A stretch of 63,993 nucleotides of DNA, the filler included, from Perkinsus olseni (taxonomy: Eukaryota): the NCBI GenBank assembly GCA_013115125.1. It is 6 parts of 6 records of this genome, joined end to end, with 100 filler letters (N's around TTAATTAATTAA, not from the genome) between each part and the next. Parts side by side here need not be neighbours in the genome. Positions count along the whole stretch, not along the records: positions 44,392 to 55,360 come from JABANN010000849.1; 5 more parts are not named here. One strand, 5' to 3'. How positions within the stretch are numbered: position 1 is the stretch's first letter; every line of letters begins with the position of its first letter. A program made the translations under genes and the position numbers. Shown here piece by piece: positions 1 through 63,993 of this stretch. The notes under the pieces were generated by a model that was given only the letters and a program-made list of their open reading frames with translations, was not told where the DNA came from and searched no databases.

Positions 1-960
1 ATGCGTACGATGAATGTGAGGTTGTTGACTGAGCACCAAATGCCAAGGAAGGAGAGAAGTTCCAGCTACCTTGGCTAATGTGGAGGAGGGTCAATTGCTC
101 AAGCAGTGCATTTCTTGCTGAGACGCGGTGACACGGAGATACGCGTGTGCCGTGATGTCGGTAACCTCGTGCGCTTCGGATAGGGGTTGGAGGAAGCAAA
201 GCCGAATATATCTTCGAAGCTTCTCTTGGAGCACATCTCACATTGCGAGCCATAATGACCCAACTGAGAAACTCAAGGTTGGAAAAAGCCAACAGTGCCG
301 ATGTCGCCATTTACACCTTGCTCGAGGGGAGACAAGGCACTTGTTCATACCGCGTGCGTTATCTATGAGTTCACTTCGGCCTACGTCAGACGACGAGTGC
401 GACCTCCTGTAGCAGTCAGCTCACCGTCACTCAGAAACGCAGCGGATTACATGAATAGCGCGGTGTGCGCAGCAGACGTGCTAGGAGCCACTAATGTGAA
501 AACTATCTCAAATACGCAAAGCGAATCCGGTCAGATCAGCCGAATCTTCGGGAAAGCAGCCCAGCCTTCACAGCAACTTAGTTGACCAGATGGAAACAGG
601 TTCGGCGGATTGTTCATATCACTGCCAGCTTGGCAGTGCCAGGAAGTCAGCGCGGACCGCCTGCTCTACCTGTATAGAGATTCTCTTTAACTCAGGCTCA
701 AGAGAATCGTTCACATTACTGTCATTAGAGGGGAGGTATCATTAAGACACTACCTCGGTCTCTCAAGGTGCCCCTACCGAGGTCTATGGGTTGCCCAGCA
801 TTTCGATACCGAATTTACCAAAGACTCAATAGGTATACCGGTCTGATTAATGAGCTCGCTATGTACCGTCACTGTTGGTCCATCGAGAAAGGGCTCGGTC
901 ATTCAGCTGTCACCGAAAAAAGTCCTTATCCGAGGGCTGTGGCGAAAAAGAAGTGAGCGC

Positions 961-1356
961 TTACTGTGTCCCCTGCTTCTTGAAGGTGACAGGCGTCAAA
1001 GACTCGAACCCATCAAACTCTGTGGTAAAGTGTAGCATGCCTTCGTAAAGAAAAACCAAGCGGAGCCCGACATCCTCCCTCACATTCTTCGGCATTTTCT
1101 CGAGCACACTCTCGGCGATGTCAAGCTCGCATCCCTGTCCAGCGTCCTGTACATCCACCATACTATAGGGGATGTTCTCAACACGGTACGGGCTACCGGC
1201 GTAGTTCAAGTTCATGTCAAAGTGAGTTCTAGTGAACTTGAAGGAACCAGTCAGCTTCGAAGGACCACTGTTCTTGACAAATATGCCGTCGAGGGGCTCG
1301 CAAGGGGCCGCCTGAGTAGCTCTAATGAAGAAGATGATGGACAGGAGAGAACGCAT
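961..1356 (-). CDS. Small secreted protein, lineage-specific family A (copy 1)
   Basis: Intronless 131-aa ORF with a signal peptide (MRSLLSIIFFIRATQA^APC) and two Cys; aligns along its length with 2340..2726. Confidence 0.8.
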   Translation of the reverse strand: MRSLLSIIFFIRATQAAPCEPLDGIFVKNSGPSKLTGSFKFTRTHFDMNLNYAGSPYRVENIPYSMVDVQDAGQGCELDIAESVLEKMPKNVREDVGLRLVFLYEGMLHFTTEFDGFESLTPVTFKKQGTQ

Positions 1357-1794
1357 TCAGATGGTAAATGCCTGTATGAGATCGTAGTCATGTGAATCGA
1401 GAATATTCCTCCTCCCAGGTGGGGAAGGATGTAAGAGTGCTCCGCGAGGGGTTCTCTAATTCCTCGCACTCACTGAGAGGGCGATCCTGCTGGCGGTCCA
1501 TTTCATGGCGTGACGTGGCGAGGAGGTGCCCGCGCGTGACGCGTTGATACCCCACGTCGCCACCGGCCCGGAGGTGGAGCAGGCCGTCGCCCCGCAGCGG
1601 CATCGCCACCACTCTCCGATATCTGCCTCGGATCTCCGAGTATCTTCTCAAACTGGCCCGGCTGAGTGGGTGTGCGCTGAAGGGTCTCCCCGAGAATGCC
1701 AGACTGCGGTTCACAAGCACGCTTTCGAGGGGAATCGACTGCGCGCGCGTGCGATGGGCAACACTGACTCATGATAGGATGAATCTCGGCCTGC

Positions 1795-2130
1795 AGTGAA
1801 TTGATGCAAATTGGTCCAGCTAGGGCTTTTCAAGTGCGATGCTTGCGTTGGCTCAGTCTTCCACCGTTGTCCCCATGTGCAACTCAGGGAGTGTCACCGG
1901 CGTGCTGCGAAAGAGCCCATTCTATACCAGAGCTCCTCATAACCAAAAGCTAACACCATATTTTATAGCGGACAGTATCAGTGGCTGATGATCAGTCCCG
2001 CATGGATCTCTCTCGGATAAGGCGGAGAGTTTCTTCAAGGTCGAGAAACTCCGGTCTCAAGCTACCCACAGAGTTGTCGTTCATCCGCAGCTTGACAAGA
2101 GAGAAAGGTCGCGGTGGTATGATGAGTATA
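1795..2130 (-). pseudogene. Degenerate copy of the 3' exons of the SDS22-like gene
   Basis: IIPPRPFSLVKLRMNDNSVGSL (~2055-2125) matches TVPPLPPSIVELWMNDNSVENL (~4843-4908); the NLHQ segment near 1800 matches ~4600. Confidence 0.5.
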
Positions 2131-2339
2131 GCGCGGTCAACTAGGAGCCAGTAGTTCAGAAGCGGCCTTGCCGACTCTATTGATAAAGCACCCAACATCA
2201 ATTGTTTGAATGATAAGCTGTTTATAAACTTTGATAATATGGACCGATGCTTAGCACAAACCACAGCAACGCGGGGTTCCTATGTGGACATTAACATAGG
2301 ACGAACCGTGATCACGAGTTTGCCATGATCACCATGACC

Positions 2340-2726
2340 CTACTGCATTTTGAACACTGCAACGGTTTGCGTTGCCTGACCTTTGAACTTTACCGGAAGC
2401 GTCAGAGAGCCTTTGTTGAAGTAGAGCAGTGGGAGCCCCACATACTCTTTGACTGGCTTGGGCAGGCGAACCAGCACATCTATAGCGATGTAGACCCAAC
2501 ATCCTAGCTCAGTATTGTGTTGATCCTTCATGTCATATGGGATAGACCCGACGCGATAAGATGTACCATTGTAGGTCAAGTTCATGTCGAAAGCAGACCT
2601 GGTTAAGTTGAAGTAACCCGCTAGGATGGGTGGACCGCTGTCCTTGACGAAGACACCATCGAGGGGATTGCAAGGCGCCGCCCCGGCAGTGCTGATGACG
2701 AAGATGATGGGGAGTAGGAAACGCAT
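2340..2726 (-). CDS. Small secreted protein, lineage-specific family A (copy 2)
   Basis: 128-aa ORF with a signal peptide; the motifs APCxPLDGxFVKxSGP, FDMNLxYxG and YRVxxIPY are shared with 961..1356. Confidence 0.8.
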   Translation of the reverse strand: MRFLLPIIFVISTAGAAPCNPLDGVFVKDSGPPILAGYFNLTRSAFDMNLTYNGTSYRVGSIPYDMKDQHNTELGCWVYIAIDVLVRLPKPVKEYVGLPLLYFNKGSLTLPVKFKGQATQTVAVFKMQ

Positions 2727-4520
2727 TCGGGAACTGAATGTCTCGGTGAGGCCGAGTTACAAATATCGGCTGCAAAGGGAATAATACAGCAAAGAGATGT
2801 GTCAAATTTCCAGCACTGAGTGAGAGAGCAAGCCCGTCGCTAGTTAAGACATAGTATGGCGTCGTACGCGCGCGCGTTCACTTTCCACGTCACCACAGCC
2901 GGGCGGTGACAGGTTGTCACCGATCGCCTCTAGAGAATAACTCGACCGTATTTTAATAACTTGACAGCTTTGGGCCTCGGATGACGCCCCGTAATATCCT
3001 CACCTGAGATTGTCTCGAGCTCTCCCGCTGACTCAGAACCCGTGAAAGGATCAATGCGGTCTTTTCTCGTGAAGACTCTGGTGGGCAATTCTCCCTTTCG
3101 AAGCTAAATCTCTCGGTGTCCCCAAGAGAGTGTGGACTCGAGTATTGAGGACCCGTTGGCTGCTTTACAGCGCTCGAGTGCCTGAGAGCACGGTCGGCTC
3201 CCATCGGCCCGCCACTGCCTGCTCGTTCAGCTTGGAAGTTCCAAGTTTGAAAGAGAAAGCGCTGACGATCGCCTCATCGACTACGGAGGCTATTCTCTCC
3301 ATATCCAATCCCCCTCCCGTCAGCAACTGCGTAGTTGCTCAAAGACTATGCACAATAGTCAACGGGTTGAGGTGGAATGAGTACAATTTTGTCTCTAAGT
3401 TCGCTTGGAATGAGTTTATCAAGAGGCTCCTCACTAATAGTTGGCTGCGCTAAAGGCACATGAACAATTACCAATAAACAAGGCTGGTGTCGCCAGCTTC
3501 AAAAAAGACAGAAATATCGATCGGCGATAACGTCGAGGATGAGGTACCGGGTCAGCTCATCAAATAAGATTGTGGTCAGAGTTAGAGTACCAATTTTTCG
3601 GCGCGTGGCTCAGGAGAGTACGACTCGGAGAATCTGTGTCCAAGGATCGACAGCGTAGACAGGGTGACGTGCCGTTATTGTATGCTACTGTGCACCCAAA
3701 CGCTAACCGCGAGCCCTGCGTTCGGGTGTAGCGGGATGGGCTATATCGACTGAGGATCCTATTCGCGGCTCTATTAACCGTCTTGTTGTTTTGAGCGTTG
3801 CGTCGACTCCAACACACGATATGTTGCACAATGATTCGCACGCATGAACACGCACACACTACGTAACGCGCCTGTCATTTAGGAATTCAACTGGGGCTAG
3901 CCAGTTGCCCTGGTAGAACGATAGAGTAACGCGTAGCACGGAACCTGGGCTGCGAACGTGCTATGTGTGTCAGGCACTTGCATATCAAAGCGCGTTCAAA
4001 CCTCAGTACTCCACGGCATCCAGGCGTCGACCCGCGACATGCTCCGCCTCGAACCCCGCCGCTTATGATACGCCGCTCGCGCGCACGGCTTATATCTCGG
4101 AAGGAACGCGCAGTGAATGATTGCTGGCTTCTGGCGCTACGGCAGCACTGCTGTCCTGGTAACGGGCCCGACTCCGACGTACGGGCTGTCGGTTTTATCA
4201 CATTTTTCCTCGATCAGGAAGGTTACCTCCCTGAGGCACACGGAGGCCAGGCAGAACGCTTAAGGGTTAGGGAGCTGCAGACGGTATAGAGTGTCCGGAA
4301 AAGTTAATTTGCTAGCTGCTCTCCCTGTCGCATGACACTCTTCCGTTCCCTGAGGACTCGCTTAAATCATCCACAGTAGGCCTTAGGTGATCTTTGAGCT
4401 CGAGACGTCGTCCAGAGCTCTTCCTTCATCGACTTGTCGACTTCCGCTGGCAGGGTGTGACAAGAACGCAAGGTTTAATACGCGGATAAGCTATATGAAG
4501 GCAGTTGGCCTCATAGGCAT

Positions 4521-6043
4521 TCAGTTTCTGTGCTTCAAAATACTATGCGAAGTATCTTGATGTGTCCACTTGGGCTCTGCGCCAAGCTCAGTTGCATCCA
4601 GTTGATGCAGGTTAGAGCAGGCAGCGAGGATTTGTGAGCGATACCTGAACGATCAGTGTTGCTGGCAATGAAGTGAATCATCACCGAAGCATGTCATAAA
4701 GACACGCTGGAATTAGAACCAAGTCGAGAAAGACGGTGAGACTTAGAACTTACAGTGGAGGAGCATCAGTCTGGCATGGATTCCGCTCGAGATAGACGGT
4801 GGCAAGCTTGGGGAGTTTTTTCAACGCCTCGCAAACTGCCGTCAAGTTCTCCACAGAGTTATCGTTCATCCATAGTTCGACGATAGAGGGAGGCAACGGT
4901 GGCACCGTAGTCATTACCTGATAGCCACTAATAAAAATATACTTACGAAAGCAGTCAGCGGTGATTTACGTTCCCTGCTAAGTCGAGCTCCCACAGCTTT
5001 GGCAACTGCGCCAGTACAACTGAATCGGCGGCCAACGTGGGCATTTGGTTGTGCGCGAGGTGCCTGGTAGACACGAATTATGGAGGGCATGCTGCTAGTT
5101 CATGCGATAATACGTTCACTGGACCGCTTTAGGACTGTTCAAAGCAAAACACCGACTCTGTTCACTCACAGCTGCTCAATATTCTTGGATTCCAGTATTG
5201 AATGCTGGCCTTCAGGAACAGCCCAGCTAGTTACACGATTGCTAGACATGCTCACTATCTTCAGCGACTCGGGTACCTGCATGAAGTTGGAAAGAAGATG
5301 GTAGGCTCCGAGAGAGGCAAACTCCCAGCTCACTTCGTCACACTCTAAAGACTCAATCTTGTTCCTGCCGATCCACAGCTCCTCGAGCTTCGGCAAGTTA
5401 CGCAAGTTGTCTATCTTCCGTATCTTGTTGCTACCCAGCTCCAGTAGGACAAGATTAGGTAGGTAGGGTATGTCCTCCATAGTCGTTATCTTGTTGTTGG
5501 CCAAGTACAGCTTCTCCAAGTTAACCAAATTCGATATACCCTGAAAGAGCGCCAAGACAGATCCTCTCGTGGTCTTGTCATTCAGTGTCTTGAATTCTCA
5601 CCTCAATTTTTCTTATTTTGTTGAAGCTCAGGTCGAGTACTCGCAAATTCACCAAATGGTTCAAATTCTCCATTATCCGTATATGGTTCTGATAAAGCTC
5701 CAGATGTTGCCTGAAAAGCACCAAGAGTTACTCCTGGCTGTTGCGACAAGCCAACATACAACTCTTTGCATTCCTCAAGACCCTCGATCTTCTTTATCTC
5801 GTTTGCGATCAGCTTCAGCGACTTCAATTTTCGACCTAAGATTTGGTTAAAAATAGTTCAGCCCCTCCGCTACCACGACCTACACTTTTCGAGGTTCTCC
5901 AGTTTCCCCACTCGCAAGTAGCTCACATCGATCTCCTCCTGATCTTCCGTCAGCTCCACGTCCTCACCCAACCGGTAAATTGTTGGGCCCTCCTCACTGT
6001 TAGGCTCAGCGGGTGGAACTTGTAAGACCGGTGGTGTTGACAT
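4521..6043 (-). CDS. SDS22: SDS22/PPP1R7-like leucine-rich repeat protein (multi-exon)
   Basis: Exons read MSTPPVLQ...YRLGEDVELTEDQEEID, LDLSFNKIRKIE, LEKLYLANNKITTME, LELGSNKIRKIDNL, then an LRR cap YLERNP...YRSQILAACSNLHQLD; stop at 4521-4523. Confidence 0.85.
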
Positions 6044-6247
6044 TGATAATAATCAAAACTTTCTCTACCGGACGCAGTTCCAATCCAGGCATCCCTGAAA
6101 CTCGAAGCTGGATACATCAACCTCGCAATATGACTGTTCATGCTTTGAATGTGTAATAGCAGCTTCATAATAAACATCTGCATGACACAAAGGAGCCTTC
6201 GGCCTCAACGGTTCCTCTGCACTGAGGTGGTTGAAGCTCGCAGTGGC

Positions 6248-9200
6248 CTATACTCGTCGTTCCAACTCGGGCTCGTGGAAGGCGGTCTCAAAGGACCTCG
6301 GGACGTTAACAACAGGCCTCTCCGGCAGGGATTCGCAGTTCGGATTAGCACTCGGGCACTTGCCGAAGCCAGGACAACAGTCATGCTGGGATGAACGGAC
6401 TACGATAGTGAGCCACGCACTGTAGGACTTGAGGACTTGACTGAATTCAGCCTGGACGTACCTGCAAGGTTCGAGACGTCGTTGCCACTGGGAGCCACTA
6501 CGTGGACTCAAGCTTACTGCACGTAAATTCGGTGACTTTTATCCACCTCGTACTTACGCACCGCTGATGTCACTGTTGGAGGCCTGAAGAGACGAAAAGG
6601 CTGACGGTGCGGAAGGAGTTTCGTGCAAAGGCTTCACTGACCCAGCTTGGTCGACCAACTTTTGAGCAGTTGTGGGCCCCAGACAGGCTTCGACTAATGC
6701 AACAACCAAGGCGTAACTGCACTTCGGCTAGCCGAGATCGATGAGCGCCAAGGGTCGAGAGTACTTGGGGCTGTCCTGATGCGAATCCTCAGGTATGCCG
6801 AAGTCCTCTTGCAGGAATTCTCTGAACGCTGTGGAGCAGATCTCTCTGTTCCTGCACTAACAGTACTCCCCTTCCACTTTGCACTGTGTACAGACTTACA
6901 CTCGGTAAGCGTGGACGATTTGAAAAAGGAGCACGAGCTGGTATAGCTTTCTAACCAGCGGACACCAATGAAGGAGCATATCGGGGCCGTGTTTCTCGTG
7001 AAGGAGAATGCCCGACACTATAGCCTCGCGGTGAACGCCGCCAAACGACTGTAAATTCCGGTATCTGACACTGAGCTATTGAGACAAACGACGCCAGGGA
7101 CCGCTCCCTACAAGAGCCACAGGCACTGCGCTTTGGTGGAAACAATATCACTCTGGACAAGAATACGGCGTATACCAATGTTCATGAAACGATGATCGAA
7201 GTTGTCCGGGAGTACAGCGAAATGAACCTGGGAGGCTCTGATGCTGCAACCCGAGGTCGAAGTCGAGAGCTGAGCAGCTAACCGTCTGTGATAGAATGAG
7301 CTTCCGCCTAATCGACGCCGACATCGAGTTAGTGGCAGTCTGCTGTTGACCCCCGTTCTCGTTCAACGCGTTGTTGGCGTTCCATCTGCAACACGCAACG
7401 CCACAGCAACTATATGGAATCAACTCGGATGGCAGCCTACTGTCTAACCACGGTGAGCCAGAAGTCCGCGTATGTGAGAGCGTCGTATACGCTACTTTGG
7501 ACGTACACATTAGTCCCTGAGGGGAGGGAGGATCAGATAGATCCGAAGTTGTAGCCTACGTATCCAGCAGGCCTTTATAAATGCACTCAACAATCTCGGG
7601 TTGACAGCAAGGAGAGCCCCACAGGCAGAGACCAGGCCATCAGGCAGCCCAGCTGGTGTGGAGGAGTAACGCTGGAGGTCGAGGACGACCGCTTTGACCA
7701 ACCATACGTATCTGTGACATCGCTGAGTGATAGTGAACGCAAGGTAGAAAAAGGATGAGATCAAGAACGGCTTATGACTCATAAGCCGTTCTTGATCTCA
7801 TCCTTTATGACTCATAAGTTATGAGACCTTCGGAATGAACGGCTAAGAGGCAGGTGCGGGAGCACTGTATACCCGGGTATTGTATGCCACTGTAGCGCTC
7901 TAGAAAGATTGGCCCCTCCGAGGGTCTGACGGACGTTCTTGGTCCAGTTGATAAGGAAACTGTTGAAGCACCTCGTTCGTAGACCTACACGAGGGCGGCT
8001 ACAACGCCTCGGAGGTAGGAGAGAAGAAGAGGGTACCCATGAGGCGACGCCATCTAGCATCCTCGAAAGATGACCTCCGCCCCGTACGCTGTTGCTGAAC
8101 ATGCAGATCGTGGAGGAGGGACTCTCGCCCCCAGTAGTTGTCGACTAGCTCGTGAAAGGAGGACCAGTCTAAAACTAGCTTCAAGTCACATACTGGATAC
8201 CTGATAGAGGCCTTCACACAGCTGCTATCATCATCAGCTACTCACCATGCTTGGTTCATTCGTAAGGACACAGCATCGACGTCAAACGCTGTGCCTGATG
8301 GCAGTGCTCAGCCCAGTGTACTGGAAGGGTTTTCGTACCTCTCCATTCTTCGGCGCTGATGTGCTGATTTTGATCTCTTGGTGGGAGGATGGCAGACAGC
8401 AACTCGAGACCGAACTTGGGTAGACGGAAGTAGAGTATAGCCATCAGGACGGCTGAGGACACCCTATATGTCGGGGGGGGGCAGTCGTGTCCGGATCTCT
8501 CCGTAGCCCACTCAGGTATTTCCGGACGTCCACATTGGGCTCAACCTTGTGGTTCATCCAAGACAAAGTATGGTCGAGCAGCTTGTGGAGTAACAGCCAG
8601 ACTTGACGACATGTCCTCATCTTGCGATGAACCAGCAGGACAGCGCGCGCTTCATCACGGGTCAGGAGGCGGCTCTTCGGTGATGATGATGCTCTAAGGG
8701 AGGGTATGAAACCAGGGAATCAACAGTCCCAGCGAGGGAGGCTCATCACCCGGGTGGAGATCTGCTAGCCGGCTGTGTTCCAGATCTGCATGCAAACGCG
8801 ATAAAACGGTCTAGCATACTGGTACGAGCCTTCATTGAACCTTCGAGGGAAGCATGCCAGGGAGGCGACGGGGACTAGCGGAGCACCCTTGAATCGCTCA
8901 AGCCTCTTGCCAGCAGGAGCGGGGTTAGTGGACTCCTCCTCGATAGACTCCACACTGTGTCGCCTGGTTAGGCCCTTCCCGCTGACGATCTTGGACATTT
9001 CAACGCCTAGGGATGATCGCTCGCGTGAAAGTTGAACTCCCTCAGATACCCAGCTCGACATCCTCGCAAAGCGCACTGTGCAACCGTGGATATTCTCTTT
9101 CGCACCGCCTCGCCAAATGCTTCAACAGAGCAATCTACCCCGTGACTGTTGCGCTTGACAAGTCTCACGGATACTGTACGTCAGTTGGTTCTAGCCTCTG

Positions 9201-10885
9201 TATTTTGCTAGACGGCTTCAGTGAATCCTTGGCAGCAGTAACGGAGCCTGCTGAAAGGATCAGTGAAGACGGATGCCGGCTGATGACAGGACCCACCGGA
9301 CTGGTCACTCGCCACGAGGTCGGCAGCCCGAGCCTTGTTTATAGCGCTGCATAGGAGACGCCAGTCGGGCGAGGAGTGCCCGTGGGAACCTGATAAGGAC
9401 GAATGGGGAAGAGAGGTGACTAGGATGAAGCTACGGGAATCCGCTTGTACGGTGGCACCAGTGAGGAGTGTCTCTGGCAGAAGCATCGGGAAGTCGATCT
9501 CCTGTCGTCGGAATATGAGTTGAAGCACCTCGAAAGTAAGAAGCTCCACTTGGGTCGATGAGCAGGACTAGCCCCTCAGCTTTACAGCGTAGTAGGACTG
9601 CTGAACCTCCCAGGGGAGCTTCTCTGCGTGCTCGAGGATGTGATTAGCTAAATTGATGAATACATGTTGAGTCATAACAAGGGAGTCCTCAGAAGGATAC
9701 ACGAATGACCTCGACTCCTGAGCCTGAGCGGAGGCCTCTTGCCACGCCCCAGTTTGTGAGGAAAACCTAGGTCACCGCTGCATCGCCACTATCAGGCATC
9801 GAACTGTTGAAGGCGTCACTTCGGCAAGCCTTGAGATCGCGCTGGATCTCCTTCAAAATGCGCTGTCGATCCGTGGTGGTGGAAGTCGAAGAACCTTGTA
9901 GTGGGTCCTAAGCATGGCCGATCTGAGGATTCACCCACGATGGCCGAGCTTCCTTCCGAGCTCTCGTGCAGCACTCCTAGTCATACCCTGAGATATAGCA
10001 GGTATTAATTCTGGATGGGGACTCCATCTACCTCCACCGGTATCGTCGCCGCCGTTGTGATGGTGGGCGTGGATCTATACTGCGGGGCCTCGAACATGAG
10101 CTCAAGGAGCTTCTTATGGTTAGACGCTATGCTACGTACCTTCAACGGAGGGATGTGAGACTATACCGATGAGAGGACCGACCTGTGCTGGCAGGTCGGC
10201 TGTTATCCTGTTACCGCTGCCCTCATCATTCTCATCATCGAAGTACATGAGGTTATCGAAGTCGACCAAGCGGCTAACCTCACCGAGAATGATCGGCGAT
10301 ACACGCTGGATGCCACGTTCGGTCCCTGAGGAGCATCAAGGTGATGGGGGTCCAGCGGTGAGATTGCTTACTGACACCTGCCGCCAACTGCGACAGAACC
10401 GGGTTGTTCTGGAAGACGAACACGCATGCTACAGTACCCACGATATGGCCAGCGTGCTGGAGATGGCCTTTGAACCTGAAGACACCGATGCCCAGGGACG
10501 GCGGCATGCGCGGTGAGGGGAGGCCTCCTCACACTGATGCCTGGAAGTGATGACGATCCGTAAGCTGCTCATCTAAAGGGGTTCCATCAACAGCTGCTGC
10601 CATAGTGTCCACCAGATGCATCGAGGATCGACGCATGCCCGATATAGTAACAGCGGAAGTGGTCGAGGAGACTGGGGCGTTGCGGTCGGCTACTGAAGCT
10701 CCTGACAGGCCACGCGAGAATCCGAAGTAGAGATGTCGAACACAGAACGTTGAGCCTACTGACGATCTTTGAGAAAGGCACCCACGTCTCGCCGAATATC
10801 CTCTCTGTGTCCCCGCCGCCCTGAATGGCATCACCAGACGTGGTCTTGGTACGATCACGGCAGTGTGCCACGATTCTGAGGTCAT
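6248..10885 (-). CDS. Large multi-exon hypothetical protein (boundaries approximate)
   Basis: A series of minus-strand coding-like exons with GT-AG ends, e.g. SSAVLMAILYFRLPKFG, FNSFLINWTKNV, FDHRFMNIGIRRIL. No family confidently recognised. Confidence 0.5.
7750..7806. repeat. Perfect palindrome, 28-bp arms, 1-nt centre
   Basis: aaaggatgagatcaagaacggcttatga-c-tcataagccgttcttgatctcatccttt. Confidence 0.97.
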
Positions 10886-11012
10886 GGAGGAGAGAAGTCA
10901 AAGCTGCTTTACATACCTAATATGATGGCGATTGAGGTTCTCTAGGGTAGTCCGGAGCTGTATTATCGGCAGAACGCTCTCATCTAGTACCTAGGCACGA
11001 ATGTTCAGCAAT

Positions 11013-11112
11013 NNNNNNNNNNNNNNNNNNNNNNNNNNNNNNNNNNNNNNNNNNNNTTAATTAATTAANNNNNNNNNNNNNNNNNNNNNNNNNNNNNNNN
11101 NNNNNNNNNNNN
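11013..11112. other. Artificial contig linker
   Basis: N44-TTAATTAATTAA-N44. Confidence 0.99.
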
Positions 11113-11810
11113 CTGGACATGTTCCAACTCGCAAGGCGGCATCACAAGCGAATCACACGTGCGGAGGCTGTCCCCACCTCCTCAAACACTTGAGGTGGGT
11201 TGGGAGGTGGGGTTGCCGCTTACGGCAACTTCAGGTCCCGCGATGACCGTCTTCAGACGATGCTTCCAAGGTCGCCAGACGAGGCCTCCACACCGCTGTG
11301 GTACAGCGCTTGTAACGTCCTCGAGATGTCGCGGCCGCTGTTGGGCTCCACTCCCTTGAGGGTTGCGACCGAGGGGTATAATGTAGTCAGAAAGAAGCTT
11401 CATGGATGAGGAGCGAGTGGGAAGTGTCCCCTAGCGAACTGATGCCGGACGACCACAGATAGATGACCGCATCTTTTGTGATCGCTGGTTGAAATCGTGC
11501 TGGTCGTTGTGGTGACACCCAGCGGGTCGTCCGGGACACCCTCCCGGACAGGGCTGCCCTGGCATGGCATGTACCGTCGGGACAGTCCCGACCAGGTCAA
11601 CCCGCGTATTCACCTATCGACTGCGATGGATGGTTTTGAATAAAAATGAGGAAGGCATTGCTGGCAAACGAAGGGACACGAAACAACTTTGTCGAACCAA
11701 CTCGCTCAAGGGATTGTCAGGGCCAGCTACCCTAGCAAGCGCGCCGTGGGGCGGGTATTGTCCCACTGGCTCAACCTCTGTCTCATGAAGCCGCCACCTC
11801 ATGCTCTTCC
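11113..11810 (-). mobile_element. Decayed LTR-retrotransposon integrase remnant
   Basis: Frame-broken motifs in integrase order: VCQQC, RVDLVG, CGRPASVR, GRNPQGSG. Confidence 0.55.
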
Positions 11811-12553
11811 CTCTAGTCTGCTTACTCCACCTTTAAAGTCTCGAATTTTACCGAAATCAGGCGTATGAAATGTAGACCGCTTCGCATTTGAGCTACCTGA
11901 GTCAGCCGCTCGATGGAAGCCTTCCTTTCACATCGTGCTGTACATGATACATTCGTCACGTTTCTCAGCACGAAGGGCGCCGGCCGTCACAGCCCGACCA
12001 GTACTCGCCTCGCTGACCGTTTATGATAGATCGCTGCCCACTGGTCGGCTTCTACGGTCAAGCAACGCACGTGGACACTCTCTTTGTGCCAGGCCGCCAG
12101 GTCTGAGATCAGGGTTCTCACGAGCGTGTTAATGGATGAGCATCCACCCGCTAGCCTCATTGCTGTCCCGCAGTGCCTCGCGTGACTCTAGCGGGCCTAG
12201 TACGCGTACGCTCGTTGCACTTCGATTTCTGTTCCTCATTAAGCGCCGGTCGCTTCTACTCGCCTTCTCACGCGACACATTTCACCATCCATACCAGACA
12301 TCTCATTGATCTCAGGAATCTTAGTAGTCTCAGGAGAATATTCTCTCCATCTTTTGTCATTCGGCATTGATGAGCGAAAGACTTTCGGTACCGAAGAGTT
12401 TCCGACTTCTCTAATTCAAACTTTCGGGAACAACAGCCTCTCATCTCGAGATAATCTCCCATATGCCTGACGTACATTGGAGTCCCAGATGCGGCAGCTT
12501 CTCTCTGACTCAACTATTCCCTATGGCTAGGTACTTTTTGCCCTCCCTCCCGT

Positions 12554-13287
12554 ATGACAATCATTCAAACGTTGCTGATCTCAGCTCTACTACTCGCCTC
12601 TGCGAACGGTCAACTGCCTGGTTTATATACTACCGACCCTGCACCAGGTTTCTTCGCGGCGATCAAGATTAACGAGGATAAGTCCTTGACTCCGTCAACG
12701 ACGATACAAATCTTTATGCCGGACCGTATGGTTTGAGTCGGGTCTCTCTATCCGGCGAGAACTCCATTGTCGGCGACGTGCCTGCAGAGATTAAGCAGAG
12801 ATGCCCTCATGTCGGTCTTGCCGATGGTGACTTTCACATTCTCCACTTCGAGGCTAGTACGCTCACCGTTCCCATTGAAGGTGAGACCAGGGTCTTATCG
12901 AGACATTACGCAGCCCCAGAGCACGGTTACAGGACTCAAGCGTTGGATATTGAACTGAAGATTCTTGATGGTGTCCAGGGGACTATGACTTTCATATGCG
13001 GAGCGAATAAGGCTTCGAGGATCTCTGCGCATCTCGACTATAACTTCGATGAAAGCAAGTATGAGGTGGAGAAGCTCTCCAAGTGGGAGGTACTCAGAGA
13101 CAACCTGCAACGCTCTTGCGGTATAAGCCTGTCGACGGATGACTGCCGGACTGTGGTCTTCAATACCCCGACTACGGCTGTGACTCAGTTCAGAGGTGCG
13201 GTTATCACTTTTCATGAAGAGAGTACATCAGCCGAAGGATTCATAGGCCTTTTGATACTACTTTCGATATTCGGCATCTTTCGTTAG
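12554..13287 (+). pseudogene. Two-domain Cys surface protein, family B; frameshifted, with a GPI-like tail
   Basis: The signal-peptide ORF at 12554 shifts frame near 12685 into ...YAGPYGL...IKQRCP...CGISLS; hydrophobic C-terminus GFIGLLILLSIFGIFR; homologous to 20340..21077. Confidence 0.7.
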
Positions 13288-13599
13288 CCACATTCTCCAG
13301 GGCAAGCAGTGCGGCCTGCAGTGCAGGCGTGCTCGAAGTTTGGTTATGGATCCACATCAGTGACGAGTCCTCATGATGTTCGTCACGATGTAGATCTGAC
13401 ATTTGGCACCAGAAAATTTTCTAGTGGGGATGTCGTTAAAAATTTCTGTTAAAGTAGCTCAGCCAGTTCTGTAGCACATTTTTACTTCAGAGCTTAGACG
13501 CCCCTCTCACTATTCAGTCAGGTTCCGTTACCTTGGCATTGTTGTTCTCTCAACAGCTTTGCCAACAGGAACAACTTCGTGGCTACGGCCGCTCGGCGT

Positions 13600-15340
13600 T
13601 ATCAGTTACAAGTCGTCTGATGTTACTAGATTTTGGAAGTTAAAGATGCTTGTCTTGACTTGAGTAAAGGATAACGTACAACTGAGTTCTCCAGTAGAAC
13701 ACGAAGTGATACGTGTGTTTGACCTTATGAGGACATCCTCAACCGGTGTGACATCACTACCCCAAGCGAGTATTGCTACTCCAAGCAACGAATGTAACTT
13801 CAAGCATCCAGAACTAACCTGAGCACTTTCGTCCGGGGCAAGCACGTATAGCGCCTGGATCAGACCAATTAGGCCAACCGAACGAGCGCAATGCGACCCT
13901 ACTGGATAAGCTGATCTTCTCCCTCGCCTGATCTTCCTAGTCTAGTACCAGTGGACATCACTTCTTACGGTCTGTCCATAAGAAGTGAGGTCCACTGGTT
14001 ACTTGCCCACTGGCAGTCCACGATGAGTTCGAGTGCGATGATCGGACTCGAACTCATCGAGCTCATAGCACTGGTAGCCCTCGGTTGGATGACTCATTGA
14101 ACATGAACTAGTTCTTCGTCACAGTACTGCAAGATTCTTCGTCGTTTTGGTCTGCGTCGTCCGGGACTACTCGTCCCTAGGATGCTCGTAGAGATTTAGA
14201 CCCAGCTTTCGGTGCTAGAATTGGGAGCAGTTGTCAAACTCACAATGTCAACGTGATCCTGCAACCACTGTTACTCGTTCCTCTCGGTTAACGCTTGCCG
14301 CCTTCGAGCCAGGATTAAACCCTGAGGATTTGCTACTCTGAGATTCTTGTTCTCGTAGCAACGTCGTAACAGTAGCAAGTCCGTGACTATTGTGGCTTGG
14401 CATTATCAGCTACATTTAGGTCATCTCTTTGATTAGATTTTTGTTCGAGTTCGAGATAATGCTCATGCAACACGGGTCGTGCTAAGATTTAGGGGGATGT
14501 CTGAATGCAGTCCGTCAGCCCAATCTCAAATTGGCAATCCCAGAGCTCACGCACCCTTTCAGCGAGGGAAACACCAATTGCTTGTTGTGCTTAGTATTGA
14601 TGAGCACGGTATAGGTCAGTCCGTCCCCGACTGTAGAATCTAAAGTGTGGATCGACGTCGTTCAACAACGTTGTGCTTCAGAAATCCAATATTGTCGCAC
14701 TACGCCGAAAGGTGAGAAGCACTGCAATGCCTCTTTGCATCGGTTTACCAAGTATTGGTAGCGCCCGCACTCTCGAGTTATTGTTGACTACGATACTCCC
14801 TTTGCAATGGCGAACGCGTTAATGGTAACAAGATAGAAGCGATAGAAGTTGAGGATACAATACCGAGACCACATAGCTGCAGTGAATACCATTCAACTCC
14901 TTCCTTGTGGATTTACCAGTTATTCCCCAACTTTCTAGATATATGGAGGTTTGCCTGCTTGTCACAGGCATCTCACGTAGTCGAAACCTGTGACGCTTCT
15001 GAAACTGTCTTCCTTGCCACCAAGCTGTCAAACATGTCACCCGTTACGTGTTAGCACATCCCACGAAATGGTTTCGTGGGCTAACCCGGACAGCGTAGCA
15101 ATGACCCTTTGTGGAGACAGACCAGAAGCCCTCCATAATACTAGAAAAAAAATCTTCCCCTGGGGGAGCAAGTTTCCAGGAACACCACGAGGAGGTCTCC
15201 GAGCACGTTCCCACATTAGTAAGTCACAACCCGTTCGTCCTTGAACTTGCCCCATGACTGGACCTACATACTGCACGCCAAGTATGAAGACGTCTAACCG
15301 GAGGTAGGTCGAAGAGCTGCAGCTCCAAGAGCTCACCTGT
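13600..15340 (-). mobile_element. Possible heavily decayed non-LTR retrotransposon RT
   Basis: Scattered RT-like peptides (GIHCSYVVSVLYPQLLSLL, LSA*CDNI, WLQDHVDIV) with many stops; weak. Confidence 0.3.
14021..14059. repeat. Palindrome, 19-bp arms (1 mismatch), 1-nt centre
   Basis: cgatgagttcgagtgcgat-g-atcggactcgaactcatcg. Confidence 0.9.
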
Positions 15341-16213
15341 CTTTCACTATCGAGTCGATTTTCATTTCTTTGGCATCCTGGTTCTCACGAGCTCGTTTAC
15401 AGTAACAATGTTGCGGCTTCGGCCTATCGTCTACGCTTAGCTCACCGTGATCAACCATATTTTAAACATGAAGGCCGCTTGTGTCGAGCTAGCGACGTAG
15501 AGGGAATCTGCGTCAAAGCTTTCATGCCGATTGCAGTAGAAAGAGGAGACACATCGAGGGGTTGAGCTCAGATCGCTGGATCAGCCTGTGAGAGCGAGTG
15601 GCAGGCTGCGTAACGTTTTTTTCCTGTCTGTAACTCGCTCTTTGCGATAGAGGAAAGATTGCAGAGTTGTACAGATGCGATGATTCGGAACAGGAGGCTA
15701 GCCTGCCAGCGCGAAGGGGTTGTGGGCCATTCTGGACGATACAAACTCGGACAGTGGCCGACAGCCACTGACCGCTTCTTACACTCTGCCAAGTTATACA
15801 GTAGATAACGTAGTATATAATATATACTAGGATACAGTATCTATTGGGACAGAATCAACTAATACCCAACCGGTCACGCGATCTGTCCCAACTGATACGG
15901 TACCAGCCTGTGATCTCTATGAAGCTTCCAAGGGTTCACAGGCAGAGCATCTGTTAACTGAAACTTCTCACATTACACTGAACAAGATAATTACTCCGAC
16001 GGTAAGGATGTGTGCAACTCAGAAAAGCCTGAGTGAGGAATGATACGAGCTTGAAGTGGCCGAATCGGTCTACAGTCCCAGCAGCGGCTGCACGTGCGCG
16101 GGAGAGACGAGCTCCTGTCGCATACCTGGAGCTTCACCTTGTTACGCGAAAGTACCGGCCAACGTAACTTTCTTGAGAGGCCTTCAGATAACATCTGGGC
16201 CCGGATGCGGATC

Positions 16214-16700
16214 GCGAGTTCGGGCTCACACGCGTGAGTTAACTCACCTCACGAGTTTGCCTCTCGAGCCTAATCAGCCGCAGAGTTCGAATGCGAGAGT
16301 ATGAGGACGAACTCACGAGTCTCAAGCATGAGATTGGAGCTTGAGTTGCAGTTCCCGAGTAAATAGCCTGAGTTGTGAGCCAGAGTTCGATCTCTCGAGT
16401 CCACTCACTGCGTGAGCTCAACTTTTGAGTCGAGCTCACCTTCTCCGAGTAAGCACTGCCGACATCGAGTAAAACCTCATGCAAGTTCACGCTCGCGATT
16501 CATGAGTAATATCGACAATTTCTGAGTTACTAACTCACTGCCGCTGAACGTCGGGAGTCTACTTTTGAGTTGGACTCTGAGCTTGAGCAAAAATGCAACT
16601 CACACCACGAATCACACCAACTTACCGTGCAAAACCGGTACCGGGGCTTTTCCCAAGGGGTGCAACACGCTGAACCTGAGTTCGCAGGCTGAGCAAGTAC
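16214..16700. repeat. Degenerate GAG(T/C)/(A)CTCA short-motif array
   Basis: gagt, gagc and ctca recur densely, often about 10-20 nt apart; no convincing protein. Confidence 0.5.
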
Positions 16701-16799
16701 AAAAGCGCGCGCCGAGGGTCTAATCATGCAACATCACGAGGCCCTCCTAATCCGCTACGCGAAAGTTATTTCATGCAAGTGGCGTATAAAATAACGAAC

Positions 16800-16850
16800 A
16801 AAAAGGAGCCTCCGAGGTTCGAACCCGGGTGCAGAGCGTCGCAGGCGATA
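16800..16850 (-). pseudogene. tRNA 3'-half relic (T-arm/B-box plus oligo-T)
   Basis: Minus strand reads ccggg-TTCGAAC-ctcgg-aggctcc-TTTTT; the complementary 5' acceptor strand is absent. Confidence 0.45.
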
Positions 16851-17805
16851 ATTTACTTGGTGAGTTGGAATGTTCAGAGTGCTCAGAAGCAATATGCTCA
16901 GACACAGAGTGGGCAACTGAGTAACTCTACTCTGTGAGGCTCACAGTGTGAGCCTGAAACGCTGTTCAAAAGCCAGATCAACCTCCTGAATCATTAACTG
17001 AGTCAATGCCTCAGAGTCCAAAGGTGATCCCTGTGGTCTGACTGTGCTCTGATTTAATGGCTGCGGCTCAGAGTACGAAATCAGATAATCAAGGGGTTTA
17101 TTTCTTCACCTGAGTAGACGGAGAGAGATCGAACTCTGGCTCAGGCGAAAATCATGATCCGCATACGGGCCCTGGACTCCAGATTCTGGAGCCACGAGCG
17201 GAAGAGCACGCCAACAGTCAGAAGGGGAGCGGACAACGGAGAAGTACGCGGTTCGCAGTCCATTGTAGTTGTCTCCTTGAAAATTGTACGGAAACTCGCT
17301 CGGAGGGGGATAAAGAAGTCTCTATGCTTCGCTCAACTCAGTATGGTGAGTCGAACAGCAGTGGTGCATAGATCGGTTGATCTGCGTGATTCGATTCTGT
17401 CCGGCTGACGACTGGCTCCTCGCCTAACAGACGACGCCTCTCGAAGAAGATCGTTGCGTTGCTACAGCCATGCGAGCGCTGCAAGTCTACGATTGCTTAC
17501 TCTGCATTGCGGCCCGTAATTTGCGGTAATTGGGTTCGCAGCCGGCTGCGTGGATCGTAGCTCAAGTATCTTTTGATCTGCTCGATCCTTGAGTGCTCTA
17601 TCATCACTAGTCATAGCAGGTCGTTATTATCGGCTGCTGGCTGTATCAATTCATCACCCCTCCGTAACACCTGCATGCGTGCAGTGCACGCCGTACTTGA
17701 GTCTCAACCGGAAATCTGAGCGCTCATTGAAGCAGTTGGGACTCAATCAGTCAACCATTGGGAGGCTTACTCAACGACAGCTCATTTCGCGTCTATCTCT
17801 CTCGT

Positions 17806-18560
17806 ATGACTATCATCTCAGCGTGGCTTATTTCAGCCATCTTCTTCACCTCGGTAAACGCTCAGGAGGTGGTCAAGTATATACCTGATAAACCTGATCC
17901 AGAACTGTCACTCACTCTCTTCGTGAATGACAACTGGACCATCCACTGGTTCTACAGGTGCAAGCACCAGGAATTTCGCAGACCATACTTGGCTGGACCA
18001 TTTCCTCTAACCCGCGGGTCTGCTTCCTACTTGTTCCCCATCGACTACGGTTCAACTAAATTGCCTGCCATTATCCGTGATCGCTGCCCTCTTCTTTACC
18101 GTCCCGATGGTCTGCAAGATGGTGATCTCGGCATCCTCAAGTTCTTAACTCACGCTACTCTGGAAACTGCTCTGAGGGGCGAGTGGATGAGGTTCGTGAG
18201 TGTCGACACCTTCTATGTGACTCCATACCGTTGGAATCCCGGCCCGGACGACCGTAGATACTACGATATCGTCTACCTTGTCTATGGTCGTAGTTATCCT
18301 CGAGTAGAGCTTTGGGTGACAGTGGATCGAATTCGTTCTCTTGGGCTTCAGTCGACTTCCCCATCATCCCCAGTCAACAAGGAGCAGAATACGTGATGGA
18401 CCCCTCATCAGGTGCAGCGTAGGAGGCGTTCAAAGATGACGCAGCGAAGCGTTGCGGCATACTCTCGGTTACGGCCGACCTCAACACTATGGTCTTTGCT
18501 TCACCAAAAGAGATGTTCACTCACGTCAGCGGAGGGCGTATTTATCTTGCTACGCCATGA
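17806..18560 (+). pseudogene. Family B surface/secreted protein pseudogene
   Basis: Signal peptide MTIISAWLISA; FYRC, AGPF and IRDRCP motifs. A 1-nt deletion after 18321 (restoring it gives WVTCG) and an in-frame TAG at 18420; homology continues to TGA 18558-18560. Confidence 0.75.
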
Positions 18561-19241
18561 CGACATCTTTGCGTCGGGCCTTGTGTAAAGGCATTTCTAT
18601 CTTTTCTGTTTGCGGAATTTTATGTCCTGTTCTGTGATGCCTTGTCAGCAAACGGTGCGACTTGTTTAGTATCACGTGTTAGGTAGCTGTTGTCAAGTAT
18701 TACAATATAGTTCAGATAACGACTTCTCAGCAACAGCAACATCGTGGATCGTGGCACGACCTGCGGATCGCCTAAAACTATTATGCAATAGTCAGGGACT
18801 ACATTGACTTTTTCATCACTCATCACGAGAAAGGTCTCCGTTCTTGTGTTGGTAAGATAGGCTTTACTGACGTCATCTCTACTCGTACACATGAGCTCGG
18901 AATATCTAGCAGACCCCACTAGAGGCCTCAGGGATGAGTGCTCGGTTGTACGGCGAATCCCCGTCGAGATGGCTTAGTCGAGGGTACTGAGTACCGAATG
19001 AAGACTCTTGGGCGAATAGCCTCATGTTTTCAGAACTGACCATTCGACGGATTCGAGAAATAACACCAATCAAAAGTCACTCGTGCTCAATTGCTCAACA
19101 GCGGTGGGTGTCGGGGCGCGAGGCAGGCGAGCCCACTGGGCTCAGCCCAGTGTGATTAGAAGCTTGAATCAGAAGCTATTCAGAGAAGCTTAAATAAATC
19201 CCCCACTCGGAGGCCCTCAGCAAATCACCCAATGTTCTTGT

Positions 19242-19274
19242 GTCCTTGTGTGTCGAGACTCGACACACAAGGAC
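19242..19274. repeat. Perfect palindrome, 16-bp arms, 1-nt centre
   Basis: gtccttgtgtgtcgag-a-ctcgacacacaaggac. Confidence 0.92.
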
Positions 19275-20339
19275 GTACACACAAGGTCGTATGATCAGAC
19301 TGATGTTCACTGGATTTCGCGTCAGCCGAAGAGGCGTTGGACGTCGAGTCCACCCACAAGCCAGCCAGCCTGACTGGTCAGGGACCATGATTCATGGTCC
19401 GTGAAACAGAATGAAGGTACCATCAAGTCTCTAGTCAAATGACATCGCCAACCTATTCCTTCGGTAAGGACCCTACGGTGAGGGTCACACCAGTGATGTG
19501 ACACCAGATAGCCCTGGTTCATACGGTGTGGCCCTCATCCTCACTCGCAAAGATCTCGCTAGCAGCAGACAGTCCTGAGCTTCCCAGGGTAGCAGCACTT
19601 TCACGTGCGGCCTGAAGACGCGACTAATATCGTCAGGAAATTATTAACAGGTACACAGATGATAGCGCGTTCTCTGAGCTCCCTTACGATGTCGAGGGAA
19701 TGATTCAGTCCGCAGGCCTGCAGCGATGTCCAAAATCAAAAAAGAAAAACTGCTGTACTGGCCTGGTCCGGCGGGAGGGTTGTCGCACCGAGCAAAGATG
19801 ACTCGTACCTGCTGTGATATGCGGTTCGCGATGATGCCGAGTTTTGTGATACCATCCGCAACTAACAGGCCATTACCGCGAGTGGCGCATTCCTTGTCTA
19901 CCTAGACCCCGACAGCCCAGACCTTCCCCAGACGGATCGTACCCCCTCTCTAACGTTGAGACTCTCCCTTTCGAGGAGTGAAGAATTTGCTTCTCACGGG
20001 TAAAGTTGCTCCACCCGGAGCCTGCGGAAAGGAATAATGACGATGCCGATTTGACTCGACGCCGGGACAGCTCTGGTGGCGCGACTCCCCGCGCGTAGTG
20101 TACGCAGAGACTAGTCGAATAGCCATGATCCTTCCAAAAAGCAGCAGCCCATCGATCCTTACGCTACCGTCTACACTACACCCTTCAGCTGCAATTCACC
20201 TTTGAGCTCTTAATGGGGTGCCCGACAGTGCCCGGGACTGAGTCCCGTGACCACGCTTCCAACTTTATCGATCACGTTGCGCACGTACGTTACGTGACGT
20301 GCCTTCTCTATTTGCTTTTACTTGCCTTTCTTCTTATTG

Positions 20340-21077
20340 ATGCCGCTCATCCTATCGTCGTTGATTTCTGTTCTACTTCTCGCTTCGGCGAACGCCAAAG
20401 AAGCTGGCAAATTTGATGCCCGTGCTTTAAATGGCTTCCTCACGCTCGTCTCCGTTGACGAGAATGACACGGTTCATCTGTTCTACAGGTGCTTCCTTTC
20501 AACCCAAGACCCCATCTTCCGCTCTGGGCCGTACGGTCTGCGTGCCGGGTCTACTGCTGGTGTGTTCGACATAGATTATGACGGAGCTGCTGGTGGTATC
20601 GACAGCCTGCATGCTCGCATCAAGGACCGCTGCCCCGACGCTGGGATCGTCGATAGTGACTTTCGAAGCATCACGTATGCTTCCCGTGATACTCTTATCC
20701 TCAGTATGTCTAATGAGACGATAATCGCCCCGAGGCTTGACACTGATTATGAAATTTTGTATCGCTATATCTCCGGTGACGTCGAGCTCGAGTTCTACGT
20801 GCGTGCTCGTTCGGAAGTTCATGTGAGGGCAACCTGCGGAGTGACTTCACCGGGTCGGGTTGAGGCGTTTCTAGGCCTCACCACTGAAGGCGTCCCGTAC
20901 CCAGAGTTCGGTATCCATCCGTGGTTTCGTCAAGCCTTTAACGATTTCAAGACAGCAATGCAAAGCGACTGCGGTATAACCCTGTCACCGGGGGACCTTG
21001 AACGCCTGATCTTTGCAACCCAAAGAACGATGCTCTCTCAATTCAGGGGTGAATCTGTGGCTCTAAGGGTGGTATAA
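20340..21077 (+). CDS. Family B two-domain secreted protein (intact)
   Basis: Intronless; signal peptide MPLILSSLISVLLLASANA; 4 Cys in two similar halves (FYRC..IKDRCP / ATCG..QSDCG). Confidence 0.8.
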   Translation: MPLILSSLISVLLLASANAKEAGKFDARALNGFLTLVSVDENDTVHLFYRCFLSTQDPIFRSGPYGLRAGSTAGVFDIDYDGAAGGIDSLHARIKDRCPDAGIVDSDFRSITYASRDTLILSMSNETIIAPRLDTDYEILYRYISGDVELEFYVRARSEVHVRATCGVTSPGRVEAFLGLTTEGVPYPEFGIHPWFRQAFNDFKTAMQSDCGITLSPGDLERLIFATQRTMLSQFRGESVALRVV

Positions 21078-21088
21078 GCAACTTATCA

Positions 21089-21289
21089 TTACAACGGTGC
21101 TTCACAAATCTCCTCTCGTTGCCTTTCTCTACAGTTTCGGGCCTTCGGCGCCCTGCGCTGCTTTGTCACTATGATGTCGTCTAAGTATGCCATGTTGCCT
21201 GGCCGTTTTGAACACTGGAGCATTTCACCATGGGTCATCAAGAAAAAGCACATCTCGGAACCCCGGGTGCTTAACCATGTCTTTAACAA
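21089..21289 (-). mobile_element. Ty3/Gypsy-like RT fragment
   Basis: Isolated PGNMAYLDDIIVT motif. Confidence 0.4.
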
Positions 21290-21726
21290 TTAATTCAGAT
21301 CTTGTAACTTCGACATTCTTGTTCTCATGACAACTTCGTCAATAGTAGCTACCCTGTGGGTGCTCTGATGGGTTCATCTGCCTCAACAAAGATTTCACCA
21401 TTGCAGCTGGCTTGTCTTCTTTATAGTTCGAGTTCATCATTTATAGAAACATCTCAGCAGTGACACCACACAAGTCGAACTGACGTAATACTCCGTTATA
21501 CTGCCGAGTTGGTTGGGTCAGATTTCACCCTAGAGTCCCATTGAGAGACACCCGCGTTTTACACAACACGGTGAGTGCATCTCCAATGTACATCACAAGC
21601 ACTGGGAGCATGAATAAGCTCGATGAGGCAAATGAGATAATTTATTTATTTTTAACTATTCAACCATCTCCCTCATTCACTCGTATTCACGTTGTTTATT
21701 GGTCCTGTACTTCTAGAGTCCTAGAA

Positions 21727-21860
21727 GCAATGGGCTGACACCTGCCGCCAGCTGAGGCCGACAGACTGGTGGATTGCCAAACACAAGATAGGGGACGAGC
21801 AAGGTCAGCTAACGACTTGAACGGCTCGAACTGTCGTACCTCCACGCAAGTGCTTTCCAA
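21727..21860. repeat. Dispersed repeat shared with 33406..33533
   Basis: gcaatgggctgacac...gctgag..cgacag...caaacacaa.atagggg...taacgactt...caagtg.tttccaa is collinear in both copies. Confidence 0.8.
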
Positions 21861-22120
21861 TCCATATCGTAAAGTACTTTATCGCGATCTTATTGTGTGG
21901 CATCACACTATAGAGGATTCGCCCGTTGAAGAGAGGAGATCCCGAACGCGGCGATACCGAATTCACACGACGTCCTACTTGTAAACGCAACCATCGTATA
22001 CTGATGACGAAACCTTATGGTATGATTAATTAAACAATCACAAATGGCGTGAAGCCGCCTGTGCACAGGAGATTGGGAGAGAGAGGCAATCGGGATAGCA
22101 GTAATGCGTAGATATTCACA

Positions 22121-22220
22121 NNNNNNNNNNNNNNNNNNNNNNNNNNNNNNNNNNNNNNNNNNNNTTAATTAATTAANNNNNNNNNNNNNNNNNNNNNNNN
22201 NNNNNNNNNNNNNNNNNNNN
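22121..22220. other. Artificial contig linker
   Basis: N44-TTAATTAATTAA-N44. Confidence 0.99.

Positions 22221-22290
<70 letters not shown>
22221..22290. repeat. (GAT)n microsatellite at a contig end
   Basis: About 23 perfect GAT units. Confidence 0.97.
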
Positions 22291-22292
<2 letters not shown>

Positions 22293-24023
22293 TACTCACA
22301 AGTCCACGGCGCATCTTCCTTTCTAGGAGTATCCTCTTCCTCTCTTTCTCCTGTAACGTGTTATTCCCAATGTGTTGCAGTGTGCTGCATTCTACTTCAT
22401 TCTCCTTCCGTAATGCTGCTTCTCGTTCAATAGACTTATATCTTGGTAAGGGTATTCGTTTGTCAGTAGAGCGTTCAAGAGATACACAGACTCTACGATG
22501 TCCGTGGGAGGGTGCATCCTGAATGGCACTAGGTGCGCTGTAAATCAGAGGTATCGTTCTCACTCTCTGTCTACGCTCGAAAGCCTCTCTCCTAAGTCTG
22601 TTACGCTCCGCCTGAATCATATATTAGGATGACAATAACTAGTATATGGTCATTGACTGTGACTAGGATTGAACATGAATAGGAGTACTACTATGCCCCT
22701 CTGTATTGATTCCTTCCTTCTACGTGACTCCTCTTCTAGCATCCTTTGCACCTCTAGTTCCCGCTGGAGTGTCCTCCTTCTCCGAGCCTCTGTGGGCATA
22801 CACCATTCCCACCACCATCCTGCAATCTCGTTATGCTCACCTCCCTCCCTCATCCACCTCATTGCCCTAGACCTAGCTTCTACACTGCGGTCGCGTTCCT
22901 CGTCCTTCCTGTGCCGTGCAGTATCTCCACAGGTGTAGCGTCGATGCGAAGGACTCCGCCATTCAGGCCTGATCATTGCTGTTTAACCTCCCATCATACG
23001 TCACCCCACTCACCGATCCTCTACGGGTCGTCTGATAGGTTTAGCTGATGATGATGGTGGTACTGATACTGTTAATCTAATACGATTCTTGCCATGACTG
23101 TTGTTGCAAGACCGTTCCTGAGCTGCTGCCTCCTTTCTATGGTGCCGAGCCCTCAGTACCCTCTGTCTCTTTTCTTGCTTGACTCGTTCAGTCTGTACTA
23201 TATTGCAGTGATGTACATGTACATGATTGCTACCTCTTCCGCTTTCCGTTGCTCTAATTCATGTTCTCGTCTCTGTACCCACTCCCGTCGTATACGGTCC
23301 CTGATAATGATGTTGCTCAGTAGTGGGGTACTATCTCTCTATCGAGTAATTCTGATCATTGTAGCAGGCGAGTATCATCTCAAGTACTCTTATTACCTTC
23401 GACAACTCTCGCTACGCCATCGCCGTACTTTAGCTGCAGCGATCTCTGTGAGCCTCTTGGAATCATCCACCACTACGATACCTGCCTTATCATCACTTAT
23501 ATTCACACACCATCCACACTATCATGCCACTACTATCGTCCTTCCTTTTCTGTGTTGATGATGACCGTGCGGCCTGCACGGGCTCTCCGGCCTGCATCTC
23601 CGATCTGTGTGTTGCTGCTGCTCGCCCATTCCCTTCCCCTTGCGGATGAAGATGGATGTAGGTCGAGGGAATACTCTCGTCTCGTGCAGGGCGTTCATAG
23701 CTAGACTGGCGGCTAGGATCGTCATCATTCAGTTTGGTAACGATGGTTGGCTCATCGTGGTGGCCTTGCTCTATTCCATTGGTATCATCATTGTTGTTGA
23801 GTAGGGGTGGGCGAGGAGCATCCTCTGTGACATCTATCATCCTGTATGGTGGTGTTGTAGTATAGCCGAGGGAGCGTGCAGAATGCGTGAGGGTTTGTGT
23901 TATTATCGTATCCCTTATCACCCCAATGAGAGCGTCATCACCCAGCGCCCCATCAGATGCAGTGATCATAGTAGTTGTGGCCTCCACAATAGTAGGCGAA
24001 GAACAATAGCAACAACACAACAA
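22291..24023 (-). CDS. Multi-exon charged coiled-coil protein (3' truncated)
   Basis: Successive E/R/K-rich exons (QAERNRLRREAFERRQR, RELEVQRMLEEESRRRKE) separated by short introns. Confidence 0.55.
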
Positions 24024-24156
24024 CTGCGGCAGTGTTCTCTATCACGACGGAGATGTCGTCATCTGCACCGTCGGCTCTGCGCTAAAATCTCGCTCGCCCG
24101 ACAATCGATCAGCCCTTGTAGCGTGTTGTCAGTAGAGTCCTATCGAGTCTCCAACA

Positions 24157-24749
24157 ATGCCCGAGAAGCGTTTCCAAGCAAAGGGTGGCCGCCGCACCAA
24201 GCAGCCCGTGCGCCTTTACTCCAAGGGTGTACTCATGGGACCCAAGCGTTCCAAGGTAATAACAATTCGTTTGGGAATAATTACGACGGCTTATCCGTGT
24301 TGTGGCATTATGATTGTCGGGATGGTGATGCAATGTGACGATCGTATGGGTGGTGATGATGTCGTTATTGTTGTTATTCTTTAGTGCAACACTCACATGA
24401 ACCAAGCTCTTGTGAAGATTGAGGGTGTTCACTGCACTGAGGATGTCGATTTCTACCTCGGCAAGCGTATCGCCTACGTTTACAAGACCAACACCCTCAA
24501 GAACGGCTCCAAGTTCCGAGTAATTACATCAGGGGGAATCGCTTAAGATCTTCGTAGCTTCGGGGATTCATAACAGTTCACGTACTTAAGTTGGCGTTGT
24601 CTCATGGATATTCTTTTCAGTGCATGTGGGGCAAGGTCATGCGCGCTCACGGTAACGCCGGTACCGTCCGTTGCAACTTCAAGAAGAACCTCCCCCCTAA
24701 GGCCTACGGCTCTATGGTCCGTGTCATGCTCTACCCCTCTCGTGTCTAA
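24157..24749 (+). CDS. RPL35A: 60S ribosomal protein L35a (eL33); exons 24157-24255, 24385-24519, 24621-24749
   Basis: RLYSKG..GPKRSK / [19 protein letters not shown] / [35 protein letters not shown]. Confidence 0.96.
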
Positions 24750-25304
24750 GCAGCAGATGGCAGCACCACTATAGTGGTTGTGTAGTACATTTACTTGCAT
24801 CATCACAACTACTGTCGCTTGGTAGGGAGGAGACACTTTGGTGGACTAGGAGGAGACTTGGAAACGGATAAGCTGTTTTGAGTTTGAGTATAAATTGGCA
24901 TGGGGGTGTTTCAATAGTGGAGCACGATCGGACCTCGTCAGTGTAATGCATCTCGCTCGTTCCACATAACGTGCCTTGGTTTATCGAGGCTCACATTAGT
25001 GTGATGCATAGACATCGGCGATGGCGAGTAGGGGTGTGCCCGTCATATTTCCACGCTCGATTAGTCTACTAGCGGATACTCTCAATGTAGCTGCTTCTGC
25101 ATGGCTCATAACTTAGTATTGGACTGTACGTTTTTGATACTGAGTTCGAGTGGCGGCCCTAGCGCCTGTAAGGCCAGGCCGCGACTAATGAGGCAAGAAG
25201 AGCAAGATACTGAGTTCATTTTTGAGGATGTCGAATTGACAAGCTGTAAGCACTGTAGTCCGTTACTTGACTTGGTTCGAGTAAGTAGTTTGTGATTATA
25301 TAAT

Positions 25305-26907
25305 ATGGCTGATCGTAATGGATGTCATGGGAAATATATTTTATCTATAGACCAAGGGACTACCTCTTCACGGGCCATCATCCTTGCTGAGGATGGTCAG
25401 GTGGTACACGTCAAGGGGTATCCTTTCGAACAGAAGTATCCGAATCCAGGATGGTGTGAACAGGATCCATATGATATATTACAATCAACGATAAGATCAA
25501 TTAATGAGGTGTCAGAACTGATAACACCTTATGGTTGTATAACAGCAGTTGGTATAACTAATCAACGTGAAACAGTTATAGCATGGGACAAGGTAACTGG
25601 TAAACCATTATACAACGCTATTGTATGGCTTGATTTGAGGACCTATGATACTGTAAAGGCCCTTACAATGGATGGTAGTAAAGACAGATTCCGTCAGATT
25701 ACTGGATTGCCAATCAGTACTTACTTTACTGCTCTCAAGATAAGATGGTTATTGGATAATGTCGACGATGTTAGTGATGCTGTGAAAGAAGGAAGATGCC
25801 TTTTTGGTACCGTTGACTCATGGCTGACATATAATCTAACAGGAGGGCCTGATAATGGTGGAATACATGTTACTGATGTTACCAATGCGTCGAGGTAAGG
25901 AGAGTCGCTTTAGTGAAGTCTAGGTTGATATGTGTAGGTACATGCTGATGGACCTTGAGAAACTCGAATGGTGTGAAGATATCTGTAATGAATTGGATAT
26001 CCCTTCAGATACACTACCAACCATAGTACCTAGTTGTGGTCATATTGGTACAATCACCAACTCAGAGTCCGAGAACAGGGATCACCAATTGCATCCCTCT
26101 CTCTTCAACGTACCTATAACAGCGATACTGGGTGATCAGCAATCGGCCTTACTGGGTCATGGGTGTGTGAAAGTTGGTCAGGCTAAGTGCACATATGGTA
26201 CAGGCTGTTTTATGTTAGCCAACACCGGCGATAAGATTATACAGTCATCTTTTGGTCTCCTCACGACAGTGGCATTCAAGCGTGAAGGGGGTCCCGTGTA
26301 CTATGCTCTAGAAGGCTCAGTAGCCATCGCTGGTAGAGCTGTACAATGGTTACGTGATCAACTGGGTGTAATAGAATCAGCACCAGAGGTAGAGGAGTTA
26401 GCTAGTACAGTACCAAATACAGGAGGGGTTACTGTAGTACCGGCATTCTCTGGTCTATTCACTCCACACTGGCGTCCTGATGCTAGAGCTGTTATTGCCG
26501 GTATGACCTTGGGTACTACTAAAGCACATATATGTAGAGCAGTACTGGAGGGTGTAGCATTACAAGTGGTGGATGTTGTGAGGGTCATGGAGCGTGAGTT
26601 AGAACATCCATTATCTGAGTTTTATGCTGATGGTGGTATGACTGGTAATAATCTCTTGATGCAGATGCAGGCAGATTTCCTACCAAAAGAGATATATCCT
26701 GCCATGATGGCCGAGACTACTGCCTTTGGTGCTGCTTATGCTGCTGGTTTGGCTGTTGATCTATGGAAAGTGCCGTTACAAGAGCTGATAGCCAACCTAG
26801 GAGGTCATAGAAAGATAGAACCACACCCAGCAGCATTGGAGAGAAGGAAGGCTATAAGGAGGAGATGGAATGATGCACTGCAAAGATCTCTAGGTCTTGA
26901 GGAGTAA
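25305..26907 (+). CDS. GK: Glycerol kinase (intron 25895-25937)
   Basis: IDQGTTSSR, GITNQRET, YNAIVW, TDVTNASR, GDQQ, TYGTGCF, YALEGS and DGG motifs. Confidence 0.95.
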
Positions 26908-27280
26908 GCTAGAGACTCAGCACGCTATGCTACTCACTGCTACAACATCACAGGTACTGCCCTCTGCCTGATGAGTAGCAACAGCAGCAGCAGACAATCT
27001 GCTAGCATGATCGGTAGTGGCCGTCAGTTAATTTTTATGTTTAAGCGCCAATCGCATGGTGGTCGTGACTATTTTGTAGTTTCTTGCTCGTCCTAGTCCT
27101 GGTGTGCTGCTGCTGCTGAGTTAACCATGCTCAATTCCATCGTCGTACGTGCAACTCGCCGTGCTTCGCCGCCTCGATCGCATGTGGCATTCTAGCTAGG
27201 GTAAGAGCAGGTTACCGTCAGACTTTCTTTATCATAAGGCTCATTGCCTCTCCCTCCCGTCCATCCCTCGTACGTAACAC

Positions 27281-27283
27281 ATG

Positions 27284-27315
<32 letters not shown>

Positions 27316-28942
27316 GTCCGAGTATGTTCTCGCTATCAATGTGGGGACCACATCGGCTAGGGCAGCCCTTTTTGCAAAGGACGCTCGATTGGCCCATTCT
27401 AGACAGTACTTTTTTGAACAGAAATATCAGAATCCAGGATGGTGTGAACAGGATCCATATGATATATTACAATCAACGATAAGATCAATTAATGAGGTGT
27501 CAGAACTGATAACACCTTATGGTTGTATAACAGCAGTTGGTATAACTAATCAACGTGAAACAGTTATAGCATGGGACAAGGTAACTGGTAAACCATTATA
27601 CAACGCTATTGTATGGCTTGATTTGAGGACCTATGATACTGTAAAGGCCCTTACGATGGATGGTAGTAAAGACAGATTCCGTCAGATTACTGGATTACCA
27701 ATCAGTACTTACTTTACTGCTCTCAAGATAAGATGGTTATTGGATAATGTGGATGATGTTAGTGATGCTGTGAAAGAAGGAAGATGCCTTTTCGGTACCG
27801 TTGACTCATGGCTGACATATAATCTAACAGGGGGGGCTGATAATGGTGGAATACATGTTACTGATGTTACCAATGCGTCGAGGTACGGAGATGCAGCGCT
27901 TCTCCTCGCCAGCGTTAGTATCCGTGCGATGACCTCGTGCCTTGTATAGATTGGCCAGTAAAGTCTGCTCAATGATTCATATTGTTTTCTCAGATACATG
28001 CTAATGGACCTGAAGACTCTTGAGTGGTCAGAGGAGGTATGTCATGCTCTTAACATACCCCTTGAGACGCTTCCCAAGATTGTACCGAGCTCTGGATACA
28101 TTGGTACCATATCCTCCGCCCTTCATCCTGCAATATGTAATGTCCCTATAACTGCTATGCTTGGAGATCAGCAATCTTCATTAGTCGGTCATGGTTGTAT
28201 ACAGGAAGGGCAAGGGAAGATGACGCTCGGTAAGGGTTGCTTTATGCTGGTCAATACAGGTCAGCATATTGTACCCTCATCATTCGGTATATTGACTACG
28301 GTAGCATTTCAAAGGAGTGGTGGTGATGTCTACTATGCGCTCGAGGGTTCGATCGCGAACACCGGTCGAGCAGTCCAGTGGTTGTGTGAAAAGTTACAGC
28401 TCATAGACACCCCGGATGAGGTAGAGAAGTTGGCACTCACCGTTCCCAACACTGGTGGAGTTACATTCGTGCCGGCCTTCACCGGCCTCTTCGCACCATA
28501 TTGGCGTCCTGATGCACGAGCAGTTATTACTGGTATGACATTAGGCACAACGAAGGCTCACATATGTCGGGCAGTACTGGAGGCAGTGGCTCTTCAAGTA
28601 TTGGATGTGGTGGAGGCCATGGAAAAGCATATTGGCCATCCATTGGAGATGTTCTATGTGGATGGTGGTATGACCAAGAATGATCTATTCCTGCAGATGC
28701 AGGCTGATACCCTGGTCAAGGAGCTATACCCTGCTAACCTATTTGAGTTTACCTCTTTTGGTGTTGCCTACGCTGCTGGGTTAGCGGTTGATTTCTGGGA
28801 TAATGTGCCGCTACAGAGTCTCATCTTGAACCTTGGTGGTCATAGGAAGGTGGAGCCTCACTCGGAGGCATTGACACAGAGAAAGGCTGTCAGGCGAAGA
28901 TGGAACGATGCGTTGCAACGCTCACTCAACTTGGAAGAGTAA
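27281..28942 (+). CDS. GK: Glycerol kinase paralog with altered active-site motifs (intron 27883-27993)
   Basis: Full-length FGGY fold, but INVGTTSAR replaces IDQGTTSSR and TLGKGCF replaces TYGTGCF; poly-Ser N-terminus. Confidence 0.9.
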
Positions 28943-29581
28943 GTTCGCCCGTGCAGTATAATGTTTCTAGTGTGGATCGTAGTATGATGAATCCGGTTCA
29001 AGATTAGAAGCACTGATGGGTTCAGTAGACCGGTATATAGGTGTCGGGTAACTGTAGTCATTGGACGCTACCTCCGCGGTTGTAGTGGTCGTCGGAATAT
29101 TTACGAACTTCCTGTACTATCGTACCATGCTTCAGTACTACGTGCTAGACCTGTTCGTGTTCGGTTCGGGAAAGATGGGGTATTCTACTCAGGCATTGCC
29201 CTTTACCGGATAACGATAAGGCTCGCATGCTTTGAAGAGTCGGGACGTCGAATCCACAGGAGGTTCAACATGACATCCTGCCTAGGGAGGCCATTTCGTG
29301 TAGTCTCAGCCGTGAGTTACGATGATTTTGAAGGATCGGACGATGTTGCGTGCATAGTGACTTGGAAGCAGACTGAGAAACATGAGATACGAACAGTTTG
29401 AAAAGCAGGAGTAATGGGAATGTGATGACATAATTGCGAAGGGGAGCCCATAGGCTGTATCACTCGCGCAACACTTCCGTACCATCATCGAAATATACAC
29501 GATAATACATCAACTGGGGATACATGAAACGTGCTACCCCATACTCCGACCTGAAGGTATAAATCAGTTGACGTCGACTTG

Positions 29582-32500
29582 TTACACTGATACTGTTTGA
29601 AACTGTGTAGTTGAAGACTTCGGCATCCTTGTCGCTCCTGAGTTTGTTGCGGGTGGATGCTCCAGCCAGTGCTTGTCTAGGTTGAAAGATTGGGTATCTT
29701 CTCCGAGCAGCCGTGTGTCTTCAATGATGACTTGGAGACAACAAAGGAACATACACACATTACCGTAGGTGTCCAGGAGGTTTATATATCTTCCCGACTC
29801 GACAGCCCGGTTTCGGATACTGATGCACAATGGGCTCCCTCGCCTGGGTGATCTACGGAAGTGCGAATTGACAATGGCCTGCTATCTGAGTATTGATAGC
29901 ACCTGTTCCAGGCTTGCAGTACTACCTTTGAGGCTTCTGCAACAACAATTACTCGTAGGTCTTGCATACCCATCGACGTCCTCCAATGAGGGTAGCTGCT
30001 TCAGTGTTATACCGGGTGATACTGCAGTCGAAGACAATGCGACTCGACGATAAGGTGGTGGACCGTCGCCTTACCCTCAACAGGCCCCGCCACATCATTC
30101 ACATCTACGGTCCGAGGTATCATACCACGTAGGATATTGGCAACCTGATGATTTGCCATTGACACAACGCCGATGAGTCTGAAGTACCGTTATGTGTGGT
30201 GTATTCGAGACACGAGTCCAGCAATTATGATGGAAGAGGTCGAGTGAGGAGACCTAATGAGAGGTGTCTGCTGAACAGAACGGGCTGGAGGATAGAGCAA
30301 GAGCATAGGCTCAAGTATCCACCAGCAAGGCCTCGCCGATTTGTGCCCAGTGCTGAGGTTCGAATCCGTTCACGACAGCGGCCTTGTTCGTTAGACATCC
30401 GCTATTGTGTATACCAACTCTGTCATCTGTTGCATTCTTGATCGGGGAAATTGATCGTGTCTGAGTCATGTCATCTTAGAGCTGCCGGGAATGTTTGCTG
30501 TGCAATCTACATGGGTAGGTCGAGCATAGCTACACTCCAGGGTATATGAATGGGTAATGCCGGTGAGCTTATGGATAGCCACACGCCCACATCCCTCTTT
30601 CGATGATACTGATGCTGCATCATTTCCTCCTTCATCATCCTCGTTATTCTCACTGTGTGCCACTTCATTGGACTGCTCTCCATCACCTGAACTACCCCGC
30701 TCATGTCAATACTGTTAGTCTGGCCCGTGGTAGTTCGTTCACCTGTAAGATTCCCAAGGGCAGCGCCACGTGAAGATTCTCGAGAGATGCGCTTATCCCT
30801 CTTTGACATGTTCTTCGCACTGAAGTTGCCTGCATGCACGGTAAGTGAGACTATACTCGAGGGTTGGAACCCTACCCACATTTATTCAAGTCGAAGTAGG
30901 GAGAATTAATCGCCATTACACGAGCAAAGGCCGTATTCCAAGCATGATGGAGCGGGCTATTCAAAGCATTGCCGAATCTAGAAACAACAGTCCAAGGGAG
31001 AACCTGCCCACGTGGAGGTCGCCAGATGCTTATATGCCTCCTGGTGCGGCAGGACTTTGTTAATGCGATCTTACAGGAAGCAGCCGGTCTTATTGGCGTG
31101 AGCATGTAGATCAACATACAGGTGTAGCAGGTCTCTCTGTGCGTATCCCTGAGCGAGCTCGACAATGGCTGTCACCTGCATGGATAATCTTATTGAGGGT
31201 TGTTCCAGCCTGTTGTAGCCCACCGCTTCATGGTCTGGCCCAGCGTTGGAGTAAAACCTGATAGGAAGTCACTTGGCGGCATTAAAACAATTCGTATGAT
31301 GATACACTGACCTGTTCAAGTTAATACCGCGACTATTGGTACGATAGTTTCCCATATGGACCCCATCAGGATTTATCATCGGTACAAACTTCAAATCATA
31401 ATGAGAGCGAAGTGCCGCTGCCCGAGGATCGTCTGATAGGGCCTCACAAAGAAGCGTTGGCTCGCCAAGACTGTTGGCATTATGCATCACTGACGGATGA
31501 GAGAAGTCAAACGATATTGATACGCTTACGAAGTTGAGTGCTCCGATCATAGCAAACTGCCCAGGTGTCTCTCCGGGATGGACTCTGGCTGTTAGAAATA
31601 TTATAGGCTTGGACGAGGAAGAGGAAGACTCTTGCTCGTTAGTAATCTTATCAGCGGTTGAAGTGACTGTGAGGAGATCCACTCGACCTACAGCGTACCC
31701 GTTTTCCTAGACATCGCATTACGGCCTAGGTTCACATAATGATGATGAATCATCATCATTGATGATGATGAAGCGCTCCATCTTACGTCCACATAAGCTC
31801 CTTGCGAGAAGATCGCGCGATAGGTGTGCATCCCGACCGAGATGTAACCCTTCTGCTGGGGTATTGGTAGAGTTGAATGGCGTGAACAATAGCCCGTTAA
31901 TAATAGTGGGTAATGGTGCAGAGGGGTGCTCGGGTGCTAATGGCGGCCTTAGCCCTCTTCGGCCGTTGTAACTCATCGCCTACCACGACATATACTCTCG
32001 AGCTGTTCTAGATAGAGCTGTAAGTCATCGTACCCAAAGGGATAGCACATAGCGAAGTATACGGTGGCCTCTGGAGAGTACCTAGCGAAGCCTCACATAG
32101 CCAAGCTCGAGGAACACGTAGCGTTACAACTACCTCACTACCACTACCAACGGCATCGCTGCTACTCACTTGTATTTGTACGACCATCTCAGCTCGTAGT
32201 TCCTATCCTTCTTGGAGCCTGAGAGATTAAGTTCGCTGAGAAGAGATGGAACTAGGCAGGCCTCGGCACCTTGGCGTAGTAGAAGGGTGCGGCCCTCTAT
32301 TCTCTTCCACTGTGGATCATCTGGGATGGCGCGTGTGACTGGTCGTAATTTATGGACATTGAATAGCTGTCTCTGCTTGCCCATGTTATCTGAGGGTCTA
32401 ACAATGGCTTACGGGCATGAGAAGCGGAGGCGCTCGAAATGAGTAGGGATTCTACCGCATGAGTCATAGGATACTCACTTATCGCGAAGGCAACCTTCTG

Positions 32501-32819
32501 ATCAGCAGTGAACCCTCGTACACCTGCCTTTAGCCCGTTCGCATCTACTCGTGCTCGGGTTATAGCCAGGACTCACCAAAATAGAACCAGGCCTTGAAGT
32601 GGCTCTCATATTGTGTCCCATCACAATCGTGGGCCATCCACAGGTTATACCTACCCTCCTCGACTGAAGTCGTAGCACGCAATCTACTCATGAATCATCG
32701 TACGTGTTAGACGCTGCGTCGTAGTCCACAGCGCATGTGTTTCCGGAATCGAAGTCGGAGGAGAATGTAAGGTTACCGACTGCAACCTCGTGGATCTTGG
32801 AGGATATGCTCGATGACAT
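29582..32819 (-). CDS. Cytosolic carboxypeptidase (M14D, AGBL/CCP tubulin deglutamylase-like); multi-exon, 3' end approximate
   Basis: [37 protein letters not shown] and SYTLECSY motifs. Confidence 0.9.
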
Positions 32820-33218
32820 CTTTGTAGAAGAAAGCTCACATAAGACGATAATTGACCTGTTCACCCCCGTCATCATCATTATCGAGATGCCGTTGACCTA
32901 GGCCGTTGGCCCAGGGCCACGGGATGCATGTGTAGTTGCATCGGGGCGGTTGTTTGACACTCTGTAGTTCTCGGATATGACGCAACCCAGGCAACAGGCA
33001 GGATATGATCCTGGTAGTAGCCGTTGGCGCTGTGCTTCGGAAGTGGCATCGGCGAAGTACTCTCTTTATGCCCACGGTGGCCCAGTGATCTGGCTACATC
33101 TGGTAGGGAGTCAGTAACCCGCTGTGTGGGAGATGTAGCATCCTGGTGTCGGATACTCGTGTCCCTATTTGTGTGCCTCCGTATCCCTTGGCTAAGCTAT
33201 GGCTAGTAGTCTGCCCTA

Positions 33219-33318
33219 NNNNNNNNNNNNNNNNNNNNNNNNNNNNNNNNNNNNNNNNNNNNTTAATTAATTAANNNNNNNNNNNNNNNNNNNNNNNNNN
33301 NNNNNNNNNNNNNNNNNN
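33219..33318. other. Artificial contig linker
   Basis: N44-TTAATTAATTAA-N44. Confidence 0.99.
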
Positions 33319-33405
33319 CGGTGTGTTGGGCACACTCGCCACAGTAACTGGTCTGAGCGTCACAGTATGCGTGGAACTAATGGTCAGAGCGGGCACACGA
33401 GTCCC

Positions 33406-33533
33406 GCAATGGGCTGACACTTGTGGCTAGCTGAGACCGACAGGGTTGTGTGGCAAACACAACATAGGGGTACGAGTAAGGTGAGGTAACGACTTAGACT
33501 CGGACTGTACCTCCAAGCACAAGTGTTTTCCAA
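33406..33533. repeat. Dispersed repeat shared with 21727..21860 (possibly decayed retroelement RNase H)
   Basis: Collinear nucleotide match; the minus strand gives RRNY..E...WKTLVLG-like peptides. Confidence 0.75.
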
Positions 33534-36500
33534 GTCCTAACCGGTCGCTCGGTTATGACGACGATATAGTTTCTCCTGCTGCGTTGGAGGAGACGCCTCC
33601 CACTCTTCCTGTGGAAGTGGTGCCCACTCAGTTCATGTTACGACAGTGCGGAATGACGTCGCTGTTCTTCTGCATGACGCAGACGAATATGGGACGGCCC
33701 GAGACCAACTCGGGCACGTTTCGGAACAATAGTTGATTGCACGTTATCTCACAGTCTCGACGATGCAGATTGATGATGGTTTCGTGCTCCCTGGGCTCCT
33801 CCCGGAGTGCATCGATTCACAGATCAATGGAAGATAGTTTAAGAACTAAGTTCTTGCTTTCTTTCTGGTAGTGGCCTGGCACTATGAATGAAGTAGAATG
33901 AGATTTATCAAAGCTAGAGTTTCCCTGAGCTTCGCATTGATGGTTCGGTGAACACAACGCCTGAGTAGCTACACACACCATCATCATCATCATCAGACAT
34001 GTCACTTTAAGCATGGCCTTTCGAGTAGGCGATATACCAATGATGTAAGTAACTTATAAACAGCAGCGGATAGAAATAGGCTGGACCGAGACAAGTCTGC
34101 CGCACAATAATCATTCTGGGCGCCACTGGTTTCGCCATCTAGCATCCTCAGCAAGCGCCCGATATATCTTGCACAAATCTTCGAATGTTCCATACTGACG
34201 CTTCAGAGCATACACCACAGCCGAGCAGAAGTTGCTAAGCTTCTCATCCACTCTAAATTCATCCTCGATATTCTCATCTTCTTCGATCTCACCCTCGAAT
34301 ATAGAGAACTCCCCGGTTGTTCTCCTCCGATCACGAATGGCGGAGTGCAAGCTGTCTCTTTCGGCTCGAAAAGTAGAAACGTCCAGCCCCAAGAGCGGAT
34401 CCCGGCTAATGTTGGCAGGGGTGGGGAAAACAAATGGATCGAGATCGGCGTTGAGATTTTCTCGATCGCGAATATAGTCAACTATCACTCCATTCGACCC
34501 GTAGCTGAAGAAGATACGCTACAACTTCGGAAAAAGCAAGATTGGAGAAAACAAGGTTGGAATGTCGTTAATGCCAATTGCATTGAGGCCTCACTTTGCA
34601 GAAAACGCAGTATGCGCTCTAGTTTTCGGGCATATAATGTATTTCGTTTCCGTGGCCTCCTCCCGCACTCGAAACTCGAATGCTGCCTGTTTGCTCTTGT
34701 TCCCCCAATTCTCATATTCACACGAAGTAATATTAAACTTCGACCTTACGGATAATATATAACGAGGAGGATAGTCCTGAAGGAGAGAGGCATCGCAGAG
34801 GTACGGTTGAGTAGTACATCAAACCGAAAGAAGCTATGAAGCTTGAGGTAAGCTTAATGAAACAGCTTCATGAGCTGGCTAGTGCACATCCGTTGGAGCA
34901 CAGCCTTCAATTCTATTGCACAGGATTATATTGCATTTATAGCTACGAGGTAAGTCCCTCAAGGCCCCTGAGCAACAACTACAGGCTGTAGCTGACACCT
35001 ACATCAATGCCGACTCTGACTGACATGACTGAGAAGTGCCGCATGGGGCATTCGAACCTGCGTGCTATATTTTGAGCGCGAAAAGTGTTCACGGATTGAG
35101 TCTAATATTTTTTATTTCAGTCCATATGAAGTTAATATTATGAACCACCGAAAGGATACTCTCCAGCTTAGTAAAGTTGGATGGAAGTAAACCGAGTTCC
35201 TCACTGTGATCCTCTCCTCCTCAGCTTCGACTGATGCAACAGAGGGACGGCCACTCCCGACAGCTTCCTCGTAACTGATACGGTGATTACATGCATACTG
35301 GAGGCCTGTTTGTCACGTACGAAGGTGGCGGGCCTCTCTTGGTATAATCTGCGCGGATGTGACCAATATTCCTGTTGGTATGAGAGCGCGTTCTGTCCCG
35401 GGAGCGTGGTCGACCTTCGCTCAGCCCCATTCGAAGTGCCTCGTCGTATCTGACAGAGTTTGGAAGCTCAGTACCGGAGCAAATTCGAAGTAGGTACGTA
35501 GGGGGTGGTTCATCTTGGCTTGGAAGGCTGGCAGCCTAGGCGCTCGTTTCCTGGATCCTGTCTCGGGAACGTCGACCGTGCCTAGACTTGGCTTGGCTCA
35601 CAACTCGCAAGAAACGTCCGCGCTATTACACGCCGTGTAGAGCATTGATCGGCATGGTAGCGAGGCCGAGGAAGACAAGAATCCGTGGTGAATACGGCAT
35701 TTGTGCGGAACCGAACTGACGGGGGAAGGCAGAATAAAGAAACACTATGCATGGTGCCATCACGCATTATATCTACGCTCAGCGGATCAGAAGATGATGA
35801 TACCATTCATGATGCTCAGGGCCGAGACGCTATCGTGTAACGCGATAGACGCTGTTCTCGGAGGGTAAAGTCTCGAGGTTAGTGAGACGGGTTGACAACA
35901 GCACAGCGTCTCGTCTCGCTAGGCGAGCGAGAGGGGCGCATGTGGTAGCGCATGCCACGTACAGTCTTGCACTACGTACTGGCAGCTGTGGCCACGGTGG
36001 CTACCTCGAAATTCGGGCTTTGAATTCGTTGCTGCCCATCATCTCATCAGCTCTGTCGAATATGTGGGAAAGGACGCCGTCAGGCGTCTCGGTGACGATT
36101 TGCCTTTGTCGATATAAACTACTGCGATCTCGACCGACCATGACTGGCGGTTGGTGAAGTCATCATCATCTGGATGACTCTGGTTTCAGAATAAACCCGT
36201 CATCCTCGTGTGACATGACTCCCCGCGAGACATCAGCTTCTGAGTGCAACGCCAAGTCTGACAGCTGCGGCTCGCCGCGGGCTACTTAGAAAAGATATTC
36301 ATGACTATGAGTTTGAGGCCTCCCAACTAATGGAGAACTCAACAGCACTCAGTCGGCTGCTTACCGCCTTAAACATTAAGTGTTATTATCATTCGTCGCC
36401 TACGTACGCCGAGTATATCATCGAAAACATCATCAAGCCTCCAATAGCTCTCATAATCAGCGAACCGAGGTCGATTTCGGGGCCGTCCTGAATCGACAAC

Positions 36501-37850
36501 AATGTTAGACGACGTCGAACTAAAAATTAGATAACTTACATCTAGCGGCTTGCTGGTGGCCGCCGCGGTGAAGTTGCAAACGGGGCCGGGAGAATCTTTC
36601 AATTTGTAACTCACCCGCGTGTTCTCATACCTGAAAATAATTCCGAGCGGCATAAACTTCACTCACACCCACTTCATGGCTTCTCGGAGCCTCATATTCG
36701 ACAAGAGCAACTCTTCGAACAGACGTCTTGTCCTGAATTCCTGATTTGTGGTAAACCTGAGATTCGCACGATCACCTTCGAGAGAAGGAAGGTGGTTTGT
36801 GTGAGTTTATAGTCCAACGCTTACGGTTCCGGCTTAGTTAGACTCGAAGCCGATGTGCTCAGCTAAGGGCTATCTGTAGCCTTGACATGCAGTGCAATCA
36901 CACAAGAGAGTGGGGCCATCAGAGAAGAGGCGATGGAATTATAGACAATGGGAAGGGGAAGATGTTGCTCACATGTTTGCCAGCAGCAACAGAGTGGCGA
37001 ATATGGGCGGGAAGAGTCTCCGTAAGAACTCAACCTTCTCGAAGGGCAGCAAGGCAGCCACGAAGGGAACGTCGTCGAAGGCTGTCGGTGAGAGGATACG
37101 ACAGTACCTTCCGAGAGCAGCGAGAATCAGCGATTAACACTCGCCGAATGTGAAGCCTCGATGGCAGGACAGAGCTGCTGCCCACCCATCTGAGTCATTT
37201 TTAATGTTCATGCATATCCATATTGTTATCCGGTTACTTCGGACGGTCATTCATATTCTCGTGAAAGAAATAATATTACAAAAATGGTAGAATGGCAAAT
37301 TGACATTATTCCACTCATGAGCAGTTCTGAGCAGTTGAACAACTTTGTCCATATCAAATCTTCGATAGATCCCAAGTTCGATGAATGGCGGCAGACGATG
37401 AGTCCGTTGGAACTCTCAATCAACCCATAGTCTAGCGCCATTCGTTTCCAACTTCAAAGCGGAACTGCCTCAGAAAGAGTGAAGAACGGCCGCTGAGAAA
37501 TAAGACAGAACAAAAGTCCCTCGTGAACTTACAGCTCCAAGACGAATGACGTGAGCAGGATTGCAGCAGTTGTATTCATGAGGGCCTGCGGAGTCCCCAC
37601 AGCGAGGGCGGCCGCCAGACACAAGCACAGTATCTACACAAAGGAGCGTGGACCCGACACCGCGGGGTTGCAGAAGCTACCTGTACGAATCCTGACTGGA
37701 CGAGGACGAGGGTGACCGTGGGGGCCTCCTCGGCATCGCCGGTCTGAAGCGGCAACACAATCATCAAAGCCGAAGAGTGCCCCCTCCCGCGGGAATTCTA
37801 TACTCATGCTGGTGGGGTTCAGAAGCTCGCAAGCTTCGCACGGTACAATG

Positions 37851-38131
37851 AACTGGTTAATCCTGCCAGTAGTAAAATGCTCATCTCGAAGATTAAGCCA
37901 TGCATGTCTACAGGTTGAACCAATTCGATACGCAAATCCGATTTGCCAAATCGCGAAAGTGACGTTTCTCCGTAGAAACAAAGTTACTATTTACCAGAGC
38001 TGAGCACCTTATGTCCAACTTGCGCCTAGCAAGAGGGCAATCTCATATTTTTCAAATTGGTTCAGCCTGTAGCTAAAAACTTTAAACAGCGAATCTCCGA
38101 ACGGCTCATTAAAACGGTTTTAGTCTATTTC
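37851..38131 (+). pseudogene. 18S rRNA 5'-end relic, interrupted by a MITE
   Basis: aactggttaatcctgccagtagt..gattaagccatgcatgtcta, resuming ..cgaacggctcattaaaacggtt; many substitutions and no continuation. Confidence 0.9.
37911..38069. mobile_element. 159-bp Tc1/mariner-type MITE
   Basis: TIRs caggttgaaccaattcga / tcaaattggttcagcctg (16/18 match); TA on both sides (37909-10, 38070-71). Confidence 0.85.
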
Positions 38132-39646
38132 GCAATCGATGACTATTTTTCATCTTGACGTGTAATGCTTCCAGTGGTGACAGGTGTTAAGTAGTTCACT
38201 CAGTTTTCCGTCCTTTGGCGGTCCGGGGCAAGTTAACCTACCATTTGAAGGATATCACCGAATACGTTATATTCTGACCTCCTTCTCGCTTTGCCGAGCA
38301 CAGCGTAAGCTCTGTCATATCTGAGATGGTCGTGCATAGGATTGAACCGGATACCTTTCGATTACGTCTCCTTGAGTCGGCGATCATCCGCCTCAGCAGA
38401 CAGCTTCTTGTACATCTGATAGACCTCAATATGCTGGGCATCCTTATTTACGTGCAAGACGTTGTAATAGTTCGGTGTTGCAGCTGTCCAGGCGTAGTAG
38501 TACATCCCGATAATGACAACTATCGCAACCTAAAACAGGTGGTGAAGAGAGCCCTCCCGACACCCAGCCGATCCAGACGAATACAAGTGTGAGCTCCGCC
38601 GCGCTCTGTGCTGGCATACCACCGAGTAGGTACCCATCGGGCCATCATTCAGTACTGATTCAACCACACTTTAGCGAGCTCTCCCGAAGGCCCGTCAATT
38701 GGCGAGCTTGGATCTATCTACTAGATAGTATCTAGTATTCCCAAGCCCCTTCTCGGAGATTCGACCACGGGACCTACGAGGACGTTTGGACGCTTCCACA
38801 GTTGCAGCCGCTGGCGCTGTGACTTGTCGTTGGGATGGTCGAGGGAGAGAAGGACCCTGGCAACGAAGGCAACCCTCAGGGTGGACTGTGAAGAGGATAA
38901 GCAGCTCACTTGACGATAGGGACGAGAAAAATGAAGGGCAACAGAACCGCGTCTAGGGGGCAGCTGGAAGAGAGACCCGCCACCACCACCATCACTAAGG
39001 AGTAAAAACTGCAAAGGCGAATTTGTGAAGAGACTGACTGATTGAGAACACAACACCCGGGTTTTGCCATTTGGAATCCGATCTGTCATCTGCTGTTTCT
39101 TATCATCCGCTACTTAGCTTAGCTTCAGTGTATCTTCTTGTCGGGGCAGCAAGATAGGATGGGGGATATAAACATTACAAATTCGAGACGAGCGGGTGCC
39201 CAATAAACTCATTCTGAGACTCAGAAGAAAATCTGGATTTGCTCTTCACGTGGGGAAAGAATCGCTCGTGAGCTTAACAATAAAGTCACGGAATTGAAGG
39301 TACCACAACTACGCAATGATAGGATTCGTATAACTCAGGTCGCGCAAAGACACGACACACAGTATTGGCATCCTCAGGCCCTCGCTGAACCAAATGGCAA
39401 GAAGTTTCCCTGTCCAAATGGCACATACCATTCTGAATCACAAGAATAGCCATTCAGCGCACAGCCATTGAAGCTCCTCTAGGGAATACTCAGCAACGCA
39501 ACAGTGATCGAGACGAACACCTCCTCCTGGCAGTAGCGGTCACCGAGGGCCGCAACGACAAGAGGCATGAACAACAACAAAAATGTCATAGAACTCTCCC
39601 GTGAACAGGAGCTCAGTCCGCTTGCCATTAACCGATCACCGGACTA

Positions 39647-40759
39647 TCAGATGAGGGGAACCGTAAGATGCCTCCTCCCCCGTTGAACCCTCAAAGCCGT
39701 CGTGCCCTCGTCGAGGTGGTCTACCCATCCCTCCTGCATCGCTGTACCGTGCCTCCGACCACGAGCTTGCTCACTATCCCCGGTCGTCCAGTCGACTATG
39801 TGATCTTTCCAACCTTCCTCAATCGACCCAGCATGGACTCTACCTCGCGTCTTCTCGGAGATATCACCAACAGCAGTACCACCATCAATATGGTCCTTGA
39901 CATAATCCGCTTCCCAATCCGGCCTGCTCCTGCCCTGCGCCCGTCCAGTCGGTCCTTCCGCCTCTCCAGCATGAATCATATGGTCCCTATTCCCCTCCTC
40001 GTGATGGCCTCTGCCGTGGGGATGGTCCTCGTCCGTGTCACCGTAAGCGACAGTGCCTGCCTTGATGTGGTCAGACCAGCCCTCAGTGGTGGCGTCAGCG
40101 TGCCTCATGCCATGCGCCGGCTCCTCGACATTCCCAACTCCCTCGTTCGCGAAGTGATCCTCCCAGCCTTCAGCTTCCGGCGAGGCCATCTTCCTCCCCC
40201 AAGGTCTCTGCCCTGGATCTCGTCTGCTAGTATTACCAAAGACATGATCGTGCCAGCCCTCTACCGACGGACGGGCATGCCTCCTGCCCTCGGGCCTGTG
40301 CAGCGGTTCGATCGGATCGTCTCCGCAGGCATCTGACGATTCCAGGCCTCTCCCTTCGTCCTGCCCAATTCGGTCCCGAGTGCTGCCCTCCTCTTGAGGC
40401 CTCACCCTCCCGCCAACCGACCCCTCGCTCCTGCCAAACCCTCCCAACTGCAGCTCTCGGGTACTACTAGGGCCGCCCCACCTCGCATCCCTCTCGCCTA
40501 CTAAACCTTCATCATGGTAGTCCTGGTCGCTCTGAAAATGAAGGTAAGTCCCAGGAAGAGAACAGGTCACATCGAGCCCAGCACGACGAAGCCTAAGAGG
40601 CACCCGTCCCCCTACCAAAAATGCATGAGAGTCTTCCTTCGTATCAGCAGCAGGAGGCCGCCGATCTTGCCGCTGGTCAGACTCCTTCCAAGTCCAGTCG
40701 AAACAAGCATCGAGTTCGTCTGCAGCGAACGGCGGCTCCTCCGACCTCCGCCTTCCCAC
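39647..40759 (-). CDS. Tandem-repeat protein with GRRH...EGWxDH units (exon limits uncertain)
   Basis: 370-codon open frame with 7-8 repeats of about 30 aa. Confidence 0.7.
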   Translation of the reverse strand: MGRRRSEEPPFAADELDACFDWTWKESDQRQDRRPPAADTKEDSHAFLVGGRVPLRLRRAGLDVTCSLPGTYLHFQSDQDYHDEGLVGERDARWGGPSSTRELQLGGFGRSEGSVGGRVRPQEEGSTRDRIGQDEGRGLESSDACGDDPIEPLHRPEGRRHARPSVEGWHDHVFGNTSRRDPGQRPWGRKMASPEAEGWEDHFANEGVGNVEEPAHGMRHADATTEGWSDHIKAGTVAYGDTDEDHPHGRGHHEEGNRDHMIHAGEAEGPTGRAQGRSRPDWEADYVKDHIDGGTAVGDISEKTRGRVHAGSIEEGWKDHIVDWTTGDSEQARGRRHGTAMQEGWVDHLDEGTTALRVQRGRRHLTVPLI

Positions 40760-41775
40760 CGAAGACGACGTGGGGAAGCCGCTCTCATGAAACTGAGATC
40801 CTTAGAAATTCTCGCGCGCCACGAAATGCCTTCGAGTACTTTATGTGTGGGCTGGATCCTGAAGGGAGATCTGTCCCTAGCCTTATCATAGATCGTTTCG
40901 GGACAGCCGAAATCCCACGGCTCCTGGCCAGATATCTTGCACTGTGTTGCAATGATCCACCTGCAACCTAAGATACGCCCAAGTGGGACCTATCATTTTA
41001 CCTAATCATAGCTTCGCTTTGGCGAGGTATCCGAGGGCAAACGAACGAGCTGCCAACTCTGTCCCTGAGGTCCCTACACCTTTGAAGCAGCTTAGAGTTG
41101 GTAAGACCTTCCAGCTGGTCGTACCTATAAATCTAACATCAGTTGGGGGCAAGTTGGTATGAAAATTGGTGACACGCAAAGTAATAGCCTGGAGTGTCGC
41201 CAGAAATGCTCAACGCCTTCAGGACGTGTCCGGTTACTCCGACCAGACCAATCCACAACTCGCCTCTCTCCACTTGTCACAGTCGTATACTGTACACAGT
41301 GAGCCGAATGTCCCATTCTGTTACATACCAACTTTTACAAACATCACAGGTCGTTCATAGCCGAGCTACCACCTTGCCGTCACTTAAAACATCGCCCTGC
41401 CCCCGGCCAGCACAACCATATCGAACAGTGAGATCACTCTTTTGACCACGAAAAAGCAACCCCTCATATTTTACACGATACCGATACACTACAACCGAGT
41501 TCCGAACATCTCACTCGGCCGAGGAAAATGTAACAGGCATGTGCCCCCCCGCTACTACGTCCAGAGATGAAGGGTACCATCCCCAAGCTGCACCTCCATC
41601 GAGACAGAATGCCTCTGGTCACCGCGACTGCTGCTGTGTCGATCTTCTCGTTCCATTCAAAAACTACTGCAACGCCCATCCTCCTCTTTCCAACGCAATT
41701 TCACCGTCCTTTACGTGAGGAAGAAGAAAGGTGGTCCGATAGATACAGTACGTTGATGGCGTTGCTCGATCATCA

Positions 41776-43258
41776 TCACCCAACTGTGAACAACATGACC
41801 TGCCCGCGGGAATTGCCCATGGCCAGCCAGTCGTCCTTAGCGGCAACCGACTCAACTCGGCCGAGGTTACTGATGGTCGTGGGCCAGTTGGAGTAGGTCT
41901 GCCTCGTCACAGCGTTGGTCGCCCGGATAGCCGAGTTCTTAGCATTCGTCGCTCCCAGAAGAATCTTACCTCGAAGCGAGCACACCGCAGTCAGAGGATT
42001 CACCAGAGACTCGCAGACAGTCCTAAACCCTCCAAAACCGCCACCCTCCTTGATGTCGACAACGTCCAGAGTGCCACTAGAGGTACCAAAGGCCAGACCA
42101 TGGTCGAAGGTCGCTCCACAGGTAATAGAGACAGCAAGGTCGTCATGAACCTTAGACAAGCAGCGTCTCGTTCCCACGTCCCACTCGTAGACGTTCGCTC
42201 GCCCATCCGCACATATCAGATGGTCGTTCGTCGGATGCCACATGACAACGCTTGCCGGTGCGCCGAGCTGGAACTTGGCCGCCAGCTTCCGGCTCCTCGT
42301 GTCCGAGACGAGGACCTCCCCACCTTGAGTGGCCATCGCGAAAGACTTGCCGCCAAGCGCGGAGATACTCCACAGTTTCCTGTCCTTTCTCGAGGTCCCG
42401 CAGGCGCCCTTCACGGCCGTCACAGACTGCTTGTTGACGTCGAAGAGACAGACCGTTCCCTGTGGACCAACAGCAGCCACCTCATTGCTGTTGAGAAAGG
42501 CCGCAGACTCGATCTGGAAGTCCTTCAGCTTGGCTGAATACACCTCGGTATTCTTCTTACCGTCGACCTTGTTCAACCGGAAGGAGTCACCGAGCCTGTT
42601 GGCCGAGAGTAGAAGATCTTCTCTCGGATGCCATGCGAGAACGGTGATCGGACTGTAGCCACCCGAGTGCTGCTGTCTCCCACAGACATTAGTGACCCGT
42701 CTGATGGCCAGCTTGGCCGGATCAGAGGCCTTATTGAGGCTGGGGATGAACTCATCGTCAGAATCCTCATCTTCCACAGGCTCGGCCTGAGCCCAGTCCT
42801 GGCGGCCGCTCATCTGGGTGAATCGGTCTCGCAGTCGGGCCTCGTACTCTCGGACGGAGACCTTCACTTCGTCTCGACTAGAACGAAGCTTCTTGAGGCG
42901 GTTGCGGCTGGTCAAGTCGACTTCAGCGTTGGACGCATCATCATCCTCGTCCACCTGCAAAAGCACACAGGTGGCGAATGGCGAAGTATCCAAGGTCGAT
43001 CATAGTATCCGACAAAAACCTACCCATGCGGGCTGTTGAGCAGGCTTCTCAGCATCACTTTGAGTCACTGCGTCCGCTGTCCTGAAATAAAAAGTGGTCG
43101 AACGAAACCTTAGAGGTGATTTTTCCACCGAATTTTCTGTCACCAGGCGGGCTAGTTCAATACAACGTTACTCGGCGCTATGCAATGTCTATGCAAATTA
43201 CAGTGTCGCCGCTAGAGGCGATGATCCCCACCCTCTACTACCTTTCCCTTTTTGTCAT
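41776..43258 (-). CDS. UTP18: U3 snoRNP WD40 protein UTP18
   Basis: Spliced PAW/VDEDD, NRLKKLR, YEARLRDRF, KVDGKKN, TYSNWPT and LAMGNSRG; start exon inferred. Confidence 0.85.
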
Positions 43259-43311
43259 GTCGCAGTTGGAATCGATTACTTTGGCGCGCGCTAACTCCGA
43301 GACGCAACGAC

Positions 43312-44291
43312 ATGATTCTCAAGTGCATCTTCATCTTCAACTTGCAACATGCCTCTTCGTGCTGCTGAGAACCCTCCGGCCGGCCCGTAGGTTTAACGGC
43401 CTCTTCCCTACGATACTGTTACTTCCTTAGACTCGGTCTCGTGCTGTCCGACCCGAACAAGCATCTTAGTGTCACCGCCGCTCTGGTCGTCTCGGCGTCA
43501 CCGCTTCTGTGCATCGCCATTTTGGCCCTTATTCGCATTTGGGTGGTGGTACCGGTGTACTCATGGTGAGCAGCAGTCACGCTAACCCCATTCGGCACGT
43601 TATCTGCTTTTTTCAGGCTGTACATCCTCAACGTTCTGTCCTTCGTGGCGCCCTTCGTTCTGTACTACGCCTTCTTGCGCAACAGCACCGGTTACATGCT
43701 CAGCTTCGGTGTCCTCTCCCTGGCCCTCTTCATTCTCTATGTCGCCTACCTCATCAGAGTGCGTCTCTGTCGATTCCCACGCCCAGGGAGTGCTTGGAAC
43801 CGCCCGTCTTCAGGTATGCAGCTTCGTTATTGCCTGCTATCACTTCAGTCAAGACTGCAAGATCGACGGTTCGAGAGTGGTAGATGCGGTTCAGACCCCT
43901 CGGTAAGAGTCCACTGCCTACGATGGGTTTTCACTCGCAAAAGTAGGTACAAGTGCAGCGACTACAGCGTGGCGGATTTCGTCAATTTCGGTTATTGGGC
44001 TTCAACGAGGTCGGCAACGTGCTGGGGGTACGGCCTACTCTTCGGTATGGTCACGGTCCTGTCCTTGGTAAGTCGTCAAGAACGACAGCAGCCGATCGAG
44101 TACCTGCGCACTTCAGGTCATGGCCGTCTATGGCTTCATTTACGCCGTGAAGTTGCGTAAAGGAATTCTGGTTACGAGGGAAGCGCCCGTTACATACGCC
44201 TACACGGTAAGCCAGTTAAAATGGTCGATGGAATGCCGCGCATAGTTCGGGTGGCGTAGAGAGACGTTGCTTTGGCCTGGCATTCTTCTCT
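43312..44291 (+). CDS. Multi-pass membrane protein, multi-exon, 3' truncated
   Basis: Several hydrophobic exons, e.g. LYILNVLSFVAPFVLYYAF..LSFGVLSLALFILYVAYLI. Confidence 0.55.
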
Positions 44292-44391
44292 NNNNNNNNN
44301 NNNNNNNNNNNNNNNNNNNNNNNNNNNNNNNNNNNTTAATTAATTAANNNNNNNNNNNNNNNNNNNNNNNNNNNNNNNNNNNNNNNNNNNN
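44292..44391. other. Artificial contig linker
   Basis: N44-TTAATTAATTAA-N44. Confidence 0.99.
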
Positions 44392-45580
44392 CTCGTCGAG
44401 AGGGTTGCCAGTGACAAGTCCCTGAGTGGTGTATAGAGGAGAGAGATCGACCTTACTGTTAAGGAGGTACCTCGGTGTACGGGCTTGGGAAGGAGAGCCA
44501 AGAAGGTGAGGGAGCAAGGGCATGCCTTCTAACAGAGTGTCGTCTCTGAGGAACTCGAATATGGGCTTCTTGGCAAGGAAGTAGTCGGGAGACTCGAGCA
44601 TGCAGTACTCCTCACCCAATTGTCATCCCCAATTGCGACAATTTCCCCAGATTGTCGCTGGAGAGGCTCAGACCGACGAGGCCACCTTTCGACTTATCGC
44701 CCCCCCACTTTCTTGATGTCGAACTCTTCAACCGTGGCGTAAACCAGAGTCTCTGGATCAGCATCGCCTCTAGCGGTACCGGTACTCGTTCGAAAGAGCG
44801 TAACCAATGATCCGTAGATAAGATGCGAGCCCAATGTAAAATCCACTGGCCTTGGACAAGAAAACGTGAACTGAACGTAAAGGTTGCCACTCGAGGATAT
44901 AAGGAATGGGCGTCTTGTAGTCCTCACGTGCTCGTAGCATACCGTCCTTGATGTCGCCTCATAAGCCGAGGGTATCCCCATCGCTGGGCACAGGGCCTCC
45001 TTGAGGGGAATAACGAACTCTTGCCTCAAGCAGTGGTAATGTGTGGCCCGGTACAGAAGGAGATCCTGTTCATTCTTAGCATCCCACATGCTGTTGACTC
45101 TGTTCACCAGCCGAGGTTTCTTTTTGTTATAAGTTGGCCCCTCAACGATCTCCTCCAATTGGGGTAGAAGGTTAGCGGCTTTCATGAGCTTGTCACAGAG
45201 CACAACGTCGACGTCCTCAGGCTTGCCCGGCTTCACCATTCCGCGCAGCTTCCTCGAAGCGCCGCCTTCTTTATGAAAAACGAGCTGCTTCATTAGCAGC
45301 TCTAACTGCTCACTATGACCCCCAATGGCTCGAGCACGGGCAGATATCACTTCTGCTGATACCAAGCCCGCTGACTCAGGATCCCAGCGACAAACCTCCA
45401 CCATGACCTTCGTATACTCAATCAGCTGCTGAGACAGACGAACCTTGGCCACGTAATCAGAAGTGGCGACAACCAAGGTGGCGCTCACGGTCTGAATGAG
45501 TTGGTAGAACTTAGCTTTTTCGAAAGCATCCCCAGCCATCACCACTGCGGAGATGAACACACGCATGCCCTCGGGTGTAT
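44392..45580 (-). pseudogene. ZNFX1: ZNFX1-like helicase copy B, N-terminal region downstream of the insertion
   Basis: YRATHYHCLRQEFVIPLKEAL, HLIYGSLVTL and MLESPDYF resemble the ZNFX1 pre-helicase region; frameshifts at the G-run (~44700) and at a short duplication (~44625). Confidence 0.8.
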
Positions 45581-45821
45581 CACGACTCGTACACCGAAAA
45601 CTCGTACACTTTCATTTCGTACACGACTCGTACACTGAATACTCGTTCACCCCTTGGATCCGTACACCGTCATTTCGTACATTTGAAACTCGTACACATA
45701 ATACTCGTACACATAAAACTCATACACGTAAAACTCATACACATAAAACTCATACACCGTCAACTCGTACACGAGCACGACTCGTACACTATGCTGCTTG
45801 AGTCGCATTTTTGGGCCGCAC

Positions 45822-48800
45822 TGTAGAACGCAACCAAGGTAAACGTGGTAGATAAGTTGGGAATCAATGGTATGATAGGAATTGGCTAATGGTAGACAGT
45901 ATGTAGCTTAATAGTAGCGCTCGCCCTGACACAACTCATAGTCTTGTGGTATAACATCTCCTCCTCTTCGAAAAAAAATAGGATATATTCTAAAGCAGTT
46001 TAATATCGTAACCGTGGACAATCACAATATTATCATCTGATTTCTTCACTTGGATTCTATTATCTCCTAATTGCTGTACGACAACGGCAGGCGTCCACCG
46101 CCTTTGAAGTTTAGGAACATTTCCTGAAATCCTGACCAACACATTAAGGCCTGGTTTCAACTGAGTCTTAGTCGGAGACTTCATTATCTCTTGTAAATAG
46201 CTATATGATTCATGACACTCTATGGGAACTTCAGGGCGCATACTCGGGGAAAACTTGAAAATATTAGTATGTGGACTCTCTCCTCGCCGTTGAGGAGTTA
46301 CATTGTACTGATAACAAGCTCTATTTGCCAAATTGAAAAACGTCGCAGTAGAGGCGTTCCCTGTATCAATATGTGCTCGTAAATATTCATTCAAGTATCT
46401 ATGCCATCGTTCTATCTTTCCATTACAAAAACTAGCATGAACTGGATTCAGCAGATGCACTATATTCATCTTCTCCAAGAATGCTTCTATCTCTTTTGAT
46501 TTATACTGGGATCCATTATCCGTGTGCAAGACTAACGGTCGTCGATGGAACGTATCGAAAATTGATTGCAAAAAATTTCGCACATCAATTGACGTTGGCA
46601 TATTCAGACATGGTCGGACGACTACATAATCTGAATAGCTATCTTTCGCTGTTATAACATAATAACGGCTCGATCCACCTGATTGACTGTACGGTCCACA
46701 GATGTCGGAATGAATCCTATCCCAAGGTCTCGGCGCTGTTTTTATCGAAACTAACGGGACCAACGGTTTCTTATCGTTTGGGAAAGCCTTCGCCATGGAA
46801 CACGTTTGGCACTTATAAAGATTACATTCTGATGCCAAACCTGGCATATCAACCCATCTCTTGAGTTTGGCGAATTGTGCAGCTTTACCTTCATGGTCAT
46901 GCGTCAGTGTCAATAACTCCTGTGCCTTATCTCGAGGGATGCTAATACGTTTGTCGTGCACCTGAAATTCACTTAACCATAGCTTCAACTTTTCTGACCG
47001 TTCTTTCTCCTCATTTTCTATACGTGTTGCTGCTAGCACTTGTTGACCATCCTCTTCGCTCTTAGTAGCGATGTCACGTAGTGTTTGGATGAATTTCTTG
47101 GATAACCGTGGATGCAATCTCGATGGCACATCTGCCTTATTATTTTCTGAGGACACATAGCTCACATTAAGGGTTATATTAAATTTCTCGACTATGTCAT
47201 CTATTAATTGCAGTCTGCCTTCAATTGCTACCTTACTCATTCCTTTTATATTTTGCCATTTTCTTTCCTGTTTCCGTGTCAACCAGTGTTGTAACGAAAC
47301 ATTATCTACCCGTAAGTGAACTTCTTGCTTCTTAATATTATATGCTTTCATGTAATCCACCACAAGTTCCATACCTCTGAGCGCTGCTTCTGTTTCAGCT
47401 ATATTTATATGTCTCCTACAATTTTTTGGTCGTAACCATGCTCTATCCTCCACTACTACACCATCAAAACACAATACCGCAGCTAATGCTACAGAACTTG
47501 AATCCGTAAACAGCTCCCACTTCGATACCGGATTTACGGACCATACTCCCTTTACTGGATCCTCCTTTTTGACAACCTGTGCTAATGAGACCCATAATTC
47601 CTTGACTTCATCATTCAAAGGGTAATCTTCATTCTCACAATTTTTCGATCTTTCTACTGCGCTTATTCTTGTGAGCATCGCGGCAGTTACTCGTAACCAT
47701 CCCGCTACGGGATATACTGGCGTTAATCTTCCTATGTACGAAGCTAATTCCGCTTTCGTTTGTGGGATTTTTTCTAGTATGTCAGCTATTGGCTTTCCTC
47801 TACTCCAAGTTCCGTCCTCATTTATGTGTATTCCTAATACTGTCGAACCGTATAATGGCTTAGGAGGTTTTATGTCAAACGAGTTGTTCGCGAGTTCCTT
47901 TTTCACTATAGGAAAGTCTTTTTTATTCACTACCATGTCATCGACAAATTTGTAGACTTTTCGCTTGGTTGGTATTCTTTCTATTATATAGTCCAACGAT
48001 TCATCAAGCGCTTTACCGCTGATATTACAACCGAATCCGGCTCTAGTCATTACATACATGTTGTCTTTACCTTTCAAATGAGGGAATCTTACGCATTGAT
48101 AATACGTTTGTTCTTTCTTAACTCGGATCATCATGTAAGCGTGTTTTATATCTATGGCGAGTGTCTCATTCGGGTCTAGCGTTCTCCAAATCCTTATCAT
48201 TTTTTGGCAGTTGATTGGTTCTCCGCTTGAATTCGGCATACTTTCTATTCGAGAGTTGAGCCAAGTGTAATCAAGTACGACCCTCACTGGTGTAGTTCTA
48301 CCTAGTGATACAACTGGCATCGTCGTTATATACCCTTTCACTTTACACCGCGGAATTTTCACGAAATATTTCCTATCTATCATATCCTGTACGGACTTGT
48401 GAAATAATTCTAGTTCATGTGGGGTTAACTTTTTCATTTGTTCTTCATAATGTGGTGGTCTATATACCATATCTTCCGGTTTTTGCTTCCATATCCATTC
48501 TACTTCCCACATATACTTACTGTCATCTTCATCATTCTTTTTCCGTCTTAATATAATATCTTTGTTCTGAAGGACTACATTATCGACATGCTGAACCGAT
48601 GTTTCCTCGCTGCGCTTTCGTTTCATTACTCTTTGATTTTCTCTCGTTTGCTCCACTGGATCGCCTCCGCTTACCATACCGGCTATCCACGATCCCATAC
48701 TGTTAACTTTCAACGTTAACTGTCCACACGCTCTCAACCAATCCATACCGAACAACGCCTGTATTTGAGTACTTCCCATGCTCAAAATGCTTTCCTGATT

Positions 48801-50368
48801 GACTATCCATGGTTGAACTCCTACTCCGCACAATCTCATTTCGAAACTATCAACTGCTTGATATGCAGTAACTGATCCTGTGAGCGTTGTCAACTTAAGT
48901 TTTTTCTGGGCTTGAGGGATCAAGGAAATACCTGTAGTATCACCAATATATGACGCAACTGTTTCACTGACTACCGAGATCGTACTACCTGTATCGATCA
49001 TCGCCAAGAACTGTTTATTCTCACTCTTTTTACTTGGGCGATCACACCTGAGAATCACGGAGAGATAACGGCTCTCTTGGGTGCAAAGCTCGCCTTCAAT
49101 CACTACGTTCTCAGTGGTCTTATTATTACGCACATTCGAAGGACACTGTGCAGACCTGTGCCCTCGTCCATTGCATGTAAAGCATCTGATGGACCTTTCT
49201 CCTTTTCCTATGGTCTTATAACGGAGACCTTTGCCCTTTCCATACCAAAACCCTTTGCCTTTTCCTTTCGCCCCTTTAGCTTTTCCTTTGCCTTTATACC
49301 CGTAAGCAATAGCAGACACATGCTGGGCTTCATCTTCTGGGGGCTTAGCAACAACAAATCCTTCTGATAACGTCAAACAGCCTTGTACTATATCTCGCCG
49401 ATTCTGCCACAATTCGCGCCACTGTGCGCGAATGGCGGCAAGACCGGGTAAGTCTTGCGGAATTCCATTCCAATATTGTAAGCAGGCAGTCGCATTGACC
49501 CACGTACGGTCTGGACGCACACTCGGGGGTATGGCTGCTGACGCGAGCCTTTGTAGCTCCGTAAGGTACTCTCCAGGAGTTTCACCAACCTTCATCCTCC
49601 TTGTGGTTAACTCCCGCCAGGCCGCAAAAGAACATGGGCCATACCTGTCCAGAAGGACTTTTTTAGCTTGCTTGTACGCAGTCTTGTCATCAATACCACT
49701 ACCAACCTTGACATTCGCACTTACAGTATTATAAGCCGACCCTCTCAGGTTCAACTTCAATAGAGCAAGGCGCTTGTTTACCGGTAGAAATTGTGATAGC
49801 ATCTCCATAGACTCTTCAAATTTCTGTAACCATTGTACCACATCTTCGCCATCATGACCACCGGAGAAAGGGGTCGACATAATGTTGTAGTTCTTCAACG
49901 AACCATTTAGACCATTAGTAACCGATGATGTTGAAGTCAACGACGGCACGCTTTTACCATCATTAGAGTCACTCTTCTGATTAGTTGATGTGCTGCTGGA
50001 GCTCTTATCTTTTGGCACCTGCTCCTCAGTGTCTCCATCGGCAAGATGCTGTTCACGTAGGGAGTCTTCTGTTCTTGCTTTACCATCATCGCCGTCCTCG
50101 ACGACATCTTCTTGTGTTTCTGCTTGCTCACGCTGTTCACTCTCCTGCTGCTCTTCTTCCGGAGTCGCGACTGCTATGAAGTTCTCGAAATCACCAAGCT
50201 CGAGGTTTAAGTCGTCAAAGGGTCTGGGCACCATGTAGAACGCAACCAAGGTAAACGTGGTAGATAAGTTGGGAATCAATGGTATGATAGGAATTGGCTA
50301 ATGGTAGACAGTATGTAGCTTAATAGTAGCGCTCGCCCTGACACAACTCATAGTCTTGTGGTATAACA
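45822..50368 (-). mobile_element. Intact Ty3/Gypsy-order LTR retrotransposon (4547 bp)
   Basis: Identical 135-bp TGT...ACA LTRs (45822-45956, 50234-50368); CGCAC TSD; PBS-like TGGTGCCCAGA; PPT gaagaggaggaga. Confidence 0.97.
45990..50234 (-). CDS. Single-ORF Gag-Pol polyprotein
   Basis: CCHC knuckle CFTCNGRGHRSAQC; protease IDTGS; RT IDIKHAY/FVDD; RNase H FTDSS..HINIAE..VDN..NKAD; integrase HSDICGP/HTDNGSQY/NGKIERW. Confidence 0.96.
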   Translation of the reverse strand: MVPRPFDDLNLELGDFENFIAVATPEEEQQESEQREQAETQEDVVEDGDDGKARTEDSLREQHLADGDTEEQVPKDKSSSSTSTNQKSDSNDGKSVPSLTSTSSVTNGLNGSLKNYNIMSTPFSGGHDGEDVVQWLQKFEESMEMLSQFLPVNKRLALLKLNLRGSAYNTVSANVKVGSGIDDKTAYKQAKKVLLDRYGPCSFAAWRELTTRRMKVGETPGEYLTELQRLASAAIPPSVRPDRTWVNATACLQYWNGIPQDLPGLAAIRAQWRELWQNRRDIVQGCLTLSEGFVVAKPPEDEAQHVSAIAYGYKGKGKAKGAKGKGKGFWYGKGKGLRYKTIGKGERSIRCFTCNGRGHRSAQCPSNVRNNKTTENVVIEGELCTQESRYLSVILRCDRPSKKSENKQFLAMIDTGSTISVVSETVASYIGDTTGISLIPQAQKKLKLTTLTGSVTAYQAVDSFEMRLCGVGVQPWIVNQESILSMGSTQIQALFGMDWLRACGQLTLKVNSMGSWIAGMVSGGDPVEQTRENQRVMKRKRSEETSVQHVDNVVLQNKDIILRRKKNDEDDSKYMWEVEWIWKQKPEDMVYRPPHYEEQMKKLTPHELELFHKSVQDMIDRKYFVKIPRCKVKGYITTMPVVSLGRTTPVRVVLDYTWLNSRIESMPNSSGEPINCQKMIRIWRTLDPNETLAIDIKHAYMMIRVKKEQTYYQCVRFPHLKGKDNMYVMTRAGFGCNISGKALDESLDYIIERIPTKRKVYKFVDDMVVNKKDFPIVKKELANNSFDIKPPKPLYGSTVLGIHINEDGTWSRGKPIADILEKIPQTKAELASYIGRLTPVYPVAGWLRVTAAMLTRISAVERSKNCENEDYPLNDEVKELWVSLAQVVKKEDPVKGVWSVNPVSKWELFTDSSSVALAAVLCFDGVVVEDRAWLRPKNCRRHINIAETEAALRGMELVVDYMKAYNIKKQEVHLRVDNVSLQHWLTRKQERKWQNIKGMSKVAIEGRLQLIDDIVEKFNITLNVSYVSSENNKADVPSRLHPRLSKKFIQTLRDIATKSEEDGQQVLAATRIENEEKERSEKLKLWLSEFQVHDKRISIPRDKAQELLTLTHDHEGKAAQFAKLKRWVDMPGLASECNLYKCQTCSMAKAFPNDKKPLVPLVSIKTAPRPWDRIHSDICGPYSQSGGSSRYYVITAKDSYSDYVVVRPCLNMPTSIDVRNFLQSIFDTFHRRPLVLHTDNGSQYKSKEIEAFLEKMNIVHLLNPVHASFCNGKIERWHRYLNEYLRAHIDTGNASTATFFNLANRACYQYNVTPQRRGESPHTNIFKFSPSMRPEVPIECHESYSYLQEIMKSPTKTQLKPGLNVLVRISGNVPKLQRRWTPAVVVQQLGDNRIQVKKSDDNIVIVHGYDIKLL

Positions 50369-50436
50369 CGCACGCTGAGAGCAATGCCGGAGCGAAGGAA
50401 GTAATATTATCTATAGAGAGCGAATTGTTTGCGCCA

Positions 50437-50530
50437 ACCTGTGAGTAAATATTCAGTAGTGTAAGTGGTATGGAGGTTAAGGTAACGGGTTACCAATCCA
50501 AAGGTCGTGGGCTCGATCCTATGTACAGGT
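50437..50530 (+). other. tRNA-like segment inside the TIR element
   Basis: acctgt/acaggt closing stem, A-box-like tggtatggagg, and aggtc-gtggg-ctcgat-cctat T-arm-like region. Confidence 0.45.
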
Positions 50531-50594
50531 CCGGCGTTGCAGGGAGGAGATAAATCGCGAAGAGTAGGCGGCAGAGCGCCGGCGGAGCCGGCAC

Positions 50595-50649
50595 GAAAAT
50601 TTTTTAGGCAAGTCGCGGAGCCGCTCCGCGACTTGCCCAAAAAATTTTC
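50595..50649. repeat. Palindrome, 27-bp arms (1 mismatch), 1-nt centre
   Basis: gaaaattttttaggcaagtcgcggagc-c-gctccgcgacttgcccaaaaaattttc. Confidence 0.95.
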
Positions 50650-50916
50650 ACTGGGTGTACGAAATGACGGTGTACGAGTTGAAAGTGGGTGTGTGTATGA
50701 AATGACGATGTACGAGCATTATGTGTACGAGTGTTCTGTATGCGAGGTTTATGTGTACGAGTATTTTGCGTACGAGTTTTACATGTACGAGTTTTCAGTG
50801 TATGAGTTTTCCGTGTACGAGTCCTCAGTGTACGGGTATTCGGTGTACGAGTCAGAGGTGTACGAGTATTCGAGACATGAGTCGAAAATGTACGAGTTTT
50901 CGGTGTACGAGTCGTG

Positions 50917-51316
50917 AACATCCCATGCCCTCGGCGTCGATGATCCCCAGAAGGTCCCTGATCTTCTCGCGGAGGCCGTTGCAGACCTTCAAGCATAGAT
51001 CGGGATCTTCCTTGTCTAGGGTTCGACGTAGTATAAGCGTTAGCTCAGACGATGATCGTATCCTCGTCGCAGAGTTCGCGATAGCACGCTCCGAGAATGC
51101 ACTAGTGTTCCCATACATGCCCGCGAAACCGCAATGGCCCTTGCCATTTCCAGAAGAACCACGACCCTTAGACGGCAGACGACCACCAACACCCTTGCCC
51201 GGGAGACGACCACGCCCTTTACCGCCACCCTTACCTTTCCCTTTGGCAGTGCCGGGTTTCCCGGCAGCCGGGTTCCTCGAAGCTGAAGACGCTCCGAAGC
51301 GTTTGGGCGGAGGCAT
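50917..51316 (-). pseudogene. ZNFX1: ZNFX1-like copy B, first coding segment (KG-rich N-terminus)
   Basis: MPPPKRFG...DAEGMGC joins in frame to YTPEGMRVF once 45581-50916 is removed. Confidence 0.75.
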
Positions 51317-51607
51317 GAAGCACGAGCAAACTGGGGAGCAGGGGGATGACTAGAGCACAAATCCGGGAAACACTGAATGCTCTCACATGTACCGTCGAAC
51401 GACACTTATGCCGTTTTCTCGCTACCGGGACCCACCACTTTGAGAAACACGTATCCCAGCAGACTAAAAGAAATGAGAATGGATGATTCGACAGGCGCTG
51501 ACAATACGGTTCCTTAGTCAACCGTTCGCAACTCGCAGATGAAGAAAATTGTTGATGATCGAGCAGCGACTGTCCATCAAGGACAGGCTCAGGAATCCAT
51601 CGTTGGC

Positions 51608-54600
51608 TCAGGCCCCTCCCCCCATACCTGGCCAGTTCGGCCTTGCACTGACGCCGGTGAAATCTGCCACGAAGGTGTTCCCAGCAGCAGAGCTGTGATT
51701 GGCACCACCGATAACAGCTCCGCATTCAGGACAAGCTGCGGCCGTCATGGCCCCACCACAATCGGCAATGAAGTAGGGGTGACCATTAGGGCAGGCGAAC
51801 CAGCGTCCAGCAGCTGCACCCCAACCGTCAGATGACATAGCTTCGTTGATGGCGTGACGTTCTTCCAAGGTCACTTCCTGTCGGAAGGCTTTTAATAGTT
51901 TCCCCTTCACCTTGGCCAGGAGTGATAGTTGAGTCTTGACAATGTTGTTGTACCTGAGATAGCATGATGCTCAAAACTACACCGCTGAGACCAAAGAGCA
52001 ACTCAACGCGACGACGAGGATGACTAGACAGTCAACGCACTCTAACAGTTTGAGCAGATAACGGCCACCGCCTTCAGAGTTGCAGAGTACTCGAGCCTCA
52101 AAGTAGGCTCCCGTTATCGTGCCAATCCGACGAGCCTGTCTTCGTGTATCGGCTTCGATGCTAGGGAAATCAAGTATGCCGTCCCACCTTGGAGCGGTAA
52201 AGATCGTCTTCTTGCACGTAGGGCAGGACCTCAGCTGGATAGCCTTATGTTCACCCTTGGAGGCATCATAGGTCATGTACCTGTTAGAGAACACAGATGA
52301 GGCCTCACCCTATAAGGGATCGAGATTCGGCTTACGTATCAAGGCCATCGACGAAGAAGGTATGTCCACAGTCGGGGAGCATGTAAAGCCTTGAGCCGTC
52401 CTACAGTGCCGAGCCGATAGTGTCCAACAAAATGGTGTCCTCGACCTCGGGGAAGCAGCGAGGGCAGGTCGGGCATGGCTCACCGCACAGTCCTTGGCAG
52501 GGATGACCACACTCCAGTTCGAGCGTGCAGTGGGCGTTGCAGCGAGGCCTCTCACAAGGCTCATGGCACAGCTTCTCACACTTATGATGAGGGCACCGCC
52601 AAAGGCAGGGCTCACGACACGGTATACAGACCTCGCAGCAAGCTTTGCTGCAAGCATTACCGTGAAGGCACCGCATACCGCACTCGCGTTCACAGAGCTT
52701 CGTGTGGGGCTCTCCACACGCCTCGTTACAACTATGCCCACATGCCAGCTCTTGATCGCAAGCTTCCTCACATTTAACCTTGGTGTGGTCATGAGGAGGG
52801 GAGCAGAATTGAGGGCAGGGGTGGCCACAGGGTAAGACCACTTCACACTGTCTTCTGCATTTCTTCACATCATTGCAGATCTGCTCCACGTCATGACCAC
52901 AGGGAGCCTTCACCGTACGCTTATAAGTGCACTGCAAGTCAGCAGACTTGGACTTGTAACAGTGTGTCGACAACTCGTGGCCGCAGGGGAGACGTACCGG
53001 AACCATCTGCAGGCAGCGCCTCTCTATTGGATCATCTCGCATGAAGCAGCGAACGTCCTTCTGATGGCCGCAGGGAAGACCGACCGACACCAACGCCTCA
53101 CACGGGGTCTTGCAGATGTCCATCGGCTCAGCATCTGCTTTAGTGCACTTGAAGCAGAGGTTCGGGCATTTGTGGCTGCACCCTGCCGGTCTGGGCCGAT
53201 TGCAAGGCCTGTCGCACGTTACCATCTCATGATCAAAGACATGACAATTGAGTGGGCACCGATGACCACAGGCCGGGAGTAACATCCTACAGGGCTCGCG
53301 GCAGCCACCGTCACGAACGCAGTAGAAGTCATTCGGATCGGAGATGTTCTCGAGGTTAGCCGGATGGACACGACACTTCAGGGTCAGTGCCGGCCCAATG
53401 CGACCTTGCTGACGTAAGCATTGCAGCACAGCCTTCCAGCTCTGTGAGGGATCGAACATCTCGGAGTGGCCCAGAATATACAGTCCCTCCTTCGCTCTAG
53501 ATAGCGCCACGATGACCCGATTCTCGATACCAATAAATCCGATCTTCTTGGCCTCGTTCGAGCGGACCAGCGACAAGATGACCACTTTGTTTTCCTCACC
53601 CTGGTAGTCGTCGATGGTAGCCACCCTCACCCCGACGACATCTTGCTTTTTGTTTGAGCGGATCTCGGGGTTCAAGTAGCTGCGCATGAGACGCTTCTGG
53701 CCAATGTAAGGAGTCAGAAGGGTGATGTCTTCCGGCTGATACTGCTGAGCGGACCAGATAGAAGGCAAGACTGGCCGCGAATCTCGCTTCATAGTCGTTC
53801 TTCTTGGAGGTGCCCTCAAACGACTGTTCGGATTGGCGATGGTCGAGGAAGTAGACGTCAGTCGCCACGCCCCCGACTCTGTCATACTTCTTGACCCTCT
53901 CGTGGTCGATAAGCCCATCCACGTAGAAGTGCTTCACCAATTGGCTGGCCTCAGGCCGCATACGGAGTTGAGTGGAGAGCTTGGCGAAGGGGACGTTGAG
54001 GTTGATGAGTCTCTCGAAGAGGGAGATGTCGAAATGGTTCTTCCGGCATAACTCGAAGGCGTTTATCTTCGGTCGTAACTGCTGATGGTCACCAATCATC
54101 ACCACGTGCTCCAACTTGGGAGAGGAGAGACTAGAAATAAGCTGACATTCTAGCAGCTCCCCAGCCTCTTCTATGATGACCACTCTCGGCGCCAGACGAT
54201 GCACCAGATCTCTATTGAGGGCTGCGTAGGTACTGGTCATGCCAATCAGCCTCGACCCGCGGCATGCTCGGAAAAGCAAAGCCTTGCGATACTGCATGTA
54301 GCCCTTGCCCGCCTCTTCGCCCTTCCTATAGATGTCTCTGAGCTTCGCCTTCATTGGGCCTTCGAGGGCGGAGCCAACAGCCTCAATCAATCCCTGGCGG
54401 CTACGCCGAGACGGAGCTGCTTGGTTCACACAGATGTTGCCAGCCTCGTGAACGGCCACATGACAAGCGGCCGCCACCACTGTAGTACCGAAAGATACCT
54501 CCAGCCTCTTGCGGATCTTACGCTGAAAGCTAGCCGCCATGCTGAGCTCGTCCCTCCAAGAACGGTCGATCTCCAGGGCATCCACGTTATCATCATCAGG

Positions 54601-55287
54601 ACGCTCCACAGCAGCGGCCACACGGGCACCGGCAGCCTGATCGATTCGTAGACCAACCCTAGCGGCCCGTCTTCTGTCACCCTCACCAAAGATCTGTTCC
54701 CCAATCATGCGTTCTTGCTCGACGAGATCGAGGAGATCCAAGTCGAGCTCGTCAATGTCGATTTCGGTGTTTCTGCGAGTGGGAGTGCCGAACTCGAACA
54801 AGTGATCGACCAGCCGATCAACCCCGGCCTCCATCTCCTCGGACAGGTCCCTCCTCTGGCGTTCCGGTAAACCCTCGAACGCTTCGTATCCGCGGGATGC
54901 CTTGCCAGGGTCGAACCGGTTGGAAGTCTTCACTCTGTGCTTGACATCGAACCCGCGCTCGTTCAACCAGGCCTTCTCGAGACCGGCCATCTGCCTCTCC
55001 GTCCCATCCAACCAAATGCGCAGCGACTCCATCGCAAACTCGGCAGCATAATGGCCAAGTCGAGCGAAGCTCATCTTCCAACCAACGGGTGACAAGATAC
55101 GCTGGAAGAGGCTGAAGGGCATGTAGGCTAGGAGGCAGACCAGTTGAGCGTCACCACCTTGATAGAGGGCGGCCACTGAGTTCAGAGTACGACAGGTGGA
55201 CTCCAGCTGATCTTTGAAATCCTGACGCCGCTGGTAGTCTTCGCTGTTCTCCCTCATCTTGGCACGGACATGACATTCCTGGAGAGG
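51608..55287 (-). pseudogene. ZNFX1: ZNFX1-like helicase copy A, C-terminal half
   Basis: SF1 motifs IIEEAGE, IGDHQQLRP, SLFERL, QLRM, TIDDYQGEE and VALSRA; NF-X1 Cys repeats; RZ finger WFACPNGHPY. Frameshift at ~53748 and in-frame TAG at 52401-52403. Confidence 0.9.
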
Positions 55288-55360
55288 GTTATACCACAAG
55301 ACTATGAGTTGTGTCAGGGCGAGCGCTACTATTAAGCTACATACTGTCTACCATTAGCCA
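55288..55360 (+). mobile_element. Third (partial) LTR of the same family, opposite orientation, at the contig end
   Basis: gttataccacaag...ccattagcca is the exact reverse complement of LTR 45883-45955. Confidence 0.92.
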
Positions 55361-55460
55361 NNNNNNNNNNNNNNNNNNNNNNNNNNNNNNNNNNNNNNNN
55401 NNNNTTAATTAATTAANNNNNNNNNNNNNNNNNNNNNNNNNNNNNNNNNNNNNNNNNNNN
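55361..55460. other. Artificial contig linker
   Basis: N44-TTAATTAATTAA-N44. Confidence 0.99.
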
Positions 55461-55741
55461 GAAGCCTCGTTGCCTGTGTCCTCCTTGGATGGAGCCTTGT
55501 TGTCTACGTTCCCTGGACCCTCGTCGCCAGGTTCCTCTAGAGAGGGAACCTCATCCTCGTCAATGAATGGGATAGTATCGGGGATAGACTCGAGGTAACC
55601 GCCGGATTTCTGCTTCGGGGGGACGGGCTCTTTGACACGTGTATCCACAGGTGGAGCGCTGTTGTGTGGCTTTTTGAGAGATCCAGCCTCGGTGTGGAGG
55701 GCGAGCAGCGCCAATAAGAGTAGCACGATACGAGTGAACAT
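55461..55741 (-). CDS. Secreted low-complexity protein, N-terminus only
   Basis: MFTRIVLLLLALLALHTEA signal peptide followed by a P/E/D-rich region running into the gap. Confidence 0.65.
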
Positions 55742-55912
55742 AGCGATATGGACGAGGGAACTGATACCGACCGGGTAAGTACAACGCTGGAAGAACAAAT
55801 ATTACTCAGGAAAATTCAGATTGTCCCGAAATCAAGAACTTCTTGCGTTCTAAGCCATTTCCTTAACTCATTCTTCGCGCTCGTCTTTCCAATCGGTCAA
55901 CTCCCGGGTGAA

Positions 55913-55966
55913 GTACAAAATCCAAGGGGAAGGTACAAAATCCAAGGGGAAGGAACAAAATTCAAG
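55913..55966. repeat. 20-bp tandem repeat (~2.7 copies)
   Basis: gtacaaaatccaaggggaag x2 plus gaacaaaattcaag. Confidence 0.85.
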
Positions 55967-56252
55967 TGAGCGCGTGCGACAGGCAGGCGAAGGCGACAGA
56001 AAAAGGCCTGAATCGTGGGTGAAGGCAGGAACGGGATATGTTTTACCCTCAGGTGGACAAGTGTACCCCTATTCAACATCTAGCTCGGAAATCGAACCAT
56101 TAAATTCGAAGAGGTGATCGAAGTTGGGTGTACGAATCTGAAACGGGCATATCTATTCCGCACGTAGAACTTTCTGTTTCGTAATGGGACTTTGAGTTTG
56201 CACGTTGGGCGTTCGTGAGTTCCACTTCGATGTGAGCGATGTTTCAACTTCG

Positions 56253-56311
56253 AGAAGAGGAACTTCAATTGCACGTTGGAAGTTCCAACGTGCAGTTGAA
56301 GTTCCTCTTCT
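56253..56311. repeat. Palindrome, 29-bp arms (1 mismatch), 1-nt centre
   Basis: agaagaggaacttcaattgcacgttggaa-g-ttccaacgtgcagttgaagttcctcttct. Confidence 0.95.
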
Positions 56312-56820
56312 GGAGGTTCGGAACCTCAGGTTCCATCTTGGAACCTCCAATGTTCGTGAATGGTCCGTGGAACTTTCATTTTCGCGGCTCTGGGAAATTC
56401 AACTCCGGAAATGGGGAGGTTCGATTTCGTTGCCCGCAGCCCCTTTCCTGTAGCTCATCCCCCTACGAGCACGGGAGGATCACGGAACACAGTTCATGCC
56501 GTATCGTGCTGATGGGAGCTGACCGTCACTGATGGTCCATCAGCATGGCTAAACTGTCGCTCTCCGGCGGTCGCCACTATAAGAAGCACGATCGGCAAGG
56601 ACATGTGCTAAAGATCCAATCTTGTGTGGTAGCAGTCCTTCGGCTACCTACCCCAGTAAACGAGCAGAACTTTTCTCCCTCGAATGCTCGTCGGGGCATC
56701 CATATGTCACGGTCCGTCAGCCGTGAGTTCGATCCCCGGCGGCTGTGTCTCTACTAGTTCATACTTCGCCTGCCCGCGTGAGCGCATGATGCAATGCTCC
56801 AGGTAGGGATTATGTATGAT

Positions 56821-56841
56821 CCGACGATATCTTGGCTCAAG
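56821..56841 (+). other. Spliced-leader-like relic
   Basis: ccgacgatatcttggctcaag vs Perkinsus/dinoflagellate SL CCGTAGCCATYTTGGCTCAAG: 17/21 match, last 13 nt exact. Confidence 0.5.
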
Positions 56842-59574
56842 CTCAAGTATTTCTTTGCTTAGTTGTCCTATGGCCCATAGGCTATGGGGGATCGCTTTCC
56901 ACAGTCCCAACGTTGCGGGGCCAAAACGAACCGACGTGCCGCAACAATGTTATCTCCATTTAACAGCTCGCCTTTCGAAGGGCCGTCTCGAAGTCGTGCA
57001 TGGCACAGTGGCGCCAACTCAGGCTTGGATGCTGAGGCTCTCAGCGTAGACCTGCCATGCAATTCTCGGTATTGATTCGTCGGGTTGCCGTATAACTACA
57101 TGTACGATTGCTACTGTAACTGAGTACACTCAGTACCCAATAGCGTCCCATGACAGCCCCTCAACGTTCTTGTATACTGTGCGAAGAAGAGCGCGCCAAA
57201 CGCATCGTCGCCGAAGCCAAAGTGGCGAAGATGCAGGTGCGGACCTAATTGGCTTCACGGGTGTGCCTCTCTCGCTATCGCCTACGAGACGTACATTCCT
57301 AGAACTCAGGGCAACTGCTAGATCGGTGGTATTAACGGAACCTTTTCATGTTCGTCAGAGGGCGTATATCGGTTTACTCACGGAGCTAGAGGCCCTCGGA
57401 AGGAGATCCGAAGAAGGCTCGATACGTGAGGGTCGCGCCACTGAGGCTGCCGCTATGACGAGGGAATGCCTGCTCGCTTAGATTCGGGAGGGCCTGCGGA
57501 TAACGATGGGAGCGGGGATGCTACGTGGGTTCGATTGCCGTGTGAATTCGACGCCATTTGCATGCAGGAAGGAATCTGTGGAGCTGATGCAGTACCTCGA
57601 GATCGTCTTGGATTGGATCCTCAAGGACTTCGTAGTCGGCTTGAATCCTCTCCGCACGTTGACTGTGACGCTGTTGTCGCATTCTCTCCATATTCAAGAG
57701 TAGAACGGCGTGAGGGGACGGTCAGGTGGACCTGCGGAAGAAGGCTCTTGCTAGGCTGAACACCTTGAATCCGAGAAGCAAGGCCTTGCCTGGTGAGTAC
57801 CGGACCGCTGACGGCTCCTGACGGGTCTTTACATTCTGTGAAGTGCTCGAACCTGGGGAAGGATGCTGGATCTATTTATCCAGCTGCTGCCCTCATCTCG
57901 GGTCTGTCACGGATCTACGGTATTGAATATGAACATTATGCCGCTGCGTGTTGCCCGACAGCTAGCAGGCGTCGTCGAATTCCAGAGAGAAAGCTCGAGT
58001 TTCAGGATCCCGAGGCAAAGGAAACGCAAGAGAGTATCTTACGAATACACTCGAACGGTCATTCCCTCAAGCAGACGATCATTCGGAAAGTGAGAGTGCG
58101 ACCTTTAAACTTCGCTTCGCCGTCGACGAGCGCGAACGCGATGTGTCCTGATGATCGCTCGCTACACATTCAGAAGGACACTGTGCAACCTGTGGACACC
58201 TCAGCGGCCTTGTTGTGGCAGCTAGCCACCTCCCCTCCCACACACACTAGGCGTTCTCAACGGGCTCCGTACCCGAATAGAACAATGACACGCTAATCAG
58301 GAATGCCGCCCAACGACAATGCCGTCGACTGAACACTCACCTTCCCATTGATATCAGATCCGAAGAGGCTACTACATTCAAGGCCGAGGAGAGCGAGCTC
58401 GCTAATGGCTGCGGTACCGTCGGATGGCCTTAGGAAGGGACCCAACTGGGAGAGCTCTCACAAACGAGTGGGCTATGGCCGTGACGGCCCACCCGCGGTG
58501 AGCCTGCATACCATAAATTCTCTATCTCGATGGAGAGGATGGCAGGCTTTATCACAGCCGTCGAGCCCGGCAACTAAATGGACTTGGACGACCAGCCAGA
58601 GCCACTCCGTTCCAAGCTCTTCTCGAGATGCACAGAAAAGGTGCCGGAGTTGACTGCTCACTTCGAGCTCCCGGTTTGTTCAGTTCCGAGCCCCACCGAA
58701 GGGTGAGGAGATCTTCTTCGGAGGATCGTCGGGCTTCCAGTGTGAGACTCTAGCCGTGTGGCTGTTATTGTGCGCGACTCTGTGAGCCTCTGGAGATCCC
58801 AAGGTTACGCTTGCTTGCCCATCCGCTGGGCGGTTCTCGTTCCGTACTGGTCGTCATACCCTGGCTCTTCGCAGGACGCGGTGAGGGAACCGACGAGCCG
58901 GCGGCTGTGGGCGCTCCAGCGCGAGCATGATGACGCTCAAGTGCATCATGAGAGGCATCATATTACAAGAGGTGGGGGCACGACGCGCGGGTGTAAGAAG
59001 TCCTCAGGCAACGTACGAACATACCTGCTGGAACTCCCTGGCATCTCTCTTGCTCAGCTTCCTTTTCATAGCCAGTCAGCTACAAACTTCAGGGCGGGCG
59101 ATCGAAGCAATCTTGCCGCAACGCTCGTCGTCAGGACCACCCAACGTACCGCAAGCGCGAGACTTCTCCAGCAAGCAACAATATACTGCTGCCGTCCGCC
59201 CTTCCCACTCGCGATCACAACCAAGTGAGCAGCGGACATTCCAACGGGGCTGACGTTTTCTATCCGGCGCTTGTCATTATTTACAACCAGATCATTTCAC
59301 AACTGTTCGAACAGGGTACGCCAAAACGCTAGCGCCTGCCAGCTCTTCGTGACTTTCGTGCATCGCGTTGCACTACCTTATCAGAACTCGCACTCCGAGG
59401 AAGAATACGTTTCTCTCAATCGCAGTTGGTCGTCTGGAGGGCAAAGTCGGCGGAGCTGCTGAGCCTCATTCCCCAGATTCCTTGTCATGATGCCGGCCCG
59501 TGACGTCTCTGCTACAGTTCTCAAGGGTCGTGTTGTTGTGGGTCAATCCACGGGTTGAGGTGTTTTGTACGTAA

Positions 59575-61379
59575 ATGGCGAGTCGGTCCCGGGTAGAGAA
59601 GGAGCTCGAACAGCTAGAGGCTCTAGTCGGGAGAGGAGAGATCGATGAGGTCAGGATGGTAGACGAGCGGACAATCATGATAACGCTGCATGGACCCGGT
59701 GAGGGTCCCACGCGAGAATCCTTCCCGTTCAGCCGCCGCCCGCCGGTAGCGCTCTCACTGACAACTCTGCGATGGGTCGTACGGTGTTCTGTATCTTATT
59801 TTCAGGGAACAGCCCATATTCTGCTGGAATCTTCAAGCTGGTAATCACCTCTCAGCGGGACCCTCATGATCCGAAACAGTCGCGGCAGCTAGGGAACCTT
59901 CTCGTTCTTGGCCCTTCTAATTCTCCCAATGCTTCCGCGAAGCAGAATAGCTCTCATCTTGGCCCGCCCTCATTAATGCACTTCTTCGGAATGATGGGGT
60001 CCAGTCTGAGATTCGGAATTGAAAACCCCGTACTTTCTTCAGAAGGCAGCCGAATAAGCATTCTTGATCTGAATATCCATCCGCTAGAACGGAAGTGTCA
60101 CCGTCATGAACAGTACACCTTCTCGTAGCTGCTCGGATGTTTGGAGCTCGGAGCACGAGTTTCCTGAGGTTGACGAACCATCTGGTCATACCGTGTTTCA
60201 ATCGCTACAGAGAGCCCCTAAGTGAGCAAGTCGGCAAGAGTCTGACTGAGTCGGAACCGGCGTTGGGCCCCAGATTCTCACAAACATTCAAATGCTCGTG
60301 ATCGACACCATGATAGCGATGTTGTGGATGCGTGGGTCCTCAAGTGCGGGTTCAGGTCGTAACACTTGGTGATGGGTACCCCTTCAAGGCACCAGGGGTG
60401 AGGTTTGCTCTCACCACTATACCCTATCACCCTAATATCTGCCCAACAACAGGTGGCGTGTGCATGGATATCCTCCTCAATCAAGAAATGTGGTCCCCCA
60501 TTATGAGTAAGCGGCAGTCTGCACTCGGCTTATGCCATACCGAATGCTTACCACCTCTGAAAACGATAAGAGACGGCTTTCTTGTTAATACTGTGAGCTT
60601 CAAGGGGGTCGGGAAGGCCCACCGGTTCGGGCGGCCTCTGGGTTCAACCTTGGAAACTGCAGGAGCCGCACCAAACTTCGTGACGATAGACGATTCCAAT
60701 TCTGATCGTACTCTCTCTTCTGCTTAAACTCAATCCCATTACTGTTCTCGGGAGAATCTGAGGGAATCCACAGACTGGCTGTCTTGAGTAAATATCCGCA
60801 TCGCCGGGGCTCAGTATCTTTCACGTCGGCACCTGCAGTACATTCACTTCCAGGCGTCGAGAAGGTTTGCGTAGCGGTCCTTTCCCTCCTCACAGATGCC
60901 AACCCTGACCACGGCCTCAACTTGGATGCTTTAGATTTGTAAGAGGTTGCTTCAAATATTGAATGTCATGTCGGTCGCCTGTTCAACTACGTTGTTGCCG
61001 CCTCGCCGGTGTTTAGAGTGTATCTTGTTGTGATGCTCGCTTCGTTAGTATCCTTAGCATCAGATATCGGCGTGACAAGCAAGGCTTTGAAGATAGAGCT
61101 CGGCGCATCACAGAAGCGATAATGGAGAATCCCGTGCAGCTGTCAACCTATCTGATGGGCAGATCAACTGGTGAGCTCCGAACTCAACGATGCAATAGCC
61201 AGTATCGTCTCCGCGTCGACCAGGATGGGAGGCCTCCGGGAGACTTCATTTTCCTCACAGATCGGTCCACCGTAGCCCGACGTGCAGAAAGGACTCACAG
61301 TATAGGAACGCCATACTCGGCTATAGCCTTCCTCCTCATCATCCTCTTGGCTTTGATGGCAAAGGGATACTTCTCATGA
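59575..61379 (+). CDS. Ubiquitin-conjugating enzyme E2 with a C-terminal transmembrane tail (multi-exon)
   Basis: RVEKEL, GPGNSPYSAGIF, YPFKAP, YHPNICPTTGGVCMDIL, WSP and NPDHGLN; in-frame last exon AIAFLLIILLALMAKGYFS*. Confidence 0.85.
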
Positions 61380-61481
61380 GAGCTGCGCCTCTTGCGTTGA
61401 GTATAACCAACCTGTGCGATGCAACTTTCGGGAAGCGCCTCTGAACCGGAAGATAGCTATTGGCTTGGTCGCAGTTATTGG

Positions 61482-63113
61482 ATGGCGTCCATTACTACAT
61501 CCTTGGCGGGCGACAGGCATGAGGTACTCCTCATATCCCTCAACCGACCAAGTGTGAGGAACGCGATCGATCGACCGATGGCGGATGCTCTCTACCGAAC
61601 GCTCAAAGATTTCGACGATAATGAATCTGCCAAAGTTGCGGTAGGGAAAGTTCGGGCGGCGCCTCTTGCATAACTACGGCATAGAGCGATGATGGGTAGA
61701 ATCCATATTAACAAGAGCGATGCGATCTGTTCCACAAGTTGAAGGAACCGCTTCGTGGGTGTCCTCGGAGTCGGCTTACGGGCAGTAGATTAAGGCTGGT
61801 GATGGGAGGTCGAGCGAGATGGTGATTAGTGTATATCAGATCATCCGGGGCTGTGGCAAGGACTTCTGTGCCGGCGCTGACTTGAGCTCGATATCGAAGG
61901 GAGAGGATCTAGCTCCGGCTATCTCCATTGAAGGGGATAAATCCCCGCTCGGATGTGAGCTGGGTCTCTGTGGCTCGGTTCAGGCCATGCTCGGGCTGTA
62001 AGTTGCGTATGATGTGGTATGTTGCTCTTCTCAGTCGCCCGCCTAACACTTTCCAAACCAGTCATCGCCGCCGTGTCAGGACATGCTGTTGCTGGTGGGC
62101 TTGAACTCGCCGCGTGGTGCGATATGCGTATCATCGACCGCACAGCGAAGTTCGGAGTCTACTGCAGGAGGTGAAGGCAGTAGCATCAGCCCGATGCTCC
62201 TCATCAACTCTCTTGAGGATCTGCTCGTCTGTCAACAGCCGACTCCCTCGCTCTGAATGCTCCTTTTCTATGACTGATTCAACTCTGCTCATCAGACCCA
62301 TCCTTTGTAGCTGTAGTTCCTGCCGCCACATCAGGTTTGGTGTTCCCTTGGTCGACGGCGGGACGATTAATCTACCGAGTCTCATAGGCCACAGTTGAGC
62401 AATGGATATGGTCCGTGGGCCCACTGTTCTAGAATGGAGCCAACCGCGCCTGGTGCACGGCTGACTGAGCTCAGGTGCTCACCGGTCGCGCCGTTGAGGC
62501 TGAAGAAGCAGTTCGCTGGGGGCTGGCCACTCGAAAGGTCGAGCGGACTGAGGATCTCGTACCCGAAGCTATCAAGTGAAGCGTTTTCGCACTAACATTT
62601 TTCGGTCACTCAAGCGACGCCTGCTAAGTTCTCAGAGTGATCAGCATGTCGATTGCTGGACTCTTCGTGTGTTTCGGCTGAGCTCCCATCTCTGGGAAGC
62701 CACTTCTTCATGTTAATGCAGGCCCGCCACCATCATCGCTGGCTTCCCTCAACACTGCATGCAGTCCGACCGACTAGGGCTGCTTGATGCTCGGTAAGCC
62801 ACTCTGGAGTACTGAGCATTCTTCACCACTCTTGTACACGAACGATCTCTGCATACTATAAACTAGTCTTTATTGCACTGCCTTCTTGGCGACGTGAGTT
62901 TCGTCTGTTGGGTTGTTGCTCCATTAGCTTAACGGTAATATCGACGTGGGCGCAGCTCAGCTGTTCAGGCATGCGGACCGGGCGAGCCTCCTCCTGCGAG
63001 AATGTGCACGCGGCTTGAGGACTATCCGCAGTGGCGAGACCAAGACAGGTGCCTTTCGTTTCGCTAAGAACCGAGAAGGGCGACACGGCATATTCGATAA
63101 GGCCAAGCTGTGA
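61482..63113 (+). CDS. Enoyl-CoA hydratase/isomerase ending in AKL (PTS1-like); one in-frame TGA
   Basis: LNRPSVRNA, FCAGADL, KPVIAAVSGHAVAGGLELA, FGVPLVDGGT, EGRHG..KAKL*; TGA at 62396-62398. Confidence 0.85.
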
Positions 63114-63290
63114 ACTTGCGGCAATTTGATGTGTTACGTTTCCTTTCATCCCCACCGCGTTTATACTTGTACGGGCCTTTGATTTATCATCCTAAGCGTA
63201 GTGCGTGGGGTAGATCGGCGATACAGCTTCGGCGAGACCCATAAGAGCTGCAGTTGGAACTCTCAATCGCTCCGTTGGTCGCGGCTCGTC

Positions 63291-63993
63291 ATGAATGACG
63301 TCCGGACTTTGAAAGAGGAGGGCTTGGCCAAATACAAGAATGGCGACTTCAAGACAGCAGCCGAATGCTGGCGAGAATCTGTTGATATGCTTGGTGACTT
63401 GGCCGATGCTGTAGGGATCCCCCAGGGAGGTCTACGCCATGAGCACTCCTTCCGCGTGTGCAGGAAGAAGGAGAAGAGTTGGACTTCTCGGACTGGGACT
63501 TCGAGCGGTCCCTATATTTGAACCTTGCAATGGCACATCTGAAGTGTCATGAGCCTCGTGAAGCACTGCGAGCACTCAAATGCATCTTACTCGGTGGCGA
63601 GGACGAGCCGGAAATAATGTTGAAGACTCTGTGAGATGGTCTGGATACTGAGAACGGTGCAACTAGTCGTTTCCTCTCGCCCCTGGTGCCAGGTATCGCA
63701 TGGCCCTGTGCCACAAGGAACTCGGCGAATGGGATGATTTCGATCGCTGCGCTAGAGCGATGCTCGAAGTGGACGGCGAGAGCGTGTTGGCCAAACGGCT
63801 CATCCAGGAAGCAACAGTGAGCGATTTCCTCCTCTTCCGCCTTTTTAGGAAGCTGAGTTCTTTTTGCACCTAGCCTCGTGCTTGGCGTACAAGTTCTCAA
63901 TGACATGATCGTCACAAGCTTTGATCCCTGTATATGAGTATAACCTCGAGGGTTGAACTTAACCGCCAGAGGCAGGCTAGAATGGCTTACTAG
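63291..63993 (+). CDS. TPR-repeat protein (partial)
   Basis: LKEEGLAKYKNGDFKTAAECW, LYLNLAMAHLK and YRMALCHKELGEW are TPR-like helices. Confidence 0.75.

Follow-up and report, generated by a model that had tools for sequence, protein, structure and literature searches.

The question raised by this stretch of Perkinsus olseni DNA is how its long palindromes, which turn around a single base, have originated. We refer as the window to the whole stretch analyzed (63,993 nt, six contig pieces connected by N linkers), and the palindrome census described below applies to it. Five long palindromes, unrelated to each other in sequence, and two short ones had been pointed out in the initial annotation. 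Re-examination of the sequence confirmed their coordinates, the lack of similarity among the long ones and the presence in each of these of exactly one central base. They are 7750–7806 (centre at 7778, perfect 28-nt arms), 14021–14059 (centre at 14040, 19-nt arms with one mismatch), 19242–19274 (centre at 19258, perfect 16-nt arms), 50595–50649 (centre at 50622, 27-nt arms with one mismatch) and 56253–56311 (29-nt arms with one mismatch, extending to 36-nt arms with three mismatches over 56246–56318), plus the short 11576–11592 (8-nt arms) and 19129–19143 (7-nt arms). A sixth long odd palindrome that had been overlooked, the decayed 13947–13999 (centre at 13973, 26-nt arms with three mismatches), was found by a mismatch-tolerant scan of the window. 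The long palindromes are located on pieces 1, 2, 5 and 6, and four of the six carry from one to three uncompensated mismatches in their arms.

The single-base centre is not due to chance. When perfect inverted repeats were binned by spacer and arm length and compared with 40 dinucleotide shuffles, the window contained 19 cases of 7-nt arms separated by one base (shuffle mean 3.5, maximum 7), five cases with 9-nt arms (mean 0.22) and four with arms of at least 12 nt (mean 0), while perfect arms at spacers 0 and 2–8 stayed at chance level. The excess of one-base spacers that the initial annotation had anticipated is thus real over the 63,993 nt of the window. The mismatch-tolerant scan gave the same picture, with 13 odd against 0 even palindromes at a score of at least 9 (ca. 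0.3 of each expected from shuffles) and 6 against 0 at a score of at least 13.

A second type of structure provides the key to the first. We found in the window 22-nt scars with the architecture X1–7 + revcomp(X) + X2–8, where X is an 8-mer. Six of them are perfect, in front of ca. 0.0002 expected by calculation in 63.5 kb: 16932–16953 (X = CTGTGAGC), 19129–19150 (X = GAGCCCAG), the first half of which is the short palindrome 19129–19143, 37932–37953 (X = GCAAATCG), 38714–38735 (X = CTATCTAG), 56313–56334 (X = GAGGTTCC) and 56867–56888 (X = CCTATGGG). Five more have one mismatch, namely 7804–7825, 11570–11591 (its second half overlaps the short palindrome 11576–11592), 19384–19405, 20226–20247 and 56522–56543. 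The length of 22 nt equals 3N–2 and, together with the two odd centres, requires a unit of N = 8 and an offset of one base. In three of the six perfect scars, the second of the two palindromes that make up the scar has 9-nt arms (3 of 12 sides against 0.75 expected by calculation, a marginal figure).

The same 8-mer logic is obeyed by three of the six long palindromes (7750, 50595 and 56253). In these three, as in all six perfect scars, an 8-mer is completed by complementing the central base, and this 8-mer is found again at the place predicted by the excision model described below; an exact 8-mer at such a place would be expected ca. 0.008 times, by calculation, over all six palindromes. The clearest case is the complete footprint at 7750–7825, which starts with the palindrome 7750–7806 and ends with the one-mismatch scar 7804–7825. 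It can be written as flank A (21 nt) + x1–7 + revcomp(X) + revcomp(A) + x4–7 + revcomp(X) + x2–8, with X = CTTATGAG and paired centres at 7778 and 7818, so that a 21-nt flank and a single 8-mer rebuild all 76 nt without one mismatch. The feature at 50582–50649 has the mirror-image architecture, with a 9-nt direct copy of the centre of the palindrome 50595–50649 (GCGGAGCCG) located immediately upstream, at 50582–50590. The third case, 56246–56349, is a double-hairpin footprint in which one 8-mer (X = GTTGGAAC) accounts for two palindromes. The left one is centred on the complement of x8 (56282) and has the 29-nt arms (36 with three mismatches) described above, and the right one is centred on the complement of x1 (56337), with 12-nt arms and one mismatch, and becomes visible after collapsing the later scar 56313–56334 to its 8-mer. 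This scar is nested in the palindromic sequence of the older footprint and marks a second insertion and excision within ca. 25 nt of the first. The remnant of the target duplication, x2–8, follows the palindrome at 7819–7825 and, directly after the right-hand centre, at 56338–56344.

In the remaining three long palindromes (13947–13999, 14021–14059 and 19242–19274) the 8-mer logic was not recovered, which counts against the explanation that we favor. In 19242–19274, 10 nt of the right arm (19263–19272) are directly repeated at 19277–19286, just after the palindrome, and scars at 19129 and 19384 flank it on both sides. More generally, a 22-nt scar is found no more than 150 nt away from three of the six long palindromes, a proximity equalled by only 73 of 20,000 random placements. 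We also considered 13947–13999 and 14021–14059 as the two hairpins of a single event, and rejected it given that their inferred 8-mers disagree.

The long palindromes are probably excision footprints of a cut-and-paste transposon (hAT-like) that generates an 8-bp target-site duplication and leaves flank hairpins with a one-base tip. The transposase would cut one base into the flank and seal the flank ends as hairpins with a single unpaired base at the tip, a chemistry of hAT type. The host would then open the hairpins 3′ of the tip, from 8 to about 29 nt away and, for the long palindromes, at 12–29 nt, releasing a 3′ tail with the reverse-complement sequence of the flank. By the usual route, the two tails would anneal through the eight complementary bases that they owe to the duplication and, after trimming of the flaps, leave the 22-nt scar x1–7 + revcomp(X) + x2–8. 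If a long tail were kept and filled in, a long palindrome would result, with the complement of x8 or x1 at its centre. At 56246–56349 the kept tail may have been joined end to end with the other opened hairpin, and at 7750–7825 (and probably also at 50582–50649) it would have re-primed through a 2-nt microhomology on the partner strand; the extra copies beside two of the palindromes seem to come from such templated re-priming. The geometry, the odd parity, the 8-mer logic and the link to the 22-nt scars can be read directly in the sequence, while the transposon itself, the hairpin-opening enzyme and the order of the repair steps are inferred. The common generating mechanism proposed in the initial annotation is supported by the odd parity (13 against 0), the shared 8-mer logic and the nearness to scars. 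From the two mechanisms named there, hairpin-end repair fits, while fold-back template switching leaves the one-base centre and the parity unexplained.

Predicted folds are informative about the tip. In the four hairpins paired up to the centre, a free strand would open its innermost pair and close with a loop of 3 nt, and in the two remaining ones the loop would be of 3 or 5 nt. A free strand cannot pair to a one-base loop, all six folds having a loop of at least 3 nt, so that the tip was most likely closed covalently. This bears on a reading that dispenses with transposons. Snap-back synthesis and template switching are known origins of inverted repeats, and if they acted at ordinary breaks or replication forks, templated extra copies like those at 7807–7825, 19277–19286 and 50582–50590 could be left, since they resemble re-priming on short microhomologies. 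However, a free 3′ end is unable to pair so close to the turn that a single base is left over, and this process should give variable spacers of at least 3 nt with no preference for odd or even, which is not what was found. Neither the strict odd parity nor the 8-nt unit with its edge bases complemented at two centres is explained, and we regard this origin as quite improbable.

Still less can be said for a function of the palindromes as cruciform or nuclease sites or as precursors of hairpin small RNAs, for which the initial annotation had left room. Their single strands would indeed fold very stably (predicted energies between –16.9 and –30.7 kcal/mol, z-scores between –6.8 and –14.7). However, the sequences are unrelated, the arm mismatches of four of the six are not compensated and the geometry is that of the short scars. 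No match was found in Rfam at the gathering score and no tRNA by ARAGORN. Nothing found supports such a function, which appears very unlikely. Amplification and some assemblers are known to generate inverted chimeras, and the palindromes might in principle have been produced during library preparation or assembly. We compared positions 11113–22120 with Logan contigs, rather than raw reads, of three near-identical samples from two studies (X1, X2 and X6), one of which may be the source of the window itself. The palindromes 13947–13999, 14021–14059 and 19242–19274 and four scars were present in the separately built contigs of all three without a single difference. The preservation of half of the long palindromes across these samples makes an artefact unlikely, and an artefact would not encode the 8-mer duplication logic, so that we find this explanation hardly credible. 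No empty or filled allele was seen, X1, X2 and X6 having all the same allele and the divergent run X7 having no cover over 13682–14782 and most of 17352–19553. A 25-nt stretch of the 7750 arm had no exact match in metagenome contigs.

A closer rival keeps the same hairpin and repair steps and changes the maker, which would be a Mutator-like or foldback element, or another or domesticated transposase, cutting one base into the flank. The window contains a foldback-type element at ca. 45575–50923, whose terminal inverted repeats are 34 nt long and whose subterminal arrays consist of 15-nt repeats, and the feature 50582–50649 sits within its inner part. Muta1, a foldback MULE of Aedes aegypti, combines hairpins on the flanking DNA with duplications of 8–9 bp (PMC5499845). 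Its 12-bp subterminal repeats, with linkers of 3–4 bp (PMC5499845), form terminal inverted repeats of tandem subterminal repeats as in the local element. On the other hand, this element is bordered by an 11-nt direct repeat, and not one of 8 nt. Besides, imprecise excision of Muta1 was the exception in yeast, over 90% of the events being precise (PMC5499845), and its hairpin ran as 43 + 43 = 86 nt, with no sign of a one-base offset in the portion of that report considered here, although the gel may not resolve one base (PMC5499845). A maker other than hAT appears unlikely to us. Likewise rather unlikely is the further proposal that the maker is a Mutator- or foldback-type or domesticated transposase in a host without tip-proximal opening, which cuts 8–29 nt from the tip and closes the break by tail annealing or templated re-priming. 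Were both the non-hAT maker and the tip-distal opening true, the genome would be a dense and natural record of alternative end joining, and transposon traffic would continually supply new long inverted repeats.

Returning to the hAT-like transposon that we favor, we searched the window for traces of it. No DDE, hAT or BED match was found in a Pfam scan of 92 of the 116 stop-to-stop ORFs of at least 100 aa (the other 24 mostly overlap the FGGY, WD40, gypsy pol and helicase genes), nor among 14 ORFs of at least 150 aa starting at ATG, GTG or TTG. The Pfam domains in the window were those of Ty3/gypsy pol, FGGY kinases, WD40, an SF1 helicase with RZ finger, LRR, M14 peptidase and UBC. A search for resident elements with terminal inverted repeats and duplications of 2–10 bp gave none with an 8-bp duplication above controls (two weak matches against 0–1 in displaced controls). 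Dada elements are listed for P. marinus, and the portion of the same source considered here names no hAT element in Perkinsus (PMC3706591).

There is prior evidence of similar footprints in a well-known system. Those of Ac/Ds (hAT superfamily), described for plants, S. cerevisiae and Candida albicans, are palindromic P-nucleotide insertions that have the complement of the transposon-adjacent base at their centre, with arms of up to 20 nt in S. cerevisiae and of at least 3 nt in 66 of 140 footprints, and microhomology at their joints is usual (PMC5873905). The scars found here share the centre on a complemented flank base, the 8-bp duplication, the long arms and the microhomology at the joint. 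Nevertheless, Ac/Ds footprints are revertants recovered in assays and these are natural and fixed in the genome, their arms reach 29 nt (36 with mismatches) instead of 20 nt, and no hAT element was seen in the window. The commonest outcome here is the 7 + 8 + 7 product of 22 nt, which does not figure in the sections of the Ac/Ds account drawn on here (PMC5873905). Altogether, the palindromes are best read as footprints of a known kind, which in P. olseni DNA reach an unusual length and frequency. Templated insertions of the polymerase-theta type resemble the partial copies beside 7750–7806, 19242–19274 and 50595–50649, but this kind of end joining alone gives neither one-base centres nor an 8-mer unit. 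The hairpins of RAG and Transib are not known to have an unpaired tip base, and their palindromes would be of even length, whereas no even palindrome above chance was detected here. What V(D)J P nucleotides and Transib do have in common with the present case are flank hairpins opened off-centre by host nucleases to give palindromic additions (mentioned in PMC5499845). The introner palindromes of Amoebophrya (PMC7789003) and CRISPR in P. marinus (PMC8062965) were also considered and have no bearing on these scars.

A full-text literature search retrieved no paper on scars of this kind in Perkinsus. If the excision reading holds, every palindrome records one visit of a transposon and the mending of its break, and a count over the whole genome would show, without any experiment, the range of ways in which hairpins are opened and ends joined, and this in a protist in which such repair is unstudied. 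It would also imply that excision can make perfect inverted repeats of 55–59 bp in one step, from which hairpin RNAs or fragile sites could arise. For annotation, the palindromes should not be labelled as regulatory elements, small-RNA genes or assembly errors.

A last observation concerns the target sites. The pattern nTnnnnAn is characteristic of the targets of hAT elements such as Hermes and Ac. The 13 8-mers inferred here, admittedly a small sample, do not follow it, T at position 2 together with A at position 7 being found in three of them, which counts against a hAT element. Instead, of their 26 outer positions (1 and 8), 21 are occupied by G or C.

Palindromes with a single central base occur in the window in numbers far beyond chance, and their parity is strict. 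The five long and two short ones reported in the initial annotation were all found where it had placed them when the sequence was checked, each with one central base, and the long ones are indeed mutually unrelated in sequence. These are 7750-7806 (arms of 28 nt, perfect), 14021-14059 (19 nt, one mismatch), 19242-19274 (16 nt, perfect), 50595-50649 (27 nt, one mismatch) and 56253-56311 (29 nt with one mismatch, or 36 nt with three mismatches if read across 56246-56318). A sixth long palindrome, 13947-13999 (centre 13973, arms of 26 nt with three mismatches), had been overlooked at first reading because its innermost pairs have decayed. The predicted excess of one-base spacers over shuffled controls was borne out within the window: there were 19 cases with perfect 7-nt arms against a mean of 3.5 in 40 dinucleotide shuffles (maximum 7), five with perfect 9-nt arms against 0.22, and four with perfect arms of at least 12 nt against a mean of 0. 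No other spacer class was in excess, the perfect-arm counts for spacers of 0 and 2-8 being at shuffle level. When mismatches are allowed the spacer classes merge into odd and even lengths, and at a score of at least 9 the window held 13 odd-centred and 0 even-centred palindromes (6 and 0 at a score of at least 13), while block shuffles gave ~0.3 of each at the lower threshold. Odd palindromes were also seen at 31738-31771, beside an M14 peptidase fragment (arms of 10-11 nt, (ATG)n opposite (CAT)n), but this is low-complexity sequence, and further evidence would be needed to class them with the scars.

The short palindromes are real and are halves of 22-nt scars at 11570 and 19129. With X (x1 to x8) standing for an 8-mer, presumably an 8-bp target-site duplication, the scar formula tested was X1-7 + revcomp(X) + X2-8. 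Two overlapping odd palindromes and a scar length of 3N-2 = 22 imply a duplicated unit of N = 8 with a one-base offset per end. Six perfect scars were found in the window (16932, 19129, 37932, 38714, 56313 and 56867), plus five with one mismatch (7804, 11570, 19384, 20226 and 56522), whereas a perfect scar, with its 14 forced pairs, has a calculated chance expectation of ~0.0002 in 63.5 kb. For half of the six long palindromes the nearest 22-nt scar is no more than 150 nt away, a proximity equalled by 73 of 20000 random placements. In three of the six perfect scars the arms of the second palindrome are 9 nt long (16932-16955, 19129-19152 and 38714-38737), the two bases 3' of the scar being the complement of x7 and x6; this affects 3 of 12 scar sides against ~0.75 expected, a marginal figure, and may reflect easier repair where the flap can pair.

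The 8-mer logic of the scars was recovered in three of the six long palindromes. Taking A as the 21-nt flank 7750-7770, and X as the 7 nt preceding the centre plus the centre's complement (CTTATGAG), the 76 nt of 7750-7825 are rebuilt with 0 mismatches as A + x1-7 + revcomp(X) + revcomp(A) + x4-7 + revcomp(X) + x2-8. The tract 50582-50649 is its mirror image, with the centre 9-mer directly repeated immediately outside the arm. By calculation, an 8-mer would be matched exactly in such a position ~0.008 times across all six palindromes. At 56246-56349, where X is GTTGGAAC, the centre of the left palindrome is the complement of x8. We reduced the perfect scar 56313-56334 to its own 8-mer (GAGGTTCC), its 14 extra bases being what a single insertion and excision adds, and a second palindrome then appeared, centred on 56337, with 12-nt arms and one mismatch; at its middle stands the complement of x1, followed by the 7 nt of x2-8. 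The two centres fit x8 and x1 of one 8-mer, so both hairpinned ends of a single 8-bp site would have been opened out, over 29 and 12 nt, before being joined. An element of the same kind would later have entered the new palindromic tract at 56313-56334 and left it again. The same logic was not recovered at 13947, 14021 and 19242; two of these three have arm mismatches and may be old.

Comparison with other assembled data speaks against an artefact. In three samples from two studies (sequencing runs coded X1, X2 and X6), Logan contigs cross 13947-13999, 14021-14059 and 19242-19274, as well as the scars at 11570, 16932, 19129, 19384 and 20226, without a single differing letter or gap. This check covered the second contig piece and used contigs rather than raw reads, and the window may itself derive from one of the runs. 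As to a function of the hairpins, their predicted folds are very stable; uncompensated mismatches are present in four of the six long palindromes, the long palindromes share a common geometry with the short scars, and no Rfam family matches the palindromes.

We read these tracts as footprints of a transposon that leaves by cut and paste. Judging from the geometry, every flank end would be closed as a hairpin with a single-base tip. The hairpin would then be nicked 3' of the tip, at least 8 nt from it, to give tails x8'..x1'(a'..) and x1..x8(b..), where primes are complements and a and b the flanks; the eight complementary bases that the tails derive from the duplication would anneal and the flaps be trimmed, leaving the 22-nt scar. 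Its uniformity would be explained because annealing and flap trimming yield it at any nick distance. A tail retained and filled in would give a long palindrome, and at 7750-7825 such a tail, left untrimmed, seems to have primed again from 2 nt (TT) of the partner strand, so that the remainder of the scar was copied. hAT transposases, as known from work on Hermes, nick one base into the flank, and MRN/CtIP-type incision takes place ~15-25 nt from a capped end. The common generating mechanism had been proposed as either hairpin-end repair or fold-back template switching. The former is favored by the 8-mer logic and the one-base centre, and the latter fits poorly: the folds of all six palindromes have a loop of at least 3 nt, since a free strand cannot pair right up to a single turning base, and therefore a one-base centre favors covalent closure over snap-back priming. 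A hAT-like chemistry is supported, the label referring to the chemistry and not to the superfamily of the responsible element.

The kind of phenomenon is already known, as hAT-type excision footprints with P-nucleotide palindromes. According to PMC5873905, Ac/Ds footprints are P-nucleotide palindromes whose centre is the complement of the base adjoining the transposon; they come from the resolution of flank hairpins, microhomology is usual, and arms in Saccharomyces cerevisiae reach 20 nt, against up to 29 nt here. Besides this arm length, the density (six long palindromes and 11 scars with 0-1 mismatch in 63.5 kb) and the uniform 22-nt product are unusual; full-text literature searches found no papers on such scars in Perkinsus. 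The main rival to hAT-like excision is a MULE or foldback element as the maker of the hairpins, since Muta1, a MULE, also forms flank hairpins and has duplications of 8-9 bp, according to PMC5499845. The inferred 8-mers (n = 13) depart from the hAT target motif, with G or C at 21 of 26 edge positions. Pfam scans of ORFs, covering 92 of the 116 stop-to-stop frames of at least 100 aa and 14 frames of at least 150 aa that begin with ATG, GTG or TTG, found no transposase in the window, nor was a resident element with an 8-bp duplication found there. No empty or filled alleles were seen in the X1, X2 and X6 contigs over 11113-22120, the divergent run X7 giving no cover at the loci, and a metagenome scan for an exact 25-mer from the 7750 arm returned 0 matches.

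A foldback or Mutator-like non-autonomous element does reside at 45575-50923. Its terminal inverted repeats are 34 nt long (45580-45613 and 50884-50917, 97% complementary) and enclose a 15-nt subterminal repeat (GTGTACGAGT + 5 nt) in inverted arrays; 5-6 nt beyond each end there is an 11-nt direct repeat (CATGCCCTCGG). This layout resembles that of the terminal repeats which PMC5499845 describes for Muta1. Nested within it on the minus strand is a compact Ty3/gypsy LTR retrotransposon (45823-50368). Its LTRs of 134 nt (TG..CA) are identical, its 5-bp duplication reads CGCAC, and gag-pol forms a single frame of 1429 aa. A third LTR copy, partial and inverted, runs from 55258 to the piece end at 55360.

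Two regions of the second piece showed other differences among contigs. At 15060-15080 (CCCACGAAA-TGG-TTTCGTGGG) there is an odd-centred palindrome with its innermost pair mismatched, and X1, X2 and X6 contigs have alternative joints around it that omit 15002-15110 or 15002-15142, which may be a further allele of a scar region. The repeated segment 11847-12213 is covered by contigs 6-8 times as deeply as its neighbors; an X7 contig omits 11954-12148 (195 nt), and contigs of X1, X2 and X6 carry 32 additional letters between 11967 and 11968, among which are, in reverse complement, the 8 window letters that span the insertion point. Paralogues may account for this pattern.

The six contig pieces of ~11 kb (1-11012, 11113-22120, 22221-33218, 33319-44291, 44392-55360 and 55461-63993), are joined by linkers of N44 + TTAATTAATTAA + N44, and their genes are eukaryotic in type. 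The Pfam scan of ORFs identified the Ty3/gypsy polyprotein, two FGGY kinase genes in tandem, a WD40 protein, an SF1 helicase with an RZ finger, and fragments of LRR, M14 peptidase and UBC genes. The FGGY carbohydrate-kinase pair (25296-28939) lies on one strand, and a gap of ~30-50 nt, either a small intron or a frameshift common to both copies, interrupts both genes at the identical point between their N and C domains. The helicase gene, ZNFX1-like (51611-55347, minus strand; AAA_11, AAA_12 and an RZ-type zinc finger), adjoins the foldback element.

Follow-up and report, generated by a model that had tools for sequence, protein, structure and literature searches.

Introduction

Proteins of the ZNFX1 family combine an Upf1-like SF1 RNA helicase with a zinc-finger stalk of the NFX1 type and, at the C-terminus, an E3-ligase module with an RZ finger. 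Hrr1 of S. pombe is engaged in RNAi heterochromatin, and the roles of Hrr1 and of C. elegans ZNFX-1 depend on RdRP and Argonaute partners. Both proteins have the helicase family in common with the Perkinsus genes described here. A function of C. elegans ZNFX-1 in small-RNA silencing and inheritance is described in PMC9276528. The order of modules of human ZNFX1 (PDB 9q9z) is also found in Perkinsus, with the N-terminal ZNFX1/armadillo-type domain seen in the gene called paralog B below, and the Upf1-like SF1 helicase, a putative counterpart of the rigid Cys/His zinc-finger stalk and the C-terminal RZ finger in paralog A. Human ZNFX1 also has a Miz-like U-box. Unlike the human gene, there are two paralogs here, each partial on the contig and both broken, and the Perkinsus sequence has diverged strongly in the helicase insertion region. 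The immune role of mammalian ZNFX1 is not transferable to Perkinsus. A search of the literature disclosed no paper joining Perkinsus and ZNFX1.

Material and Methods

The window, i.e., the whole stretch of DNA that was analysed (63,993 nucleotides), is composed of six contigs, which were concatenated by five identical spacers of the form N44-TTAATTAATTAA-N44, a composite structure that the first-pass annotation had overlooked. The host is Perkinsus olseni, a parasite of clam and abalone; its being an alveolate parasite agrees with the first-pass annotation. Lesions and junctions were compared with public runs (X1, X2, X7 and X8) in the form of short-read-derived Logan contigs, none of which covers the entire contig. 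The assembly itself may have been derived from the sample of X1. For Pfam matches, a cut-off of 27 bits was applied.

Results

Organization of the contig

The span 44392-55360 corresponds exactly to one contig, so that both outer breaks of the locus are contig ends. Two ZNFX1-family paralogs lie on it in tandem on the minus strand (Table 1). As position 44392 is a contig end, paralog B is not truncated there. Its sequence is continued by 1389 nt in a contig of X1 and by 621 nt in a contig of X2. Moreover, the first 70 residues of protein P0123, which belongs to another P. olseni assembly, match 44601-44392 with 100% identity, and a Walker A helicase domain comes after them. Paralog A had been described as a C-terminal half. 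This impression is solely due to the contig ending 73 nt within an LTR, which is a boundary of the assembly and not of biological origin.

Table 1. Positions of features in the window
Feature	Position	Strand	Remarks
Artificial spacers N44-TTAATTAATTAA-N44	11013-11112, 22121-22220, 33219-33318		between other contigs
Artificial spacer	44292-44391		marks low-coordinate end of the contig
P. olseni contig	44392-55360		one entire contig, 10,969 bp, draft assembly
Artificial spacer	55361-55460		marks high-coordinate end of the contig
LTR piece	55288-55360	+	first 73 nt; contig ends inside LTR
Paralog A, 3' part	55287-51608	-	homology 55284-51611; helicase insertion region, AAA_11/AAA_12 core, putative Cys/His-rich zinc-finger stalk, RZ finger, stop
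Frameshift in A	~53746 (53745-53748)	-	2 nt missing, just past conserved YLVRS
In-frame TAG in A	52403-52401	-	inside conserved L(E/Q)xxxKLYxLP(D/E)CGHTF motif
Intron of A	52281-52335	-	55 nt, GT..AG, absent from X7 contig
Intron of A	51954-52187	-	234 nt, GT..AG, absent from X7 contig
Last exon of A	51953-51611	-	encodes RZ finger
Stop codon of A	51610-51608	-	TGA
A-B spacer	51317-51607	-	291 nt, from TGA of A to ATG of B
Paralog B on contig	51316-44392	-	reaches contig end
B, first 131 codons	50924-51316	-	ATG 51316-51314; P0121 residues 140-292
TIR element in B	50923-45573		non-autonomous, ~790 bp without passenger
LTR retrotransposon in TIR element	50368-45822	-	nested; LTRs 135/135 nt identical, TG..CA
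B continued	44392-45572	-	~codons 132-515 including ZNFX1 N-terminal domain
First +1 frameshift in B	44706-44700	-	run of seven G; intermediate frame still matches relatives
Second +1 frameshift in B	44639-44611	-	imperfect 13-nt direct duplication

Relationship of the paralogs

A search of the PDB with paralog A gave ZNFX1 as the best solved structure (9q9z_A, E 4.6e-42), the match reaching into the putative zinc-finger stalk, while that to Upf1/NAM7 was weaker (6e-15). Together with the RZ finger of A (PF20173, 82.6 bits, E 1.4e-23), this result affirmed the ZNFX1-like identity proposed at first sight. The core of A was recognized by AAA_11 (31.2 bits) and, on two frames, by AAA_12 (32.3 and 86.5 bits), and the corresponding values for P0123, the continuation of B off the contig, were 71.2 and 33.9 bits. 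The N-terminal ZNFX1/armadillo-type domain (PF25396) scored below the cut-off in the ORF of B within the window (19.4 bits), the match ending at profile position 75 out of 107, where the frameshift falls. The undamaged allele P0121 (see below) yielded 30.2 bits. Within the putative zinc-finger stalk (53300-52404) no Pfam family was found and the NF-X1 finger model gave no match. This region aligned to residues 1231-1450 of 9q9z_A and showed 37-45% identity to ZNFX1-like proteins over the Cys/His repeats. The last exon of A contains the pattern C-x3-H-x6-C-x8-C-x2-C-x8-H, whose spacing is that of the six RZ residues of human ZNFX1 (C1849, H1853, C1860, C1869, C1872 and H1881), given as zinc-binding and catalytic in a preprint (bioRxiv 10.1101/2025.10.14.682297). 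Among the database relatives of the window protein are some that go under 'helicase required for RNAi-mediated heterochromatin assembly 1'.

Upstream of the helicase core, paralogs A and B shared only ~30% identity over 317 residues, by which the tandem copies turned out to be distinct genes. Within the core (195 residues) their identity reached 82-84%, the same level as towards paralogs of P. chesapeaki. In the tree, all seven Perkinsus sequences fell into one clade (SH-aLRT 100) comprising approximately five lineages. Other members of the Perkinsus clade are P. chesapeaki FOL47_008679 and FOL47_008681, which are paralogs located on one 99-kb contig, FOL47_000684 of the same species, and P. 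olseni FOZ62_002319 with FOZ61_000184 and probably FOZ63_005792. In FOZ62_002319, which corresponds to B without the damage, the tail of A likewise comes first and is followed by B. Unlike A and B on the contig, the P. chesapeaki and the other P. olseni models are open. Among these Perkinsus models no clear 1:1 ortholog of A was found, the best match of which amounted to 56%. The suggestion of an expanded family evolving by birth and death was borne out in part: the single clade with its lineages and an undamaged B allele elsewhere agree with it, but the family is still small.

Lesions of paralog A

The frameshift, the nonsense codon and the LTR at the upstream break, which had been reported for A, were all present. 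The LTR piece directly adjoins the 5' break of A within the helicase insertion region and is 100% identical to the 5' end of the LTR of the element residing in B, though in opposite orientation; the same LTR family thus occurs at both genes, as had been claimed. The junction of LTR and A was also seen in contigs of X1 (to 55317) and X7 (to 55303). At the frameshift, the outgroup protein P0005 aligned without a gap (residues 1277/1278) and a related contig of X8 possesses two extra letters behind 53746, while the contigs of X1, X2 and X7 agree with the window. Relatives show E or Q at the position of the TAG codon, for which 0 differences were detected in the X1, X2 and X7 contigs. Three GT..AG segments are absent from the X7 contig (3480 nt), which harbors both small lesions of A. 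It runs continuously and with 0 differences from 52333 to 55111 and hence retains the sequence around both lesions.

Lesions of paralog B and an undamaged allele

Paralog B is split after codon 131 by a nested insertion of 5.35 kb. Both components of this insertion, TIR element and LTR retrotransposon, and the two frameshifts were found as described before, and the distance of ~290 bp estimated between the stop of A and the start of B agreed with the measured spacer. Contigs of X1 and X2 aligned with 0 gaps at both frameshift sites. Just past the frameshifts, at an internal Met, begins the open 667-aa model of P0123. Since A and B are both still transcribed in X7 and this model is open, a truncated product of B may be possible.

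In another isolate, a B allele (P0121) was identified that is 92% identical and devoid of the three lesions of B. It is uninterrupted over the TIR site (...DAEGMRVFIS...) and both frameshift sites, and opens with an RZ tail of the A type, to which B is joined. The existence of this undamaged allele suggests that the decay is recent and specific for a haplotype or isolate, where 'recent' is based on the identical LTRs and the allele of one other isolate. Judged by its sequence, P0121, which differs by ~8% in protein, could be a diverged haplotype rather than the immediate ancestor.

The inserted elements

The ends of the TIR element are long, imperfect and inverted and are built of 15-nt subterminal repeats, the inverted arms comprising ~110-230 nt at 76-78%. 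Its target-site duplication measures 8-11 bp, by which the EGM codons were doubled, with one set on each side. Outside the nested retroelement no long ORF was found. The TIR element is repeated in the genome, as in four of four runs one to six contigs for each terminus depart from the window sequence precisely at 45572/3 and 50924.

The retrotransposon nested in it is flanked on both sides by the 5-bp target duplication GTGCG. It has a primer binding site (PBS) beginning with TGG, a polypurine tract ahead of the 3' LTR and a GC content of 0.41-0.44. A gag-protease-RT-integrase frame of 1435 aa (50297-45990) is intact. Pfam matches were obtained to zf-CCHC, aspartyl protease, RVT_1 (weak) and rve, of which only the integrase reached the cut-off. 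The joint 45816->50369, found in X2, X7 and X8, represents an empty site, i.e., other copies of the TIR element without the retrotransposon. The target duplications, identical LTRs, PBS, polypurine tract and empty-site joints demonstrate that the insertions are bona fide, and the LTR retrotransposon is apparently young and autonomous. Nested LTR-in-TIR insertions creating pseudogenes belong to general transposon biology. Compared with such cases, canonical TG..CA LTRs, duplications of 5 bp and 8-11 bp, PBS, polypurine tract and gag-PR-RT-IN are present here, while the LTRs, with 135 bp, are very short and the polyprotein is divergent.

Lesions and junction in independent read sets

X1 and X2, which belong to two studies, gave identical contigs of 3005 nt that correspond to 50898-53902 with 0 differences and bridge the A-B spacer. 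The first-pass annotation had named consensus errors and a single permuted or misassembled locus as possible sources of the pattern. Both were largely refuted, since the small lesions (those of A in X1, X2 and X7, the frameshifts of B in X1 and X2) and the junction (in X1 and X2) were reproduced in independent read sets. That both genes are disabled holds for this haplotype, in view of the frame-breaking lesions in the DNA and the small lesions of A also in the RNA-type contig of X7.

Discussion

The data make it quite probable that the contig represents the junction of two tandem, long-diverged ZNFX1-family paralogs, both of which are null alleles on this haplotype. A and B are pseudogene alleles of an ordinary kind, young and belonging to a small gene family, and do not yet testify to a special defence array. 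A is interrupted in the helicase insertion region by insertion of an LTR element and additionally shows a loss of 2 nt and a nonsense codon. B is interrupted after codon 131 by the non-autonomous TIR element, which was struck later by a young, apparently autonomous LTR retrotransposon belonging to the family also present at A. The two +1 frameshifts of B may have arisen by slippage or duplication. The decay is probably recent and may be tolerated through redundancy of the family, given its approximately five Perkinsus lineages and a genome that, by the title of one study, is reportedly polyploid. By analogy to ZNFX1, the intact members would act as RNA-dependent helicases with a ubiquitin-ligase output. 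The anti-virus or anti-transposon role put forward in the first-pass annotation would be hypothetical for them.

It is unlikely that the Perkinsus ZNFX1 genes form a fast-turnover array for RNA surveillance and against transposons, two neighbours of which were preferentially knocked out by an active LTR family, be it by targeted or local insertion or by a loss of silencers selected on the side of the element. The expansion of the family within Perkinsus as one clade, its strong divergence outside the core (30-56% identity) and three insertion events on one 11-kb contig are consistent with this idea. So is the absence of LTR and TIR copies from the other five contigs of the window (~53 kb), in which only a 31-nt match of chance size (58165-58194) emerged. 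The retroelement looks active by its intact frame and identical LTRs, and the word depth of its interior in X1 (82, compared to 80.5-97.7 in the unique flanks) hints at a low-copy family, depth not being copy number. In other organisms, ZNFX-1 and Hrr1 indeed function in small-RNA silencing. Against the idea, however, stands that 11-kb contigs of a draft assembly are biased toward repeat-bounded pieces, and that an intact B allele exists, so that the loss is not fixed. Furthermore, according to a review, BLAST revealed Dicer-like proteins in P. marinus, but RdRP-related proteins had not been detected. We regard it as speculative, and improbable at present, that this lineage-specific, tandem, fast-diverging helicase/RZ-ligase family serves as surveillance against mobile elements and that an active, possibly low-copy LTR retrotransposon, by inserting twice in one pair, disabled its own candidate silencers in a manner still polymorphic among isolates.

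There is very little probability that A and B are functional despite their lesions, through splicing as in the deposited model, programmed frameshifting or read-through of the stop. NCBI annotates A as the partial P. olseni protein P0001, which matches 55278-51611 exon by exon at 100% and whose gene model places introns around the lesions. A is transcribed, its two 3' introns being correctly spliced in X7, and frameshift decoding is known in Perkinsus mitochondria, as described in PMC9550989. But the continuity of the X7 contig between 52333 and 55111 implies that the model introns at 53742-53697 and around 52403 are not spliced. These introns would also remove conserved residues and force one exon into a wrong frame. 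The mitochondrial mechanism concerns mitochondrial genes, while the DNA studied here is nuclear and has spliceosomal introns and an LTR element. Finally, the P0121 allele and the X8 relative do not have the extra or missing letters, and A adjoins an LTR instead of its 5' part.

That one gene was circularly permuted or chimerically joined, with consensus errors as lesions, is hardly credible and largely refuted by the reproduced junction and lesions and by the divergence of A and B: the N-terminal piece does lie downstream of the C-terminal one, the pieces are nearly complementary (~residues 1-515 and 623-end of P0004), both ends coincide with those of the contig and a G7 homopolymer harbors one of the lesions, but the junction from the stop of A over the spacer to the start of B and the small lesions recur with 0 differences or 0 gaps in independent contigs of two studies, a third run (X7) adds the small lesions of A in an RNA-type contig that is spliced, no frameshift interrupts the 4.3-kb frame of the retroelement on the 10,969-bp contig, and the gene model of another isolate likewise consists of the tail of A and then B. 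A collapse of identical copies is excluded, as A and B are ~30% identical outside the core and B continues past the contig.

Two tandem null alleles of long-diverged paralogs thus being the preferred reading, the main value of the analysis lies in a correction of the record, because the deposited models of the locus are artefacts: one evades the frameshift and the stop by false introns, and another links the end of one gene with the beginning of its neighbour. For P. olseni, the locus also puts on record a TIR element that is repeated and an LTR retrotransposon that is young and apparently autonomous. The preprint on human ZNFX1 mentions its RZ domain as traced only to unicellular eukaryotes such as choanoflagellates (bioRxiv 10.1101/2025.10.14.682297); complete RZ-finger ZNFX1 genes are now placed in an alveolate. 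If the family serves in the surveillance of transposons or viruses, this double knock-out, being polymorphic, would offer a natural experiment on that role.

Delimitation of the contig

Five spacers divide the window of 63,993 bases into six pieces, each about 11 kb long, and it contains more than one locus. Positions 44392-55360 are exactly one of these pieces (10,969 bases), and the protein P0001 (NCBI annotation 'hypothetical protein FOL46_009384, partial [Perkinsus olseni]') matched it exon by exon with 100% identity. Together with the spacers, this showed the object to be a single small contig from a draft assembly of P. olseni. The rest of the window sequence is unrelated to it, and readings across or up to the five spacer sites are artificial joins. 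On other contigs, two tandem FGGY-family carbohydrate kinase genes were found on the plus strand (25296-26907 and 27278-28942), each split in two long ORFs, FGGY_N followed by FGGY_C, and a 407-aa open frame on the minus strand (41776-42999) gave WD40 beta-propeller matches, all below the Pfam family cut-offs.

Structure and lesions of the two paralogs

All genes of the contig lie on the minus strand (Table). The upstream piece, paralog A, showed AAA_11 and AAA_12 helicase matches followed by a Cys/His-rich region; in the solved ZNFX1 structure 9q9z_A, the zinc-finger stalk aligned to this region. This structure was also the best solved-structure match for A (E 4.6e-42), with Upf1/NAM7 second (6e-15). 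An RZ finger (PF20173, 82.6 bits) is encoded by the last exon, and the exon phases were consistent with two 3' introns, the remainder of A being orderly. In the A translation, the six zinc-binding/catalytic RZ residues are spaced exactly as preprint 10.1101/2025.10.14.682297 gives for human ZNFX1; the preprint also mentions that the ZNFX1 RZ domain was traced to unicellular eukaryotes such as choanoflagellates. The finger of A is a complete RZ finger in an alveolate, and PF20173 was also present in chytrid and Mucor relatives.

Table. Positions of the spacers and of the features of paralogs A and B
Feature	Position	Strand	Remarks
Spacers	11013-11112, 22121-22220, 33219-33318, 44292-44391, 55361-55460		44 N, TTAATTAATTAA, 44 N; all identical
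A, homology to ZNFX1-like proteins	55284-51611	minus	P0004 (1792 aa, P. chesapeaki) residues ~623 to end
A, lesion 1: LTR fragment, 73 nt	55288 to contig end		opposite orientation to LTR of B; identical to LTR 5' end
A, lesion 2: frame change	~53746	minus	just after conserved YLVRS
A, lesion 3: in-frame TAG	52403-52401	minus	E or Q in relatives
A, introns, GT..AG	52335-52281, 52187-51954	minus	spliced out in X7 contig
A, last exon	51953-51611	minus	complete RZ finger, all six key residues
A, stop TGA	51610-51608	minus	
B, start ATG	51316-51314	minus	
TIR element in B	~50923-45573		enters frame after codon 131; long imperfect inverted ends of 15-nt repeats
LTR retrotransposon nested in TIR element	50368-45822	minus	
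B, homology after insertion	45530-44392	minus	P0004 residues ~132-515
B, first +1 shift	44706-44700	minus	run of seven G
B, second +1 shift	44639-44611	minus	imperfect 13-nt duplication

The homology of A reaches 55284-55287, and the LTR fragment begins at 55288. A contig of 6325 nt in the public run X8, which differed from A by about 7%, matched up to 55286 and then continued for another 5081 nt; it is a relative without the LTR at this site. The 5' part of A should lie beyond the LTR element, on another contig. At the frame change all Perkinsus paralogs read YLVR(S/T)QQY, the outgroup protein P0005 aligned without a gap, and a related X8 contig had two extra letters behind 53746 compared with A.

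Paralog B is interrupted by a non-autonomous DNA transposon (the TIR element), which itself contains an LTR retrotransposon. The TIR element produced a target duplication of 8-11 bp, whose limits are made ambiguous by runs of G and C; this length would fit hAT- or Mutator-like elements. The codons for E-G-M are doubled, one set on each side, and residues 290-292 of P0121, an undamaged B allele of another isolate, aligned to both flanks. At both ends (50693-50920 and 45584-45800) a 15-nt unit, GTACGAG with eight variable bases, is repeated in arrays, and a 55-nt near-perfect palindrome lies internally (50595-50649). A tRNA-like stretch seen by eye in the element was dropped, since ARAGORN predicted no tRNA genes and Rfam gave no matches on the contig.

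The retrotransposon has identical LTRs (135/135 nt), a GTGCG duplication on both flanks, a primer-binding site beginning with TGG and a purine tract ahead of the 3' LTR. Its open frame of 1435 aa matched a zinc knuckle, an aspartyl protease, weakly a reverse transcriptase, and an integrase; a PDB search gave just two matches, both integrases (PFV integrase and a chain titled 'Integrase'). The GC content was 0.41-0.44, compared with 0.48-0.56 in the surroundings. Downstream of the insertion, B matched relatives in the intermediate frame over the 25 codons that separate its two shifts, so that the shifts are frameshifts and not introns.

Reproduction of the lesions in public sequencing runs

Six of the 20 listed public runs contained a share of 0.89 or more of the sampled words; none of these is recorded as RNA. 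Four runs from three studies (X1, X2, X7 and X8), all as Logan contigs, were compared with the window. X1 may be the source sample, and the status of X7 as RNA is only a guess. No run contig spans the whole stretch, and short-read contigs cannot show long-range structure; blanks in X8 (44392-45489 and 50980-52077) and X7 (46222-48783) are not evidence.

In each of X1 and X2, which belong to two studies, one 3005-nt contig was identical to 50898-53902 and bridged the TIR edge, the start of B, the spacer, the stop of A, the TAG and the A frameshift. A 3480-nt contig of X7 over 51489-55303 also had both small A lesions and extended 16 nt into the LTR; it lacked three GT..AG-bounded segments kept in X1 and X2. 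Both frameshift sites of B were covered by X1 and X2 contigs without gaps, the X2 allele having six substitutions. As the lesions were reproduced by run contigs, they are not consensus errors. The damage described by the first-pass annotation (LTR break, frameshift and TAG in A; nested TIR and LTR insertions and two frameshifts in B) was recovered throughout, as was its spacing of about 290 bp between the stop of A and the start of B (291 nt). The annotation had also assigned one LTR family to both genes, which was affirmed by the identity of the 73 nt at the break of A with the LTR 5' end of the element in B.

The X7 transcript of A was also devoid of a 46-nt GT..AG segment (55157-55112, minus strand) within coding sequence conserved in B. 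Its removal breaks the frame and is therefore probably cryptic splicing in a dead gene.

A and B are two genes

In the 317 residues that precede the core, A shared only about 30% identity with the B-type proteins P0123 and P0121. The 195-residue core of A was 82-84% identical to P0123 and P0002 and 79-82% to P0003 and P0004 of P. chesapeaki. Compared with all full-core Perkinsus paralogs, the core reached 76-84% and the flanks 30-56%, a contrast that reflects constraint. Gene conversion of the core between the two paralogs was rejected, as the equal closeness to the P. chesapeaki paralogs makes it unnecessary. All four runs showed a joint 52841->53784 (side 21), which was put down to likeness between zinc-finger repeats. 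A and B are two genes, and with their junction bridged in X1 and X2 the proposed tandem pair of ZNFX1-family paralogs stands.

Contigs of X1 and X2 ran on for 1389 nt and 621 nt, respectively, and P0123, from another P. olseni assembly, was 100% identical to 44601-44392 over its first 70 residues and continued into a Walker A helicase domain. B thus runs past the contig end, and its truncation is nothing but that end. X1 also showed a joint leading back from 54185 to 44392 (side 38). We infer that the contig continuing B collinearly matches the core over 38 nt where it finally ends; from P0123 about 1353 nt were expected, compared with the 1389 nt of run-on.

Undamaged allele and deposited gene models

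P0121 (P. olseni FOZ62_002319, partial) was 92% identical to the N-terminal ORF of B. It reads ...DAEGMRVFIS... straight across the TIR site and ...VGGDKSKGG...KLSFGEEYCMLE... across both frameshift sites, so B has decayed recently or only on some haplotypes. The species is reportedly polyploid and heterozygous (Bogema et al. 2021). At its start P0121 has an RZ tail of the A type (88% identity), which indicates that the tandem order also exists in that isolate. The model itself wrongly runs the last two A exons, the spacer and B together as a single protein. P0001 (55278-51611) sidesteps the frameshift and the TAG of A by an invented 46-nt intron, a wrong-frame exon and further introns. These false introns are not used, since an X7 contig was continuous over 52333-55111 without differences. 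Both deposited models are artefacts. Mitochondrial-type programmed frameshifting as a bypass of the lesions was rejected.

Copies of the transposons

Each of the four runs had one to six contigs per terminus that diverged exactly at 45572/3 and 50924, which shows that the TIR family is repeated, and contigs of other copies were empty at the LTR insertion site (joint 45816->50369). Neither LTR nor TIR copies were found in the five other contigs of the window, the sole match being 31 nt long (58165-58194); because five contigs are too small a sample, no enrichment is claimed from this absence. An X1 contig of the retroelement interior had the same word depth as the unique flanks; this hints at a low-copy family, although depth is not a copy number. 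At 49041-50007, X1 contained only a variant with six differences, roughly twice as deep as the remainder, and the letters of the window were absent. The variant may come from another, partial copy, possibly that at the break of A, or X1 may not be the exact source.

A contig of X7 (depth 288) joined the first exon of B to the retroelement interior (51233 -> 49045, minus strand), with the donor GT near 51233 and the acceptor AG near 49046. The contig also lacked another GT..AG segment, 57 nt long (48985-48929), and an Illumina adapter followed at 48878. It resembles a spliced chimera of host and transposon, transcribed from the promoter of B. Among the papers listed for transposable elements and the assembly of P. 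olseni, none was relevant.

Family size and function

Nine Perkinsus proteins occurred among the matches listed (4/120, 3/4 and 5/17 by database search). A quick maximum-likelihood tree was calculated with 17 rows, seven Perkinsus pieces cut to the region homologous to 55284-53743 and ten full-length outgroups, leaving out P0002 and P0125. All Perkinsus rows formed one clade (SH-aLRT 100, with a warning of long outgroup branches), in which A grouped with the pair P0122/P0128 (95) and B with its allele (100), P0003 and P0004 standing apart. Of the expanded, birth-and-death array proposed initially, the single clade and about five lineages remain, which amounts to a modest lineage-specific expansion consistent with, though no proof of, birth and death.

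Hrr1 of S. pombe has a small-RNA role. Small-RNA roles of C. elegans ZNFX-1 are described in PMC9276528, and Dicer-like proteins of P. marinus, found by BLAST, in a review, according to which no RdRP-related proteins had been detected. No paper pairing Perkinsus with ZNFX1 was found in the literature searched. The anti-virus and anti-transposon role given to the array by the first-pass annotation is a candidate function, and an arms race in which an active LTR family hits a ZNFX1 surveillance family appears improbable. The tandem pair of ZNFX1-family paralogs at this locus is real, present as transposon-broken null alleles on one draft-assembly haplotype. By analogy with ZNFX1, intact members of the family should be RNA helicases with an RZ-type ubiquitin-ligase output.

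What the first reader, a model, noticed from the sequence alone, without database searches (positions are those of the whole stretch)
45581..50916. Unclassified TIR element that inserts without an evident TSD and carries a tRNA-like segment, a 55-bp palindrome and GTACGAG arrays
Seen: perfect 28-bp CAC...GTG TIRs, ~15-nt-period subterminal arrays, an internal palindrome and a tRNA-like segment. The flanks (gtgtat | aacatc) share no duplication. Excising exactly CAC...GTG restores the host frame (EGMGC-Y-TPEGMRVF), implying insertion at T^A; the alternative reading is TCAC...GTGA ends with a 1-bp duplication. Known: CAC-ended superfamilies (CACTA, Mirage, Chapaev, Transib) make 2-5 bp TSDs; Spy (no TSD) targets AAA^TTT; Helitrons lack TIRs. 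Inference: a non-autonomous member of an undescribed or atypical DNA-transposon group.
Basis: partly seen in the sequence, partly recalled or inferred. Interest (0 to 1): 0.85.

Follow-up and report, generated by a model that had tools for sequence, protein, structure and literature searches.

The report
Miniature transposon carrying a nested retrotransposon
This is an ordinary gene-less cut-and-paste transposon of the shellfish parasite Perkinsus that landed in a gene, duplicated 8-11 bases of its target as such elements normally do, and was later hit by a retrotransposon.

Summary
The inverted ends, the 15-nt-period GTACGAG arrays and the 55-bp palindrome are real. The claim that made the finding interesting, insertion without a target-site duplication (TSD), is wrong.

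- **TSD:** an 11-nt direct repeat (45564-45574 and 50924-50934) brackets the insertion.
- **True ends:** other copies of the family stop matching at 45572-45573 and at 50924. The element therefore runs GGG...CCC (45573-50924), and its TSD is 8 nt (best reading) to 11 nt.
- **Nested element:** 85% of the flagged span is an intact LTR retrotransposon (45822-50368). It has identical 135-bp LTRs, a 5-bp TSD and a 1414-aa gag-pol ORF, and other copies of the family lack it.
- **The element itself:** about 0.8 kb, non-coding and multicopy, so MITE-like.
- **tRNA-like segment:** ARAGORN and Rfam do not support it.

The superfamily stays open because no autonomous copy could be reached. GG(G) ends with an 8-9 bp TSD fit Merlin best; Mutator/Foldback is next. 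I found no description of this family in the papers searched.

The parts
45564..45574 (.). Left copy of the 11-nt direct repeat (CATGCCCTCGG). The 8-nt core 45565-45572 is the most likely target-site duplication.
   Evidence: Exact 11-mer found only at 45564 and 50924. Present once in the empty-site contigs of X7 and X8. Chance 52/195,488.
45573..45613 (+). Left terminal inverted repeat, starting GGG. The perfect part is 45580-45613.
   Evidence: Other copies' contigs start matching at 45573 (X1 4, X7 8, X8 8 contigs) or 45572 (X7 6, X8 7).
45573..45790 (+). Left arm: array of 12 CTCGTACAC-like sites, mostly 15 nt apart. Presumed transposase-binding sites.
   Evidence: Function is inferred.
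45817..45821 (.). 5-bp target-site duplication (CGCAC) of the nested LTR retrotransposon, left copy.
   Evidence: Joints 45816->50369 in other copies.
45822..45956 (-). 3' LTR of the nested retrotransposon: 135 bp, TG...CA, preceded on the minus strand by a polypurine tract.
   Evidence: D5, 100% identical to 50234-50368.
45990..50234 (-). Intact gag-pol ORF, 1414 aa from the first ATG at 50234. It contains a zinc knuckle, aspartic protease, reverse transcriptase, DUF7047 and an integrase core.
   Evidence: Integrase match to PDB integrases.
50234..50368 (-). 5' LTR of the nested retrotransposon, followed on the minus strand by a primer-binding-site-like TGGTGCCCAGACCC.
50369..50373 (.). 5-bp target-site duplication (CGCAC) of the nested retrotransposon, right copy.
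50374..50651 (+). Non-repetitive internal part of the TIR element. This part is variable or deleted in other copies.
   Evidence: no tRNA. Joints 50436->50594, 50484->50639 and 50529->50594 in other copies.
50595..50649 (.). 55-bp palindrome (27-nt arms). The one mismatch is private to this copy: every covering contig in X1, X2 and X8, and nearly all of the depth in X7, reads T at 50638, which makes the palindrome perfect.
   Evidence: table 3, place 50638.
50652..50924 (+). Right arm: array of 14 GTGTACGAG-like sites, inverted relative to the left arm.
50884..50924 (-). Right terminal inverted repeat, ending CCC.
   Evidence: Other copies' contigs stop matching at 50924 (X2 5, X7 8, X8 8) or 50926 (X8 2).
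50924..50934 (.). Right copy of the 11-nt direct repeat (8-nt core 50925-50932).
44697..45572 (-). Host ZNFX1-like gene, coding sequence downstream of the insertion.
   Evidence: 92% identical to P0002 residues 290-580. Weak ZNFX1-domain Pfam hit, below the curated cut-off.
50925..51142 (-). Host ZNFX1-like gene, coding sequence upstream of the insertion.
   Evidence: 80% identical to P0002 residues 219-292.

Best explanation
The flagged span is two mobile elements, one inside the other, in a coding exon of a ZNFX1-like gene of a Perkinsus species.

The outer element (45573-50924) is about 0.8 kb once the nested insert is removed. It is a non-coding, multicopy, MITE-like cut-and-paste DNA transposon. 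It has a roughly 41-nt terminal inverted repeat that starts GGG and ends CCC. Each arm (about 220-270 nt) is built from 12-14 copies of a 9-10-nt motif spaced 15 nt apart and inverted between the two ends.

Inferred mechanism: a DDE transposase encoded elsewhere binds these sites, pairs the ends, excises the element and joins it to staggered cuts in the target. Repair of the stagger gives a target-site duplication, which here is 8 nt (ATGCCCTC). It can be read as up to 11 nt because the neighbouring host bases happen to match the element's terminal G and C bases.

Later, an intact Ty3/gypsy-order LTR retrotransposon (45822-50368, minus strand) integrated into the outer element with its own 5-bp duplication.

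The superfamily of the outer element is unresolved. GG(G) termini with an 8-9 bp duplication fit Merlin best.
For: Shown:
- **Empty site at DNA level.** One 4159-nt contig in X7 and one in X8 joins 45574 directly to sequence homologous to 50935 onward. The 11 letters 'between' begin with the same six letters as window 50935-50940. What is missing is therefore 45575-50934 (tables 5, 5c, 8).
- **Empty site at protein level.** Both flanks align to the same residues 290-292 (EGM) of P0002, which reads straight through the site.
- **The 6-7 nt outside CAC...GTG belong to the element.** Contigs of other copies begin matching at 45573 or 45572 and stop at 50924. One X1 contig ends ...GTCGTGAACATCC and then runs into unrelated flank (table 7). 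The two ends align back to GGG with 1 mismatch and 1 gap.
- **Multicopy.** 189-437 contigs per run were laid over the whole 6.1-kb stretch. Word depth over the arms is 20-600 times that of the flanks; the tool warns that this is not a copy number.
- **Nested retrotransposon.** Identical 135-bp LTRs and TG...CA ends; CGCAC on both sides; primer-binding-site-like and polypurine tracts and a 1414-aa ORF; protease, RT and integrase domains. Other copies of the outer element lack it, with joint 45816->50369 seen in X1 (3 contigs), X7 (1) and X8 (1).

From a paper: Merlin elements have 24-462 bp TIRs with conserved terminal GG and 8-9 bp TSDs (PMC8101967, passages read).

Inferred: transposase binding to the arrays, mobilisation in trans, and the order of events.
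Against: - Only this one copy was seen with both flanks, so the duplication length (8, 9, 10 or 11) rests on where other copies' contigs stop matching, not on a set of aligned insertions.
- Two single contigs deviate. One in X2 starts matching only at 45575, and one in X1 has G after ...CATCC.
- X7 and X8 may be near-duplicate samples.
- The empty-site contigs are 7-10% diverged from the window, and P0002 is a predicted protein of another lineage. Neither is the same strain's empty allele.
- No transposase or autonomous copy was found, so cut-and-paste by a DDE enzyme is inference from anatomy.
- The Merlin paper could not find TIRs or TSDs around the two preserved Merlin ORFs of P. marinus. 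This does not help the Merlin reading.
- Repbase, which holds P. marinus families, could not be consulted.
Confidence: 0.9

Rival explanations
1. The outer element is a Mutator-like or Foldback-like element. Its duplication is 9-11 nt, and its arms are long, imperfect TIRs made of tandem sub-repeats.
For: - The exact repeat in this copy is 11 nt. Recalled from the Wicker et al. 2007 classification, not read here: only Mutator commonly reaches 9-11 nt.
- The arms are 110-124-nt inverted matches of 71-78% built from tandem 15-mers (I1-I6). This resembles Foldback elements, which are linked to Mutator in the title and abstract of PMC3169594 (search listing only).
Against: - Most other copies match through GGG and CCC. 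That leaves 8 nt of true duplication here, which is short for Mutator.
- No MULE transposase was seen.
Confidence: 0.25
2. The outer element belongs to another superfamily that makes 8-bp duplications (hAT, P/Galileo-like, Novosib, Zisupton) or to one not yet described.
For: An 8-nt duplication is the best reading. Subterminal binding-site arrays are common in hAT and P elements (recalled).
Against: The termini are GGG...CCC, not the YARNG of hAT or the CA-start of P elements (both recalled). Nothing else discriminates.
Confidence: 0.2
3. One reading: the element is exactly CAC...GTG (45581-50916), inserted at T^A with no duplication or a 1-bp one, and represents an atypical TIR group.
For: The perfect part of the TIR starts at T/CAC. 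Excision of CAC...GTG leaves an open frame.
Against: - The empty site lacks 24 nt more than this model predicts.
- Other copies share the extra 8 nt at each end.
- An 11-nt flank repeat is unexplained under this model.
Confidence: 0.02
4. The 24 extra nucleotides are a host-side tandem duplication or a repair footprint unrelated to transposition, and the element has some other insertion chemistry.
For: Only one insertion was seen with both flanks.
Against: - The extra 6-8 nt at each end recur at other, unrelated insertion sites.
- They form the imperfect outer part of the TIR.
Confidence: 0.03

Closest known systems
Merlin superfamily (IS1016/IS1595-related DDE transposons) and their MITEs
   Same: TIR length falls within the 24-462 bp range. 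The termini begin GG. An 8-9 bp target duplication is compatible with the 8-nt reading here. Merlin-related ORFs exist in Perkinsus marinus (PMC8101967, passages read).
   Different: No DDE_Tnp_IS1595 transposase is linked to this family. That paper found no TIRs or TSDs around the P. marinus Merlin ORFs. The dense 15-nt-period arrays are not described there.
Mutator-like elements, including Foldback-type elements
   Same: Long inverted arms made of tandem sub-repeats, G-rich termini, and a long duplication (the repeat in this copy can be read as 9-11 nt).
   Different: The best reading of the duplication is 8 nt. No MULE transposase was seen. The Mutator and Foldback properties are recalled, except for the title and abstract of PMC3169594.
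MITEs (structural class of non-autonomous TIR transposons)
   Same: About 0.8 kb, no coding capacity, TIRs, a target duplication, many copies, and internal deletion variants.
   Different: It lies at the upper end of the usual MITE size range, and the parent element is unknown.
CACTA / En-Spm
   Same: A CAC motif near the end and subterminal repeat arrays.
   Different: CAC is 8 nt inside the true end. The duplication is 8-11 nt, not 2-5.
Ty3/gypsy-order LTR retrotransposons (for the nested element)
   Same: LTRs with TG...CA, a 5-bp duplication, primer-binding-site-like and polypurine tracts, and the gag / protease / RT / RNase H-region / integrase order. Distant hits carry the RT_RNaseH and integrase domains typical of Ty3-like elements.
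   Different: The LTRs are very short (135 bp), and the first ATG straddles the LTR edge. The nearest database protein is only 31% identical, and the RT matches Pfam RVT_1 below its cut-off.

Membership tests
   The empty-site contigs lack 45575-50934. The orthologue lacks GCYTPEGM. An 11-nt flank repeat is present.
CACTA/EnSpm, Chapaev, Transib, Mirage | CAC(TA) at the very termini and a 2-5 bp TSD. | tested here: not met
   The true termini are GGG...CCC, 8 nt outside CAC. The duplication is 8-11 nt.
Merlin | 8-9 bp TSD. | tested here: inconclusive
   The repeat is 11 nt, of which 8 remain if GGG/CCC belong to the element, as most other copies indicate. Only one copy was seen with both flanks.
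Merlin | TIRs beginning with GG. | tested here: met
   Both ends read GGG after alignment. Other copies match through these bases. The criterion comes from PMC8101967.
Merlin | DDE_Tnp_IS1595 transposase in autonomous copies with the same TIRs. | not testable with these tools
   No genome is held. The metagenome scans found no relatives.
Mutator/MULE (including Foldback) | 9-11 bp TSD (recalled criterion). | tested here: inconclusive
   9-11 nt is possible only if some of the terminal G/C bases are host DNA, and most other copies argue against that.
Mutator/MULE (including Foldback) | MURA-type (MULE domain) transposase in autonomous copies. | not testable with these tools
   Same limits as for Merlin. 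The window's ORFs of 220 aa or more were listed, but only those in the finding were scanned against Pfam.
hAT | 8-bp TSD and YARNG termini (recalled criterion). | tested here: not met
   The duplication is compatible, but the termini are GGGTG / GGGAT.
Dada | Insertion into tRNA or snRNA genes, no TIRs, 6-7 bp TSD. | tested here: not met
   The target is a protein-coding exon and the TIR is clear. Criteria come from PMC3706591 (passages read).
Helitron / Helentron | No classical TIRs, no TSD, insertion at A^T or T^T (recalled). | tested here: not met
   A TIR and a duplication are present.
MITE (structural class) | Short, non-coding, with TIRs and a TSD, in many copies. | tested here: met
   About 800 nt without the nested insert. 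No protein-family hit for its longest ORF. Many junction contigs in 4 of 4 runs laid.
LTR retrotransposon (nested element) | Direct LTRs with TG...CA, a 4-6 bp TSD, PBS, PPT, and gag-pol with RT and integrase. | tested here: met
   The PBS is judged only by position and the TGG start; no tRNA was matched to it.
tRNA-derived segment | Cloverleaf recognised by tRNA models. | tested here: not met
   ARAGORN and Rfam find none.

The most novel reading that the evidence does not exclude
The family could be a recently active transposon lineage of Perkinsus with no description in print. One version is that it is the missing TIR-bearing partner of the 'orphan' Merlin-like transposase ORFs reported in P. 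marinus without recognisable ends. The other is that it belongs to a superfamily not yet defined, with GGG ends, an 8-nt duplication and arms made wholly of phased binding sites. Its perfect duplication, its perfect inner TIR and its presence or absence between lineages suggest movement into coding exons in the recent past.
Probability: 0.12. Interest if true: 0.4.

Novelty: new member of a known kind. Interest (0 to 1): 0.2.

Why it matters
It matters mostly as a correction. A supposed TSD-less TIR transposon, which would have been a new insertion chemistry, turns out to be a conventional element whose outermost 8 nt are imperfectly inverted, and whose duplication was overlooked for that reason.

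There are three smaller points of value:
- It documents a multicopy MITE-like family and a divergent short-LTR retrotransposon in Perkinsus, a notifiable mollusc parasite whose mobile elements are little described.
- It shows a presence/absence insertion that disrupts a ZNFX1-like gene.
- It gives a concrete TIR sequence with which the autonomous partner, possibly the Merlin ORFs lacking known ends, could be sought.

Tried and rejected
- **Whole-genome search for other copies:** no genome is held for this window.
- **Paralogue of the host gene in the window as an internal empty site:** none found.
- **Metagenome scan with the 29-nt terminal pattern:** 0 hits.
- **Second metagenome scan with the two-site array pattern:** 16 loci. 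BLAST against the element matched 12 of them, and only over the short repeated motif. The six whose matching region I printed are simple tandem repeats, and L010, read separately, is a bacterial contig with Mur ligase, RNase HII and TsaD-like ORFs. None is a relative.
- **Longer predicted proteins that fuse the array-encoded ORF (P0007) to a transposase:** none at E<=0.01 among 238 candidates. The tool itself calls this weak evidence.
- **Earlier findings of this scan:** nothing for this genome, for the sequence or for the words searched.
- **tRNA detection at relaxed thresholds:** see the observation check.
- **Dada, which targets tRNA genes in P. marinus:** considered because of the 'tRNA-like' stretch. 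Rejected because Dada has no TIRs and a different target and duplication.
- **Introner (spliceable MITE) idea, prompted by PMC7789003:** no GT...AG pair that would restore the orthologous reading was seen by eye, and no RNA data were examined. Left untested.
- **The same strain's own empty allele:** no joint across the insertion is listed for X1 or X2. Contigs drop rare variants, so this shows nothing.
- **Papers:** four searches found no paper describing this family. Supplements were closed, and the Merlin paper's S3/S4 files, which list the P. marinus sequences, were not seen. Repbase was not available.
Full report
**What is in the sequence**

The region 45400-51100 was read directly and scanned for repeats.
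- Both arms are built from a 9-10-nt motif spaced 15 nt apart. There are 12 sites within one mismatch of CTCGTACAC on the left and 14 of GTGTACGAG on the right. None occurs in the opposite orientation on either side.
- The terminal 14-mer with up to two mismatches occurs 6 times in the window against 0.46 expected. 0 of 100 shuffles reached 6.
- The palindrome at 50595-50649 is real. As single-stranded DNA it folds at -27.4 kcal/mol, z = -9.6.
- The 'tRNA-like segment' is not supported. ARAGORN finds no tRNA in the region, in the whole window, or at thresholds relaxed to -ps80. At -ps70 it reports only two artefacts on the palindrome. Rfam gives no tRNA match at E<=1 over 5.7 kb or at E<=10 over the 287-nt internal part.

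**A nested retrotransposon fills most of the span**

One search also shows two identical 135-nt direct repeats, at 45822-45956 and 50234-50368.
- On the minus strand they begin TG and end CA.
- The 5' copy is followed at once by TGGTGCCCAGACCC, which is primer-binding-site-like. The 3' copy is preceded by GAAGAGGAGGAGA, a polypurine tract.
- CGCAC flanks the unit on both sides.
- Between the repeats lies an uninterrupted ORF of 1414 aa from the first ATG. It contains a zinc knuckle, an aspartic protease, a reverse transcriptase (below the Pfam cut-off), DUF7047 and an integrase core. The integrase region matches PDB integrases.
- Over the RT-to-integrase region searched (residues 560-1320), the nearest database protein is 31% identical. 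More distant hits carry the domain set of Ty3-like elements.

So 4547 of the 5336 flagged bases are an intact LTR retrotransposon that inserted into the TIR element. The TIR element itself is about 0.8 kb.

**Host and empty site**

No genome is held for the window. The downstream flank translated on the minus strand finds Perkinsus proteins. The best is P0002, a partial hypothetical protein of P. olseni, at 92% identity over 291 aligned residues.

P0002 reads ...LDAEGMRVFIS... through the site. The window reads ...DAEGMGC, then the insertion, then TPEGMRVFIS.... The upstream flank aligns to P0002 residues 219-292 and the downstream flank to residues 290-580, so residues 290-292 (EGM) are used twice.

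**DNA-level evidence from public runs**

Eight coded runs hold parts of the stretch. I laid four of them (X1, X2, X7, X8) on window:45200-51300.

- **Empty site.** One 4159-nt contig in X7 and one in X8 joins 45574 to 50946 with 11 letters between. The first six of those letters equal window 50935-50940. These contigs differ from the window flanks by 24-25 letters over 372 nt on the left, and by 37 letters plus 9 gaps over 355 nt on the right. They thus carry a single copy of the 11-mer CATGCCCTCGG and lack 45575-50934.
- **The 11-mer.** In the window it stands at 45564-45574 and 50924-50934 and nowhere else. An exact 11-nt repeat within 30 nt of both sides occurs in 52 of 195,488 random placements at the same spacing.
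- **Occupied allele.** X1 and X2, which come from two studies, have contigs crossing both host-element junctions with no differences (records 2, 8, 9 and 16). The insertion is therefore not an artefact of one assembly.

**True ends and length of the duplication**

I first checked how the tool reports a loose end. The row '50369 before' reproduces exactly the uninterrupted element sequence, which shows that 'place' is the first or last aligned base.

In the rows shown (24 of 222 loose-end rows), contigs of other copies behave as follows:
- They begin matching at 45573 (X1 4, X7 8, X8 8 contigs), at 45572 (X7 6, X8 7) or at 45575 (X2 1).
- They stop matching at 50924 (X2 5, X7 8, X8 8) or at 50926 (X8 2).
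- One X1 contig ends ...GTCGTGAACATCC and continues into unrelated sequence.

Aligning the two ends gives GGGTGTATCACGAC against GGGATGT-TCACGAC, which is one mismatch and one gap outside the perfect part.

With GGG and CCC assigned to the element (45573-50924), the duplication is 8 nt (ATGCCCTC, at 45565-45572 and 50925-50932). The three further matching bases would then be host bases that happen to equal the element's terminal bases.

Readings of 9, 10 or 11 nt cannot be excluded from one insertion. X7 and X8 may not be independent samples.

**Copies of the family**

- 189-437 contigs per run were laid over the whole stretch. Summed word depth over the arms (for example 33,321, 7,251, 8,512 and 12,049 for 45608-45811 in X1, X2, X7 and X8) far exceeds that of the left flank (352, 80.5, 19.5 and 21.8). 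The tool warns that this is not a copy number, but it fits a multicopy family.
- Other copies lack the retrotransposon. The joint 45816->50369 is seen in X1 (3 contigs), X7 (1) and X8 (1). Close variants of the joint appear in X1 and X2.
- Some copies carry internal deletions that remove the 'tRNA-like' stretch or part of the right array.
- At 50638, every covering contig in X1, X2 and X8, and nearly all of the depth in X7 (4979.5 of 5063.6), reads T. This makes the palindrome perfect in the family, so the mismatch here is private to this copy.

**Mechanism**

Shown:
- the anatomy (TIRs, phased inverted arrays, no coding capacity);
- a target duplication of 8-11 nt;
- many copies at unrelated sites;
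- presence or absence between lineages;
- nesting of an LTR element with its own 5-bp duplication.

Inferred: a DDE transposase encoded elsewhere binds the arrays, pairs the ends, excises the element and inserts it at cuts staggered by 8 (to 11) nt. Gap repair then creates the duplication. The retrotransposon came later, since other copies lack it, and recently, since its LTRs are identical.

In this lineage the combined 5.35-kb insert interrupts the ZNFX1-like coding sequence. Reading from the host runs on into the element for about 100 codons (ORF 50604-51044).

**Comparison with known groups**

- **Merlin.** From passages read in PMC8101967: Merlin elements have TIRs of 24-462 bp with conserved terminal GG and 8-9-bp duplications. 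P. marinus has two preserved Merlin ORFs for which no TIRs or TSDs were found. The present element meets the GG criterion and is compatible with the duplication criterion. The transposase criterion cannot be tested here.
- **Mutator/Foldback.** This is the main rival: long arms made of tandem sub-repeats, and a 9-11 nt duplication if some terminal bases belong to the host. Its criteria are recalled, not read.
- **hAT.** It fails on the termini (recalled criterion).
- **CACTA-like groups.** They fail on both termini and duplication.
- **Dada.** It has no TIRs and targets small RNA genes (PMC3706591, passages).
- **Helitrons.** They fail on TIRs and duplication.

Four literature searches found no description of this family. 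Repbase and the papers' supplements could not be consulted, so 'undescribed' is not established.

**What could not be done**

Attempts to reach further copies or an autonomous partner all failed.
- The metagenome pattern scans gave 0 hits and then 16 unrelated tandem-repeat loci.
- A protein search with the array-encoded ORF found nothing.
- The scan's earlier notes held nothing relevant.
- The window is itself a chain of small contigs joined by 100-nt spacers. The finding lies in the piece 44392-55360, so the rest of the window gives no context for it.

**Verdict**

The object is an ordinary MITE-like element with an 8-11-nt duplication and a nested LTR retrotransposon. It is a new member of a known kind, and the interest is low.

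Noticed in passing
window 11013-11112, 22121-22220, 33219-33318, 44292-44391, 55361-55460: There are five 100-nt spacers (44 N, TTAATTAATTAA, 44 N). They cut the window into six pieces of 11,012, 11,008, 10,998, 10,973, 10,969 and 8,533 nt. The window therefore looks like small contigs of a fragmented assembly joined in order of decreasing length, not one continuous locus. The finding lies wholly inside the piece 44392-55360.
   Followed up: partly
window 55288-55360: A 73-nt fragment identical to the inner end of the retrotransposon's LTR, in the opposite orientation, abuts the spacer at the end of the contig piece. It lies within or next to the upstream helicase/ZNFX1-like gene. It is probably a second insertion of the same LTR family, at which the assembly broke.
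   Followed up: partly
window 51600-55350, minus strand: A second ZNFX1/NFX1-type gene lies directly upstream of the interrupted one. Its helicase C-terminal region is followed by many CxxC/GH zinc-finger repeats. P. chesapeaki also has neighbouring genes of this family on one contig (P0003 and P0006).
   Followed up: no
window 45822-50368: Over the RT-to-integrase region searched (residues 560-1320), the nested retrotransposon's polyprotein is only 31% identical to its nearest relative, among proteins of 789-2512 aa. It carries a DUF7047 domain and matches Pfam RVT_1 below the cut-off. Its first ATG uses the last base of the 5' LTR. It appears to be a divergent short-LTR lineage.
   Followed up: partly
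window 25424-28942: A roughly 2-kb tandem duplication. A 300-nt block repeats at 98% identity, and further blocks repeat at 70-74%, with a spacing of 1988-2032 nt. It holds two ORFs of 327 and 326 aa.
   Followed up: no
L001 8113-8221 and L011 11846-11945 (metagenome contigs): Two AT-rich metagenome contigs end in perfect tandem arrays of a 15-nt unit containing the same ACTCGTACAC core as the element's binding-site motif. Nothing else in them resembles the element, so this is probably coincidence.
   Followed up: partly
window 50436-50650 versus other copies (joints): Other copies of the TIR family carry internal deletions: 50436->50594, 50484->50639, 50529->50594 and 50684->50860. These remove the 'tRNA-like' stretch or part of the right array, so the interior is dispensable cargo.
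   Followed up: no
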